Shown piece by piece: positions 1-64,000 of a stretch of 64,000 nt of DNA; positions within the stretch are counted from its first letter, which is position 1; each line of letters opens with the position of its first letter. This stretch comes from Candidatus Eiseniibacteriota bacterium. GTDB lineage: Bacteria; Eisenbacteria; RBG-16-71-46. The stretch spans positions 1,984,001 to 2,048,000 of the forward strand of contig OY970342.1 in NCBI GenBank assembly GCA_963717505.1, written 5' to 3'. Made by a program: the position numbers and the translations under genes. Under the pieces are notes generated by a model. That model was given only the letters and a program-made list of their open reading frames with translations. It made no database searches and was not told the DNA's origin.

Positions 1-1176
1 CGCACCGCACGGCTCGGCCAGGAGTTGTTCGCGCTGACCCAGGCGGTCGCCGCCACAACTCTCGTCGCCGGCGTCGCGTCGTTCTTCACCCGCGGCGAGC
101 TCTCGCGGCTCACGCTCCTGATCTTCGCTGCGGTCGCATTGATCGCGCTGTTCACGAGCCGGCTCGCGATCCGTTTCGTACTGCGGGCGTTGCGACGCGG
201 CGGGCGCAACCTGCGCCACGCGCTGGTGGTCGGCACCGGGGACCTGGCGCGTGCGCTGATCGAGAAGCTTGCGGCTCATCGCGACTTCGGGATCGTGGTT
301 TCGGGCGTGGTCGCCGAGCGCGCCGGTGCCGGCGCGGAGGTCGGCGGGGCGCGCGTGGTCGGCACGGTCGCCGAGCTGCCGGCGCTGGTCGAAGAACTGC
401 GCGCCGAGCTGGTCTACCTGGCGTTGCCACGCGCCGAGTGGCAGGCCGAGGAGGTGGCGCTCGAAGGCCTCGCCGACTCGACCGCGGCGGTGCGCCTGGT
501 GCCCGACTTGGGGCGTGCGTTCACGCTCAACGCCACGGTCGAGGACTTCGACGGCACGCCGGTGGTGTTGGTCACCGAAAGCCCGGGACAGGGGTGGAAC
601 GCGGTCGCCAAGCGCGTGTTCGACTTCGCGCTCTCGACCGCGGGCCTGGTCGTCCTCTCGCCGGTGCTGGCGGCGATTGCGATTTGGGTGCGGCTCGATT
701 CACCGGGGCCGGTGCTCTATCGGCAGGAGCGAGTGGGTCTGAACGGCCGGCGTTTCGGGATGCTCAAGTTCCGCACCATGCGGCTCGACGCCGACTCAGG
801 CGCTACTCCGGAGTGGTCACGACCCGACGACCCGCGGCGCACGCGCGCCGGGCGCATTCTGCGACCGCTGTCGCTCGACGAGCTGCCGCAGCTCTGGAAC
901 GTGTTCCTCGGCCAGATGAGCCTGGTCGGCCCGCGTCCCGAGCAGCCCTACTACGTCGAGCGCTTCCGCGCTTCGGTACCGCGCTACATGCTGCGCCATC
1001 ACGTGAAGGCCGGCATCACCGGCTGGGCGCAGATCCACGGTCTGCGCGGCGACACGCCGCTCGAGCGGCGGATCGAGTACGACCTCTACTACATCCGCAA
1101 TTGGTCGATCCTGCTCGACCTCAAGATCCTGTTCCTGACCGTGGTGCGCGTGTTCCGCGACGCGAGTGCCCACTAG
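1..1176 (+). CDS. wcaJ: Undecaprenyl-phosphate glucose phosphotransferase (WcaJ/WbaP-type priming glycosyltransferase), 5' end outside window
   Basis: KRVFDF...DSPGPVLYRQERVG, KFRTM, LDELPQLWNV...MSLVGPRPE, GITGWAQIHG, DLYYIRNWSILLDLKI (Bac_transf); preceded by a CoA-binding-like domain. Confidence 0.88.
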   Translation, partial: RTARLGQELFALTQAVAATTLVAGVASFFTRGELSRLTLLIFAAVALIALFTSRLAIRFVLRALRRGGRNLRHALVVGTGDLARALIEKLAAHRDFGIVVSGVVAERAGAGAEVGGARVVGTVAELPALVEELRAELVYLALPRAEWQAEEVALEGLADSTAAVRLVPDLGRAFTLNATVEDFDGTPVVLVTESPGQGWNAVAKRVFDFALSTAGLVVLSPVLAAIAIWVRLDSPGPVLYRQERVGLNGRRFGMLKFRTMRLDADSGATPEWSRPDDPRRTRAGRILRPLSLDELPQLWNVFLGQMSLVGPRPEQPYYVERFRASVPRYMLRHHVKAGITGWAQIHGLRGDTPLERRIEYDLYYIRNWSILLDLKILFLTVVRVFRDASAH

Positions 1177-1181
1177 ACGCC

Positions 1182-2933
1182 ATGAAACGCTACGAAGAAC
1201 GGATGGACCCAGAGACCGGCGAGCGGTACCTCGCGCTCTTCGAGCGCGGCGAGAGGATCAAGGACGATCCGCTGCTCAATAAGGGCACCTGCTTCACCCG
1301 CGAAGAACGAGAGCAGCTCGGGCTGCAGGGGCTGCTGCCTCCGGCGGTGCAATCGCCTGACGAACAGGCGTCCCGTGCCTACGAGAACTATTCGAAGGCT
1401 GGAGATCCGGTCCAGCGCTACCTGTTCCTTGCCGGGCTTCAAGACCGCAACGAAGTCCTGTTCCATCGCCTGGTGCTCGACCACCTCGACGAGATGATCC
1501 CCATCATTTACACGCCCACGGTCGGCAAGGCCTGCGAGCAGTACAGCCACATCTATCGCCGCGCTCGTGGTGTCTATGTGTCCGCCGACGACCGCGGGCA
1601 CGTCCTCCGACTGCTGCGCAACGCCAGTCGCATGGAGCCGCGGGTCATCGTGATCACCGACAACGAGGCGATCCTCGGAATCGGAGATCAAGGTGTGGGC
1701 GGCATGCCGATTGCGATTGGCAAGCTCGCGCTCTACTCGGTCGGGGCAGGGATCCATCCCGCTCACTGCCTGCCGATCGACATTGACGTCGGGACGGACA
1801 ACCCGGCGCTCCTGGGAGATCCCCTCTACCTTGGGGTGCCGAGACGCAGGATGCGCGGTGCACCCTACTTCGATCTGCTCGATGAACTGGTCGAGGCCAT
1901 CGCTCAGGCCTTCCCCCATGCGCTGGTGCAGTGGGAGGACTTCGCGAATCGCACCGCGTTTCAGGTTCTGGAGCGCTATCGCCGGCGGCTGCCGTCGTTC
2001 GACGACGACATCCAGGGCACCGGAGCCGTGGTGGCGGCCGGGATTCAAAGCGCCGCACGCCAGGTCGGCCGGCGGTTCGAAGACGAGCGGATCGTGTTCT
2101 ATGGCGCCGGGGCGGCGGGTGGCGGTTCGGCGCTGGCGATTCGGCACGCCTTGCGCGAGGCCGGCGTGTCGGAAGGTGCACAGTCGCGTCAGGTTCTGTG
2201 TCTCGACTCCCACGGTTTGATCGTTGCCGATCGGTCCGGGCTCGAGTACCCCAAGCGGGAGCTGGCGGTCGATCCATCGATGGCGGCGAAGTGGCCGCGC
2301 GCGAGTGATGGGACGCTGGGGCTGGCTCAGGTGGTTCGCGCGTTTCGACCCACGGTGCTGGTTGGCACCTCGGGGCAGCAAGGCGCCTTTCGCGAGGAGA
2401 TCGTGCGCGACATGCAGGCCGGATGCGAACGGCCGGTGTTCCTGGCGCTGTCGAATCCCACGAGCAAGGCGGAGGCGCGCCCCGATGAGTTGCTCCGGTG
2501 GACGAACGGCGCGGCCGTGATCGGCACCGGCAGCCCGTTCCCACCCGCACAACACGCGGGCCGGACGTACACGATCGGCCAGGGGAACAACGCGCTCGTG
2601 TTCCCCGGCGTGGGGCTCGGCGCCACCGCGGTACGCGCCCGCTGGTTGCCCGACGAGGCGTTTTCGGCTGCGAGCCGCTCGCTCCACGAGTTCACCGTAC
2701 GTGAGGTTGGTACGGCGGCCGGCAGTCCGATCTACCCCTCGCTCAACCGGCTGCGCGACGTGTCGCGCGAGGTGGCTGTGGCCGTGGGCTGCGCACTGAT
2801 CGAGCAGGAGGCAGCCCCGCACCTGACGCGCTCCGAGGTCGAGAAGCGCGTGACCGAGTCGATGTGGGAGCCCAAGTACCTGCCTTATCGGGCGGCGACC
2901 GCAGCCGGGAAGGAAGAGATCCTGGATCGGTAG
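1182..2933 (+). CDS. maeA: NAD-dependent malic enzyme
   Basis: LNKGTCFT, QDRNEVLF, PIIYTPTVG, ILGIGDQG, QWEDF, FDDDIQGTG, LSNPTSKAE, QGNNALVFPG; ATG at 1182 just after the wcaJ stop. Confidence 0.9.
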   Translation: MKRYEERMDPETGERYLALFERGERIKDDPLLNKGTCFTREEREQLGLQGLLPPAVQSPDEQASRAYENYSKAGDPVQRYLFLAGLQDRNEVLFHRLVLDHLDEMIPIIYTPTVGKACEQYSHIYRRARGVYVSADDRGHVLRLLRNASRMEPRVIVITDNEAILGIGDQGVGGMPIAIGKLALYSVGAGIHPAHCLPIDIDVGTDNPALLGDPLYLGVPRRRMRGAPYFDLLDELVEAIAQAFPHALVQWEDFANRTAFQVLERYRRRLPSFDDDIQGTGAVVAAGIQSAARQVGRRFEDERIVFYGAGAAGGGSALAIRHALREAGVSEGAQSRQVLCLDSHGLIVADRSGLEYPKRELAVDPSMAAKWPRASDGTLGLAQVVRAFRPTVLVGTSGQQGAFREEIVRDMQAGCERPVFLALSNPTSKAEARPDELLRWTNGAAVIGTGSPFPPAQHAGRTYTIGQGNNALVFPGVGLGATAVRARWLPDEAFSAASRSLHEFTVREVGTAAGSPIYPSLNRLRDVSREVAVAVGCALIEQEAAPHLTRSEVEKRVTESMWEPKYLPYRAATAAGKEEILDR

Positions 2934-2969
2934 TTTCTCGCCGCGCATGTTGCGCGGCGCCAGCACGCA

Positions 2970-4106
2970 TTACCGCAGGGCGTCGGCGTAGGCGGCGAGC
3001 GTGGCAGCAGCGGTCTTTTGCCATGTGAACGCACGCGCGCGCTCGCGGCCGCGCTGGGCGAGCGACACGCGGCGTACGGAATCGGGGAGCAAGGTCGTGA
3101 TCGCCGCGGCCCAGCGTTCGGGATCGCGCGGCTCGAGCACATCCGCGGCGTCGCCGACCGCTTCGGGCAGCGAGCCGCCGTTCGACGACAGCACCGGCAC
3201 GCCGCACGCCATTGCCTCCAAAGGCGGCAGGCCGAAGCCCTCGGACAGCGACGGATGAACGTAGAGCGTGGCCCCGGAGTAGAGCAACGCCAACGTTTCG
3301 TCGTCGGCCGGCTCGCCCGCGAAGTGCACCGCACTCGCGATGTCCAGGCTCGCCGCGAGCCGCGCCAATTCCTGATCGGGCTGCCAAGGGGTTCCCGACA
3401 GAACCAGCGGCGGTCTTTGGCCCGCCGGCATCGCCGCCAGGGCGCGCAGCAGCAGCTCGAGGTTCTTGTGCCGCCGGCGCGCGCCGACGTAGAGCAGGTA
3501 ATCGGCGGGCAGGTTCCGTTGCCGGCGGAACGCCTCGATATCGGCGCGCGGTCTCGGCCCGAACTTCTCCGCGACCCCGAGCGGAATCACGCGCACCTTG
3601 GATTCGGGCACGCCGAGCAGCTCGACGATGTCGCGGCGCGTGTGCTCCGAGTCCGCGATCACCACGCGTGCGCGCCGTGCGGCGAGCGAGGCCACCACGC
3701 GCGCGTAGGCCGCGGCCCCCGCGGGGAAGAACTGCGGGTAGCGGACGTGGATCAGGTCGTGAATCGTGACCACCGCGGGTCCGCTCCACAAGAGCGGCAG
3801 CGTGTAGTGCGGCGCGTGCAGCAAGTCGGCGCCCGCGCGGCGCGCCGCGCCCGCCACCACCCAGTGCTCGGCGAGCGAGTACTTGCCGGCGCGCACCGGG
3901 ATCTCGTGAACGGGGCCGCGCCACCGCACGCGCCCGAGATCGGCGGGATCGACTAGCGCCGTCCAGCGATGGCTGTGTGCCCCGGCCGGATCATCGCCGG
4001 TGCCGGGCGCGGCGGGTGTGCCGGCGGCCAGCGCCTGGAGCAGATTCCGGATGTACGTGCCGATGCCGCCGTCGAACAGCTTGCGGGCGTCGAGTGCCAC
4101 GTTCAT
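2970..4106 (-). CDS. Glycosyltransferase family 4 (GT-B)
   Basis: MNVALDAR...GGIGTY, VVTIHDLI, YVGARRRHKNL, SLSEGFGLPPLEAMACG. Confidence 0.9.
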   Translation of the reverse strand: MNVALDARKLFDGGIGTYIRNLLQALAAGTPAAPGTGDDPAGAHSHRWTALVDPADLGRVRWRGPVHEIPVRAGKYSLAEHWVVAGAARRAGADLLHAPHYTLPLLWSGPAVVTIHDLIHVRYPQFFPAGAAAYARVVASLAARRARVVIADSEHTRRDIVELLGVPESKVRVIPLGVAEKFGPRPRADIEAFRRQRNLPADYLLYVGARRRHKNLELLLRALAAMPAGQRPPLVLSGTPWQPDQELARLAASLDIASAVHFAGEPADDETLALLYSGATLYVHPSLSEGFGLPPLEAMACGVPVLSSNGGSLPEAVGDAADVLEPRDPERWAAAITTLLPDSVRRVSLAQRGRERARAFTWQKTAAATLAAYADALR

Positions 4107-4984
4107 GCGCGACTCCGCGCGCGCCGGTAGTCGCGAAAACCGTCGCGGCGGCCGCGGAACGAGGCGAGATAGCGTCGAGCGACCAGCGGCCGGAAGGTGA
4201 TCGCCGACAAGACCGCGCCGCCGAGCGCGCGCACCAGGTAGCGGCGGTGCATGGCCTGTATCGCGGCCCCGAGCGGGCCGTTCGCGTGTTTGGCGAACAG
4301 CGCCCCCCAGCCGCGCCCGTACGATTCCGCGCGCGCGATGCCGGCGCGCGCGTCGCGAACCACGTAAGGATCGGGGTGCGTGACGCGGGCCGCGGGAACG
4401 TAGACACCGCGCCCGCCGGCGGCGAGCAGCCGGAACAGGAGATCGCTCTCTTCGCCGCTTCCCCACGTGGCCCCCAGCCCGAATTGCTCGTCGAAGCCGC
4501 CGGCGCGGTCGAACGCGTCGCGTCGCACGAGCAGTCCGGGGCTGAACACGGTTCGCAAGACGTCGGCGGGGGTCGCGAGTACGCGCTCGCGTCCGTCGAG
4601 CCCGACCATGACCGGGCGGCCGTCGGGCGTGGTGACCTGGGTGCAGGCGAATGCAGCTTCCGGATGACGTGCGAGTCCGGCGGTGATCTCGGCGAGCAGC
4701 GTCAGCGCCACCGTGCAGTCGTCGTCGGGAAAGTAGAGCCACGGACTTTGCGTGCGCGTGATCGCGGCATTGCGAGCGCGCGAGAGCCCCGGTGGCGACA
4801 GATGCAGGTACTGGGCGCCCAGGGCGCGAACCTCGGACTCGAGGCTCGGCTCGCGCGACTGGTCGGCGACCACGATCTCGGCGAACACCGGGCGCGCCGC
4901 CACCAGCGTGCGCAGGCAAGTCAACGCCAGCTCGGGTCGATCGAGCGTCGGAAGGATCGCGGCGCAGGCCAGCGTGTCGTTCAT
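4103..4984 (-). CDS. Glycosyltransferase family 2
   Basis: ILPTLDRP, VVADQS, GLSRARNAAI, YFPDDDC, GGFDEQFG...GEESDL; 4-bp overlaps with neighbours. Confidence 0.88.
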   Translation of the reverse strand: MNDTLACAAILPTLDRPELALTCLRTLVAARPVFAEIVVADQSREPSLESEVRALGAQYLHLSPPGLSRARNAAITRTQSPWLYFPDDDCTVALTLLAEITAGLARHPEAAFACTQVTTPDGRPVMVGLDGRERVLATPADVLRTVFSPGLLVRRDAFDRAGGFDEQFGLGATWGSGEESDLLFRLLAAGGRGVYVPAARVTHPDPYVVRDARAGIARAESYGRGWGALFAKHANGPLGAAIQAMHRRYLVRALGGAVLSAITFRPLVARRYLASFRGRRDGFRDYRRARSRA

Positions 4985-5985
4985 CCGCGCGACCAGGTCC
5001 AGCGATGCCAGACGCCGCGTGCGCGGTCGAGCGCGCGCTTGCCGCCGAGCCCGAGCAACAGGGCCTTGAACCACAGCGACGGACTGGTCAGCCAGCAGGC
5101 AAGCACCCCGAGGCGCGCCTTCGAGCCAAATCGCTCGCCCAGCAACCGCGTGAACGTCGCCGCAGCAGCCGGATCTCCTTGAGTCAACACCGCGTTCAGG
5201 TAGCGCGTCACGTACTGCCGCAGCGCGCTGCGGCGCCACCGGCGCAGCCGCTTGCCGCGGTGTCCGGCGGCGCGCGCCGCGGCGTAGGGCGACAGGATCG
5301 AATCGAGATTCGCGACGTGTGCTTCGGAGTCGAGCGCCTTCGAGGCATTGAAGTCGTGCCCGCGCCACTCGCCGGCGATGCGGCCGAGCAGCACGACGTT
5401 GCCTTCCAGGCACAGTCGGCGCAGCGACTCCCAGTCCGAGCTCTGGATGTCGTGGGTGTAGAACCCGATCGCACGCGCGCGCTCGGCGTGGTAGAGCGAT
5501 CCCAGGTGCGGCACCACCTGCTCCGGCGAGCGCCAGCGCAGGAAGAACCGCCAGCCATCGACGTGCTCGACCGCGCGCCGGGTCGGGACCCGATCGCGAT
5601 AGCGTCCGTCCGCTTCGCGCGAACGCTGTCCGCCGATCGCCAGCACCGAGTCGGCTCGCAGCTCGCGCACTGCCGCGCTCACGAAACCCGGGTCGATCAG
5701 CACGTCGTCGCCGTCCAGGTTCAGCACCCATTCTCCGCGCGCCGCCGCGAGCAGCGATCGATAGTTGCCGACGCGACCCAGGTTGGTCGGGTTGCGCGCG
5801 ACGCGAACGCGGGGATGGCGTGCGGCGCGCTCGATCGCCTGATAGGTGCCGTCGGGCGAGGCGTTGTCGTGCACCAGCACTTCGAGCGAGGCGTAGTCCT
5901 GTGCCAGCGCGCTGGCGATCGCCTCGCCGATGGTGTCCGCCTGGCAGTAGGCGGGAATCATGATGGTGACCAAGGGGGTGTTCAT
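4981..5985 (-). CDS. Glycosyltransferase family 2
   Basis: LVTIMIPAY, SALAQDY, HDNASPDGT, NLGRVGN, NLDGDD. Confidence 0.88.
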   Translation of the reverse strand: MNTPLVTIMIPAYCQADTIGEAIASALAQDYASLEVLVHDNASPDGTYQAIERAARHPRVRVARNPTNLGRVGNYRSLLAAARGEWVLNLDGDDVLIDPGFVSAAVRELRADSVLAIGGQRSREADGRYRDRVPTRRAVEHVDGWRFFLRWRSPEQVVPHLGSLYHAERARAIGFYTHDIQSSDWESLRRLCLEGNVVLLGRIAGEWRGHDFNASKALDSEAHVANLDSILSPYAAARAAGHRGKRLRRWRRSALRQYVTRYLNAVLTQGDPAAAATFTRLLGERFGSKARLGVLACWLTSPSLWFKALLLGLGGKRALDRARGVWHRWTWSRG

Positions 5986-7046
5986 GACGATGACTCGCGC
6001 GAGATGGCGTGGACGATCAGCTCGTCGCCCGACTCGGGGTCGAACGGCATGCGCGCGGCCGCGACGCCCGCGGCGAGCTTTCCCCATGCGCGATCAGCCG
6101 CGCTCAGGCGGTCGTGCGAGCAACCGTGCGCACGCCGCGCCCGGCGCAACGACCGCGACGCGGCCTCGGCGAACGGCGTGGCCTTGGACGAAGTCTGCGC
6201 CCAGTCGATTGCGAACCTGCACTCGTCGAGCAAGCGCGCGAGCGGCGCGAGCCGGAATACCTGAAGGTGCCGGGGTGGCTCGAGGCCGCGCCAATCCCGC
6301 TTGAAACGCCGGTGAAGCCACGAGGCGGCGTTCGGGGTCTGGATCACGAGTCGACCGCTCGGGGCGAGAACGCGCCGGCATTCGCCCAGTGTTCGGCGTG
6401 GATCCGGAACGTGCTCGATCACATGGTTGAGCAGCACGGCGTCGAACGCACCGTCGGGATAGGCACGGCTCTCGAGCGTTCCGGCTTCGACGTCGAGCCC
6501 GCGGCGCCGCGCGGCCGCCACGGCTTCGGGGTCGGGCTCGATGCCCGCGACCTGCCAGCCCAGCGATCGCAGCCACTCCATGTTCGCTCCCGATCCGCAG
6601 CCGACGTCGAGCAGGCGACCGCGCCGCTCCCCGCGCAGGTAGAACACGCTCGCGTCCAGCCGCATGCGCAACGGCGGCAGGACGCCGGCGAACGCGCCCA
6701 ACGCGCGACCGGAGAGTGAAGGGCCAAGCTGTGCGTAGCCCCAAGTGTGCGCCAGGTATGCGTGCTTGGTCTCGAGGATCCACCCTGTGCTGCCGCCGCT
6801 CCGCGATTCCGCAAGATTGTCCTCGTGAGTCTGGTATCGCAGATAGGCCCGGGCCAAGTCCGAAGCAATCGGCGCCGGGTCGAGCCACAGCATGCCGCAC
6901 GGCTCGCGCGGGCAGCGGGCGACCGTCCACGATCCGGGGACTCCCCACACCGCGTCATCGAGATCGCGGTAGTGCGCAATCCCGGACGTCGAGCATGCCG
7001 GACATCTCGGGCGAGGCTCGGTGCGCAGCAGCGTGACTTCTCTCAT
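5982..7046 (-). CDS. Class I SAM-dependent methyltransferase with N-terminal Cys (Zn-ribbon-like) motif
   Basis: CPAC...CPREPC; LLDVGCGSG; FDAVLLNHVIEH; LVIQTPN; EPPRHL. Confidence 0.85.
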   Translation of the reverse strand: MREVTLLRTEPRPRCPACSTSGIAHYRDLDDAVWGVPGSWTVARCPREPCGMLWLDPAPIASDLARAYLRYQTHEDNLAESRSGGSTGWILETKHAYLAHTWGYAQLGPSLSGRALGAFAGVLPPLRMRLDASVFYLRGERRGRLLDVGCGSGANMEWLRSLGWQVAGIEPDPEAVAAARRRGLDVEAGTLESRAYPDGAFDAVLLNHVIEHVPDPRRTLGECRRVLAPSGRLVIQTPNAASWLHRRFKRDWRGLEPPRHLQVFRLAPLARLLDECRFAIDWAQTSSKATPFAEAASRSLRRARRAHGCSHDRLSAADRAWGKLAAGVAAARMPFDPESGDELIVHAISRESSS

Positions 7047-8533
7047 CAGGCGTCCCGGCCGGCCAGGAGTCGCAAGCGCTCGCCCATCCATGAGCGGTCT
7101 TCGGCGTCGAGCAGCCACCACCAGCCGATCGCGGCTGAAGAGAGCAGAACCGTCGCGGCGACCAACGCGCGCGCGCCGACGCCGGCCGGCAGCGAGACCG
7201 CGAACAGACCGGCGGCGGTCATCCCCAGCGCCGCCAGCCACGATGCGCCTTCCGGAGCGCCCGCAAGCGGCCGGCGCGCCATGACGAACAAGGCGACCGC
7301 GTCGATCGACGCGCGCAGCGACCACGCGGCGGCGGCAAACGAAATGCCACCCAGTCGGATGGCCCACGCGGTGATCAACAGCGCGAAGGGAGTCTCGATC
7401 AGGTGCAGTTTGGCGACGCGGTCGGAATGCCCCGCGGCCTGAAGCAGTGCGAACGGGACGTGAGCGACGCTGTTGACCACGATGCCGAATGACAGCCAGC
7501 GCAACACCGCGACCCCCGCCCCGGCGAAGTCGGGCCCGATCCACAGGCCGAGAATCTCGGGCGCAAACGCGTTGAGGACGAGCCCGAGGGGGAATACCAG
7601 CAGTAGCGTGACGATCACTCCGCGCCGGTGGAGTGCCCGCACCGTGCCGCGCTCGGCGGCGTGCTCGGCGGCGAACGACGGGAAGAGGACGCCGGCGAGT
7701 GCTGCCGGGATCACTAGAATGCGCGAGGCCAGCTCGAACGGCGTGGCGTAGTGCGCGACCGCCGCGGTCGAGATCATGCCCGCGATCAGCACCCGGTCGG
7801 AGTAGACGATGATCGGACCGACGATGTTGGTCACCGTCATCCAGCCGCCGTCGCGAACCAGGCCGGCGAGCAATTCCGGCTGGACGCGCAACCCACCGCG
7901 CAGCGCCGGCAGGACTCGCCATGCCGCCACCAGGTGGAGCAGCCAGGCCGCGGCCCGGCCTGCGGCCAAGGCCAGGATGATCGGCGGCAGCGATGGGGAT
8001 CGCTGGAGCAGGACGAGCGGCACGACGAACGTGTAGACGCCGAATCCGATCCGCAGTGCATTCGCGATTCCGAACCGCTGGTAGCCCTCGAGAATGCCGC
8101 GCAGCGTCGCGGTGCCGAGCACGAACGGGAGCGAGGCGGCGAGCCACAGCAGCGAGACCCGCATTTCCTCGCGCAGCTCGGCCGGCGTGCGCAGCCATCC
8201 GGCGATCGCGGGGGCGGCGAGCGCGAGCACGCCGCCGCCGATGGCGCCGAGCACCAGGGTGAACGCGAGTGCGGCGCCGGCCAGCTGGGGCAGATCCGCT
8301 TCGGCGCCCGCGCCCCGGCGCGTCGCGATCGAGCGGGTGAGGGCCCGGCCGACGCCGAGGTCGAACAGCGTGAGATACCCGAGCAGGGTCCAGGCGATCG
8401 CCAGAATGCCGAAGCGATCCGCGCCGAGCCCGCGGATCAGGATCGGGATCGCAAACGCGGCGACCAGCAGCGGAATGCCGAGCCCGAACAGATTCCACAC
8501 GGCATTGCGCGCGAGGGGGCTGAGTCCGTTCAT
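7046..8533 (-). CDS. wzx: Wzx-type oligosaccharide flippase
   Basis: ARNAVWNLFG, LGADRFGIL, FDLGVGRALTR, YSDRVLI, VLFPSFA; many hydrophobic helices. Confidence 0.85.
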   Translation of the reverse strand: MNGLSPLARNAVWNLFGLGIPLLVAAFAIPILIRGLGADRFGILAIAWTLLGYLTLFDLGVGRALTRSIATRRGAGAEADLPQLAGAALAFTLVLGAIGGGVLALAAPAIAGWLRTPAELREEMRVSLLWLAASLPFVLGTATLRGILEGYQRFGIANALRIGFGVYTFVVPLVLLQRSPSLPPIILALAAGRAAAWLLHLVAAWRVLPALRGGLRVQPELLAGLVRDGGWMTVTNIVGPIIVYSDRVLIAGMISTAAVAHYATPFELASRILVIPAALAGVLFPSFAAEHAAERGTVRALHRRGVIVTLLLVFPLGLVLNAFAPEILGLWIGPDFAGAGVAVLRWLSFGIVVNSVAHVPFALLQAAGHSDRVAKLHLIETPFALLITAWAIRLGGISFAAAAWSLRASIDAVALFVMARRPLAGAPEGASWLAALGMTAAGLFAVSLPAGVGARALVAATVLLSSAAIGWWWLLDAEDRSWMGERLRLLAGRDA

Positions 8534-8670
8534 GTTCCTCGAGTGGGCGGCATACGGCTCGCGAAGCAGCCCAGTCTTTCCGCGGCCACCCGGCGTGTCA
8601 ACCGCGGCCCACACCGGTCCCGTGTGCCTCGCTGTTCCGGTTCGCCAGGGTGCGCCTATAGTCCGCAGCC

Positions 8671-9402
8671 ATGAGCCGCGCCTGTTCCGACGTGCTCGAA
8701 CACGTCCGTCTCGCGATCCGCGAGTTGCTCGTCGCCCTGCCGCGTAACGGCAACCGCCCCCGAACCTTGCTCGACGTTGGTTGCTGGGATGGCGTCGAGA
8801 CCATGCGCTACGCGGAGCTGCTCGGCGCGCGCGCGCACGGGATCGAGGTGTTCCCCGAGCCGGCCGCGGACGCCGAGCGCCGCGGTGTCACGGTCGCGCG
8901 CGTCGATCTCGAGCGCGATCGTTTCCCGTGGCCCGATGCCAGCTTCGACGTGGTCATCGCCAACCAGGTGTTCGAGCACCTGAAGAACATCTGGCTCCCG
9001 ATGTCCGAGATGCATCGGGTGACGCGCACCGGCGGCTGGCTGGTGATCTCGGTGCCCAATCTCGGCAGTCTCCACAACCGGGCACTGATGCTGCTCGGCC
9101 GGCAGCCGACTTCGATCCGCACGTTCGGCCCGCACGTGCGCGGCTACGCCGCCGGCGAGTTCGCGCGTTTCGTCGAGTACGCTGGGGCGTGGCGGATCGA
9201 GCGGCGCGTGGGGGTCGGCTTCTATCCGCTGCCCGCTCGACTTGCAGCACCAATCGCGCGCGCCTGGAGCGGGGCGAGTCACACCACGGTGTTGCTCGCG
9301 CGCAAGCCGGAAGCCGCGCCGTCTGCGCCCTGGCTCGAGTTCGTCAACCAGGGCGAACAGGCGCTCCAGACGTTCTACGCCGCCGAATCGCGTCGCGGCT
9401 GA
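8671..9402 (+). CDS. Class I SAM-dependent methyltransferase (Methyltransf_11-like)
   Basis: LLDVGCWDG, FPWPDASFDVVIANQVFEHL, GGWLVISVPN. Confidence 0.85.
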   Translation: MSRACSDVLEHVRLAIRELLVALPRNGNRPRTLLDVGCWDGVETMRYAELLGARAHGIEVFPEPAADAERRGVTVARVDLERDRFPWPDASFDVVIANQVFEHLKNIWLPMSEMHRVTRTGGWLVISVPNLGSLHNRALMLLGRQPTSIRTFGPHVRGYAAGEFARFVEYAGAWRIERRVGVGFYPLPARLAAPIARAWSGASHTTVLLARKPEAAPSAPWLEFVNQGEQALQTFYAAESRRG

Positions 9403-10580
9403 GCGGCGCGCCACGCGGATCGGTGGCGCTCGAACGCAGCGCGAAACTCGCGGTCGAACCGATCCTCCGAAAAGGGTCGGGCGCGCGCCGGCAGCGATGC
9501 GCGATCGACCGGATCGGCTTCCAGCGCCTGGATCGCGGCCGTGACGCCTTCGACACTCTGGGCGCCGAACAGCACGCCGCCCGGAACCCGCGCGACACCG
9601 CCGGCGGCGACGCGCGCGAGCGACTCGGGGTTGGCGTCGCGGCCGATCGTTTCCACCGCGCCGCCGCGGCCGTAGGCGATCACCGGGCAACCGCTGGCCA
9701 TGGCCTCGACCGGAACGATGCCGAAGTCTTCTTCGCCGGGGAAGATCAGGGCTTCCGCCCGGCGGTAGAGTTCCGCCAGGTGCGCGTCCGACGCCCAGCC
9801 GATGAACTCGACTCCGTGACCGTCGGCAGCCGCGCGCAGCGTGCGCTCCTCCTGCCCGGTGCCGACCACGATCACGCGGCGCCCGAGTTTCACGCAGGCC
9901 TCGATCGCCAGCTCACCGCGCTTGTACGGCGCGAACGCGCCGGCCAGCAGGTAGAACGGCCGCCCGATCACGTCGCCGGCGCTCGACGGCTCTGGTGGCG
10001 CGGTGGCGAAACGCGCCACGTCGACCGGCGGATAGATCACGTCGGCGTCGCGACCATAGTGGCGTTTGATGCGTTCGGCGACGTGGGCCGAGTTGCACAC
10101 CATCGCGCTCGGGCGATCGCTGGTGGCGCGGTCCCATTGCCGCAGCCCGGCGACCGTGTGACGCACGTACGCCGAGAGCGGCCAGGGGAACTTTCCGGGC
10201 GGAAAGTAGACCGGCTCGAGCTCGTAGATGTAGCGCATCGGCGTGTGGATGTAGCTCAGGTGGAATTGTCCGGGCCGGGTGCGCACGCTCTTGGCCACGC
10301 AGTGGCTCGAGGAGACGATGACGTCGAACTCGGACAGATCGAATGCCTCGATCGCGCGGGGGAACAGAGGCAGGTACCAGCGGTAGCGCCGGACGGCGTC
10401 CGGCAGGCGCTGGACGAACGAGGGCTGGATCGGATGCGCTTCGATCGCGGGGGTCACGCCTCCGGGCTTCCAGACCAGCGTGTAGATCGGAGCGTCGGGG
10501 AACAGCAGGCACAGACGTTCGAACAATCGTTCGCCGCCGCGCATGCCGACCAGCCAGTCGTGAACCAGGGCGACTTTCAT
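9375..10580 (-). CDS. Glycosyltransferase family 4 (WbaZ-like mannosyltransferase)
   Basis: MKVALVHDWLVGMRGGE, SSSHCVAK, YIHTPMRY, VIYPPVD, EEDFGIVPVEAMASG. Confidence 0.9.
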   Translation of the reverse strand: MKVALVHDWLVGMRGGERLFERLCLLFPDAPIYTLVWKPGGVTPAIEAHPIQPSFVQRLPDAVRRYRWYLPLFPRAIEAFDLSEFDVIVSSSHCVAKSVRTRPGQFHLSYIHTPMRYIYELEPVYFPPGKFPWPLSAYVRHTVAGLRQWDRATSDRPSAMVCNSAHVAERIKRHYGRDADVIYPPVDVARFATAPPEPSSAGDVIGRPFYLLAGAFAPYKRGELAIEACVKLGRRVIVVGTGQEERTLRAAADGHGVEFIGWASDAHLAELYRRAEALIFPGEEDFGIVPVEAMASGCPVIAYGRGGAVETIGRDANPESLARVAAGGVARVPGGVLFGAQSVEGVTAAIQALEADPVDRASLPARARPFSEDRFDREFRAAFERHRSAWRAAQPRRDSAA

Positions 10581-11989
10581 TTGAGAAGGCGCTCGGCGGG
10601 CTCGCGCCCGTGCTGGGCGGGCTCGCGTCGGCCCTCGGCCGGCTCGCGTCGGCCCTCGGCGGGCTCGCGTCGTCGCTCGGCAGGCTCGCGTTTGAACTTG
10701 TTGGCGACGCGATCCACCACGCGTCGGGCGCGTTCGACCAGCGTCGGCCGCGGGCGCTCCCAGCCGCGCGCCGCCCACGCGAGTCCGGCGAGAACGTAGA
10801 GCGGGTAGAGCACTTCCTCATCGCCCAGGTTCCACTCGAAGAGACCCGAGACCATGAAGGCCGCAAGTGCCCCCAGCACGCCGAGGCGGAGTCCGGCGGC
10901 GAGCCGCTCATCTTCGGCGCGATCTCCGTGGGCGCGGCGGGCGGCGCGCAACATGGGCCTCAGCCCCTGAGTGGCGCAACGGAACAGTCCGACGACGAGC
11001 AGAGCCAGGGCCGCGAGGCCGACGACGCCCATGGTCGCGGCGACGTGGATGGGAACGCTGTGCAGGTGCCCCGCTCGTTCATGTGCTTCCGGCGGACGGT
11101 AGCGATCGTAGATCGGTTTCAAATCCTGGAGTCCGACGCCGGTGATTGGATGATCGCGGAGCATCTGGAGTCCTGCGCTCCACATGTGCGTGCGCTCGAC
11201 GTTGGTTTCGTGGCGAGGGTCGACGATGCTGGTGACTCGGTCTCTAAGCGGCGCCGGTGCGAACGGAAACGCGACGAGCACGACCAGCACCAGTGCGGCC
11301 ACCCAACGTGCGCGCCACAGCGCGAGGAGCAGTGCGGCCGAAACCAGCGTGCCGAGCCACGCGCTCCGCGTGTAGGTGACGATCAGACACAAGAGACCCA
11401 AAGTGGCAACGGCGGCGGCAACCCGGCGCCATCGGCCGCGGCTGACGAGCGCGATCCCGAGTGCGACGCTGGCGATCAACTCGAGCTGGCCCGCGAAGGT
11501 CATGTAGTGACCGCTCGGGCCTCGTGCGCGCGCCGGGTAGGTTGCGCCCTGGAGCAGGTAGCCCCCGAGGCCGACCAGCCAGGCCACCCCGGAGGAGGCG
11601 AGCAGGACGGCAACGGCTCGCCGGCCGGACTCGAGAGTCCTGGCATGCCAGGCAGCCAGTGGGACCAGGGCGGGGAACAGGCCCTTGGTGAGCCGTGCGG
11701 CGCTGGCCGCCGGATCCTCGGCGAACGCGGCGGAGAGTCCCAAAGCGCCAATCCAGGCCAAAGCCCCCCAGGTCATTGGAGTCGTGAGCCAGGATCGGTC
11801 CCGGTTGGCCAGCCAGATCGGCACAGTCGATGCAGCGACCAGGGCCACCGCCACCGACATCGGGGCGATGGACCAAGGCAGGGCCAGGATTAGCAACAGG
11901 AAACAATGGGCTGCTACCCGATGGAGCCAGGGCAGGCCCGGACTGGTAGCGACCGCCGGGGTCGATCTCAGAGGAGTCGCTCCGAGCAT
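10577..11989 (-). CDS. O-antigen ligase (Wzy_C/WaaL) family membrane protein
   Basis: Multi-TM; TYTRSAWLG, ERTHMW...DHPITGVG, HLHS..HVAATMGVVGL. Confidence 0.85.
   Translation of the reverse strand: MLGATPLRSTPAVATSPGLPWLHRVAAHCFLLLILALPWSIAPMSVAVALVAASTVPIWLANRDRSWLTTPMTWGALAWIGALGLSAAFAEDPAASAARLTKGLFPALVPLAAWHARTLESGRRAVAVLLASSGVAWLVGLGGYLLQGATYPARARGPSGHYMTFAGQLELIASVALGIALVSRGRWRRVAAAVATLGLLCLIVTYTRSAWLGTLVSAALLLALWRARWVAALVLVVLVAFPFAPAPLRDRVTSIVDPRHETNVERTHMWSAGLQMLRDHPITGVGLQDLKPIYDRYRPPEAHERAGHLHSVPIHVAATMGVVGLAALALLVVGLFRCATQGLRPMLRAARRAHGDRAEDERLAAGLRLGVLGALAAFMVSGLFEWNLGDEEVLYPLYVLAGLAWAARGWERPRPTLVERARRVVDRVANKFKREPAERRREPAEGRREPAEGRREPAQHGREPAERLLK
10590..10692 (-). repeat. About 5 imperfect 21-bp tandem units encoding (REPAEGR)n at the C-terminus of the ligase
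   Basis: + strand units ggctcgcgtcggccctcggc(c/g); protein REPAERR-REPAEGR-REPAEGR-REPAQHG-REPAERL. Confidence 0.85.
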
Positions 11990-12381
11990 CGTGGGTGGTT
12001 GTTGGAATTGCAGAACGCCATGGGATCGATGGTTTGACGCTTTTCGTTAAGGGTACATGTGTTCTGTGCGTGACAAGCCCCTTGCTGATGTGCGAGACTA
12101 TCTGCACCCGAAACGCGGCGCCTTGCGATTCGCATGGTCCGCTCCCTCACCACGAACCTCAACCTGCTGCGCAGGAGAGCCCGACCGAGACCCAGTTGCT
12201 ACCCGCTTGACTTCGAAACGGTTGGAGTCGCAGTACGGTTCACGTCAGCCACTTCCTCAAACACCCTACAACGCCTCTGCGTGTTTCTGCGCATGGTTTT
12301 CGAACTTTGGAAGATCGGTGTGGCCGCCGATACCCCGACCGGGTTCCAGCTCGAAAGCCAGACGAGATGAGAGGGAAGAGC

Positions 12382-13380
12382 ATGAGAGTCCTCGTCACAG
12401 GGGGTGCAGGCTTCATCGGGTCCCACCTCTGCGAGGCGCTGCTGAATCGCGGCGCCGAGGTATGGGCACTCGATGATCTCTCCACAGGCCGCCTCGAGAA
12501 CCTTCGCTCGTTCGAGCGACATCCCCGCTTTCGCTTTCTCGAGGGCAACGTCACCGACTCGGCACTGGTCCACGGTCTAGTCGCCCAGTGCGATAGGGTG
12601 TTTCATCTCGCCGCCGCCGTCGGCGTCAAATACGTGCTCGAGAACCCGCTCCGGTCGCTGATCACGAACATCCGCGGCACGGAGGTAGTTCTCGAAGCAT
12701 GCGCGGAACACATGCGTAAGGTCATGGTGTTCTCGAGCAGCGAGGTCTACGGGAAGGGCGTCTCGGTGCCGTTCTCCGAGGACGACGACCGGGTCATGGG
12801 CCCGACGCACAAGCTGCGTTGGTCCTATGCCTGCGGTAAGGCCGTCGACGAGTGTCTGGCACAGGCGTACTACCAGCAACGACAGCTGCCGGTGATCGTC
12901 GTGCGATGTTTCAATACCTGCGGACCCCGCCAAACCGGCTCGTACGGCATGGTGATCCCGAACATGATTGCTCGGGCCCTGCGCGACGAGCCGATTCTCG
13001 TGTTTGGCGACGGCCAGCAGTCGCGTTGCTTCTCGGCCGTTCATGACGTCGTGCACGGCGTCCTCCTGCTCGCCGACAAGCCCGAATCCTACGGGCACGT
13101 GTTCAACGTCGGCAGCGACGAGGAGACCACCGTGCTCGAGCTGGCTCAGAAGATCCGTACGATGTGTGAGAGCCGGTCCGAGATCGAGTTCGTGCCGTAC
13201 GAGAAGGTGTACGGCAGTTCCTTCGAAGACATGCGTCGCCGCGTTCCCGACCTGAACAAGATCCACCGGTTCGTCGGGTACCGGCCGCAGCATAAGCTCA
13301 CTCACTTGCTGGAGATGACGATTCGGGACATGTGCGAACAGATGAGTGTTCCCTGTCCCGTGAAGCTGCAGACCGCCTAA
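12382..13380 (+). CDS. NAD-dependent nucleotide-sugar epimerase/dehydratase
   Basis: MRVLVTGGAGFIGSHL, FHLAAAVGV, SSSEVYGK, WSYACGK (YxxxK), RCFNTCGPRQ. Confidence 0.9.
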   Translation: MRVLVTGGAGFIGSHLCEALLNRGAEVWALDDLSTGRLENLRSFERHPRFRFLEGNVTDSALVHGLVAQCDRVFHLAAAVGVKYVLENPLRSLITNIRGTEVVLEACAEHMRKVMVFSSSEVYGKGVSVPFSEDDDRVMGPTHKLRWSYACGKAVDECLAQAYYQQRQLPVIVVRCFNTCGPRQTGSYGMVIPNMIARALRDEPILVFGDGQQSRCFSAVHDVVHGVLLLADKPESYGHVFNVGSDEETTVLELAQKIRTMCESRSEIEFVPYEKVYGSSFEDMRRRVPDLNKIHRFVGYRPQHKLTHLLEMTIRDMCEQMSVPCPVKLQTA

Positions 13381-13410
13381 ACGGATTTCCGCGGTCTGAC
13401 TCCATAGGAC

Positions 13411-14433
13411 ATGGTGCTCGCGACCGCGTTCGTTCTGGCGCTGGTACTGGCGCTCGTGCTGACTCCGGTAGGTACACGGATGGCATGGGCGACCGGATAC
13501 CTGGATCATCCTGAAGCAAGGAAGTTGCACACCACCGCAACCGCTTTGTTAGGCGGGGCGGTGGTTTTCGTTTCGGCGCTGATCGCGTGGGGCGCATCGC
13601 TCAAGACGCGATCGGTCAGTGTCGAGAGCGAAGTGCCCTTCATTCTCGCGGGCGCCGTCCTGGTCCTTGCGATCGGGATGTGGGACGACCGGTTCGGGAT
13701 GAACCCCCGGATCAAGCTGGTCGGCCAGGGGGTCGCGGCGGCCCTGCTGCTCGCCTCCGGACATGTTCCCGACTTCGGCCTCCCGGGTCCGCTGAACGCC
13801 CTGCTCGCGTTGGTCTCGCTGGTCGCACTGATGAACGCGATCAACTTCCTCGACAACATGAACGGGGTGGTCGGGGGGCTCGCGGCCATCGCGATGGGCG
13901 GGTTCGCGCTCCACTCGTGGACCCGGGGGGCGCCGGTCCTGGCGGCCGCCCAGCTGGCCGTGGCGGGCGCCTGCATCGGATTCCTGCGCTACAACTTCCC
14001 CAAGGCGCGCATCTTCCTCGGCGACGCCGGCAGCCTGTTCCTCGGCTATTGCTTGGGCGCGTCGGCCCTTCTCGCGTATGATGCCGCCCCAATGGGCTGG
14101 GGGCGCGCGGGCGCCATCCTGATCCTCGGCTACCCGGCGTTCGACCTGTTCTTCGTCGTGATCACTCGCCTCCGCGACGGCCGCAAGGTGTCGCAGGGCG
14201 GAAAAGACCACACCAACCACAGACTGGCGACCATCATCGGATGTCCAATCAAGACCGTTCTCCTGGTATGGCTCAGTGGGGCCGGCCTCTGCGCAAGCGG
14301 ACTCGCGGTCCTCAGCCTCAATCAGACCCTGCCGTCGCTCCTGCTGTTGGGCCTGTGGAGCATCCTCTTTCTGGTGGCGGGGCTGAAACTATCGTCCGTT
14401 CCGGTCGCAACGGCTCCCACGCCCCGGACCTGA
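13411..14433 (+). CDS. MraY/WecA-family polyprenyl-phosphate HexNAc-1-phosphate transferase
   Basis: DHPEARKLH, GMWDDRF, NAINFLDNMNG, GFLRYNFPKARIFLGDAGS, GKDHTNHRL. Confidence 0.88.
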   Translation: MVLATAFVLALVLALVLTPVGTRMAWATGYLDHPEARKLHTTATALLGGAVVFVSALIAWGASLKTRSVSVESEVPFILAGAVLVLAIGMWDDRFGMNPRIKLVGQGVAAALLLASGHVPDFGLPGPLNALLALVSLVALMNAINFLDNMNGVVGGLAAIAMGGFALHSWTRGAPVLAAAQLAVAGACIGFLRYNFPKARIFLGDAGSLFLGYCLGASALLAYDAAPMGWGRAGAILILGYPAFDLFFVVITRLRDGRKVSQGGKDHTNHRLATIIGCPIKTVLLVWLSGAGLCASGLAVLSLNQTLPSLLLLGLWSILFLVAGLKLSSVPVATAPTPRT

Positions 14434-14765
14434 CCGGGCGCGAACCCGAGCTTCGCGAGCAGGAAGGTCGGCGCGAGCCGGAAAGCCGGCGCGAGCCGGA
14501 AAGCCGTCGCGAACCGGATGCCGACGACGGCAAGCTGCGCGACCTGGTCGTGACGCTGGCGCGCGGACTCGTCGACAACCCGGACGACGTCCGGGTCGAG
14601 ATCCTCGGCGTCGGCCAGGAAACCAGCCTGGAGCTGTACGTCCACGGCGACGACCTGGGTCACGTGATCGGCAAGCAGGGGCGTACCGCGCGCGCGCTGC
14701 GCCAGGTGCTCGGCGCCGCTGCCGCCCTGGGCGGGCGCAAGGCATCGCTCGAGATCGCCGACTGA
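14430..14765 (+). CDS. khpA: KH-domain RNA-binding protein (KhpA/YlqC); start uncertain
   Basis: LVDNPDDVRV...LELYVHGDDLGHVIGKQGRTARALR, directly upstream of rimM; possible CTG start at 14430 overlapping the upstream stop, or a later GTG. Confidence 0.85.
   Translation: MTGREPELREQEGRREPESRREPESRREPDADDGKLRDLVVTLARGLVDNPDDVRVEILGVGQETSLELYVHGDDLGHVIGKQGRTARALRQVLGAAAALGGRKASLEIAD
14469..14520 (+). repeat. About 3 tandem 18-bp units encoding (RREPES)n upstream of the KH domain
   Basis: cggcgcgagccggaaagc-cggcgcgagccggaaagc-cgtcgcgaaccggatg. Confidence 0.8.
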
Positions 14766-14817
14766 TCTCGACGACCGGCGCGGGCTCCGGCCCGGGCCGC
14801 AGCGGAACGGCGACGCC

Positions 14818-15327
14818 ATGACTCTGGTTCGGATCGGGCGCCTGGGGCGGACCCACGGCCTCCACGGCGAGGTCTATCTCGACGACTGCGGGCTCGAGCC
14901 GGATACGTTGAGAGACATCGGATCCTTCGTCTGGAGCGGGGCGAACGGCGTCCAACGCCCATTGACTCTGGCCGAGGTGCGACCCGCCGATACGCGTCTG
15001 CTGGTTCGATTCGCCGGCGTTTCGAGCCGCGAAGCGGCCGCACCACTGACCAACGGCGGGCTCATGGCGGAGGAGAGCAAGATCCCCGACGCCGGTCCGG
15101 GCGCCGCCTACCAGTTCCAGTTGGTCGGACTCGAAGTCCGCACCGCTGAGGGTCGCGTGCTCGGCACGGTGGCCGATGCGTTTCCCACCGGGGCCAACTG
15201 GGTTTACGTCGTGCGCGGCGAGCGCGAACTGATGATCCCGGCGCACGCCGACACCATCCTGAGCGTCGATCTCGAAGCGAGGCGGATCACCGTGGCGTTG
15301 CCGGCCGGGCTCGAGGAGTCGCAGTGA
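14818..15327 (+). CDS. rimM: Ribosome maturation factor RimM
   Basis: IGRLGRTHGLHGEV, YQFQLVGLEV, TGANWVYVV, ELMIPA, VDLEARRITV; synteny. Confidence 0.92.
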   Translation: MTLVRIGRLGRTHGLHGEVYLDDCGLEPDTLRDIGSFVWSGANGVQRPLTLAEVRPADTRLLVRFAGVSSREAAAPLTNGGLMAEESKIPDAGPGAAYQFQLVGLEVRTAEGRVLGTVADAFPTGANWVYVVRGERELMIPAHADTILSVDLEARRITVALPAGLEESQ

Positions 15328-16074
15328 AGATTTCCATCCTGACCATCTTCCCCGAGTACTTCGGCGCGCCCTTCGCCGAGGGCATGATCCGGCTCGCGCT
15401 CGAGAAGGGTCAGCTCGAAACCTCGATCGTCGGCCTGCGCGACTTCACCGACGACAGTCACCGCACCACAGACGACTATCCGTTTGGCGGTGGGGCCGGA
15501 ATGATCATGAAGGTCGAGCCGATCGATCGGGCTTTGGCCTCGTTGGAGATCGGCCAGCGCGGCGCACGGCCACCCGGTGCGCGCGTGGTCGTGCTCTCGC
15601 CGCAGGGCCGGGCCTTCACGCAGCCGGTCGCCATCGAGTATTCGCAACTCGCGCACATCGTGCTGATCTGCGGTCGCTACAAGGGCGTCGACGAGCGGGT
15701 CGATCGAGCACCTCGCCGACGAAGAGCTTTCAGTCGGCGACTTCGTGCTGTCGGGCGGCGAGCCGGCGGCGCTGTGCGTGGTCGACGCGGTCGCGCGCCT
15801 GTTGCCCGGCGTGGTCGGCACGTTCGATTCGGTCGAGTCCGACTCGTTTCACTCGGGGCTGCTCGACGCGCCCTACTACACGCGCCCGGCCGAGTATCGT
15901 GGCTGGAAGATTCCCGAGGTCCTGCTCTCCGGGCACCACGGGGAGATCGCGAAATGGCGGCGGGCCGAGTCGCTGCGCCGGACGCTCGAACGCCGGCCGG
16001 ACCTGCTGGAGGAGGCCGAGATCACCGAGGCCGAGCGACGCGCGACGGGGATCGCCCGAAAACAGGACGCTTGA
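15324..16074 (+). CDS. trmD: tRNA (guanine37-N1)-methyltransferase TrmD, one apparent frameshift near 15700
   Basis: [33 protein letters not shown] in one frame; [38 protein letters not shown] in the next. Confidence 0.92.
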
Positions 16075-16103
16075 AAATAGGGTCGAGGATGTAGGCTCTG
16101 GCC

Positions 16104-18944
16104 ATGCTTCTGGCCGTCCTCGCCGCTGCTTCCCTGACGGGCCCCGCGCCGCGGGAGCTGCCGGTCACGCCGCTCGGACAGTGCACCATCAGCCAGTGCG
16201 GGTCTGCGGCTCACTGGGACGATCCGCCGCCGCACGCGCTGGCGTGTCCGGGGCTCGACGGCACCCCGGTGGGGCCGATCACCATCACATTGGACTGCAT
16301 CGGTCCACAGTGCGAGCCGATCACCTGTTGTCAGTTCATCGACCCCGACGAAGTGGCGCTGCAGCTCTGGCCACGTGGTACCTGCGACACCGGACCGCCA
16401 GGGATATCGGCTGCGGTCCAGCCGCCCCACGCCATGTCTCGCGATGCCAGCAAATGCAAGTACGTGGTCGCCGGCGTGTTCGGCCGGCTGCGCAGCACCG
16501 AGAGCACCGCCACGTATTCGGAGCGGGTGGTCGCCGCCTATCGAGGCGGCGCGGGCTGGTCGGTGATCCTCGACGGGAACGAGGATTGCCAACAGGTCAC
16601 CCACTGCTACCCGGTCAAGGTCAACAGCGTCGACCTGAATCAGGATTGCTTCGTCAACACGGAAGACATCGCGGTGCTCGCGGACTATTTGCCCCCGAAC
16701 CCCTATGACCCGCGCGGCGACCTGAACATGGACGGCGTGGTGAACGGCGGAGACCAGGGGGTCATCGAGGCGCATATGGGGCATGGCTGCCTCTCGTTCC
16801 CGGTCGAGGGGTCGTTGGAGTTCTTCAATACCAACCGATTCACTTACCCGCCGAACAGTCCACAGTGGATCGGTGGATCGTCCGACGTGCTGCCCCCGAC
16901 GCCTGCGGCGGTCTGTGCCGACGGCGCCACCGACGCGACCCTCCTGGCCTGGTCCGGCCCGTTGGAGGTCGGTACGCTCAGCGACGTCCACATGCGCATC
17001 AAGGAAGATCCGACTGGGACCAGCGCGGACGAATTCGGCAGCCTGACGTTCGATCGAATCGAAGACGGCAAGACTATCTGGCGCTACGCGCATCCGACGC
17101 GGATGACGACTTCAGGGCTCTTCGGCTGGGCACGGATCGAGGTGTTCAATACCGCCGCCAACGACTACGTTCTGGTCCAGCATGCCGTGCGCATCTATCG
17201 GCCGCCGGTGGCGATGATCCACGGCCTGTGGGCCGATCGCACGACATTCGGAGCCCTCGAGCAACATCTCCTGAATTCGGATCAGTGGACCGAAGCCCTG
17301 CTCTATCGGCACGACTACAGCCCGACGAACGATCAGAGCTTCCTGACGAATGCGCTGGTGGGGCGGAGCGCCGTCGCGTCAGCCATTGCCCGCGCGGCCG
17401 CCGCAGGCATTTCGGCCGGGCGCGTCGATATCGTGGCACACAGCATGGGCGGCATCCTCTCGAGGTTGTTCCTGCAGAACGCGGGATACAACGACGACAT
17501 CCACCGGCTCATCACGCTCAACGTGCCGCACTCGGGAAGTCAGTTGGCGGACTTCGTGATCTTGCAGCCGAACATCGCGTTCCTGCTGGCGATTTCCGGA
17601 CGCAATCCCTATGGCGGCGCGCTCGCGGACCTGAGAGTGCTGAGTGACGCCACGATCGAATACCTCAACGGCCCGTCTCTGAACCTGAACAAGGCACCCA
17701 GTCACGTGGTCACTACAGAGGCAAGTTCCGTGACCGGAAGCAGCACAGAGGCGATCATCGCCAAGTATGTCGCCCAGATCGGCCTTTCGTACACCGACAT
17801 CTTCCACGACCAACCGAGCGACCTGATCGTTCCGGTGGCGAGCCAGCAGGGCGGTCTCGGTGGGGGCCGCGAGTCGTTCTTCCTTGGACCTTGGCACAAC
17901 GCCGCGCCTGGGGACCCCGCAGTCTTGGAACGAGTCCGAATGCTGCTGAACGCCGACCGGACTTCGACTGCGATCTTTTCGCAATTCGGTTTTGCTCCGC
18001 CCGTGTTGACGCCTTGGCCCTTCTCGCCCCAGCCCGCGACCGCCATCGCCGGTGCACGAGCAGGAACCTCTGAGTCCGTCGCGATCACGAGCCCGGCGGA
18101 GGGCTCGGTGGTGAATGCCGGCGCGACGATCACGGTCAACGTCACGGGGAGTGCGGGGATTACGGCCATCCAGGTCGCGGCGGGAAACGCATCGCTGCCG
18201 GTCTTCACGGACCTCAAGCAAACGCCAACCGCGAGCTTCAGCTACTCCATTCCCACTGAGGCGGTGGGCGAGGTGCGAATCGGGGCGCTGGGCTATTCGG
18301 GATCGACCCCGACGGCACTCGACTCCGTGAACATCAACATCAACGTCGCAGCCGGCCTGGATTCCATTGTCGTGTCGCCGGCCCGGGCCTTTCTCTCGAC
18401 GGGTGGACAGACTTCTGTTGCGGTTGCCGGCTACTACGCCGACGGAATCGAGCGCACCTTGACCGACATCGAGGGGGTCTCCTTCTCGACCGTGGACACC
18501 ACGATCGCGCGCTTCGACGCACCTGGCCTCGTGGTCGGTGTCTTCGAGGGGCAGACCTTCGGGATCGCTTCCTTCGGTGGTTACGCGGACACCTGCACGA
18601 TCGTGGTGAGCGGCGTCATCAACGTGGGCCTGCCGGGGCTGGATCCCGGTGCCGCGTTGCCCGGCTCTTACCATCTGTCGCGAGGCGTTCCGAATCCGTT
18701 TCGCTCGTCGATCGCGCTCGAGTACAGCCTCCCGCAGGAAGGCGACGTCGAGCTGGCGGTGTACGACGTCGGCGGGCGGCGGGTCCGCACGCTCGTCCAC
18801 CGGCGCATGGCCCCCGGTACCCACGGCGTGACGTGGGACGGGCGCCATGGCTCCGGCCTGGGCGCCGACGCCGGGATCTACTTCATGCGCCTGAGCGTGG
18901 GGGGCGAGGTCCGCCGGACCCAGAAGGTCGTCCTGCTGAAGTAG
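16104..18944 (+). CDS. Secreted multidomain protein: Cys-rich/dockerin-like N-region, PGAP1-like alpha/beta hydrolase, Ig-like domains, FlgD-Ig/T9SS-A-like CTD
   Basis: Hydrophobic N-terminus; DLNQDCFVN and GDLNMDGVVN; IHGLW, AHSMGG, PHSGS, SDLIVP; C-terminal PNPF...VYDVGGRRVRTL...WDG...GIYFMRL...KVVLLK. Confidence 0.75.
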   Translation: MLLAVLAAASLTGPAPRELPVTPLGQCTISQCGSAAHWDDPPPHALACPGLDGTPVGPITITLDCIGPQCEPITCCQFIDPDEVALQLWPRGTCDTGPPGISAAVQPPHAMSRDASKCKYVVAGVFGRLRSTESTATYSERVVAAYRGGAGWSVILDGNEDCQQVTHCYPVKVNSVDLNQDCFVNTEDIAVLADYLPPNPYDPRGDLNMDGVVNGGDQGVIEAHMGHGCLSFPVEGSLEFFNTNRFTYPPNSPQWIGGSSDVLPPTPAAVCADGATDATLLAWSGPLEVGTLSDVHMRIKEDPTGTSADEFGSLTFDRIEDGKTIWRYAHPTRMTTSGLFGWARIEVFNTAANDYVLVQHAVRIYRPPVAMIHGLWADRTTFGALEQHLLNSDQWTEALLYRHDYSPTNDQSFLTNALVGRSAVASAIARAAAAGISAGRVDIVAHSMGGILSRLFLQNAGYNDDIHRLITLNVPHSGSQLADFVILQPNIAFLLAISGRNPYGGALADLRVLSDATIEYLNGPSLNLNKAPSHVVTTEASSVTGSSTEAIIAKYVAQIGLSYTDIFHDQPSDLIVPVASQQGGLGGGRESFFLGPWHNAAPGDPAVLERVRMLLNADRTSTAIFSQFGFAPPVLTPWPFSPQPATAIAGARAGTSESVAITSPAEGSVVNAGATITVNVTGSAGITAIQVAAGNASLPVFTDLKQTPTASFSYSIPTEAVGEVRIGALGYSGSTPTALDSVNININVAAGLDSIVVSPARAFLSTGGQTSVAVAGYYADGIERTLTDIEGVSFSTVDTTIARFDAPGLVVGVFEGQTFGIASFGGYADTCTIVVSGVINVGLPGLDPGAALPGSYHLSRGVPNPFRSSIALEYSLPQEGDVELAVYDVGGRRVRTLVHRRMAPGTHGVTWDGRHGSGLGADAGIYFMRLSVGGEVRRTQKVVLLK

Positions 18945-19064
18945 GCCACTGGATTCCCGGCCGCCCTTTCCCTATACTCGCGCGCCGCTTTCAACCGCCC
19001 GGTCCCCCCGCGCAGGATGACGCGCCACGTGTGCCGGGCCGTTTCGTGTAGAAAGGAACCCACC

Positions 19065-19475
19065 ATGGGCCTCATCGAGAAAATAGAAGCCGCCCAGCTC
19101 AAGACGGCGCTGCCCGATTTGCGGCCCGGCGACAACGTCGAAGTGTCGGTCCGCGTCATCGAAGGCGACAAGGAGCGACAGCAGAAGTTCCGCGGCGACG
19201 TGATCAACGTCCGTGGCGCCGGAGTCCGCAAGACGTTCACCGTGCGCAAGATCTCGGAAGGCATCGGCGTCGAGCGGACGTTCCCGATCCACAGCCCGTC
19301 GATCGCCGAGATCAAAGTGCTCAAGCACTCGAAGGTGCGCCGCGCGAAGCTGTTCTACTTGCGCAAGAAGAGCGGCAAGAACGCCCGCCTAACCGAAAAG
19401 GCCGACGCGAAGTCGTCGGCTCCGGCCGAGACGCGCAAGACCAAAGCCGAGAAACCGGAACCCGTCACGGCGTGA
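19065..19475 (+). CDS. rplS: 50S ribosomal protein L19
   Basis: PDLRPGDNVEV, EGDKERQQKFRG, TFTVRKISEGIGVERTFP, KVRRAKLFYLR; AAGGA RBS. Confidence 0.96.
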   Translation: MGLIEKIEAAQLKTALPDLRPGDNVEVSVRVIEGDKERQQKFRGDVINVRGAGVRKTFTVRKISEGIGVERTFPIHSPSIAEIKVLKHSKVRRAKLFYLRKKSGKNARLTEKADAKSSAPAETRKTKAEKPEPVTA

Positions 19476-20104
19476 CTCAGGCCGCGTGGCGCCATCTGGC
19501 CCGCGCGGAACGGCGCCTCGCCGGCGAGGCGCGATGGGTCGCGGGCGTCGATGAAGCCGGCCGCGGTCCGCTGGCCGGTCCGGTGGTCGCGGCTGCGGTC
19601 GTCCTGCCACTCGGTCTGCGCTGGGAAGGGCTCGACGACAGCAAGAAACTCGAGCCCGCCGCACGTGAAGGTTTGTACGCCCGAGTCCGATCCGAGGCTC
19701 GGGCGTTTGCTTGGACGGTGATCGGTTCGCGCCACATCGACTTCGCCAACATCCGCCGCGCGAGTTTGAGAGCCATGGCGCGCTCGGTCGAGAAGCTGAC
19801 CCAGACGCCTGACCTGGTGCTGGTCGACGGCGCGGATCGGATTCCGGGTCTCCGCCTCCGGCAGGAAGCCGTGATCGATGGCGACGCGCGCATGCTGTCG
19901 ATCGCCGCGGCGTCGGTGTTGGCCAAGGTGGTCCGCGACCGGATCATGGAACGGCTCGACCGCGTGTGGCCCGGCTATGGCTTCGCCAAGCACAAGGGCT
20001 ACGGCACGCCGGAGCATTTGGAAGCCCTTGCGCGGCTCGGTCCGTGCCCGATCCATCGCTATTCGTTCTCGCCGGTGTGCGAGCTGGAATTGCCCCTGGT
20101 TTAG
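19472..20104 (+). CDS. rnhB: Ribonuclease HII
   Basis: GVDEAGRGPLAGPVVAAA, DDSKKL, SIAAASVLAKVVRD, KHKGYGT. Confidence 0.95.
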   Translation: MTQAAWRHLARAERRLAGEARWVAGVDEAGRGPLAGPVVAAAVVLPLGLRWEGLDDSKKLEPAAREGLYARVRSEARAFAWTVIGSRHIDFANIRRASLRAMARSVEKLTQTPDLVLVDGADRIPGLRLRQEAVIDGDARMLSIAAASVLAKVVRDRIMERLDRVWPGYGFAKHKGYGTPEHLEALARLGPCPIHRYSFSPVCELELPLV

Positions 20105-20155
20105 CGAGCCCTGCCGAGCGGAACAAAATCCATCCGCCCCCGCGGAGCCTGTCCC

Positions 20156-20503
20156 ATGGGAATCGCACGCGCACGCGGCGGCGCCGGTGAAGCACTGGCG
20201 GCCGCCTACCTCGAGCTGGTCGGATTCGAGATCGTCGAGCGCAATCACCGCATTGCCGGCGTCGAGGTGGACTTGGTGGCCCAGGACGATCGAGCGCTGG
20301 TGCTGGTCGAAGTGAAGTTCCGGGGCCGAACCGACTACGGGGGCGCGGCGGCCTCGCTCGCGGCGAAGCAGCGCGAGCGCCTGTTGCGCGCCGCCTCGGT
20401 GGCCGCGGCTCGTGGCGCGGCGGTGCGCGTCGATGTCGTGGCGATCGAACGGGTCGAAGACGGTGCCATCCTCCGTCACTTCCGGAACGCCCTGGCCGAG
20501 TGA
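20156..20503 (+). CDS. yraN: YraN-family (UPF0102) putative endonuclease
   Basis: GEALAAAYL, ERNHR, EVDLVA, VLVEVKFR, RVDVVAI; follows rnhB. Confidence 0.88.
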   Translation: MGIARARGGAGEALAAAYLELVGFEIVERNHRIAGVEVDLVAQDDRALVLVEVKFRGRTDYGGAAASLAAKQRERLLRAASVAAARGAAVRVDVVAIERVEDGAILRHFRNALAE

Positions 20504-20561
20504 CGCCGGGCCGGCGCTCGATTCCGCCCGAGGCGCCGGCACCGTGTAGGATCACCGGCCC

Positions 20562-21905
20562 ATGGCGAACCTTCCCCGCTTCGGCCGCCTGAGAATCCCG
20601 GACCGGATCACCCAGCGCTGGCGGGCCCGGTTGCGCGCCCAGCGCCGATGGTGGCGCGAGCGCTGGCGCGTGTTCTCGGGCGACGCCGTGCTGTTCCCGC
20701 GCGAAGGCCACGGCATGGTCGCGGTCGAGACCCTGGCGGGCCGACCGGCCGGCAACGCATCAACTCCCAGTTCGCCGCGCATCGCGATCCTGCACGCCAC
20801 CGCCGGTAACGGCCACAAGCGCGCCGCCCAGGCGCTGGCGGCGGCGTTCAGCGCGCTGAGCCCGGGCGTCACCGTCCGCGAGGTCGACACGCTGGTGTTC
20901 GCCTCGCGCCTCTATCGCGGCACCTACGCGGCGTCGTACAACGCGATGGCGGCACGGGCGCCGCGGCTGTGGGGCGCGCTCTATCACTCGTGGGAGCTGG
21001 TGCCGGTGAATCGTGGCGCCGGCCCGGCGCGCCTGGCGCTGGACCGGCTCAACCTGCGCCGTCTGGTGCGGGTCGCGGAGCGCGAGCGGCCGGACGCGAT
21101 CGTCTGCACGCACTTCCTGCCGGTCGAAGCGCTGTCGCACGCGCGCGGCACGGGCAAGGTGCGCGTACCCCTGTTCTGCGTGATCACCGATTTCACCGCG
21201 CATCCGTTCTGGGCGTTCCCCAACGTCGACCGCTATTTCGTCGCGAGCCCGCACGTGGCCGACGAGCTGGCGGCACACGGCGTGCCTCGCGACTCGATCC
21301 AGGTGACCGGCATCCCGATCGATCCGCGCTTCTCGCGAACCGTAGGCCGCGAGGCAGCGCTCGCCGAATTCGGTCTCGACCCTGGCCGGCCGGTCGTGCT
21401 GTTGATGGGCGGCGGTAGCGGCGTCGGCCCGATGGCCGAGCTGGCGCCGCGGCTCGCGCGCCTGCCGGTGGCGCCTCAGGTCGTGGTCGTGTGCGGCACC
21501 AACGAGGCTTTGCGTCGCGAGGTCCAGAAACAGGGGCCGCGGCTACTCGCGCTCGGTTTCACCGACCGGGTCGATGCGTTGCTCGAAGCCTGCGACGTCG
21601 TGGTGAGCAAGGCGGGCGGACTCACGTGCTCCGAGGCGCTGGTCAAGCGGGCGCCGCTGGTCGTCTATCGGCCGACGCCGGGTCAGGAAGTGCGCAACGC
21701 CGAGTTCCTCGAGTCGGTCGGCGCCGCCAAGCACGCGGACTCGATCGAGGAAGTCGAGCATCTGGTCCAGCACTGGATCGCCAATCCCAGGGAGCGCGAA
21801 CGCGTGCGCGAGGCCGCCGGCCGGATCGCGACGCCCAATGCGGCAGAGGCGATCGCACGGTGCGTGCTCGATTCGCTTCCCAGCCAGCTCGCACGGAGCG
21901 CCTGA
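20562..21905 (+). CDS. MGDG synthase/UgtP-like diacylglycerol glycosyltransferase (GT28)
   Basis: GNGHKRAAQAL, PDAIVCTHFLP, VITDF..HPFW, TGIPI, MGGGSGVG, SKAGGLTCSEAL, PGQEVRNA. Confidence 0.85.
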   Translation: MANLPRFGRLRIPDRITQRWRARLRAQRRWWRERWRVFSGDAVLFPREGHGMVAVETLAGRPAGNASTPSSPRIAILHATAGNGHKRAAQALAAAFSALSPGVTVREVDTLVFASRLYRGTYAASYNAMAARAPRLWGALYHSWELVPVNRGAGPARLALDRLNLRRLVRVAERERPDAIVCTHFLPVEALSHARGTGKVRVPLFCVITDFTAHPFWAFPNVDRYFVASPHVADELAAHGVPRDSIQVTGIPIDPRFSRTVGREAALAEFGLDPGRPVVLLMGGGSGVGPMAELAPRLARLPVAPQVVVVCGTNEALRREVQKQGPRLLALGFTDRVDALLEACDVVVSKAGGLTCSEALVKRAPLVVYRPTPGQEVRNAEFLESVGAAKHADSIEEVEHLVQHWIANPRERERVREAAGRIATPNAAEAIARCVLDSLPSQLARSA

Positions 21906-21913
21906 GTTCGAAC

Positions 21914-22870
21914 ATGGTGAAGGCCGCCGAACCAGCTCCATCCACGCTGATTCGCAATGCGCTCGACGGTGATCGCGCCGCATTGGCGCGCGCCATCTCC
22001 TGGGTCGAGAACGAAGCCCCGGGTGCGGCAGCGGTGCTCGACGCCTGTTTCGCGAAGAGCGGGCGCGCGCGGCGGATCGGCATCACCGGCCCGCCGGGCG
22101 CGGGGAAGAGCACGCTGGTCACCCGGCTCGCGAAACTGTGGCGCGAGCGCGGCGAGACGGTGGCAATCGTTGCCGTGGACCCGACCAGCCCGTTCAGCGG
22201 CGGTGCCCTGCTCGGCGACCGCGTGCGCATGATGGAACTGGCCGGCGATCCCGGCGTGTTCATTCGCTCGATGGCGACGCGCGGCAGCCTGGGCGGGCTC
22301 GCGGTCCACACCGCGCAGGTGTGCGACGTGCTCGACGCCGCCGGCTTCAGCCGCATCCTGATTGAGACCGTCGGTGTCGGGCAGAGCGAGCTCGAGGTGG
22401 CCGAAACCGCGGACTCGACCGCGGTTGTCCTGGTGCCCGAGTCGGGCGACGGAGTGCAGGCGATGAAAGCCGGGCTGATGGAGATCGGCGACCTATTCGT
22501 GATCAACAAGGCCGACCGCGAAGGCGCCGAGCGCGGGGCGTTCGCTGTGCGCTCGGCGCTGGAGCTGCGCGCCGCGCACGCCGACTGGGATCCGCCGGTG
22601 TTGCTGACCGTGGCATCACAGGGGACTGGCGTCGCCGAAGTCGTCGATCAGTTCGAAGCGCACCTGGCGAATCTGGAAGCCGGCGGAGGACTGGAGCGTC
22701 GCCGGCGCAAACGGCTGGAACAGCGCTTCGAGGATCTCCTGCGGTCGCAGCTGTGGAGCGATTTTCGAGCTTCGCTATCCGACGAAGAGTGGCGACACGT
22801 GCTCGAGGACCTGGCGGCGCGACGGATGACTCCCCATCAAGCGTTGGCCAGAGTCCTACCGACTCGGTGA
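21914..22870 (+). CDS. meaB: Acyl-CoA mutase-associated GTPase MeaB
   Basis: GITGPPGAGKST, AVDPTSPFSGGALLGDRVRM, FIRSMATRG, IETVGVGQSE, QAMKAGLMEI, NKAD. Confidence 0.95.
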   Translation: MVKAAEPAPSTLIRNALDGDRAALARAISWVENEAPGAAAVLDACFAKSGRARRIGITGPPGAGKSTLVTRLAKLWRERGETVAIVAVDPTSPFSGGALLGDRVRMMELAGDPGVFIRSMATRGSLGGLAVHTAQVCDVLDAAGFSRILIETVGVGQSELEVAETADSTAVVLVPESGDGVQAMKAGLMEIGDLFVINKADREGAERGAFAVRSALELRAAHADWDPPVLLTVASQGTGVAEVVDQFEAHLANLEAGGGLERRRRKRLEQRFEDLLRSQLWSDFRASLSDEEWRHVLEDLAARRMTPHQALARVLPTR

Positions 22871-22894
22871 CATCGCTCGACCTGGCACGGAAAG

Positions 22895-22903
22895 TTATCC
22901 ACA
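22895..22903 (+). promoter_or_regulatory. Perfect consensus DnaA box (TTATCCACA), single copy
   Basis: aaagTTATCCACAtcg, intergenic, overlapping the left edge of repeat copy 1; function unproven. Confidence 0.4.
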
Positions 22904-22965
22904 TCGACTCGTTCTGGAGCGAGTTGCGTTAGGCAGGACTAACGCAACTTGCCTTGCGGCAAGTG
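22899..22965. repeat. Dispersed palindromic 11/12/11/6 element, copy 1
   Basis: ccacatcgact-CGTTCTGGAGCG-agttgcgttag-GCAGGA-ctaacgcaact-TGCCTTGCGGCA-agtg. Confidence 0.9.
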
Positions 22966-22981
22966 AGCAAAGCGTTCAGCC

Positions 22982-24028
22982 CTAAGGCTTGCGCACCAGC
23001 GTGTAGGTCGCGAACAGGTCCTTCTCGAGATTCATGGGTTGTTCGCCCTGGTCCCAGCCCAGCGCGTGGCCCATCGCCCGCGCCGCGGGTGAGTCGTCGC
23101 GATCGAACTCGATCACCCGGAAGCCGGCCGACTCCCACAACGCGCGCGGAAACGGGCAACGCCCGTCGGCCCACGGCTTGTACTGCTGGCCGGGCGGACT
23201 CGGCGCCGGCGCCAGGTTGTAGATCATCACGAAGCCGCCGGGTTTGACGATCGACGCGAGCGTGCGCACGTAGGTGGTGTCGTCGACGCCCAGATGCACC
23301 AGCATTCTCGGGTTCACCGGTTGCGCCGGATGGATGTAGCCGTTCTTGAGCGTGTTCTTCGAGATGAACAAGTCCAAATTGCGCCCGACCTGGCGCGCGA
23401 TCGACGTGTCGCCAGGGAAACTTCCGGTCACCAGCGTGACGCGGCCGGACTTGCCACCCGCGCCGCTCACCGGGCCTTGATCGCCCGGCTGGCTGTAGAG
23501 CTTGGCCAGCAATAGATCGACGTCGATGCCGGTCGCATCGGCTCCGAGTGCGGCCAGCAGTTTCAAATGGCCGATCGTGCCGTAGCCGTAGTCGGCGATC
23601 CGCCGGCCGGCGACGTCGGTGAATCCGGCTTTCGACAGGATCTCGAGCGCGCGCACGTAGGCGAGCGGCGTGCCGTACCGGGTCATGTAGTAGAAACCCT
23701 CGTCGAGCGTGCGCGTGACCAACCGAGCGCGAATGGTATCGGGCAAGGTCGCGGCTTCTTCCGAGGTCCAGTAGCGCGTACGAGCCGAGTCGTGGAGCAC
23801 CGTGCGCGGGGCGACATTCTTCAGTGTGGTGGTCGCGTCGAGAAAGGCGCGGGCGAGCTGCGTGGTCACCAGAGGCCGGAGGCTGTCGGCCTCGGCTCGG
23901 ATCTCGCCGACGACCGTGGTGTCGGCCGGGGCAGCCGCGGACCGGGCGGCGCCAAGCACGATGACAAGTGCTGTGATGCCTACGGCTTCGACGGCCGGGA
24001 GTCGGAAGGGCTTCACGGGCGCGATCAT
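22982..24028 (-). CDS. Hypothetical exported protein with a SAM-methyltransferase-like motif
   Basis: Signal-like segment AVGITALVIVLGAARSAAA; RIADYGYG, ATGIDVD, LDLFIS, VKPGGFVMIY; start uncertain. Confidence 0.6.
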   Translation of the reverse strand: MIAPVKPFRLPAVEAVGITALVIVLGAARSAAAPADTTVVGEIRAEADSLRPLVTTQLARAFLDATTTLKNVAPRTVLHDSARTRYWTSEEAATLPDTIRARLVTRTLDEGFYYMTRYGTPLAYVRALEILSKAGFTDVAGRRIADYGYGTIGHLKLLAALGADATGIDVDLLLAKLYSQPGDQGPVSGAGGKSGRVTLVTGSFPGDTSIARQVGRNLDLFISKNTLKNGYIHPAQPVNPRMLVHLGVDDTTYVRTLASIVKPGGFVMIYNLAPAPSPPGQQYKPWADGRCPFPRALWESAGFRVIEFDRDDSPAARAMGHALGWDQGEQPMNLEKDLFATYTLVRKP

Positions 24029-24182
24029 AGGCAGACAGAAGTAAATTCCCCGGATGAATCGGACGAGCGCGGTGATAGACTTTACCGCGTCGAGACTGCA
24101 CGGCTGTGTCTCCCCGCCAGCCACACCCGGTCGGGCCGTCTGCGCCGCGCCGCAACGTCGGCCCGAGATGTTGGAGGGCCCC

Positions 24183-25901
24183 GTGAAAACCCTTCTCGCG
24201 ATCATGCTGCTACTGTCCCCCGCCGTGTCGTTCGCCGGTTGGGGTCCCGATCCCGTCCCGGTGGTTTCAACTACTGACGCCATCCCGCTGGTCGAAGCAT
24301 GTACCGACGGCGAGTACGGGACCTTCGTCGCGTGGCAGCAGGGAGCGACGTCGTCCACCTGCGTCCTACGCGTTCTTCACGTGTTGCCGACCGGTGACCT
24401 CGACCCGGCCTGGCCCGCGACGGGGGCCGTGGTCTGCAACGTCCAGGTCTCTCGAAGCCTGCTCGGTGTTCTACCGGATCGCCTGGGCGGCCTCTTTGTC
24501 TGGTGGCTCGAAGGCTCGCAGCTCTTCCTGACCCGAATGGAAGGCGGTGCTGTCGCGACCGGGTGGCCAGCACGGGGCCGGTTGATTGGCATCGTTTACC
24601 AGGCGAACGGGCAACCCTGCGCCATCGAAGACGGCGCGAACGGAGTGTACCTGGCGTGGCCGGCAGAGAACGCGTTCGAACTGGATCCTTATCGACTGCT
24701 CGCGATTCACCTGGGTCCGACCAACCAGGGGGCCGGTGGATGGCCAAACGGACCGCGCGCGATCAGTAGCGTGCACGACCTGGCAACGATGGACCTCTGG
24801 CCCCGGCTGGCACTAGCTCCCGATGGCGGGATCTTCGCGGCTTATGCGATTTGCAGCCAAGACACCTCCGTGGTTCCGAATCGGTGGCACTTGTCGCGTC
24901 GCACACCCGCCGGCCTGACATCTCCCGGCTGGGCGGCCGAGGGGCTCGAGTTCGGACCCTTTGACTGCGAGCAAATGACGACCACGCTCGAGAGCTTGGT
25001 GGATGTTGCTCAGGACGGTCGTGGCGGCGTCTTCGTCGTGGCCGCGACGTCCGTGCGCAACGAGGGTGGCGTGTCCTGGGCGGCGCCGACGGTCTATCGC
25101 CGGCTCGGCGACGGGAGCACGGCACCCGATTGGCCCGAGGCCGGCCGCCAGTTTGGTCTATATGACGAGATCATGCTCGTCGCGCATCCCGAGGCTGGAT
25201 TCCTCGTGCACCCGGACGGGCGCGACGGGGTCATCGTCGGCAACGTCGTACCCTACGATCACATTGTGGACTACGGCTTTAGCACCATGGATCAGAATGG
25301 TGCCTGGTCCTTGTCATCGGCAATCGAAGGCAAACTCGGAGGGCTCGAGCACGTGTCCAACGAGCGCGGTGGGCTCTATGTCGCCGACTTCAATCCTAAC
25401 GGGCCGACCGGGATCTTCACTCCCAACGCTTTCATCCGCGTGAGCCAATCGGGGCCGTCCGTTCCATGGGGCGAGTACCACGACGAACCGTTCCAGCAGT
25501 GGTACGGAGACATCGGGTTGGCCCAGACCGGTGACGGGGGAGCCGTGTTCTTCTGGTCTCAGACGCACGAGCGTTTCGGGCTCTTCGCCCGGCGTTTCGG
25601 CCCCAACGGCCAAACGACCGCCGTCGACGAACGCCCCCAGGTCGCACGGCTTCGCGGCCTCAAGTGGGTTCGTGGCGCGGGAATTCAAGGCGCGGTCAGC
25701 CTGGAGCCAGGAACTGCGGGGCGCATCGAGGTGTTCGACGTCCTCGGCCGCCGGCTCGCGGATCATCGCCTCGACGGCGCCGGGGCGGGCGAGCAGTCCT
25801 TCACCATCGCGGGTACTGCCGGGCTCCGGTCCGGGCTGGTTGTCGTTCGTGTCTCCCAACGCGATTGGGCGGCCCTGGCCAAAGTCTTCATCGCTCGCTG
25901 A
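24183..25901 (+). CDS. Secreted beta-propeller-like repeat protein with degenerate FlgD/T9SS-like CTD
   Basis: GTG after GGAGG; KTLLAIMLLLSPAVSFA signal peptide; about 8 DGxGG-hydrophobic-W repeats; EVFDVLGRRL...SGLVVVRV...KVFIAR. Confidence 0.7.
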   Translation: MKTLLAIMLLLSPAVSFAGWGPDPVPVVSTTDAIPLVEACTDGEYGTFVAWQQGATSSTCVLRVLHVLPTGDLDPAWPATGAVVCNVQVSRSLLGVLPDRLGGLFVWWLEGSQLFLTRMEGGAVATGWPARGRLIGIVYQANGQPCAIEDGANGVYLAWPAENAFELDPYRLLAIHLGPTNQGAGGWPNGPRAISSVHDLATMDLWPRLALAPDGGIFAAYAICSQDTSVVPNRWHLSRRTPAGLTSPGWAAEGLEFGPFDCEQMTTTLESLVDVAQDGRGGVFVVAATSVRNEGGVSWAAPTVYRRLGDGSTAPDWPEAGRQFGLYDEIMLVAHPEAGFLVHPDGRDGVIVGNVVPYDHIVDYGFSTMDQNGAWSLSSAIEGKLGGLEHVSNERGGLYVADFNPNGPTGIFTPNAFIRVSQSGPSVPWGEYHDEPFQQWYGDIGLAQTGDGGAVFFWSQTHERFGLFARRFGPNGQTTAVDERPQVARLRGLKWVRGAGIQGAVSLEPGTAGRIEVFDVLGRRLADHRLDGAGAGEQSFTIAGTAGLRSGLVVVRVSQRDWAALAKVFIAR

Positions 25902-25904
25902 CTC

Positions 25905-25933
25905 TTGACGGCCCGGAACGTGCCTCGTAGCCT
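25905..25933 (+). promoter_or_regulatory. Sigma70-type promoter candidate for the mutase operon
   Basis: TTGACG-N17-TAGCCT, about 55 bp upstream of the ATG at 25987. Confidence 0.6.
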
Positions 25934-25986
25934 CATTGGGTTCCGGCGCATCCCGTCGCGGCCGATACCCTACTGAAGGAGTGCTC

Positions 25987-27760
25987 ATGGCCACCCGTTC
26001 GCCCGCCTCTCGACGTCGCACGCATGCTCGACCGCGCCCGACTCCGCGCGTGACCGACCGTGCTCGCGCCGGGCGGAACGGCGGCTCGGCTTCGGCCAAC
26101 GGTGTACCCAGCCCCGCGCGGAAGGACTACGACCAGCGATACGCGGACTCGCGCGAGCGCAAGGATCTCTACCCATTCACGATTTCCGGCGTCCCGATCA
26201 AACCGCTCTACACCGCCGAAGACCTGAAGGGCCTCGACCTCGAGCGCGACCTCGGCTACCCCGGCGCCTTTCCCTACACGCGCGGCATCCACTCGACCAT
26301 GTACCGCGGGCGCATGTTCACCATGCGCCAGTTCGCGGGCTTCGGGCTCGCCAAGGAATCCAACGAGCGCTATCACTACCTGCTCGCCCACGGGCAGACC
26401 GGCCTGTCGATCGCCTTCGACAACCCGACGATCATGGGCTACGACAGCGACCATCCGAAGGCCCACGGCGAGGTCGGCAAGTGCGGCGTCGCGGTCGACT
26501 CGCTGCGCGACATGGAGGTGCTGCTCGACGGCATCGACCCGGGAGTGATCTCGACGTCGATGACCATCAACGGCCCAGCGGCGACCATGTTCGGCTTCTA
26601 CCTGGCCAACGCCGAGAAGCGCGGCACGCCGTTCTCCAAGCTGCGCGGGACCCTGCAGAACGACATCCTGAAGGAGTACATCGCGCAGAAGTGCTGGTGT
26701 TTCCCGCCGCGGCCGTCGCTGCGCATCATCGTCGACCTGATCGAGTTCGCGACCAAGCACGTGCCCCAGTGGAACACGATCTCGGTGTCCGGCTATCACA
26801 TCCGCGAGGCCGGCTCGACCGCGGGCCAGGAGCTGGCGTTCACGCTCGCCGACGGCTTCACCTACGTCGAGGAGTGCCTGAAGCGCGGACTCGACATCGA
26901 CGAATTCGCGCCGCGCCTGAGCTTCTTCTGGAACAGCCATCTCGACTTCTTCGAGGAGATCGCCAAGCTGCGCGCCGCGCGCCGCATCTGGGCGCGCCAC
27001 ATGCGCGAGCGCTACAAGGCCAAGAACCCGCAGTCGTGGCTGATGCGCTTCCACACGCAGACGGCCGGCTGCTCGCTGTGGGACAAGCAGCCCGAGAACA
27101 ACATCGTGCGCACCGCGTTCCAGGCGCTGGCCGCGGTGCTGGGCGGCACCCAGTCGCTGCACACCAACTCGATGGACGAGACCATCGCGCTGCCGAGCGA
27201 CAAGGCGGTCAAGATCGCGCTCCGCACGCAGCAGGTCATTGCCCACGAGCTGGGCGTCACCGAGACCGCCGACCCGCTCGCCGGCTCGTATTACCTGGAA
27301 TCTTTGACCAACACGTTGGAAGAACAGGCTGCGCACTATTTCAAACAGATCGAGGCGATGGGCGGGGTCGTCGCCGGTATCGAGCAGGGCTTCTTCCAGC
27401 GCGAGATCGGCCGCGCCGCCTACCAGTACCAGCAGGAGATCGAGCGCAAGCAGCGCGTCCTGGTCGGCATCAACGAATACGTCGAGCCCGACGAGAAGCT
27501 CGAGATCCCGATCCTGTACATCGGTGAGGAAGCCGAGGAGGATCAGACGGCGCAATCTCGAGGAGCTGCGGCGCACACGCGACAACAAGGCGTGCAACTC
27601 GGCGCTCAAGGCGCTGACCGCGGCCGCCGCCAGCGCTCCCGGTGAGCAGAACGTCATGGCCCGCATTCTCGACGCGGCGCGCGCCTACGCCACCGAAGGC
27701 GAGATCCGGAACGCCATGCGCGAAGTGTTCGGCGACTACGTCGAGAGCGCCGAGTTCTAG
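25987..27760 (+). CDS. icmA: B12-dependent acyl-CoA mutase large subunit, isobutyryl-CoA mutase (IcmA) type; apparent frameshift near 27548
   Basis: [16 protein letters not shown] (Phe), [12 protein letters not shown] (Gln), [25 protein letters not shown]; C-terminus [19 protein letters not shown] in a shifted frame. Confidence 0.8.
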
Positions 27761-27788
27761 ACCGGCGCCCGCGAGGAACACACCTTTC

Positions 27789-28367
27789 ATGTCGCCCGTC
27801 ATGACCACGATTCTCCTGCTCGTTCTGGTGGGAGTCGTGGCCCTGGTCGTCAAGTGGTTCACGCAGGAAGCCGCGGAAGACTCGTCGCCCGGGAGCCCGG
27901 GAGAGCGGCCGGCCGCGGAGGCGGTCGACCAGCTGCTGGCCGAGGCCCAGGATCTCGATCCCGGCGACGTCGCCGACATGATCGCGGTCGACTCCGAAGG
28001 CATGGCGTTCGTCCCCGACGGCGACAACGTCCTACTGATCCCGCCGCCCGAGGCGGGGGAGGTGACGCCGGCGCGGCAGCACGCACACCATATCGACCGC
28101 GGCGACCTGATCGGCGTGCGCGTGGTGCGTGGAGCCCCTGACTTCGACCCCTGGCGGCTCGAGGCGCTGGGCCGCGACTTCGAGTACCGCGCCTGGTTCT
28201 TCGAGACCGAGGACGCGGCGGACGCCGCCCGCGACGTGCTCGAGCGCCGCGTGGTGGTTCCCCCGCGCGACGAGTACGACGAACCCAAGCCGCCTTCGGC
28301 CCGCGATTTCGACGAGGCCCGCAGGCGCGACGAAGAGACCGAGCACGCGCTGGACTCTGCGGAATAG
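27789..28367 (+). CDS. Hypothetical protein, N-terminal TM helix, acidic
   Basis: [19 protein letters not shown]; host-like codon usage; fills the gap between mutase subunits. Confidence 0.7.
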
Positions 28368-28441
28368 CCCGGCGGCGTGCGTCCGGCGCGGCTGCCCGCT
28401 ATAGTCCCGTCCTCTCAGCCGCAGGACCCACGAGGAAACTC

Positions 28442-29026
28442 ATGCCGCGCAAGATCCGCGTATTGGTCGGCAAACCCGGCCTCGACGGCCACGACCGTGG
28501 CGCCAAAGTCGTCGCCGCGGCACTCCGCGACGCCGGAATGGAAGTGATCTACACCGGACTTCATCAGACGGCCGAGCAAGTGGTGGAAGCCGCACTTCAA
28601 GAGGACGTCGATGTCGTGGCGCTCTCGATCCTCTCCGGCGCGCACATGACCTTGTTCCCCGAGATCAACAGGCTGATGCGTGCCCGCGGACTTTCCGATC
28701 GCCTGCTCACCGGCGGCGGCATCATTCCGGCCGAGGACATGGACACGCTGGCGACCATGGGCGTCGGCCGCTTGTTCGGTCCGGGTTCGTCGACCCAGGA
28801 CATCGTCGCCTACATCCGCGCGTGGTTCGCCACCCAGCACGGCGCCGATGCGCTCACGCCGTTGCCGCCGCCCCGCGACCCGCAGAGCTTCGTGCCGGCG
28901 GGATCGAGCCCCGCCAAGTCCGTGGCGAAGGTGAAATCCGCGGCCAAGGTGAAATCGGCGGCGAAGAAGAAGTCGGCGCCGAAGCGGAAGCCGGCGGCGA
29001 AGAAGAAAGCCGCGAGACGCCGCTAG
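28442..29026 (+). CDS. Acyl-CoA mutase small (cobalamin-binding) subunit with Lys/Ala-rich C-terminal tail
   Basis: [13 protein letters not shown] (DxHxxG), [28 protein letters not shown]. Confidence 0.93.
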
Positions 29027-29033
29027 GGCCGTC

Positions 29034-29645
29034 ATGACCGAGACGCCCCGCCTGCTGGTGGCGCTCAACGGCAGCCCGGTGCGCGGCAGCAGCGTGGACC
29101 TCCTGCTCGCCGCGGCCTGCGAAGGCGCCGATGCCGTGGGCGCCCGCGTGAATCACGTGCGCTGCAACGACCTCCTGATCAAACCGTGTCAGGCGTGCGG
29201 CCCCGAGCCCACGACCGGGTACTGCATCTTTCACGACGACATGGACCCGGTCTACGAAGCCCTGCGCGACGCCCACGCGGTGATCGTCGGCTCGCCGATC
29301 TACTTTGACACCGTGAGCGCCCAGCTCAAACTTGTCATGGACCGGTGCAATTGCATCACGCCACTGGTGCGGACGCCGGAAGGGGGTTACGATTTTCGCC
29401 CGCTGTGGCCACGCACGCGTCGCGCTGCGTTCGTCACCGCGTGCAGCAGCCGACACCGCTACGATCTGGCCGAGCGCAGCGTCCGCGGCTTCCTCAAGTG
29501 GATCGGCGCGCGCTGGGAGGAGACCCTGGCATGGCAGCACGAGGACAACGACCCCGGCAGCGTGCGCGCAAAGCCCGAGTTGATCGAGAGGGCACGGGCG
29601 CTCGGGCGGCGGCTGATCGAGAGCGCACCACTGGTTCCGTCGTGA
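29034..29645 (+). CDS. Flavodoxin family / iron-sulfur flavoprotein
   Basis: NGSPVRG, CQAC...C..HDDM, VGSPIYF, QLKLVMDRC. Confidence 0.85.
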   Translation: MTETPRLLVALNGSPVRGSSVDLLLAAACEGADAVGARVNHVRCNDLLIKPCQACGPEPTTGYCIFHDDMDPVYEALRDAHAVIVGSPIYFDTVSAQLKLVMDRCNCITPLVRTPEGGYDFRPLWPRTRRAAFVTACSSRHRYDLAERSVRGFLKWIGARWEETLAWQHEDNDPGSVRAKPELIERARALGRRLIESAPLVPS

Positions 29646-30300
29646 CCGGCATGCTTCTCGTGCTGCTGGGCGCGTCGGTCGCCCTCGCGAGTTCCGAGCC
29701 TGCCAGCGAGCCGCAGCCGCCGGGAGCGCCCCAGTTCGCGATCCTCGAATCCATCACCGGTGCTCCCGGTGATTCGCTCGCGCAGCGCCGGTTCCACGAC
29801 GTGGTCCGTGGCGTGTTCCTCGAGCGCACCTTCGCCACCGAGCGCGAGACGCGACCGGGTCGCTACGAGGTTTCGATCCCGATCAACAACCGATTCGTGC
29901 TGCTCGAGGGCTCGGGCGGGCCGACCGATCCGCCCGCCTACCGCGTGCAGCTGTCGCTCGAGTGGCTGCCGGCCGGGCCGGGAACGCCGGCCAAGTCGTC
30001 GACCAAGAACTCGACTGCCGCCACGAAGCCCCGCCGCCGCCGCGCGCCCTGGTGAGCGTTTTCGCCCTGCCGCCGGGCGTCGATCCCGCGATCGTTCGCA
30101 TCGCCCCGGCCAGCGACACCGTGAGCTTCTTGGCGCCGGCATCTCCGGCCGACTCCATGGCGACTTCCGTGGCCCGCAATTCGGCTCTGCTCGCGCTCGA
30201 GCACCTTCATCACCTGGACGGCGAATTGCCCGAGGAGGAGCGGCTACGCACGGATCGCGCATCGAGGTCGAGTGCCGTCACCCCGATGCGCCGCGAATAG
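29642..30300 (+). CDS. Hypothetical exported protein, probably frameshifted near 30035
   Basis: Signal-like MLLVLLGASVALAS; coding-like frame to about 30030, then RALVSVFALPPG...LALEHLHH in another frame to 30300. Confidence 0.5.
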
Positions 30301-30357
30301 GGTTTACCACTCGGGCCTCGGTCCTGTAGAGTCGTCGGTTCACACATGGCCATGCCT

Positions 30358-31503
30358 ATGGAAGTCACATTCGCCGAAGAGCACCTCCAGGTTCGGGAGC
30401 TGGCCCGGCGCTTTGCCGACGAGCAGGTGGCCCCTCGGGCCCGGGACCTCGATGAGCGCGAGGAGTTCCCGCACGATCTGGTGAAGCAGATGGCCGACCT
30501 CGGATTCCTCGGGCTGCCCTATCCCGAGGAGTACGGTGGCGCCGGGCTCGACACCCTGGCCTACGCCATCACGGTCGAAGAGGTCGCCCGCGCTTGCGGC
30601 TCGACCGCGATCACGCTGGCCGCCCACGTCTCGCTCGGCTGCGGCCCGGTCGCCGCCTTCGGCACCGAGGAGCAGAAGCGCCGATTCCTGACGCCGATGG
30701 CCAAGGGCGAAGTCCTGGGCGCCTTCGGGCTGACCGAACACAACGCCGGCTCCGACGCCGCCGGCACCCAGACCCGCGCGCAAAAGACCGCGAACGGCTG
30801 GAAGGTCAACGGCTCCAAGATCTACATCACCAACGGCAGCGTGGCGAAGTACATCACGTTCACCGCGCGCACCGACGCGAGCCAGGGCACCAAGGGCATC
30901 TCGGCGTTCATCATGGACACCGCCACACCCGGCTTCCGCGTCGGCAAGAAGGAAAAGAAGATGGGCCTGCGCGGCTCGGACACGGTCGAGGTCGTGTTCG
31001 AGGACTGCATGGTTCCCCAGGACAACATGCTCGGCGAACAGAGCGGCGGGTTCGCGCAGTTCATGCGCACGCTGACCGGCGGCCGCATCTCGATCGGCGC
31101 GCTGGCCCTGGGGCTCGCCCAGGGCGCCTACGAGCACAGCCTCAAGTACTCGAAGGAGCGCAAGCAGTTCGGCCAGACGATCTCCAGCTTCCAGGCGATC
31201 CAGTTCATGCTCGCCGACATGGCCACCAAGATCGAGGCGGCCCGCCTGCTGGTCTACCAGGCCGCGCGCCTGCGCGACGCCGGGCAGGACTTCGTCAAGG
31301 AAGCGTCGATGGCCAAGCTGTTCGCCAGCGAGATGGCGAACTGGGTCACCGACAAAGCGATCCAGATCCACGGCGGCATGGGTTACTGCCGCGACGTCCC
31401 GGTCGAGCGCATGCACCGCGACGCCAAACTCATGGAAATCGGCGAGGGCACGAGCGAGATTCAACGCATGGTGATCGCGCGCGAGATCCTGCGCGGCGCC
31501 TGA
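30358..31503 (+). CDS. Acyl-CoA dehydrogenase (short/branched-chain type)
   Basis: [72 protein letters not shown]; ATGs at 30346, 30352 and 30358. Confidence 0.93.
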
Positions 31504-31507
31504 GACG

Positions 31508-32686
31508 ATGACGGGCATGCGTTGGGCTGCGGCATCGTCGCAGCTCTCTGACACCGGGTTCGCCGCCGACGCGGTCGCCACTGAGCTGCAGGAAGCGCTG
31601 GGACCGGGATCCGTCGACCTCGTCCTCGTCTACTTCGGCCCGGCCCACGTCGGAGCAGCCTCGACCCTGGGCGACACCTTCCGGCGCGCGCTCGATCCCG
31701 GCTGTCTGATCGCGACCAGCGCCCACGGCGTGGTCACCACCGAGCACGAGTATGAATCGGGGCCCGCGATCAGCGTTCTGGCCGCGCGGCTTCCCGGCGT
31801 CGGGCTCCATCCGTTCATCCTGACCCGCGAGACCTGGGCGCGACCGGCCCAGGACCTCGAAGAATTCGAACGCATGGCGCCGGGCGCCGTGGGAGCGGAA
31901 CTGATCGTGCTCACCAGCGATCCGTTCTCGTTGCCGATCGAGCCGGTGCTCGCGGGGTTTCACGATGCGGTGCCCGACGTGCGCATCGTCGGCGGACTGG
32001 CGAGCGCCGGCGTGCGCCCGAATTCGAACACGCTGATCCTGAACGACTGGGTGGCGCACGAGGGCGGCGTGGCGCTGGCGTTCTCGGGCGCGATCCGCGC
32101 CGACGTCGTGGTGTCGCAGGGCTGCCAGCCGGTCGGGCCACCGCTGACCGTGACCCGCTCCGATGGCAACGTCCTGGTCGAGCTGGACGGACAGCCGGCG
32201 CTCGAGCGCACCGAGCAGGTGTTGCGCGAGCTGACCGAAGCCCAGCGCGAGCAGTTGCGCCACGGGCTCTACGTGGGCCGGCCGGTGCGCACCGGCGCCG
32301 AGGGCCGCGGCGACTACCTGATTCGCAATCTGCTGGGCGCCGACCGCGACCGCGGGGTGATCGCGATCGGCGACGTGCCGTCGAGCCGCGAGCGAATTCG
32401 GTTCCACGTGCGAGACGCGAAGTCGGCGCGCGAGGACCTCGAGCTGCTGCTGTCGCCGCAGGAGTTCGACACCCGAGCGCACGCGGCACTGTTGTTCGCG
32501 TGCAACGGGCGGGGGCGAGGCCTCCACGGCCGCGCCGACGGCGACATCCGGATCATCCAGGAGGAGCTGGGCGGCAACATCCCGGCGGCCGGGATGTTCT
32601 GCGCCGGCGAAATCGGCCCGGTCGGCGGGCGCAACTTCCTGCACGGCCACACCGCGAGCCTCGCGATCCTGAGACCCAAGGGCTAG
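31508..32686 (+). CDS. FIST N/FIST C domain protein
   Basis: GGLASAG, VVSQGCQPVG, ELDGQPAL, YLIRNLLG, FHVRDA, LFACNGRG, GMFCAGEIGPVGG...HGHT. Confidence 0.9.
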   Translation: MTGMRWAAASSQLSDTGFAADAVATELQEALGPGSVDLVLVYFGPAHVGAASTLGDTFRRALDPGCLIATSAHGVVTTEHEYESGPAISVLAARLPGVGLHPFILTRETWARPAQDLEEFERMAPGAVGAELIVLTSDPFSLPIEPVLAGFHDAVPDVRIVGGLASAGVRPNSNTLILNDWVAHEGGVALAFSGAIRADVVVSQGCQPVGPPLTVTRSDGNVLVELDGQPALERTEQVLRELTEAQREQLRHGLYVGRPVRTGAEGRGDYLIRNLLGADRDRGVIAIGDVPSSRERIRFHVRDAKSAREDLELLLSPQEFDTRAHAALLFACNGRGRGLHGRADGDIRIIQEELGGNIPAAGMFCAGEIGPVGGRNFLHGHTASLAILRPKG

Positions 32687-32852
32687 AAGCTTCGCTCAGT
32701 AGGATCGGCTCGCCAGGGATGTCCGTGTGGCCGCTCGCCTCGCATCGTGCTCGTCTCGCTGAGGCCTCGGCCCGCTCCGCCATCCCTGGCTACGCGGGCC
32801 TCCGACTCGCCGCGTTGGACATCCCTGCCCTCGCCGATCCACCCGAGGCTTC
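32686..32852. repeat. Long imperfect nested inverted repeat (REP/MITE-like or structured RNA)
   Basis: ggatcggc (32702) pairs with gccgatcc (32833); cagggatgtcc (32714) with ggacatccctg (32817); alternative partner catccctggc (32781); outer gaagc/gcttc. Confidence 0.65.
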
Positions 32853-33168
32853 GCGACGGGGCGCAGAGGGGTCACCGGCGAGATGGGCTGTAGCGGAGCG
32901 GTCGCGCATCCGCACGTCGCAACACTTACACCACATGCTGCAAAGCGCCGCGGAGCGACCGGGCCCCGCCGCAGCCGGGGACCCCTCTGCGCCACAGAAG
33001 CGAGGCCAGCTAGAACCGGCGAGCGGCCGCGGAACAGCCTCGGGCGAGGTCGGCGGCGACTTCGAGCCGGCAGATCGCGCGTACGGTCTCGCGCGTGATC
33101 TCGTGCAGCGTAATGTCGCGGTCGAGTGCGGGCATGCGCGCATGCTACGCGCGCGCTACGCCCGGGCG

Positions 33169-35277
33169 CTAGAGACGGTCGTGCGCGGGCGCGGCGGCGG
33201 GTGCCGCGGTGCCGGCCGCGAGGCTGTTGCGCAGGCCTTCGACGATCCGCTCCGCCTCGCGATCCCCGGCGGCGGCGCCGCCGGCGAGTTCGAGGTAGCG
33301 CTCGAGAGCCGGCAATGCGCTTTCCGGCCGGTGCACGTGGATCAGGGTCATTCCCCAGCGTCGCCAGGCCTTCGGATCCTCAGGCGCTAGCGCGCGTGCC
33401 GCGAAGGCTTCGACCGCGGCGGTCGCGGGGTCACCGTTGGCGAGCGCCACATCGGCCAGTCGGGCGTGCATCTCGGGCAGGAACGGGTGCTCACGAACCG
33501 CGGACTCCAGAGTTTTCTGGGCATCAAGGGCGCGTCCCTCGGCCACGAGGTTGTCCGCGTCCTGGTAGACCTTGTGCGGCGAGCGCTTCCACGCCAGCCA
33601 CTCCCGCCAATTGGAATAAGTGTCGTCGAACGGCGGCGCCTGAGTCAGGAACACCGAGTCGGTCGGCGCCATGCGCAGACCGAGATTCGCCATGTGCGGT
33701 TCGGCTGAGAGTTGATGGCCGCGCGCCATTTCGACCCACGCCAGCCAGTAGCGCGACGCGCCGTCGTCCGGATTGGCGCGCAGCAGGTGGCTCAAGGCGT
33801 CACGCGCCGCATCCAGTCGTTCGGCGTACACGATGTCGACCGCCAGCTCGCGAACCTCCTCGGGCCGGCGCAGCTCGCGCAGCTGCGAGCCTTCGGCGGC
33901 GAAGAAGAAATTCGGGCCGCGCCGGGCGCGTTCCTCGGTGAACTCGGTGGCCGGGTAGGCGCGCACGGTCGGATCGCGATACGCCCAGCGCAGGATCGGA
34001 CCGTCGCCGGCCGGGAAGCCCGCGGCCTCGGAGCCCATGAAGTAGAGCGTGCTGTTCGGCGGCAGGTCGGGTCGGGCGCGCTTGAGGTTTGCGAGCATGT
34101 GCTCCTGCGCCTCGCCGGCGTGCGCGATGTAGGCGCGATTGACGTGCGAGCGCTTCTTCCAGGGGTCGCGCCAGGTCGAGAATTCCTCCGACCGTCGCAC
34201 CTGATCGGTCGTCAGCAACAGGACCGCGACTGCGAGCAACGCGGCCGGACGCGGCCCCTTCGACAGCAGCGCGCCGATCGCCAGGGCGGCGCCGCACAGC
34301 GCCAGCAGGTATTGGTACGAACTCCAGGTCGAGGCCGAGGCCGCGACCGGCAAAGCTGCGACTGCCGCCCAGAGAATGCCGACGACGAACGTGCGGCCCG
34401 GTGCGGGTCCGCGCATGCCGGCCTGGGAGCGCGCACGCCTCTCGCGTCGACTCGGCCACAGCCATGCGATGAGCGCGAGCAGGACCGGGATCGCGATCAG
34501 CAACGCGAGCGAGGGTCGCACCCACTTGGAACCGTTGATGCCCCACTCGAGGCCGATCGCCAGGTGGCCGAGATGGAACAGCGCGGGGAGGACCGCGCCC
34601 AGGCCGACCGGCGGATTCACGCCCGGGAACACAGGGCCGCGAGTGACCGCCAGCAACCAGAGAGCCCCGGCGACCACGACGGAAACCACGAGCGGCGCCG
34701 AACGCCGAATGGCCTGGACCACGTCCTCGCCCGACTTGCGATCGACCAGAATCGCGAGCACCGGTGTCACGATCGCGGTCTCTTTCGACAGGAGCGCGAG
34801 GAACAGAACGATGCCGGCGGCGACGCTGGCGCCCGCGCGATAGAGCAGGATGGTGGCGAGCGAGCAGGTCACGGCCAACAGATCCTGACTGGCGCCGGCC
34901 CAATGAGTCACGACGTCCGTGGCTTCGTGGAATCCCACCAGGGTCACCGCGATTCCCGCCGCCACCGGTCCGGCGAGCGACCACGCGATCCAGCCGAGCA
35001 GTCCGAGCGAGATCAGAAGCAGCGCCAGGTTCGCGGCATGGAAGGCCACGGCGCTGCCGCCGCCGGCGCGCGACATCAGCCAGAACCACGCTTGACGCGA
35101 GACCGGACGGTAGTAGTCGCCGAGCGGATCCGGAGTCGCGAGAGCTGCGGGCAACGACTTGCCGGCGACGTGGTCGAGGATCAGGTAATCGCTGGCGAAG
35201 AACGGCGACTTGCCGACGCCGCCTTTGACGATCACGACGGCGACCAGGATCAGGATGAGCGAGATGAGTGCCTTCAC
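33169..35277 (-). CDS. Multi-TM GT-C (TMTC/PMT-like) protein with C-terminal TPRs
   Basis: ASDY, YYRPV, FHAANLAL, LALLSKETAI; many TM segments; TPR-like APEDPKAWRRWG...ALERYLEL. Confidence 0.65.
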   Translation of the reverse strand: MKALISLILILVAVVIVKGGVGKSPFFASDYLILDHVAGKSLPAALATPDPLGDYYRPVSRQAWFWLMSRAGGGSAVAFHAANLALLLISLGLLGWIAWSLAGPVAAGIAVTLVGFHEATDVVTHWAGASQDLLAVTCSLATILLYRAGASVAAGIVLFLALLSKETAIVTPVLAILVDRKSGEDVVQAIRRSAPLVVSVVVAGALWLLAVTRGPVFPGVNPPVGLGAVLPALFHLGHLAIGLEWGINGSKWVRPSLALLIAIPVLLALIAWLWPSRRERRARSQAGMRGPAPGRTFVVGILWAAVAALPVAASASTWSSYQYLLALCGAALAIGALLSKGPRPAALLAVAVLLLTTDQVRRSEEFSTWRDPWKKRSHVNRAYIAHAGEAQEHMLANLKRARPDLPPNSTLYFMGSEAAGFPAGDGPILRWAYRDPTVRAYPATEFTEERARRGPNFFFAAEGSQLRELRRPEEVRELAVDIVYAERLDAARDALSHLLRANPDDGASRYWLAWVEMARGHQLSAEPHMANLGLRMAPTDSVFLTQAPPFDDTYSNWREWLAWKRSPHKVYQDADNLVAEGRALDAQKTLESAVREHPFLPEMHARLADVALANGDPATAAVEAFAARALAPEDPKAWRRWGMTLIHVHRPESALPALERYLELAGGAAAGDREAERIVEGLRNSLAAGTAAPAAAPAHDRL

Positions 35278-35431
35278 CCCGGGAACTATCGGGCGTTCGA
35301 GGTCCGGGGTTGAGCCAAAACCCCCATGGATCCCAATGAGCCCAGAAGAGGCCGTGGCTACGCGTGGCTCAGGGGCTCCTGTATGATCCGGCGGAAAGCG
35401 CACCCCACACCATTCATTCGAGGTGTTCCCC

Positions 35432-36622
35432 ATGGCCTATCCCGATGTTTTCATCGTGGGCGCCGCCCGCACGCCCATCGGCCGCTTCCTCGGCGCACTG
35501 GCGCCGCTCAAGGCATCCGACCTGGGCGCCATCGCGATCCGCGAGGCGATGTCGCGCGCCGGAGTCGACGGCAACCAGATCGACGAGGTCCTGATGGGCC
35601 ACGTGGTTCAGGGCGGCCAGGGCCAGGCCCCGGCGCGCCAGGCCCAGATCAAGGCCGGCATCAACCCGGCGGCCGGTGCCGTGACCATCAACAAGGTCTG
35701 TGGCTCCGGGCTCAAGGCCGTGATGATCGGCGCCCAGGCGATCAAGGCCGGCGACGCCGAGTGCATCGTGGCCGGCGGCCAGGAGAGCATGAGCACCGCT
35801 CCGCACTACCTGTTCTCGGGCCGACTCGGGCAGAAGCTCGGCGACACCACGCTCAAGGACGGGGTCGTGATGGACGGACTGTGGTGCTCGTTCAACGACT
35901 GCCACATGATCGAGCTGGCGCAGTACACGGCCGAGAAGGCCAAACTCACCCGCGAAGAACTGGATCGGTTCAGCGCCGACAGCCAGCAGAAGGCGGCGAA
36001 GGCGATTGCCGAGTGCCGGTTCTCGAAGGAGATCGCGACCGTCAGCATTCCGCAGCGCAAGGGTGACCCGATCGTGGTCAGCAAGGACGAGTCGGTGCGC
36101 GCCGACACCACCGCCGAGATCCTGGCCAAGCTGCCGGCGGTGACCAAAGACCGCGGCGGCGTGATCACCGCCGGCAATGCGCCGGGACTCAACGACGGTG
36201 GGGCGGCGTTGATCCTCATGAGCGGCGAGCGCGTGAAGCAGGCCAAGGCCAAGCCGATCGCGCGCGTGGTCGCCTACGCCACCGGCGGCGGCGAACCCAA
36301 GGACTTGTTCTTCGCGCCGATCGATGCCGTCCAGAAGCTCATGAAGAAAATGGGCGTCAAAGTCGACCACTTCGACCTGATCGAGGCCAACGAAGCGTTT
36401 GCCGCGCAGGCGGTGGCCGACGGCAAGGCGCTCGGCTGGGACTGGAGCCGGGTCAACGTCAACGGCGGCGCGATCGCGCTCGGGCACCCGATCGGCGCCT
36501 CGGGGGCGCGCGTTCTGGTGACTTTGATCCACGCGCTCGAACAGAAGGGCAAGAAAACCGGCCTCGCGACACTGTGTCTGGGCGGCGGCAACGCGGTCGC
36601 CCTGGCGGTCGAGCGGGTCTGA
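35432..36622 (+). CDS. atoB: Acetyl-CoA C-acetyltransferase (thiolase)
   Basis: ARTPIG, INKVCGSGLKA, AGGQESMS, TAGNAPGLNDG, EANEAFAAQ, NGGAIALGHPIGASG, LCLGGG. Confidence 0.93.
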   Translation: MAYPDVFIVGAARTPIGRFLGALAPLKASDLGAIAIREAMSRAGVDGNQIDEVLMGHVVQGGQGQAPARQAQIKAGINPAAGAVTINKVCGSGLKAVMIGAQAIKAGDAECIVAGGQESMSTAPHYLFSGRLGQKLGDTTLKDGVVMDGLWCSFNDCHMIELAQYTAEKAKLTREELDRFSADSQQKAAKAIAECRFSKEIATVSIPQRKGDPIVVSKDESVRADTTAEILAKLPAVTKDRGGVITAGNAPGLNDGGAALILMSGERVKQAKAKPIARVVAYATGGGEPKDLFFAPIDAVQKLMKKMGVKVDHFDLIEANEAFAAQAVADGKALGWDWSRVNVNGGAIALGHPIGASGARVLVTLIHALEQKGKKTGLATLCLGGGNAVALAVERV

Positions 36623-36647
36623 GGGCTCGGCGCCGCCCGTGGGAACC

Positions 36648-37530
<883 letters not shown>

Positions 37531-37534
37531 AAGA

Positions 37535-38733
37535 ATGAATCCCGAAACGCTGGCCGCCCCCTCCTCAGGGCTCGCCTTCGACCTGAGCGAGGACCAGCTC
37601 GCGGTCCGCCAGATGGTGCGCGAGTTCGCCGAGGCGGAGATCCGACCGATTGCCGGCGAGGATCGACGAGACCCACGAGTTCCCGGCCGAGACCACGAAG
37701 AAGATGGCCGAGCTGGGTCTGCTCGGCATGTTCGTGCCCGACGAGTGCGGTGGGGCCGGGATGGACTACCTGTCCTACGTGATCACGGTCGAGGAGCTGT
37801 CGCGGGTGTGCGCGAGCCACGGCGTGATCTGCTCGGTCAACAATTCGCTGGTGTGCTACCCGATCCTCGACCTACGGTAACGATGCTCAGAAGAAGAAGT
37901 ACCTGATTCCGCTCGCGAAGGGCGAACTCCTCGGCGCCTACTGCCTGACCGAGCCCAATGCCGGCAGCAACGCCGCCAACCAGCAGACCACGGCCGTGCT
38001 CGACGGCGACCACTACGTGCTCAACGGCACCAAGATGTTCATCACCACCGCCGGTCCGGCCAACGTGTTCGTCGTCTATGTCGCGACCGACCGGAGTCTC
38101 GGGCCCAAGGGCATCTCGGCGTTCATCGTCGACGCCGACACGCCCGGCGTGAAGAAGGGCAAGAAGGAGCTGAAGCTCGGCATTCACGCCTCGGACACGC
38201 GCGAGAGTCGCGTTCGAAGAACGCGCGGGTTCCGAAGGAGAACCTGCTGGGTGAGCTTCAACAAGGGCTACTCGGTGGCGCTGGCGACGCTTGGCGGCGG
38301 TCGCATCGGCATCGCCGCGCAGGCCCTGGGCATCGCTCAGGCCTCGCTCGAGGCCTCGGTCAAGTACGCGAACGAGCGTGAGCAGTTCGACCGCAAGATC
38401 GGCGAGTTCGACGCGATTCGCGAGATGCTGGCGAACAGCGCGGTCGAGGTCGACACCGCCCGGCTCCTCGTCTACCAGGCGGCGTGGCTGCGCGACCGCG
38501 GCCGCCCGCACATCAAGGAGGCCTCGCTCGCCAAGTGGCACGCCCGCGAGGCCGCGACCCGCTGCGCGAACTGGGCGATCCAGGTGCACGGCGGCTATGG
38601 CTATCTGTCCGAGTTCCACGTCGAGCGCTACTGGCGCGACGCGCGGATCACCGAAATCTACGAGGGCACGACCGAGGTGCAGAAGATGGTGGTCGCGGCC
38701 CAGGTGTTGAAGGAGAACCCCCTCGGCGGGTAG
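37535..38733 (+). CDS. Acyl-CoA dehydrogenase with several apparent frameshifts (about 37660, 37870, 38208-38255)
   Basis: In-order fragments FDLSEDQ..VREFAE; GGAGMDY..VEELSR; CLTEPNAGS; NGTKMFIT; [11 protein letters not shown]; IQVHGGYGY; [10 protein letters not shown]. Confidence 0.85.
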
Positions 38734-38769
38734 CCGCGCCGGGGAGCAACGACCGACACAGGAGGAGAC

Positions 38770-39154
38770 ATGACCCGACCCGTTCGCCCCGTGGCACTGG
38801 TGATCCTGACCGCATGCATGGTCTACCCCGGCGTCACGCTGCTCTTCCAGGGGCTCTATCCGTTCGTGACCTTCGAGTACTTCACCCTGCAATCGCAAGC
38901 TCGGTCCGTGGATGACGGTGGCGGCGAACCTCGGCCTGCCACCGATGGTGCCGCTGCTGATGATGGCGGGGCTCGGCGGCGCATGGGTGCTGGGCGTGCT
39001 CGGCCTGTGGGCCGGCGACTGGCGCGCCTACCCGCTGGCGCTGCTCGGGGCCGCCGGATCGTTGCTCTATCCGATCGGCCCGGCGGTCATGGGCGTGCTC
39101 GGACTGATCGTGTTGCTCGGTTTCCGCGAGAAGGCCGGGGAAGTTCCCGCGTGA
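38770..39154 (+). CDS. Small membrane protein, apparent frameshift near 38900
   Basis: AGGAG RBS; hydrophobic helices split over two frames (38770 ORF and 38912-39154 ORF). Confidence 0.55.
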
Positions 39155-39176
39155 CATCACGCGTGCATTGCGTCCC

Positions 39177-40331
39177 ATGAACTTCGATCTCTCCGCAGAC
39201 CAAATCCAGATCCGCGACGCGGTGCGCGAACTGTGCGCGAGCGAGTTCGCGCCGCACGCCGCGCGTTGGGATCGCGAGGGCGACGTTCCCGCGTCGGCGC
39301 TCGACACGCTCGCAGGGCAGGGTTTTCTCGGGATGTCGATCCCCGAGGAGTGGGGTGGCGTCGGCTACGACGCGCGCACCATCGCGCTGGTGATCGAGGA
39401 GATCGCGCGGGTGTCGGCGGCGCTCGCGATCATGATCGCGGTGCACAATTCGGTCGGTGCTCTGCCGGTGTTCCGATTCGGCACCGACGCCCAGCGCCGG
39501 CGGTACCTGCCGCGGCTGGTGTCGAAGGAGCTGGCTGCGTTCTCGCTTTCCGAGCCAGGCACAGGCTCGGACGCCGGAGCGGTGAAGACCACGGCCGAGC
39601 GATACGATGGCCACTACCTGCTCAACGGCAGCAAGAACTGGGTGACCAACGGCGCACGCGCCGGGATCTACCTGGTGTTCGCGCGCACCGATCGCGCTGC
39701 CGGCAACCGCGGCTTGACCGCGTTCCTCGTCGAGCGCGGTGCCATCGGGCTCGTGATCGGCAAGGCCGAGGACAAGATGGGCCTGCGCGGATCGGACACC
39801 GTGGCCGCTTGCGCTCGAGAACGTGCAAGTGCCGGTCGACCAGCGGCTCGGCGACGAGGGCGAGGGCTTCAAGATCGCGATGAGCATGCTCGACGCCGGC
39901 CGGATCGGCGTCGGCGCCCAGGCGCTGGGCGTGTTCGCGCGCCGCGTTCGACGAGGCCGTGCGCTACGCGCAGCAGCGGGAGGCGTTCGGCCAGCCGCTG
40001 GCCAAGATCCAGTCCGTGCAGTTCAAGCTGGCCGAGATGGAGCGCCGGCTCCAGTGCTCGCGGCTCCTGATCCAGCGCGCGGCGTGGCTGCGCGACGACA
40101 GATCGGCCCTACTCGCGCGAGGCTTCGATGGCCAAGCTCTACGCCAGCGAGGCCGCGACCTGGGTGACGCATCAGGCGATCCAGGTGCACGGCGGCTACG
40201 GCTACGTGAAGGAGTATCCGGTCGAGCGCTACTACCGCGACGCGCGCGTCATGGAGATCTACGAGGGCGCGAGTGAGATCCAGCGACTGGTGATTGCGCG
40301 CTCGCTGCTCAAGGACGGGGTGACGGTCTAA
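39177..40331 (+). CDS. Acyl-CoA dehydrogenase with apparent frameshifts (about 39808, 39938, 40100)
   Basis: [37 protein letters not shown]; [11 protein letters not shown]; REAFG; [27 protein letters not shown]. Confidence 0.85.
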
Positions 40332-40382
40332 CCCGGAGCAGTCGACCCCCGCGAACCCGGGCTGGGCCGTGCCGATACCGGG

Positions 40383-40411
40383 TTCAATGCCCGCGCCCGG
40401 GCTGCTACAAT
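40383..40411 (+). promoter_or_regulatory. Sigma70 promoter candidate (extended -10)
   Basis: TTCAAT-N17-TACAAT with TGn before the -10, 50 bp upstream of the ATG at 40461. Confidence 0.55.
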
Positions 40412-40460
40412 CCGTCCCCGCCGCAGACGGCCGCTGATCCCCAGGCCACCCGAGGAATTC

Positions 40461-41585
40461 ATGTCCAAAGTCGCCGTTCTGCGCACCTCCCCGGAAACCG
40501 TCGTCCAGGACTACGGCCGCCTGATGGACCTGGCCGGTTACCGCCAGGCCTTGCCATTCAGCTCTCAGACCTGTCTTCGAATCAATATTTCATGGCACGT
40601 GTACATGCCGGCGTGCTCGACCACGCCCTGGCAGATGCACGGCGTGATCGAGAAGCTCAAGGCCGACGGCTACGACGTCTCGCGCGACCTGATCGCCGCC
40701 CAGAACGACACCGTGGTGGTCAGCTGCCGCGAGGGCACCGAGCGCAACAACCTGGCGCCGGTGCTCGAGCACTACAAAGTGCCGATCCAGTACCTGAGCG
40801 AGCCGCCGACCGAATGGATCACGCTACACGCCCAAGTCCAAGATGCTGGTGCTCGACCGGGTGTTCGAGAAGCAGGGCATCCAGATTCCGAAGATCCTGA
40901 TGGGCAAGAACGTCGTGCATCTGCCGACGGTGAAGACCCACGTGTTCACCGGCACGACCGGAGCCATGAAGAACGCGTTCGGCGGGCTGCTGAATTTGAA
41001 TCGCCACTGGACGCATTCGGTGATTCACGAGACGTTGGTCGATCTACTCAGAATTCAGAAAGAAATTCATCCCGGAATCTTCGCGGTCATGGACGGCACG
41101 ATCGCCGGCGAAGGTCCCGGGCCCGCGCGCGATGCGACCGCACGTCAAGAACTACATCCTGGCCTCGAGCGACTGCGTCGCGATCGACGCGATCGCGGCC
41201 AAGCTCATGGGCTTCGATCCCATGAAAGACCTGAAGTTCATCCGGCTCGCGCACGAGAACGGGCTCGGCACCGGCAACCCGAGCGAGATCGAGATCGTCG
41301 GCGACGACATCAAGGGCGTGAACTTCGGCTTCCGCGGCTCGCTCGACGAGAACACGTTCGCGTCGTGGGGCCAGAAGCTCATCTACTGGGGCCCGCTCAA
41401 GCCGCTCGAGAACCTGCTGCTGCGCTCGCCGATCGTGCCGTGGAGCTACGCCGCCTCGCGGCTCTACCACGATGGCTACTGGTATCCGGTGAACGGCATG
41501 CCCCGGGTCAAGAAGATGCTCGAGACCGGGCTGGGGGAAGTTGTTCAACGAGTATGGAGCGAAGACCGCGCTGCAACGCTCCTGA
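40461..41585 (+). CDS. DUF362 domain protein with apparent frameshifts (about 40823, 41128, 41530)
   Basis: INISWH..PACSTTPWQ; HLPTVKTHVFT.TTGAMKNAFGGL; AVMDGTIAGEGPGP; ILASSDCVAIDA; ends WGKLFNEY in a shifted frame. Confidence 0.75.
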
Positions 41586-41646
41586 ATTGAAGGGCCGCAA
41601 TCCAAGCACCTGCTGGCCGCAGTCCACCTTGAAGGAGTCCGGGTCC

Positions 41647-43239
41647 ATGCGTCCCTGCGGCAAGCTGTTCATGGCGCTCCTGTCGGTCTCGACGTTCGCT
41701 GGCGCCGCACGCGCCGAATGGCCGAATCACGCGATCAACCTTCCGGTCTGGATCGCGCCTGGATACCAGTCCTATCCGACGATTGTCTCGGACGGAGCCG
41801 CTGGATCGATCATCGTGTGGAACGAGGGGCCGGGTACCCGTGCCCACAAGATCCTGGCGGACGGAACATTCGGATGGGACTCCGCCGCGGTGCTTTGTAC
41901 GAGCTGCACGCAGGGTCTCCTGACCGCAGTGACCGATGTCTCGGGGGGCGCCTACGTCCTCTCGGGGCGTCACAACGATTCGAATGGAAAGACATACATC
42001 CACCACGTGTCCGCCGATGGCGCAGCGCTGTGGTCGGTGACGGAATCCAGCGCGATCGATCCGGAGATTGCGGCAGATGGCAGCGGTGGCGCGCTGGTCG
42101 TTTGGGAGAACTCCAACACTACATCGGGCACCGGAGTGAACATCTGGGCGCAGCGATTCGATGAATCCGGCAGCATCTGGCGCGTCAACGTTTCGGGTGA
42201 TGCGCCGTACGGGCATGAACTCGAGCCCTGCGTTGCCGCGGATGGTTCCGGAGGGGCGTTCGTTGCCTGGGAGGCCGCGGACATCAGGGTGCAGAGGCTG
42301 GACGCGTCGGGAAACAAGCTGTGGTCCGAGTATGGTGTTTCGGCGGGCAGCGGTCGTACCCCTCAGATCGTTGCTGATCCAGTTGGTGGAGCCATGGTTG
42401 CCTGGGGTAACAACATGTCCCCCTGGGTTACCTGGGTTCGGCGAGTGAATTCCTTGGGAGTGCCGATCGGGCTCGGGCCCATCGAGGTGACTCCCCTCAT
42501 GACGGTCGCACACGTCATACGCGCTTCGGACGGAGGAATGATTCTGGTAGGAGAAACTGCTACTCATCAACCTCCCTATTACGGCCGCGTGCTGGCCCAA
42601 CGCATTCAGCCTGATGGACAGGTCTTTTGGGGGCCGGAAGGTGTGGAAATCGTCGTGGCCGAGGCACCGGACCTGACGTATGACGTCGCTCCCGATGGCT
42701 CGGGCGGGATTGTCGTGACTTACTCTGACGGTTCCGGCGTGTTCAACGTGTTCGCCCAAAGAGTGTCGGCCGACGGTGAAAAGCTTTGGGGAGAAAACGG
42801 CGTTGTCGTTTCTTCCGCCGGGGGAAACCAGAAGAATCCGGCCGGAATGATCCCCAGCGGCACCGACTACGCCATCGTCACCTGGGACGACAACCGCAAT
42901 GGCAATAGCGACATCTACGCTCAGCGCGTGGACGGCACGCCCAGCGTTTCGGTCGACGTCGTCGAGGAGGGCGGGCCGTCGCTTTCGCTCGGCCCAAACC
43001 CGTTCCGAGCGCAGCTCAACATACAGTTGTCGAGCGCACGGGCCGGCGTTCTCCGCGGTGCGCTGTTCGACGTGCGGGGTCGGCGGGTCGCGGAGTCGAC
43101 TTGGAACATATCTCGAGGAGCGTCGGTCACGCGTTGGAACCTTCGAGACGGCGCGGCTCCGCTCGACCCGGGTGTCTACTTCGTCCGACTCTCGACCGAC
43201 TCTTGGCGGCGGGACTTTCGAGTCGTGCACATACGATGA
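41647..43239 (+). CDS. Secreted beta-propeller-like repeat protein with FlgD/T9SS-like CTD
   Basis: AAGGAG RBS; MRPCGKLFMALLSVSTFAGAARA signal peptide; about 8 DGSGG-A-x-V-x-W repeats with AQR; PNPF...FDVRGRRV...GVYFVRL. Confidence 0.78.
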   Translation: MRPCGKLFMALLSVSTFAGAARAEWPNHAINLPVWIAPGYQSYPTIVSDGAAGSIIVWNEGPGTRAHKILADGTFGWDSAAVLCTSCTQGLLTAVTDVSGGAYVLSGRHNDSNGKTYIHHVSADGAALWSVTESSAIDPEIAADGSGGALVVWENSNTTSGTGVNIWAQRFDESGSIWRVNVSGDAPYGHELEPCVAADGSGGAFVAWEAADIRVQRLDASGNKLWSEYGVSAGSGRTPQIVADPVGGAMVAWGNNMSPWVTWVRRVNSLGVPIGLGPIEVTPLMTVAHVIRASDGGMILVGETATHQPPYYGRVLAQRIQPDGQVFWGPEGVEIVVAEAPDLTYDVAPDGSGGIVVTYSDGSGVFNVFAQRVSADGEKLWGENGVVVSSAGGNQKNPAGMIPSGTDYAIVTWDDNRNGNSDIYAQRVDGTPSVSVDVVEEGGPSLSLGPNPFRAQLNIQLSSARAGVLRGALFDVRGRRVAESTWNISRGASVTRWNLRDGAAPLDPGVYFVRLSTDSWRRDFRVVHIR

Positions 43240-43259
43240 GCCTCGCGGCCTACTGAACG

Positions 43260-43580
43260 CTAGGTCTGGCGCGGTCTCCAGCGATACCTCTCGATCGCGA
43301 CTCGCCCTTTGCGATCGAACTTCACGCCCTCGGCTTCGAGCAGCCCTCGTTGCAGCGGCTCATCACCAGGGTCCGCGCGTCGGCTGACTTCGCCCTTCGC
43401 GTTGATCACGCGGTGCCAAGGCAGGCTCACTCCCTTTGGAGTTGCCGCCAGCGCGTATCCGACCTGCCGTGGGCCTGACGCGTCGGCGAGACTGGCGATC
43501 TGCCCGTAGGTGGCAACCCGGCCGCGAGGAATGCGTCGGATGACCGCGTAGATCCGTGAGTAAGTACTATTCGGTGTCAT
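43260..43580 (-). CDS. ybaZ: Alkyltransferase-like protein (MGMT family, YbaZ/Atl1 type)
   Basis: IPRGRVATYGQIA, RQVGYAL, LPWHRVIN (Trp replaces the catalytic Cys), QRGLLEAEGV. Confidence 0.88.
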   Translation of the reverse strand: MTPNSTYSRIYAVIRRIPRGRVATYGQIASLADASGPRQVGYALAATPKGVSLPWHRVINAKGEVSRRADPGDEPLQRGLLEAEGVKFDRKGRVAIERYRWRPRQT

Positions 43581-43594
43581 TGGGGCTGCAATAT

Positions 43595-43696
43595 TTACAT
43601 GCCCCGGGGCATGTAACGTTAGGGTCGACTAAGACAACTCGTTCCAGAACGAGTTGCATTAGGGCTGCCTAACACAACTGGCCCCGGGGCCAGTTA
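43595..43696. repeat. Dispersed palindromic 11/12/11/6 element, copy 2 (extended, two 11-6-11 cores)
   Basis: ttaca-TGCCCCGGGGCA-tgtaacgttag-GGTCGA-ctaagacaact-CGTTCCAGAACG-agttgcattag-GGCTGC-ctaacacaact-GGCCCCGGGGCC-agtta. Confidence 0.92.
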
Positions 43697-44434
43697 CCTG
43701 CACGGCTCGATCGAATACTCCTCGTGCCCGCGCTCGAGCTGGCAGCGGAAAGCGTAGGTCGCGGTTTCGAGTTTCCAGCGCCCGCGCGGATCTCGCCTGA
43801 GCCTCAAGCGATAGCGCTCGCCGCGGACCGAGTCGTCCATCAGCCCGTCGCGAGTGACGGTGACCTCCGCGTCGTCGAACCTCTCGGGCTGTGACTGGAC
43901 GTCCACGGTGAACCCGGAGCACTGGCAATCGGCGCCCACCAGGGTGAGCGCCACGAGCGTGGCCGAACGCGCCCACGCGGAGTCGCTGGCGGCGGACAGC
44001 CGGGCTCGGAACGCGGCGGTCGGCACGATGCGCTCCGTGTACGCCGGAACATTGGCCGGTTTGGAATCAGGCGGGAAGTACACGGGCATCGCGGCCCACA
44101 CCGGCTGCAGGCGGTCTTCGATGTACGGTGGCTTGAATTCCCATGCCGCGACCGCTTCACGCGCGGCCTCGTCGAGGCCGGGCACCGACTCGGCAACGCG
44201 AGTCTCGCGCACTCGACCGTGGGTCCCGATCAGCGCGAGAACCACCACGCGGCCCTTGATGCCACTTCGAACTGCGGCGTCAGGGTATTGCGGGGCCACC
44301 AGGTGGATGACTGCGGGCGGGTCCTGCACGAAAAGATAACCGTCCAGGCGGGTTGCGGTCGAGCTGGTGTCGGCGCTCCCTTGGGCCGTCACATGAAATC
44401 CGGCCAGGAACAATGCGCACAGCCAGAGCCTCAT
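43694..44434 (-). CDS. TonB C-terminal domain protein with an additional C-terminal domain
   Basis: Signal peptide; PQYPDAA...GRVVVLALIGTHGRV...LDEAAREAVAAWEFKP; then DGLMDDSVRGERYRL...FRCQ..RG. Confidence 0.75.
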   Translation of the reverse strand: MRLWLCALFLAGFHVTAQGSADTSSTATRLDGYLFVQDPPAVIHLVAPQYPDAAVRSGIKGRVVVLALIGTHGRVRETRVAESVPGLDEAAREAVAAWEFKPPYIEDRLQPVWAAMPVYFPPDSKPANVPAYTERIVPTAAFRARLSAASDSAWARSATLVALTLVGADCQCSGFTVDVQSQPERFDDAEVTVTRDGLMDDSVRGERYRLRLRRDPRGRWKLETATYAFRCQLERGHEEYSIEPCR

Positions 44435-44868
44435 GGCTTCCTCCTCTCGCACAGTTCGACCAGCACGCCGCCGAGGCTCTTTGGATGCAGGAACGCCACC
44501 CGTGTCCCGTGGGCGCCCGCACGAGACTCGGCGTCGATTGCCTGGACGCCGGCCGCCTGGACCGCGGCAAGTGTCTTCGCGATGTCACTGACTTCCAGGC
44601 TCACATGATGAAGTCCGGGCCCACGCTTCTCGAGGAACTTCGCGACCGTGTGGTCCGGCGAACGCGGCTCGAGCAGCTCGATCGTGACCGGGCCCAAATG
44701 CAGGAAGACGACGCGCAGTTCGCCGCCGTCCAAAATCTCTTCTTCGCCGCGCACCGCTCCGAGGGCGCCAACGAGCACGTTCACCAGCGCATCGGCATCG
44801 CGAACCGCGATCGCGATGTGCGCGAGGCCGGTCACCGGACCCGAGGCGCCCGCCGGCCGGGAACTCAT
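44431..44868 (-). CDS. mce: Methylmalonyl-CoA epimerase
   Basis: [48 protein letters not shown]. Confidence 0.93.
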
Positions 44869-46487
44869 GAAGTCTCCGGCCGGTGGACGCCGAACACTCC
44901 GCGCATCGTGTCGCACACTTCGCCGAGGGTCGCGCGCGCCACCAGCGCGGCCAGGATCGGCGGCATCAGGTTGTCGTCGCCGCGGGCGGCGCGTTCGAGC
45001 CGCGTCAAGGCTGCACTCACGGCGGCTGCGTCGCGCTCCGAATGCCACTCGGCCAGGAACTTCGCTCGTTCCTCCTCGACTCCCGGCGCCGGCACGAACG
45101 GCGGCGGCGGCGCCGGCTGGTCGTCTGCAAACTTGTTGACGCCGACGACCGCACGTACGCCGGCTTCCATCTCGCGGTGCCAGCGATACGCGGCTTCATG
45201 AATCTGCTGCTGCACCCAGCCCGACTGAATCGCCGGGAGCATTCCACCCTGGCGATCGACCTGCTCGATCAACGCGCGCGCGCGCGACTCCAGCTCGTCG
45301 GTCAGGTGCTCGATCCAATACGAGCCGGCGAGCGGATCGGCCGCGTCGGTCACCCCGCTCTCGTGCGCGAGGATCTGTTGCGTGCGCAGCGCCAGGGTCG
45401 CGGCCTCGCGGCTCGGCAGCCCCAGCGCCTCGTCATAACCGTTCGTGTGCAACGACTGCGTGCCACCGAGTGCTGCCGCCAACGCCTGAATCGTCACACG
45501 TACAACATTGTTCAAGGGCTGTTGCGCGGTGAGTGTCGAGCCCGCGGTTTGAGTATGAAAGCGCAGCTTCAGGGCTTCCGGGTCGCGGACGCCAAACCGC
45601 TCGCCGAGCATTCCCGCCCACATCCGGCGTGCCGCGCGGAACTTGGCGACTTCTTCGAACAGATGATTGTGGCCATTGAAGAAGAAAGACATGCGCTTTG
45701 CGATGGGGACCAAGTCCAGCCCACGGTCCCGGGCAGCGCCCAAATACGCCAACCCGTTACCCAAGGTGAACGCGATCTCCTGAACCGCGGTGCAGCCGGC
45801 TTCGCGCATGTGATAGCCACTTACTGAAATCGTGTTCCAGGCTGGCACTTCTCGCCCGGCAAATTCGAACACGTCAGTGATCATGCGCAGCGACGCCTTC
45901 GGTGGATAAATGTACGTCCCGCGCGCCGCATATTCTTTGAGAACGTCGTTCTGGATCGTACCGCCGAGCTTGGCCCGAGCGATCCCGCGCGCGTCGGCGA
46001 CGGCGACATAAAAAGCCAATAACAACGGCGCGGTCGCATTGATGGTCATCGAGGTCGTGACCCGATCGAGCGGCAGCCGGTCGAGCAGCGTTTCCATGTC
46101 GGCCAGGCACGAGATCGCGACCCCGGCCTTGCCGACCTCGCCGCGCGCACGCGGATGATCCGAGTCGTAGCCCATCTGGGTCGGCAGATCGAACGCCACC
46201 GAAAGCCCGGTCTGGCCCTGGGCGAGCAGGTAGTGGAATCGCTCGTTGGTCTCGCGCGCGGTGTTGAAGCCGGCGTACTGGCGCATGGTCCAGAGGCGCG
46301 AGCGATACATCGTGGGGTGGATCCCGCGCGTGTAGGGCGGCGTGCCCGGCGCCGGTACCCGGCGCGCGAGGTCGCGCGGCAGGTCGCCCACGTCGTACAC
46401 GGGCTTCACGTCGATCCATGAAGGCGTCTTTCGCGGGGGAACGTCGGCTGCTGCGGCCTTCTTGCGGCGCACGGTGGCCACGATCAC
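44865..46487 (-). CDS. Methylmalonyl-CoA mutase large (substrate-binding) subunit
   Basis: [21 protein letters not shown] (Tyr), [27 protein letters not shown] (Arg), [19 protein letters not shown]; no B12 domain. Confidence 0.92.
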
Positions 46488-46989
46488 GCTCCCTTGAGCC
46501 GCACCAGTGGCTGTCCCGCGGCGACCGGCGCGCGTTCGGCCACCAACACCTCGGAAACCACGCCTGCGTGACGTGCCGCCAGCTCGTTCTGCATTTTCAT
46601 GGCTTCGACCACGACTACGGCCTGGCCGGCCGCCACCGCATCGCCCGGCTTCACCCGAATCGCAACCACGACGCCCGGCATCGGCGCCGACACGGTCTCG
46701 CCGCCCGACGAGACGCCGGCGCGCGCCACCGACTGCACCAGCTTCTCGAGCGGATGGCGAACCTCGACCGGCACGGTAGCACCCGCGATCGTGACCTCGA
46801 GCCCGACCGGTGCCGTGGCGACCCGCACTTCGTGCGATCGGCCGTCGACCAGGAGCGAATAGACCTCGCCGTCGGGCAATCGGTGGAAGTCGGCCTCGAT
46901 CCGGCGCCCCTCGACCTCGAGCCACACGTGTTCGCCCGTAGAGCGGAACTCGACCTCGGCATCGCGACCTTCGAGCGTCACCCAGAACT

Positions 46990-46993
<4 letters not shown>
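46484..46993 (-). CDS. Biotin carboxyl carrier protein
   Basis: [26 protein letters not shown]. Confidence 0.92.
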
Positions 46994-48522
<1,529 letters not shown>

Positions 48523-48523
48523 G

Positions 48524-48904
48524 TCAGTCCTCGATCACGACGCAGGCGATCGCGAGCCCGGCGTCGTGGGTCAGCGACAGGTGGGAGGCGCGCGCCCCGA
48601 GCGCCTGGAATCGCTCGAGCGCCGGTCCATGCCATTCGAGCCGCGGCTGGTGCCCGCCCGGCTGGATGACCTCGAACTGCTTGAAGCCAATGCCCCCGCT
48701 CATGCCGGTGCCGATCGCCTTGGACGCTGCCTCTTTCGCGGCGAAGCGGGCTGCCAAGTGGGGAAGGGGATCCTTGTGCCGGCGGCAGTATTCCAGCTCG
48801 GCTTCGGTAAACAGCCTGCGCTCCATGCGCTCCCCGAAGCGTTCGAGAGCGGCGACCACGCGCTGGACCTGGACCACGTCGATGCCAATGCCGCGAACGG
48901 CCAC
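48524..48904 (-). CDS. acpS: Holo-[acyl-carrier-protein] synthase
   Basis: GIGIDVV, LAARFAAKEA..KAIGTG, HLSLTHD. Confidence 0.93.
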   Translation of the reverse strand: MAVRGIGIDVVQVQRVVAALERFGERMERRLFTEAELEYCRRHKDPLPHLAARFAAKEAASKAIGTGMSGGIGFKQFEVIQPGGHQPRLEWHGPALERFQALGARASHLSLTHDAGLAIACVVIED

Positions 48905-49025
48905 GCCGCCTCCGGGAACGCCGGGGAGGGCCCGGCGCAAGTGGCCCAATCTAGGGAGGCGTCGCGCCCCGGGTCAAGACCCGCGCATGGCGCCGGGTGC
49001 GCCGAATGAGCTAGTCTCGTCCGTC

Positions 49026-49736
49026 ATGATCGCACGCAAGGCAGCCAGCATGCTGGTCCTGCTGGCGCTCACTGCGGCCGCGGCGGGATGCTCCAGTTCC
49101 TCGGACGACCCGGTCGAGCCCGAAGTCCCAATCCCGCCGACGCCCAACACCCCCTCGAATGCCATCAAACTGCTCGAGTGGTGCTGGGACGAGCGGGACG
49201 CGGCGCTCTACGGCGACGTGTTCACCGATGACTTCGCCTACCATTTTGCGGTCTCGGACTCGCAGGCGATCGGTACGCTGATCCAGCGGGACGATGAGCT
49301 GCAATTTGCCAACAACCTTTTCGTGAGCGGCGTTCCGGCGCCACCGGCTCCCGCGGGCGCCCTGGGGCCGCTCGCGCTCCCGGCGGCGTCGCGTGTGGTC
49401 TTCGCGGTCAACCCCAATCTCCCGGTGGTCGGCGACTCGCGCCCGGGCAAGAACCCGACCTGGCACAAGGAGATCGCGACCCTGGTCACCCTCAGCGTCA
49501 CGACTTCGGCCGGTACCTACTCGATCCTGTCCGATATGCGCTTCTTCGTGACCCGCGGGGACTCGGCGCAGATCCCCCAGGAGCTGATCGACCGCGGATT
49601 CCAGCCCGACCCGAATCGCTGGTACGTCGACACCTGGGTGGACGAGACCGCCTGCCCGGTCGACAAACGCTGTCAGACCGTGGGGCGCCTGAAGTTGGAC
49701 TATCTCGGCGCGCCGCCCGGACCGTTTCGGCCTTGA
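49026..49736 (+). CDS. Hypothetical lipoprotein (possibly NTF2-like fold)
   Basis: Lipobox AAAAG-C; YGDVFTDDFAYHF; WYVDTWVDET. Confidence 0.7.
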   Translation: MIARKAASMLVLLALTAAAAGCSSSSDDPVEPEVPIPPTPNTPSNAIKLLEWCWDERDAALYGDVFTDDFAYHFAVSDSQAIGTLIQRDDELQFANNLFVSGVPAPPAPAGALGPLALPAASRVVFAVNPNLPVVGDSRPGKNPTWHKEIATLVTLSVTTSAGTYSILSDMRFFVTRGDSAQIPQELIDRGFQPDPNRWYVDTWVDETACPVDKRCQTVGRLKLDYLGAPPGPFRP

Positions 49737-49757
49737 ACCGCGGGCTTCCGCCCGCCC

Positions 49758-50980
<1,223 letters not shown>

Positions 50981-51031
50981 AACGCCCGGCCGCGCCGGGC
51001 GCTCGAGTCACACTAAAAGGAGAATGCACTG

Positions 51032-51346
51032 ATGGATGCGTTCGCACAGGGCGGAGCCGCAGCACCGGCCAATTCCGGAATCGCCATGGTGGTCCAGTTC
51101 CTGCCGATCATCGCGATCATGGTCATCATGTACTTCCTGATCATCCGTCCGCAGCAGCAGAAGCAAAAGCAGGCGGACGCGATGCTCAAGGCCCTGAAGA
51201 AGGGGGACAGGGTGCTGACCAGCGGCGGCATTCTCGCCACCGTCGTCGGCATCGACGACGCGCACGCGGTGCTCAAGATCGCCGACGACACCAAGGTAGA
51301 GTTCATGAAGTCGGCGATCGTCCAGGTGCTGCCGGAGTCGAAGTGA
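51032..51346 (+). CDS. yajC: Preprotein translocase subunit YajC
   Basis: YFLIIRPQQ, LKKGDRVLTSGGI; follows tgt. Confidence 0.93.
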   Translation: MDAFAQGGAAAPANSGIAMVVQFLPIIAIMVIMYFLIIRPQQQKQKQADAMLKALKKGDRVLTSGGILATVVGIDDAHAVLKIADDTKVEFMKSAIVQVLPESK

Positions 51347-51401
51347 TGTCAATTGATGTCAGACCGGCCGCATGCGCCGGGATCTCGGAGGCGTGCGGCT
51401 G

Positions 51402-51953
51402 ATGGCGTTGCGCCCGGTACGTATTTACGGCGATCCGGTGCTGCGCGAGAAGTCGCAGCCGGTGACGTCGTTCGACGACGAGTTGCGTCGCCTGGTCGCC
51501 GATTTGTACGAGACGATGAGGGCCTACGACGGCGCGGGACTCGCCGCACCCCAGGTCGGCGTGCCGCTGCGCCTGTTCGTGGTCGACGTACCGGTGGAGG
51601 ACGGCACCCGTACTCGGATGGCGATCGCGAACCCGGTGCTCTCGGAGCGCTCGGGCGACGACACCGCGGAAGAGGGGTGCCTGTCGATGCCCGGGGTCTA
51701 TGAAGACGTGACGCGCTCGGCGTCGGTCACGGTGCGCGGGGTCGACGAGCACGGGAAGCCGGTCGAGGTCATAGCCGAGGGCTTTCTCGCGCGTGCGCTC
51801 CAGCACGAGTCCGATCATCTGGACGGCGTGCTGTTCGTCGATCGCCTGTCACCGCTCAAGCGCCAGTTTCTCAAGCGCCAACTCGCGGCCCTCGCGCGCG
51901 GCGAGGTGCCCGAGGGTTACCACCCGGTGGCGGGAGGGGCGGAGCCGATTTGA
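51402..51953 (+). CDS. def: Peptide deformylase
   Basis: YGDPVLR, GAGLAAPQVG, EGCLSMP, QHESDHLDG. Confidence 0.95.
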   Translation: MALRPVRIYGDPVLREKSQPVTSFDDELRRLVADLYETMRAYDGAGLAAPQVGVPLRLFVVDVPVEDGTRTRMAIANPVLSERSGDDTAEEGCLSMPGVYEDVTRSASVTVRGVDEHGKPVEVIAEGFLARALQHESDHLDGVLFVDRLSPLKRQFLKRQLAALARGEVPEGYHPVAGGAEPI

Positions 51954-52939
51954 GCCGAGACGGCGGCGGGGAGAGACCCCGAGTGGTGTTCATGGGCACA
52001 CCGTCGTTCGCCGTGCCGTCGTTGCGCGAGGTGGCCCGGCGCTGCGAGGTGCTGGCGGTGGTGACCCGGCCGGACCGGCCGAAGGGCCGGGGCCGGCGGG
52101 TGGAATCGTCGGAAGTGGCGGTGGTGGCCGAGGAATTGAGGCTGGAATTGCTCAAAACAGAAACCATGAAATCCGAGACCCTGAGTGCCGAAATCAAAGA
52201 GCGAGCCCCGGACCTGTTCGCGGTGGTTGCGTTCGGGGCGATATTGCCGCCCGAGTGGTTGCGTGTCCCGCGCCTCGGAGCGATCAACCTCCACGGCTCG
52301 CTGCTCCCTGACTATCGGGGCGCCTCCCCGGTGCAGCGGGCGCTGATGGACGGACGCTCGGCGACCGGCGTGACCACGATCTGGATGGACGAAGGGATCG
52401 ATACCGGCGACCGGATCCTGCAGCGCTGGGAGCCGATCGCCGCCGACGACACCGCGGCGACGCTCGGCGATCGACTCGCGAAAGTCGGCGCACCGTTGTT
52501 GGCCGAAAGCCTGGTGCGCGCAGCACGGGGCACCGCGCCGCGAATTCCGCAGCCGGCGGGCGCCGGCAGCTACGCGCCGCGCCTGCGCAAGCAGGACGGA
52601 TGGGTGGACTGGACGTCGCCGGCCGACTCGGTGTGGAACCGCCAGCGGGGAGTGACGCCATGGCCCGGAGCCACGACGTCGTTCGCGGGCCGCGGAGTTC
52701 AGATCACCAAGAGCTGGCCCAACGACGTGATGTCGAATGATGCCGAGCCGGGGACCGTGCTCGAGGTGAGCACCGACGGCGTGCGCGTCGCGTGCGGACA
52801 GGGTTCTTTGACGCTGGTCGCGATCAAGCCCGAGGGCAGGGGCGAACTCAAGGCAGTGGAATGGGCGCGTGGCGCGCGAATCGCGCCCGGAATGCGCTTC
52901 GAGGCCGTGACACGAGGACCGCAAGAGGAGGAAGTTTGA
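51950..52939 (+). CDS. fmt: Methionyl-tRNA formyltransferase
   Basis: VFMGTPSFAV, PDRPKGRG, NLHGSLLPDYRGASP, DTGD, PWPGA. Confidence 0.95.
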   Translation: MSRDGGGERPRVVFMGTPSFAVPSLREVARRCEVLAVVTRPDRPKGRGRRVESSEVAVVAEELRLELLKTETMKSETLSAEIKERAPDLFAVVAFGAILPPEWLRVPRLGAINLHGSLLPDYRGASPVQRALMDGRSATGVTTIWMDEGIDTGDRILQRWEPIAADDTAATLGDRLAKVGAPLLAESLVRAARGTAPRIPQPAGAGSYAPRLRKQDGWVDWTSPADSVWNRQRGVTPWPGATTSFAGRGVQITKSWPNDVMSNDAEPGTVLEVSTDGVRVACGQGSLTLVAIKPEGRGELKAVEWARGARIAPGMRFEAVTRGPQEEEV

Positions 52940-54720
52940 GCGAGGAACGTTCGTTCGAGGGGGGAACCCCGGGCGGCGCGCCGCAGCGCCGTCGTGGCCG
53001 ATTCCAGCGCCGCCGCCGTGAAGGCCCGCCGCCGGAACGCCGCCGTGATGGCCCACCGCCGGAATACCGCCGCGAAGGCCCGCCTCCCGATCGAGGCCAG
53101 GCGGGGGCGGTGAATCGATCGCGGCCGCTCTACCCCGAAGCGGGCAACGGTGCCGCGCGGCGTGGACCTTCGTACGGTCCGCGCGGCAACGGCGCCGGCC
53201 GCCAGGGTGGCATGCGCGGCCCGAGTGCCGGCCGACAGGGTGGACCCCGCGGCCCCGCAAATCGGTCGGGTGGCATGCGCGGTCCGGGGCGCGGCAACGG
53301 CCGATACGACCGTGGACCCCGCGATGCCGATCGTCGCCCCGGCAACGGCGGAGTGCGCGAATCACGCCCGTTCTTCGCCGACGAGGATGAAGCGCTGCCC
53401 GACAACCCGCGCGAAGCAGCACTCCAGATCCTGCACGCGGTCGAAACCCGCGGCGCCTTCGGTGACCGATTGCTGGACGGCGCCCACGCGCGCGCCGGCT
53501 GGGACGATCGCGATCAGGCGTTGCTGCACGAGCTGGTGAAGGGCGGACTGCGCTGGCGCGGGCGTCTGGACTACGTGCTCGACCCGTTCGTGCACGTCGG
53601 GCTCGACAAGCTGCAGCCGTGGATCCGCAATGTGCTACGACTCGGCGCGTACCAAATCCTGTTCCTGGATCGCGTGCCCGAGCACGCGGCGGTCGACGAG
53701 TCGGTCAAGCTCGCGCACAAGTACGGCCACCCGGGACTCGCCGGACTGGTGAACAGCGTGCTGCGCCGCCTGATCGACGAGAAGGCGCAGATCGTGATCC
53801 CCGAGGGCGACGATGTCGCTTCGCTCTCGGCATGGGGATCGCACCCCGAGTGGATCGTCGAGCGCTGGCTCGAACGCTTCGGTGTCGAGGCGACACGCGC
53901 GCTGCTCCAGGCCGACAATCGTCCGGTGCCGGTGGGCTTGCGGGTCAACGCCGTGCGGGGAACACGCGAGCAGCTGATCGAGCGACTCAAGAATGAAGGC
54001 GTCGAGGCGCGGCCCGCGACCATGTCGCCCGACCTGGTCTGGGTCGAGACGCACCAGTCACCGGGCCGCCTCAAGGCGTTCCGCGAGGGTTGGTGTACGG
54101 CGCAAGACGAGAGCGAATCGCTGGTGGCCAGGCTGGTCGGACCCCGGCAGCACGAGCGGTTGCTCGACCTGTGCGCGGCTCCCGGCGGCAAGTGCACGCA
54201 CCTGGCCGAGCTGATGGGAGACGAGGGCGAGGTGTGGGCGATGGAGCGCGACGCCGCGCGCGTGACCTCGCTCGAGCAGACCATCACGCGGCTCGGCATC
54301 CACAGCATTCACGTGGTCCACGGTGACGGGCGCAATTACGCGTTCCCGATGCCGTTCGACCGCGTGCTGGTCGACGCGCCGTGCTCGGGTCTGGGCGTGC
54401 TCGGCCGACGCGCGGACGCGCGCTGGCGCAAGGGTCCCGAGATCCTGCGCGAGATGCCGCCGATTCAGCTCGATCTCCTGAATGCCGCGGCGAAGCGGCT
54501 GCGCCCGGGTGGCGTGCTGGTCTACAGCGTGTGCTCGTTCGAGCCCGAGGAAACGGCGATCGTGGTCGAGCGCTTCCTGCGCGCGAACCCGTCGTTCGTC
54601 ATTGAAGCGGCAGAAGGATTGCTGCCGGACGAAGTGGTCACGGAGGATGGGTTCATGCTCGTGCTGCCGCACGTGCACGGCTGCGACGGCGCGTTCGCGG
54701 CTCGGCTGCGCAAGGCCTGA
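52936..54720 (+). CDS. rsmB: 16S rRNA m5C967 methyltransferase RsmB with long Arg/Gly/Pro-rich N-terminal extension
   Basis: NusB-like domain (LRLGAYQILFLDRVP.HAAVDESV), SHPEW, DLCAAPGGK, DAPCSGLG, YSVCS, DGAFAA; TTG start after GAGGAGG. Confidence 0.93.
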   Translation: MSEERSFEGGTPGGAPQRRRGRFQRRRREGPPPERRRDGPPPEYRREGPPPDRGQAGAVNRSRPLYPEAGNGAARRGPSYGPRGNGAGRQGGMRGPSAGRQGGPRGPANRSGGMRGPGRGNGRYDRGPRDADRRPGNGGVRESRPFFADEDEALPDNPREAALQILHAVETRGAFGDRLLDGAHARAGWDDRDQALLHELVKGGLRWRGRLDYVLDPFVHVGLDKLQPWIRNVLRLGAYQILFLDRVPEHAAVDESVKLAHKYGHPGLAGLVNSVLRRLIDEKAQIVIPEGDDVASLSAWGSHPEWIVERWLERFGVEATRALLQADNRPVPVGLRVNAVRGTREQLIERLKNEGVEARPATMSPDLVWVETHQSPGRLKAFREGWCTAQDESESLVARLVGPRQHERLLDLCAAPGGKCTHLAELMGDEGEVWAMERDAARVTSLEQTITRLGIHSIHVVHGDGRNYAFPMPFDRVLVDAPCSGLGVLGRRADARWRKGPEILREMPPIQLDLLNAAAKRLRPGGVLVYSVCSFEPEETAIVVERFLRANPSFVIEAAEGLLPDEVVTEDGFMLVLPHVHGCDGAFAARLRKA

Positions 54721-54726
54721 CGAGCG

Positions 54727-55617
54727 ATGAATCCAACCGGACCGGCCCCCGGTCCCGATCCCCTGGATACGTTCGATCCTGCCGTGGGCGCCACGTCCGC
54801 GGGGCCGCGCGGCATCGACATCGTCGGCGAAGACGCCGAGCGCCGCGGCGAGTCGTCGACCCCCGGGCGGATCGATCGTCCGCCGCCGCCGCGCCGGCCG
54901 CTGATCGCAACCCTCGCTCTGTTTGGCATGGGGCTCGTGGCGTTCGTCATCGGGCTCCTGGTGTTCAACCACGTGGTGATGCCGCGGCTGATCCACAGCA
55001 CCGGTACCACCCAGGTGCCCGACGTGACCAACATGACCTACGAACAGGCCGAGGTCGCGCTCAAGCCGCTGGGCATGCCGCTGTCGCGCGCCGGCGAACG
55101 CTTCGACCCCAACGTGCCGCGCGGCTTCGTGCTGTCGCAGGATCCGCTGCCCAACACACCGGTGCGGGGCAAGAAGCGCGTGATGGTGGTGGTCAGCCTG
55201 GGCGAGGAGTTCAGCTCGGTGCCCGGCCTGTTCGGCGAGTCGGTGCGCAGTGCGCGCTACCTGCTCCAGCGCTCGGGCTTGAGAGTGAGCGGCATCACGC
55301 GCGCGCCGTCGCAGGAAGTCGGCGTCGGGTTGGTGGCCGGTACCGATCCACCCGCCGAGATCGTGCTGCCGCGCTTCGGCACCGTGTCGCTCTTGATCTC
55401 GACCGGTGGCGGCGACGAAGCCTGGGTCATGCCCGACCTGCTCGGGCGCGAGATCACGAACGCCCGGCGCCAGCTCGAGTCGTTCGGCTTTCGCGTGGTG
55501 ACGCCGCCGGCAGCGCCCACCGTCGGGCCGATCGTCTACCAAGACCCGCCCCCGGGGTCGCGCATCACGCTCGATACGGAGATCAGCCTTCAGGGCATGG
55601 GCCGGGTGATCCGGTGA
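54727..55617 (+). CDS. Membrane-anchored triple PASTA domain protein (no kinase domain)
   Basis: One TM helix, then VPDVTNM, VPGLFGE and MPDLLGR repeats, each with QDP/TDP. Confidence 0.88.
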   Translation: MNPTGPAPGPDPLDTFDPAVGATSAGPRGIDIVGEDAERRGESSTPGRIDRPPPPRRPLIATLALFGMGLVAFVIGLLVFNHVVMPRLIHSTGTTQVPDVTNMTYEQAEVALKPLGMPLSRAGERFDPNVPRGFVLSQDPLPNTPVRGKKRVMVVVSLGEEFSSVPGLFGESVRSARYLLQRSGLRVSGITRAPSQEVGVGLVAGTDPPAEIVLPRFGTVSLLISTGGGDEAWVMPDLLGREITNARRQLESFGFRVVTPPAAPTVGPIVYQDPPPGSRITLDTEISLQGMGRVIR

Positions 55618-56363
55618 CGGAATACCCGTTGACGCCGCCGATCATCGCGCCCTCGATCTTGTCCGCCGACTTCTCGATGTTGCCGGAAGAAGTGGCGATC
55701 GTCGATCCCAAGCGCGACTGGGTCCACTGCGACGTCATGGACCACCACTTCGTGCCGAACCTGACGTTCGGTCCGTTGGTCGTGGGGGGTGTGCGGCGAT
55801 TGACCACGGCATTCGTCGACGTCCACCTGATGATCGAGCGGCCATGGGACCTCGCTGCTGCGTTTCGCGACGCCGGCGCTGACCAGATCACGATTCATCT
55901 CGAGGCCTGCCGGCCCGAGGATCAGCCGCTACGCGAGTTCGACCCGAAGCGCGTTGAGGCCGACCGCGTGATCAAAGCACTCGCCGCGGTTCGCGAAACC
56001 GGCGCCAGGGTCGGGCTGGCGCTGAAGCCGGCCACGCCGTTCGCCGCGGCGGTGCCGTTTCTAGAGCTGGTGGACCTGGTGCTGATAATGACCGTCGAGC
56101 CCGGCTTCGGCGGGCAGTCGTTCATGACCGACATGCTGGACAAGGTTCGCGAGGCGGCCGCGTGGAAGCGCAAGCACGGTGCCCAGTGGCTGATCGAGGT
56201 CGACGGCGGGATCACGGCCGAGACGATCGTTCCCTGCCGCGCCGCGGGGGCGGAGGTGTTCGTCGCCGGGAATGCTGTGTACCGGGAGGTGACCGCTCCA
56301 CGCGCGGCGCTGGCCTCATTGCGGAAGTCCGTGCGTTCAAGCGAGCCGGCATCAAGGTCTTGA
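55614..56363 (+). CDS. rpe: Ribulose-phosphate 3-epimerase
   Basis: IAPSILSADF, HCDVMDHHFVPNLTFG, DVHLMI, MTVEPGFGGQ, EVDGGI. Confidence 0.95.
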   Translation: MTEYPLTPPIIAPSILSADFSMLPEEVAIVDPKRDWVHCDVMDHHFVPNLTFGPLVVGGVRRLTTAFVDVHLMIERPWDLAAAFRDAGADQITIHLEACRPEDQPLREFDPKRVEADRVIKALAAVRETGARVGLALKPATPFAAAVPFLELVDLVLIMTVEPGFGGQSFMTDMLDKVREAAAWKRKHGAQWLIEVDGGITAETIVPCRAAGAEVFVAGNAVYREVTAPRAALASLRKSVRSSEPASRS

Positions 56364-56468
56364 GGGAAAGTTCGAGAGAGCAAAATGGTTGTTGATCTGT
56401 TCACATGCACACTGGCAGTGACGGGCGGGAGCTTCAGCACGCGCCTTCGCGCCGAGGCAATCTGAAAC

Positions 56469-58118
56469 GTGGATGCGAAACGGGTTGTCTCCGTCGGGGC
56501 CGGGGTGGCCCTGTTGACCTGGTTGGTCTCTCATGCCAACGCGGGCGTCTTCAGGCCAAGAGTCGACTACCACGTGGCGGGCGATCCTTGGGCAGCGACC
56601 ATTGTGGATCCGAACCACGACGGCTCTCCCGATATCATGGTGACGCAGCATCGGACAGCCTTCTTTACGATCGACTCAAAAATCATGGTGATGGCCAACG
56701 ACCACGAGGGAGGTCTAACGCCCACGTCCAGCCTCCCTGCGATCGAGTACGGCGGATACCTGACCAGCGCCGACTTCAACGTCGATGGCCGCCTCGATGT
56801 TGCAGTCGTCACCACCAGCGATTCCGTTCAGATCATGCTGAACAATGCTGATGGCACATGGTCAACGACGCGGTTCCGCGAGCCCGGGGACCTAATTTTT
56901 GTCCGAGCAAGAGACCTCACCGGCGACGGGTTTCCCGACCTTGTGGCCGCCAATCGCTCCAGCCACAGGGTGCAAGTGTTTGCAAACGATGGTGCAGGGG
57001 GCTTCTCCCTGTGGCGAAACCTCAACGTCGTCGGGTCACCCACCGGACTTGCGATCCTTCACATCAACAGCGACGGCATTCCTGACATCGCGGTTAGCGT
57101 AGTTACTACGACCATGAGCATCCTCGTAAGCCGCGGCTTAGGCGACTACGAACGCAGGACCAGTCCGATGCCGGGATTTCAATCCCATGTCGAGGCTGCT
57201 GATCTGGATCACGATGGCGACGACGATCTCATCATGGGCCAAGGCAGCAGCATATTGATGTTGCGAAACAACGGCGACGAGACCTTTGGCCCACCGGTTG
57301 CGACGCAGGTTCCGAGCGGGGTTACGCGGCACGCCATGCTGGATTTCGATCAAGACGGCTGGGTAGACGTCGCAGCGGCATCAGCGGGATCTGAAGTAAT
57401 AACCTTGCTCCGAAACGTCGGAGGGAACCTGGTGCGTGGAGAGGATCTGCCGAGTGGAGTCATATACAACGGCCCACAAGTTGCGGACCTGGATGGGAAT
57501 GGCTACCCAGACCTGATTGGCTGCCGGGTCGAAGATGACACGGTCTCGGTGTGGATGAACGCCAACGGACCGACGACGGCGGTGCTTCTTGAGGCCGTTG
57601 ACTACACGATTGTCGACGAGGGCATCCGGCTGATATGGACGCTGGGTGGAGGATGTCCGAGCAGCGTCGGGACGGTAGAGCGACGAGACCACGTCTTGGG
57701 GACTTGGGAACCGCGAGGGAGTATCTCGGCCATCGGATCGCGGGTCGAGTATGTCGACCATGCTGCTGTCGCCGGGGAGCCGTATGCGTATCGGCTCGTC
57801 ACCGAGCGCTGCGGGATCTTGGGAGAAGTCTGGATCGACTGGGGCATTGGCTCACTGAATCTGCGCGCCGAGATCCGGCCCAATCCCGCAATCGGACGTT
57901 TCAATCTCGTGTTCGATCTTCCTCTCAGTGCCGCTGCCAACCTCGAATTGTGGGACGTCCAGGGACGACGAGTCGAGACCCGTGATCTCGGCGATCTCGG
58001 CCCCGGGCGACACAGCATTGCATTGGGGGAGGGAGCCCGGCTGGCGCCGGGCGTCTACTTGGTTCGTTTGATTCAGGGGAGCCGCGTGTTCACCACCAGG
58101 GCCTGCCTCGTCGAATGA
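56469..58118 (+). CDS. Secreted FG-GAP/VCBS repeat protein with FlgD/T9SS-like CTD
   Basis: Signal peptide; 7 D-x-N/D-x-DG-x-x-D-like repeats (DPNHDGSPD, DFNVDGRLD, DLTGDGFPD, INSDGIPD, DLDHDGDDD, DFDQDGWVD, DLDGNGYPD); PNP...WDVQGRRV...GVYLVRL; visibly lower GC. Confidence 0.85.
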   Translation: MDAKRVVSVGAGVALLTWLVSHANAGVFRPRVDYHVAGDPWAATIVDPNHDGSPDIMVTQHRTAFFTIDSKIMVMANDHEGGLTPTSSLPAIEYGGYLTSADFNVDGRLDVAVVTTSDSVQIMLNNADGTWSTTRFREPGDLIFVRARDLTGDGFPDLVAANRSSHRVQVFANDGAGGFSLWRNLNVVGSPTGLAILHINSDGIPDIAVSVVTTTMSILVSRGLGDYERRTSPMPGFQSHVEAADLDHDGDDDLIMGQGSSILMLRNNGDETFGPPVATQVPSGVTRHAMLDFDQDGWVDVAAASAGSEVITLLRNVGGNLVRGEDLPSGVIYNGPQVADLDGNGYPDLIGCRVEDDTVSVWMNANGPTTAVLLEAVDYTIVDEGIRLIWTLGGGCPSSVGTVERRDHVLGTWEPRGSISAIGSRVEYVDHAAVAGEPYAYRLVTERCGILGEVWIDWGIGSLNLRAEIRPNPAIGRFNLVFDLPLSAAANLELWDVQGRRVETRDLGDLGPGRHSIALGEGARLAPGVYLVRLIQGSRVFTTRACLVE

Positions 58119-58124
58119 CGACGC

Positions 58125-58191
58125 TCAATACAACTCGTTCTGGAACGAGTTGCGTTAGGGCCACCTAACGCAACTGTCCGCACGGACAGTT
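58125..58191. repeat. Dispersed palindromic 11/12/11/6 element, copy 3
   Basis: tcaatacaact-CGTTCTGGAACG-agttgcgttag-GGCCAC-ctaacgcaact-GTCCGCACGGAC-agtt. Confidence 0.92.
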
Positions 58192-58299
58192 CCCTGCGCT
58201 CATTTGGCCTGAGCCCCGCCTTATCCCCCCACCCGGCCTTGTGTTATGGTGCCCGCTTCCCTTGGGTAACCCGACCCCCTGGGCGGGGTGTAGGTACAC

Positions 58300-59628
58300 G
58301 TGTTCGAAGCACTTTCCGACCGACTGCAGGGCATCGTCCGTGGCCTGACCGGCCAGGTGCGGCTGACTCCCGACAACATCCGGGAGAGCCTGCGCCAGGT
58401 CCGCCGGGCCCTGCTCGAAGCCGACGTCCATCTGGAGGTCGCCCGCGAGCTGGTGGCGCGGGTCGAGGCGCGTGCCGTGGGCGATCAGGTGCTCAAGAGC
58501 CTGTCGCCGGGGCAGCAGGTGATCGGGATCGTACGCGACGAGCTGGAAGCCGTGCTCGGTCGCACGACTGTCACGCTGGGCGGCTCGCCGCACCTGCCGA
58601 CGGTGGTGCTGCTCGCCGGGCTCCAGGGTTCGGGTAAGACGACGTTCGCGGCCAAGCTCGCGCGCTGGCTCGCGCAGAAGAACAAGCGCGTGCTGCTGGC
58701 GAGCGTCGACGTGCATCGTCCGGCGGCGATCGACCAGCTCGAAGTGCTGGCCGGGCGCGCCGGGGCGTCGTTCTGGCGGGCCGAGGCGGGTACCGCGCCG
58801 GCGGCGATCGCCGAGGCGGCACGCGAAGAAGCACGGCGGCGTGGATTCGACTTCCTGGTGCTCGACACCGCGGGTCGCATGCACGTCGACCAGGAGTTGA
58901 TGGACGAGCTGCGTGTGGTTCATGCCACCGCGCGGCCGCATCAAGTGCTGCTGGTGATGGACGGCATGACGGGCCAGGAGGCCGTGCGCGTGGGTCAGGC
59001 GTTCGCCGCCGCGGTCGGCGTCGACGGCCTGGTGTTGACCAAGATGGACGGAGATGCCCGAGGCGGTGCCGCGCTGTCGCTGCGGCAGGTCACGGGCAAA
59101 CCGATCCTGTTCCTCGGGGTCGGCGAGAAGCTGGATGGGCTCGAGGCGTTCGACCCGGCGCGGCTGGCGGGGCGGATCCTGGGGATGGGTGACATCGTCG
59201 GACTGGTCGAGAAGGCCCGCGAGGTGGTGAGCGAAGACGATGCGCAGCGGATGGCTCAGCGCATGCGCAAGTCGGAGTTCACGCTCGAGGATTTCCTCGA
59301 GCAAATAAGACAAGTGAAAAAAATGGGACCGATGGAAGGGATCCTGAAGATGCTGCCCGGAGTGAACTCGCAGATGCTCGAGCAGGCGAAGCCTGATCTC
59401 GATCGGATGCGGCATTCCGAGGCGATCCTCTTGAGCATGACGCCGCGCGAGCGGCGCAACCCACGGGTGATCGACGGCAGCCGTCGCCGGCGGATTGCGG
59501 CGGGCAGCGGCAGATCGGTGCCCGAGGTGAATAGGCTGCTCAAGGAGTTCGAGCAGGCGAAGACGCTGATGAAGCATTTGAAGAAAGGCCCGCGCGGGCT
59601 CGCGGCGTTGCGTGGAATGATGCGGTAG
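58300..59628 (+). CDS. ffh: Signal recognition particle protein Ffh
   Basis: MFEALSDRL, ALLEADV, GLQGSGKTT, DTAGR, TKMDGDARGGAALS, RILGMGD, FTLEDF, SRRRRIAAGSG. Confidence 0.97.
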   Translation: MFEALSDRLQGIVRGLTGQVRLTPDNIRESLRQVRRALLEADVHLEVARELVARVEARAVGDQVLKSLSPGQQVIGIVRDELEAVLGRTTVTLGGSPHLPTVVLLAGLQGSGKTTFAAKLARWLAQKNKRVLLASVDVHRPAAIDQLEVLAGRAGASFWRAEAGTAPAAIAEAAREEARRRGFDFLVLDTAGRMHVDQELMDELRVVHATARPHQVLLVMDGMTGQEAVRVGQAFAAAVGVDGLVLTKMDGDARGGAALSLRQVTGKPILFLGVGEKLDGLEAFDPARLAGRILGMGDIVGLVEKAREVVSEDDAQRMAQRMRKSEFTLEDFLEQIRQVKKMGPMEGILKMLPGVNSQMLEQAKPDLDRMRHSEAILLSMTPRERRNPRVIDGSRRRRIAAGSGRSVPEVNRLLKEFEQAKTLMKHLKKGPRGLAALRGMMR

Positions 59629-59736
59629 CAGCATCGTGTCGCCGCGGACGCGTCCGCGAGCGTAGCGAGAGAATCCCGGCCGCCACGGCGGCCATGAACC
59701 ATAGATCGAACCGCTCGTTTTTCAAGGAGGACATTC

Positions 59737-60192
59737 ATGCCAGTCGTGATTCGACTCATGAGGGCCGGAGCGAAGAAGCGGCCCTTCTACCGCATGGTCG
59801 CTGCGGACTCGCGCCGCCAGCGCGACGGACGATTCCTGGAGATCCTCGGCCACTACAACCCGATCGCCCAGCCGTTCGAGCTGGTGGTGCACAAGGACAA
59901 GGTCGAGCAGTGGCTGTCGAAGGGTGCTCAGCCCTCCGAGCAGGTCGCCTCGTTGCTGCGTTCGCTGGGCATCGCGCCGCGCAAGCACGCGGCACCGCGT
60001 GTCGACAAGCCCGAAGCCGCGGCTCCGGCGCCCAAGGCTGCGAAGGCCAAGGTCGCCAAAGCCAAGGTCGCCAAGGGTGCGAAGGCCAGCGCCAAGCCGC
60101 GCGGCGCGTCGGACCGGAAGAAGAAGGCCAAGGTGCTCCGCGCTCGTCGCAAGGCCGCGGGACCCAAGACCAAGGCGGCGAAGAAGGCGTGA
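59737..60192 (+). CDS. rpsP: 30S ribosomal protein S16 with Lys/Ala-rich C-terminal extension
   Basis: [46 protein letters not shown]; AAGGAGG RBS. Confidence 0.96.
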
Positions 60193-60563
60193 TTTTGCGC
60201 CGCCTCACGGGGCTGGTGCTGGTCGTAGCGCTCGCCGCAGGATGCGGTCCGCGCTCGGCCGGTGAGGCGACCGACACGCCGCCGCGGGAACGCGCGCAGC
60301 AGTTGGTCGAGTCCGGCAACCAGGCGTACCGGATCGGCGACTATCGGCTCGCGGCGCGGCGCTACGCCTCGGCCGCGGTGGTCGATCGGGAAGATCCAGC
60401 GGCGTACTTCGGCTTGGGGATGGCGCTGTCCAAGCTCGGCCGCGACGAAGAGGCGCGCGACGCCTACCGGCGCGCGCGCGAGCTGGCGCGCCGTAATGCC
60501 GTGCTCGGTTTTCAGGGGACGCCGCACGCGACGCCGCCCGACACGGCGGCGAATTCGAACTGA
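60189..60563 (+). CDS. TPR-containing lipoprotein
   Basis: Lipobox LAAG-C; [32 protein letters not shown]. Confidence 0.75.
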
Positions 60564-63118
<2,555 letters not shown>

Positions 63119-63199
63119 CCGGGACTTCAGCACCCGACCGAAACGGCCGATTCCACTTGTGGCAGCCGACGCCGATTGGCATTATTTCAGCCCGCGAGG

Positions 63200-63838
63200 A
63201 TGGAATGGAGCCGATCGCGCCCAGCCCAGGTTTCAGGGTTCCGCGGACCTTCTGCGAGCCCGCTCGACACCCCCGGCAACCCCGCCGCCGAATTCTCGGA
63301 GAGAGTTCTGTTGTTCGCTAGCGCGTCGCGCCGGATCCTGGCGTACGTCATCGATGCCGTGTTGCTCACGGCCATCCTCTACGTTGCGTTCATCGCGTTC
63401 GGCATGGCGGTAGGCCCGCCGGTCGAGATCACGACCTCGGGCGGCAGGTTCGACTTGGAGCTGGATGTCGGGCGCGCCGAGCTGGCCGCGCTGGTGAGCG
63501 CAGCGATCAGCATGGCGTACTTTGCCGGATCGTGGGTGCTGCTGCCGGCAACCCCGGGCCAGCGACTGCTGGGCCTGTATGTGAGCCGGGCGCGGGATGC
63601 CCGCCCGTTGTCGACGGGACAAGCGGTGTTGCGCTGGGCCCTGCTGATCGGGCCGCTCTACCTGAGCGAGTTGGCGGGTCCGCTGGCGCCCGAGCTGCGG
63701 GCGCCGCTCTTCCTGCTGGCGATCCTCTGGTACGCCATCCTACTCGCCACCACGGTCCTGAGTCCCAGTCGCCAGGGACTCCACGATCGCTGGTCGGGCA
63801 GCGCTGTTCTTGCTGCACCGCGCCCGCCGGCAGTCTGA
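63200..63838 (+). CDS. RDD family membrane protein
   Basis: RRILAYVID, TPGQRLLGL, RQGLHDRW. Confidence 0.85.
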   Translation: MEWSRSRPAQVSGFRGPSASPLDTPGNPAAEFSERVLLFASASRRILAYVIDAVLLTAILYVAFIAFGMAVGPPVEITTSGGRFDLELDVGRAELAALVSAAISMAYFAGSWVLLPATPGQRLLGLYVSRARDARPLSTGQAVLRWALLIGPLYLSELAGPLAPELRAPLFLLAILWYAILLATTVLSPSRQGLHDRWSGSAVLAAPRPPAV

Positions 63839-64000
63839 TGTTGCTCGACGCCCGCAACCTGCCCCCTGGAGCACGGATTGAGGCCGACCTGTGCATCATC
63901 GGCGCCGGCGCCATGGGTATCACACTGGCCCGCGAGTTCTCGGGTACGGGTCTCAACGTCGTCGTGCTCGAGAGCGGCGCCCCCTTGTTCGACGCGCCGA
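63838..64000 (+). CDS. FAD-dependent (GMC-like) oxidoreductase, 3' end outside window
   Basis: MLLDARNL...ADLCIIGAGAMGITLAREF...VVVLESG (translated by hand; ATG overlaps the RDD stop). Confidence 0.75.
   Translation, partial: MLLDARNLPPGARIEADLCIIGAGAMGITLAREFSGTGLNVVVLESGAPLFDAP

Follow-up and report, generated by a model that had tools for sequence, protein, structure and literature searches.

Three arrays of abutting palindromes

The window, a 64,000-nt stretch of a 4.16-Mb Candidatus Eiseniibacteriota genome (G000), holds three palindromic loci, each directly beside the 3' end of one or more genes. Locus 1 separates a convergent pair, a MeaB-type GTPase gene (21491..22870, plus strand; PF03308, 307.9 bits) and a minus-strand gene without a Pfam match (22982..24358). 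The genes on either side of loci 2 and 3 are in tandem. Those of locus 2, both on the minus strand, encode a protein with a methylguanine-methyltransferase-type DNA-binding domain (43260..43580; PF01035, 79.6 bits) and a TonB C-terminal domain protein (43694..44452; PF03544, 56.3 bits), the stop codon of which overlaps the final bases of the array. Those of locus 3, both on the plus strand, encode an FG-GAP repeat protein (56469..58118; Pfam), ending 13 nt before the array, and Ffh (SRP54; 58300..59628; PF00448, 231 bits), starting 109 nt after it.

Every locus of this kind in the genome is a gap-free run of 20-bp palindromes, in which variable S units alternate with a conserved C unit. The S unit is AACT-N12-AGTT, with a wider form AACT/AACA-N12-AGTT/TGTT, and is often palindromic over 22-24 bp; the C consensus is GC-GTTAG-N6-CTAAC-GC. 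Several S units match palindromes in the linker codons of putative HNH nuclease genes of the same genome (p numbers below).

Locus 1 starts with a tail motif, GATGTGGATAAC when read on the minus strand (22894..22905), 24 nt after the MeaB stop codon. The tail abuts an S unit of the CG(C/T)TC..GA(A/G)CG type, assigned from sequence and fold and reading GACT-N12-AGTT (22906..22925), whose best match among the HNH genes of the genome is the p2174 repeat array (25 nt, 96%). The C unit, GC-GTTAG-GCAGGA-CTAAC-GC (22926..22945), was found by sequence, spacing scan and covariance model. It is followed by an S unit of the TGCC..GGCA type (22946..22965), whose stem type recurs in HNH linkers of this genome and which matches p3967 over 23 nt. 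Locus 2 has five units. Its first S unit, TACATGCC-CCGG-GGCATGTA (43596..43615), is identical to the linker palindromes of p2424 (23/23 nt) and p3016 (22/22 nt). A degenerate C unit, AC-GTTAG-GGTCGA-CTAAG-AC (43616..43635), then leads to the S unit AACTCGTTC-CA-GAACGAGTT (43636..43655; 23 nt, 95.7% to the p2174 array), a C unit recovered by pattern scan and covariance model, GC-ATTAG-GGCTGC-CTAAC-AC (43656..43675), and the S unit AACTGGCC-CCGG-GGCCAGTT (43676..43695), which on stem comparison is the sole S type of the window without a matching HNH linker in this genome. Locus 3 consists of the S unit AACTCGTTC-TG-GAACGAGTT (58132..58151), assigned by comparison with the HNH genes, the C unit GC-GTTAG-GGCCAC-CTAAC-GC (58152..58171), found by spacing scan and covariance model, and the S unit AACTGTCC-GCAC-GGACAGTT (58172..58191), with the stem type of p3216.

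Sequences, coordinates and geometry of the three loci agree with an earlier note on this DNA. The 40-bp period that it described arises because the array is S(20)-C(20)-S(20) without spacer, and the 12-bp hairpins that it saw on either side of the core are real, being the inner part of the 20-bp S units. The common polarity it described is true of the three window loci and breaks down elsewhere in the genome, the CG(C/T)TC..GA(A/G)CG unit standing to the right of C at 4101764-4101830.

A dispersed family of fixed geometry

Eight loci, including those of the window, make up the whole family in this genome. The pattern AGTTGCRTTAG-N6-CTAACRCAACT with up to three mismatches matched only the three loci in the window, and 100 dinucleotide shuffles gave no match; with up to two mismatches it matched five loci in the whole genome, and the reversed control pattern none. 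Of the spacings from 0 to 14 bp between GTTAG and CTAAC, that of 6 bp was found six times and the remaining 14 never. A covariance model of one C-S module retrieved 13 full modules at all eight loci (42-58 bits), and 15 S sites were counted in the genome at E<=0.01. The earlier proposal of a selected, dispersed family with fixed geometry is supported.

In 17 modules, 91.8% of cells were paired versus 80.5% in shuffles, a value reached by 0 of 500 shuffles. Six of the eight pairs of the S helix had changed on both sides, and there were no one-sided (G-U type) changes. Folded as single-stranded DNA, the three loci form three successive hairpins (z-scores -2.2 to -5.0), and both strands give stable consecutive hairpins. 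The units could be structural repeats of the REP/BIME kind, that is DNA or RNA hairpins serving as 3'-end mRNA stabilisers, terminators or gyrase/supercoiling sites, whose likeness to HNH linkers would reflect common descent of a hairpin inserting where it is tolerated. BIMEs are alternating mosaics of palindromes, and the S/C arrays are likewise clustered mosaics. The position at gene 3' ends, the hairpins on both strands and the strong stem covariation speak for this reading, and the arrays recall REPs as described in PMC3733652: 20-40-bp palindromes that lie downstream of ORFs, are frequently arranged as oppositely oriented pairs and at times fall within genes, dispersed in a genome that also encodes the cognate enzyme, a RAYT (TnpA-REP). 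However, no unpaired GTAG or CGTC tag is present, the copy number is in the tens, not hundreds (8 arrays, 15 S sites), T-tract terminator scoring selected none of the three elements, and Rfam returned no family for them. The only Y1_Tnp gene of the genome has no such repeats in its flanks, which also leaves the HUH/RAYT reading of the earlier note without support. The candidate enzyme here is a nuclease and not a HUH/Y1 transposase, and the cognate palindrome lies inside its coding sequence and not beside its gene. We consider a REP-like origin unlikely, though it is the strongest of the alternatives.

The layout, with arms of 11 bp inverted around a 6-bp spacer, recalls XerC/D dif and pdif sites, and GTTAGG and CCTAAC look like the core and inverse core of attC, so that the C unit could be a crossover site for a tyrosine recombinase. 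Its GTTAG/CTAAC arms are invariant and the genome has six PF00589 matches. None of the six adjoins a locus, however, and the sites are at eight loci instead of one, with 6-bp spacers that differ among the modules read. The window lies mid-replichore, away from the GC-skew maximum (~3.24 Mb; minimum ~1.16 Mb). The unit is 28-34 bp long and a near-perfect palindrome, whereas attC sites are longer and asymmetric; here the order and spacing of the two words, only 6 bp apart, are wrong, and neither an integrase nor a cassette array is found alongside. C units are missing from most of the relatives searched and were seen in only 2 of 160 other genomes. Both the dif/Xer and the attC interpretations therefore appear very improbable, the least credible of those considered.

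HNH nuclease paralogs carry S palindromes in their linkers

The genome encodes seven paralogs of a putative nuclease of ~410-450 aa. Sequence and predicted structure suggest a DUF222-like HTH domain of the ParB/KorB type, a disordered linker, a ribbon-helix-helix (RHH) segment, an HNH domain and a tail resembling RuvA domain III. In the AF2 model (mean pLDDT 79.7; disorder at residues 137-179), residues 24-137 could be superposed over 99 positions on the DNA-binding domain of ParB-parS, 6s6h_B (Z 7.5, rmsd 3.5), and at Z 6.1-6.5 on KorB and Spo0J. Residues 188-245 resembled RHH antitoxins, TraM and NikR at Z ~5, residues 254-325 the McrA HNH domain (Z 6.8) and residues 339-387 RuvA domain III (7pbp_G; Z 5.8, rmsd 1.8, 29% identity); all are below Z 8, a range in which the tool warns that scores may mean only a common arrangement. 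Two copies of the RHH segment were predicted to pair, with a score of 0.50 (best of three controls 0.00). The same mark was attained for 20 of 30 proteins whose solved structure is a pair of one chain and for 1 of 23 whose solved structure is a single chain. Runs agreed in at least 89% of contacts and partner pLDDT was at least 64; the result may stem from likeness to solved RHH dimers.

All seven paralogs contain at least one S palindrome within their linker codons, 446-706 nt past the start codon. A linker hairpin with at least 7 of 8 pairs is present in 74 of the 80 homologous genes from other genomes. Their linkers (16.0 kb) contain 73 perfect 8/8 hairpins, compared with 3 for the N-domain (31.6 kb), none for the C-part (35.7 kb) and 27 for the flanks (305 kb). 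The centre is self-complementary in 88 of 135 linker palindromes (CCGG 72, GCGC 10, CGCG 2, CTAG 2, GTAC 2), a feature left unaccounted for by a REP-like reading; only 2 of the 7 S units of the window have a palindromic centre, and the mostly non-palindromic centres would suit hairpins as well as dimer sites. Paralog p2174, which matches the commonest S type of the window, has at least eight in-frame S units coding for (E/Q)L(A/V/S)PERV. Their codons end in A or T (GAA, GCT, CCA, CGA, GTT), while GC3 is 0.78-0.91 in gene-like ORFs flanking the loci, so that the constraint acts on the DNA. Three apparent frameshifts in p2174 may be real or assembly errors.

The nuclease genes appear solitary: around 80 HNH loci no neighbour gene family recurs across genomes, the only four-locus neighbour clusters being from one genome. 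In this they resemble homing endonuclease genes, which are also solitary, multi-copy and in variable contexts; a homing endonuclease gene, however, interrupts its own recognition site, and here the site is intact inside the gene. DUF222-HNH endonucleases, a family that includes the mycobacterial REP13E12 proteins, are likewise multi-copy solitary genes with an N-terminal helical and a C-terminal HNH domain, but Pfam DUF222 itself did not match the present proteins at E<=0.01. In the nearest Atlas clusters of the N-domain, 42% and 21% of members carry PF02720. A literature search returned no report of DUF222-HNH-type genes carrying their own palindromic site, and no paper describing such S/C arrays tied to HNH paralogs.

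S types, recognition-helix residues and predicted docking sites

Arrays and HNH linkers of the same genome share S types. In this genome, 16 of 19 S units outside HNH genes have the inner stem of an own HNH linker. The same is seen in two genomes with different private types: among all linkers collected, the array stems TCGCA and TCGGT of G063 occur only in G063's own HNH loci, and TGGAT of G024 only in G024's own. Extragenic S units without an own HNH match were the GGCC type in this genome (three units), one unit in G024 and one in G110.

Across 88 genes, mutual information was computed between protein columns and S positions 4-8. It was highest for five columns of the N-domain, residues 66, 73, 69, 37 and 70 (z 15.5 to 10.4), and four of them (66, 69, 70, 73) are in the putative HTH recognition helix (residues 65-80) and covary with S positions 4-6. 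The pairings are Asp-G, Arg-G/C, Gln-T and Tyr/Phe-T: at position 6, D66 goes with G in 74/74 and Q/E/S66 with T in 10/11; at position 5, R73 with G/C in 30/31 and Q73 with T in 37/45; at position 4, Y/F69 with T in 49/57 and A/S69 with A in 12/14. Tests above z 5 numbered 16/640 in the N-domain versus 7/670 in the C-part. Independent contrasts, on a tree built without the covarying columns and with 5-8 pairs each, gave 5 vs 0, 4.3 vs 0 and 4.6 vs 1.0 (same vs opposite), none alone reaching p 0.05, and control columns were mostly unchanged. S type changed often on both domain trees, 52 times on that of the N-domain and 57 times on that of the C-part, compared with ~70 after shuffling, so that the N-domain, taken whole, follows S type just a little more closely than the nuclease part.

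The stem covariation noted earlier is real, but the conclusion that hairpins are selected is weakened, because the linker palindromes are mostly self-complementary at their centre and their variable positions covary with HTH-helix residues. Together these suggest that duplex DNA is recognised by protein with two-fold symmetry. The REP-like alternative leaves the covariation unaccounted for. The "compensatory changes" are best read, from the sequences, as paralog-specific two-fold recognition sites; the units may also extrude as hairpins or cruciforms. As for the enzyme that the earlier note expected elsewhere, the HNH paralogs are a plausible candidate.

We give a probability of about 55% to the reading in which each of the three loci is a composite array of 20-bp palindromic sites for protein recognition, set end to end, with S units as predicted cognate sites of the multi-copy HNH nucleases. 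The lack of G-U-type pairs in the S helix is in keeping with it. On sequence grounds the arrays look like nuclease docking sites rather than dif-type recombination sites or ordinary hairpin repeats. Each paralog would carry its own cognate S site within its linker codons, and an RHH-held homodimer would set one HTH recognition helix on each half-site, changes in S being switches of paralog specificity. The intragenic copy could act as a self-operator, or as a roadblock before the nuclease-coding half. At an extragenic array, two different paralog dimers could dock on either side of the C palindrome, where the HNH domain might nick or cut and the RuvA-III-like tail recruit RuvB; if so, the arrays would be local recombination or insertion hot spots. 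A parallel is offered by ParB-parS and KorB-operator systems, since the N-domain model aligned best with ParB, KorB and Spo0J domains solved on palindromic sites, the sites are palindromes of about 16-24 bp, and a parS site lies within the Bacillus subtilis spo0J gene. Here, however, the HTH domain is part of a protein that also has a nuclease domain and a RuvA-III-like tail and in which no CTPase domain of the ParB kind was detected, fold scores are modest (Z 6-7.5), and many paralogs differ in predicted specificity. The GGCC-type S units without a cognate paralog in this genome count against docking sites, as do the apparent frameshifts of p2174 and the mostly non-palindromic centres of the S units in the window.

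Extragenic S units could instead be functionless by-products, left behind by decayed genes or by repair or gene conversion that copied short stretches of HNH linkers. Their types are those of resident paralogs, and the family has broken copies (p2174, partial matches). Similarity between arrays and HNH genes nevertheless ends at 18-25 nt, the palindrome itself, with no flanking coding sequence in common; extragenic palindromes are mostly perfect (14 perfect AACT stems genome-wide), and S keeps an exact 20-bp register with C at eight loci. Such an origin seems improbable.

A slightly better case, though still a doubtful one and behind the REP-like reading, can be made for C-S(-tail) as a MITE-like element of ~52-54 bp that carries an S unit or inserts beside one, with an indirect link to HNH genes. 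Modules with the same C sequence are found at non-orthologous places in three genomes of two families (G000, G024, G063); one module shows a covarying C (GTCAG-N6-CTGAC), and a similar tail accompanies some modules. At one G024 locus, ~450 extra nt with a small Zn-ribbon ORF lie between S and S-C, where the spacer in this genome is ~40 nt. Orthologs of the 22982..24358 gene in 13 relatives have no element downstream. S sites outside nuclease genes are mainly in lineages that also have C units (11/15 in G000 and 13/16 in G063 versus 0/14 in G012 and 0/4 in G019). Against mobility, no target-site duplication or terminal inverted repeat was seen beyond the palindromes, no transposase adjoins, and copy number is very low. 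The module S also differs by locus and matches resident HNH paralogs, which simple copy-and-paste would not yield.

The C unit and the tail are not accounted for by docking of nuclease paralogs, which counts against that model; in 537 kb around 110 HNH genes no C unit was found. The tail of locus 1 recurs after an S unit at genome position 826660 and in relative G024 (L008). It includes a 9-mer that we take to fit the DnaA-box consensus, and of the three perfect genome copies of this 9-mer, two are in tails and one is at the GC-skew minimum.

Alternation of two palindromic units

The three arrays of the window, at 22899-22965 (locus 1), 43595-43696 (locus 2) and 58125-58191 (locus 3), have exactly the sequence and geometry given in the earlier note, and the 11-6-11 pattern on which it was built is found in the window only at these loci with up to three mismatches (0 occurrences in 100 shuffles). 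The units, however, had to be redrawn after alignment of the copies. The 12-bp hairpins described on each side of the core are present, but they are the inner part of a variable 20-bp palindrome, AACT-N12-AGTT (hereafter S). What had been taken as the core, minus its outer AGTT and AACT, is a conserved 20-bp palindrome, GC-GTTAG-N6-CTAAC-GC (hereafter C), in which two inverted arms, GCGTTAG, surround a 6-bp centre. S starts with AACT or AACA. The units abut without spacer, as S-C-S at loci 1 and 3 and as S-C'-S-C-S at locus 2, and the alternation of S and C, 20 bp each, accounts for the 40-bp period.

Genome-wide, a covariance model of one C-S module detected 13 full modules at 8 loci of the source genome (G000, a single 4.16-Mb contig with 67.7% G+C, of which the window is C1:1984001-2048000), near 752, 826, 902, 2006, 2027, 2042, 2779 and 4101 kb, the window loci being those at 2006, 2027 and 2042 kb. 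The motif GTTAG-N6-CTAAC occurs six times in this genome, and never with any other spacing from 0 to 14. For S, 15 distinct sites were counted at E≤0.01, together with 17 perfect AAC..GTT hairpins. The polarity shared by the copies was seen inside the window, but is not a genome-wide property, as the array at 4101 kb is reversed. No homology among array loci was detected past approximately 20-53 nt. Two clusters of two to three S units lacking a full C, at G000:C1:3553470-3553565 and 325371-325414, one of which adjoins a fragment GCGCTAAG, may be decayed or incipient arrays.

Across 17 aligned modules, two-sided changes were found in six of the eight pairs of the S stem and one-sided changes in none, whereas the C stem (GTTAG/CTAAC) is invariant at its four inner pairs. 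Single-stranded folding of the loci gave three consecutive hairpins (z-scores of −2.2 to −5.0). Less probably, the role of S and C would be purely structural, as hairpin or cruciform; the S units of the window fold well and their centres are mostly non-palindromic.

Comparison with described repeats

A palindromic unit of 20-40 bp belongs to the definition of REP sequences (PMC3733652). The S and C units resemble REPs by their 20-bp palindromes and by their location, at all three window loci, downstream of ORFs, between tandem or convergent genes. They differ by the absence of an unpaired GTAG or CGTC tag (17 aligned modules) and by a low copy number, the whole family consisting of 8 arrays. 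The link to RAYT enzymes suggested in the earlier note was not borne out either, as no S or C is present in 2.1 kb around the sole PF01797 match (1412470-1412808). The missing tag, the copy number and the RAYT flanks led us to discard a REP/RAYT reading. The match itself, on the minus strand and the only one of IS200/Y1_Tnp type, lies in a 162-aa ORF with an HVH motif, adjoined by a LexA-like gene.

The likeness to dif, noted from the 11-6-11 layout, lies in the two inverted arms of C around a 6-bp centre, the central region of dif being 6-8 bp. However, whereas dif is found as one site per replicon, at the terminus, here there are eight loci with variable spacers and with no recombinase adjoining, and the window is away from the terminus. 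With GC skew minimal at approximately 1.16 Mb and maximal at approximately 3.24 Mb, the window (1.98-2.05 Mb) falls between the two. The six PF00589 matches map at 2.36, 3.43, 3.59 (two), 3.60 and 3.92 Mb, none adjoining an array. The attC sites of integrons are defined by an integron integrase and an adjacent cassette array, and the attC resemblance fails on the same six matches, none of which is beside an array.

A scan for intrinsic terminators, with a T run after a G+C-rich hairpin, gave none inside the three elements and a single site (58046-58063) inside the gene upstream of locus 3. No Rfam family was matched in the window at gathering score, and the three loci, like the seven HNH loci described below, had no match at E≤0.1. 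A literature search at the level of listings and one abstract found no description of an S/C-HNH nuclease system.

S palindromes in HNH nuclease genes

The module model also matched S-only sites. One gene, p2174, contains at least eight in-frame S units (G000:C1:2174586-2174860), each encoding (E/Q)L(A/V/S)PERV. Their codons end in A or T (GAA, GCT, CCA, CGA, GTT), whereas GC3 is 0.78-0.91 in gene-like ORFs beside the loci, which places the constraint on the DNA rather than the peptide. This gene belongs to a set of seven HNH nuclease paralogs in G000. Each of the seven has one or more S palindromes in a linker of low conservation, 446-706 nt past the start codon. The S type is CG(C/T)TC..GA(A/G)CG in p2174, TGCC..GGCA in p776, p1724 and p3967, GTCC..GGAC in p3216, and TACATGCC..GGCATGTA in p2424 and p3016. 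These are the types of the window arrays, only the GGCC type being without a resident paralog, and in each array S units of two different paralog types stand on either side of C. The left-most S of locus 2 shares 23 nt of identity with the linker palindrome of p2424.

The gene p2174 (G000:C1:2174127-2175374, outside the window) can be read through only by shifting frame three times (0 to 1 to 2 to 0), and is either a pseudogene or a gene hit by assembly indels. Marker completeness of G000 is 86.7% despite its single contig, which, with the frameshifted p2174, hints at assembly indel errors. A 5' leader of approximately 130 nt upstream of the start codon is conserved in all seven paralogs (for example 2173990-2174126), with a segment that resembles a hairpin (ccaacgg-gtcgg...ccggccg) and, immediately 5' of the start, a conserved cgcccccgag; this leader had no Rfam match.

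Linker palindromes are also a property of the relatives. Among the best 80 of 263 relatives, almost all labelled as Candidatus Eisenbacteria MAGs, 74 of the 80 homologous loci had a linker hairpin with at least seven of eight stem pairs. Linkers were enriched approximately 50-fold in perfect 8/8 hairpins, with 73 in 16.0 kb, whereas 31.6 kb of N-domain had 3, 35.7 kb of C-part none and 305 kb of flanks 27. The stems vary widely between genes (AACTTGCC, AACATGCG, AATCCGTC, AGGTGGTT and others). A self-complementary centre was found in 88 of 135 linker palindromes, most of which are thus full palindromes of 20 bp or longer. No neighbour gene family recurred across genomes at the 80 loci: the HNH genes are solitary, and the four-locus neighbour clusters all came from a single genome. 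On one Eisenbacteria chromosome, four paralogs (L030, L036, L037, L051) have the same opposite-strand ORF of approximately 430 aa upstream, suggesting a larger repeated unit in that genome.

Outside the nuclease genes, S units match the linkers of their own genome. In G000, 16 of 19 non-HNH S units have the inner stem of a resident HNH linker. In G063, a genome of a different family in the same class, the intergenic C-S modules have the stems TCGCA and TCGGT, which among all linkers collected are seen only in the HNH loci of G063. Similarly, the TGGAT stem of G024 is found, among all linkers collected, only in its own HNH loci. The units without a match were the three of GGCC type in G000 and a single S in each of G024 and G110. 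Arrays and HNH genes resemble each other over no more than 18-25 nt, indicating that the arrays are not gene remnants. With a model of S only, distinct sites outside HNH genes were 11 of 15 in G000, 13 of 16 in G063 (where outside means no HNH match on the same contig) and the single site of G013, against none of 14 in G012 and none of 4 in G019. S has thus spread beyond nuclease genes mainly in lineages that bear C. A minor alternative is that the S units outside HNH genes are by-product patches.

At least 1,806 database proteins match the nuclease family at E≤1e-10, mostly labelled hypothetical or "McrA". Pfam detects just a weak HNH domain in the paralogs (PF01844, 25.0 and 24.0 bits for two of them and 21.0 for the protein P0001, with a cut-off of 21.4). 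The family has an HNH motif with catalytic His/Asn and zinc ligands, and D293, H294, H316, N317, C274, C284 and C313 do not vary among 40 sequences. The AlphaFold2 model, for which 40 sequences were used (mean pLDDT 79.7), has a confident N-domain and is predicted to be disordered over residues 137-179, precisely the stretch whose codons contain the palindrome. Structures were compared all against representatives. Residues 24-137 resembled the ParB DNA-binding domain on parS (6s6h_B, Z 7.5, rmsd 3.5, 99 aligned), KorB on its operator and Spo0J (8qa8_A, Z 6.5; 1r71_A, Z 6.1; 1vz0_A, Z 6.1). Residues 188-245 resembled the ribbon-helix-helix (RHH) proteins MazE, TraM and NikR (Z approximately 5), residues 254-325 HNH nucleases (McrA, Z 6.8), and residues 339-387 RuvA domain III (7pbp_G, Z 5.8, rmsd 1.8, 29% identity). 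All these scores are below Z 8, where a match is flagged as possibly a common arrangement, and they are therefore likenesses and not memberships. The combination of HNH and RuvA-III would also suit cruciform processing, as a structural role of S and C would have it.

The whole model had no PDB match by Foldseek at E≤0.001, PADLOC anti-phage defence models gave no match, and the PF02720 (DUF222) model did not match the paralogs at E≤0.01. The nearest Atlas clusters of the N-domain contain DUF222 in 42% and 21% of members, which is no more than a lead. The RHH segment was predicted to pair with a second copy of itself, with a score of 0.50 (best of three controls, 0.00), with runs agreeing in at least 89% of contacts and a partner pLDDT of at least 64. 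Among proteins solved as one-chain pairs 20 of 30 reach this mark, and among those solved as single chains 1 of 23 does, although for RHH the result may stem from likeness to solved RHH dimers.

To relate the protein to its palindrome, 97 non-redundant complete genes were extracted, of which 88 have a linker palindrome, and the mutual information between each protein column and S positions 4-8 was calculated. The strongest five columns were all N-domain residues: 66, 73, 69, 37 and 70 (z of 15.5, 14.5, 11.6, 10.6 and 10.4). Helix 65-80, separated from helix 53-60 by a turn of four residues, contains four of them, and from this predicted geometry we infer an HTH with its recognition helix. At residue 66, Asp goes with G at S position 6 in 74 of 74 cases, and Gln, Glu or Ser with T in 10 of 11. 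At residue 73, Arg goes with G or C at position 5 (30/31) and Gln with T (37/45); at residue 69, Tyr or Phe goes with T at position 4 (49/57) and Ala or Ser with A (12/14).

On a tree built without the covarying columns, independent contrasts gave same/opposite counts of 5/0, 4.3/0, 4.6/1.0 and 3.5/0.5 (plus 4 unchanged), all in the same direction, but with 5-8 contrasts per test none alone reaches p 0.05. Control columns mostly did not change. S-type changes were frequent on the trees of both domains (N tree, 52; C tree, 57; shuffled labels, approximately 70), so that the edge of the N-domain is only slight.

From the linker S, the genome-specific matching, the protein fold and the residue-base covariation taken together, it is likely that the predicted HTH domains of the paralogs recognise S units as duplex sites. 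The compensatory changes invoked in the earlier note as selection on structure are indeed there, as two-sided changes; on the duplex reading, they would instead be specificity switches of the paralogs on a two-fold symmetric site. If this reading holds, compensatory changes in palindromes can more generally come from protein-dimer specificity switches as well as from hairpin selection.

Genomic context of C and a possible addressed nuclease

The arms of C are conserved among three genomes, which represent two families, and one variant, GTCAG..CTGAC, covaries. No C was found in 537 kb around 110 HNH genes, and full C was limited to G000, G024 and G063 (1 of 40 relatives by pattern, 1 of 120 genomes of the phylum by model).

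Each window locus is 3' of an ORF, and the arrays stand between ordinary genes: at locus 1, a convergent pair formed by a MeaB GTPase gene and an unknown gene; a TonB-C gene and a gene for a methyltransferase-like DNA-binding protein at locus 2; an FG-GAP protein gene and ffh at locus 3. The element was absent from 13 orthologs, in other genera, of the locus-1 neighbour gene; downstream synteny differs there too, so that a precise insertion boundary is not readable. In G024, a region syntenic with 3.880 Mb of G000 has approximately 450 extra nt in place of a spacer of approximately 40 nt. The insert (L006, G024:C20, 1200-1530) contains a 65-aa Zn-ribbon ORF that stands between an S and an S-C, and looks like a small S-bounded cassette. 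The C-S modules of G063 are at places that are not arrays in G000. That C-S is simply a MITE-like element is a minor alternative.

We propose, with a probability of about three in ten, an "addressed nuclease" system, the equivalent of REP-RAYT with an HNH enzyme. Its nuclease, of HTH-RHH-HNH-RuvA-III architecture, solitary and multi-copy, would re-tune three or four recognition-helix residues in each paralog, and every paralog would hold its cognate 20-24-bp palindrome in its own linker codons. In C-bearing lineages, the system would seed S-C-S arrays around the chromosome, to act as nuclease-addressed hot spots of recombination or insertion, and the correspondences between helix and bases would form a simple, readable recognition code. 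The whole interpretation rests on sequence and predicted structure. If true, it would tie a dispersed palindromic repeat to an HNH nuclease family and not to an HUH transposase, widening the set of enzyme-repeat partnerships known in bacterial chromosomes, and would give a function to a very large unnamed protein family. The HTH variants of the paralogs would also form a natural series, whose apparently simple residue-to-base rules (Asp-G, Arg-G/C, Gln-T, Tyr/Phe-T) can be tested directly in binding assays and might be of use in engineering.

In some copies S is followed by a tail of 12 nt, GATGTGGATAAC or nearly so: at 826 kb, 2006 kb and 752 kb (variant), and once in G024. A 9-mer within the tail (window 22894-22905; G000:C1:826660-826671) fits the DnaA-box consensus. 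Of its three perfect copies in the genome, two stand in array tails and the third, at 1160622, lies where GC skew is minimal, which is the likely origin. As an explanation of the tail, a DnaA box is weak, since 9-mers with at most one mismatch number 119, against 157 for the reversed control.

In two G063 paralogs (L143 and L148, on G063:C214 and C187), S is located approximately 280 nt upstream of the HNH match and not in the linker, a position expected of an operator.
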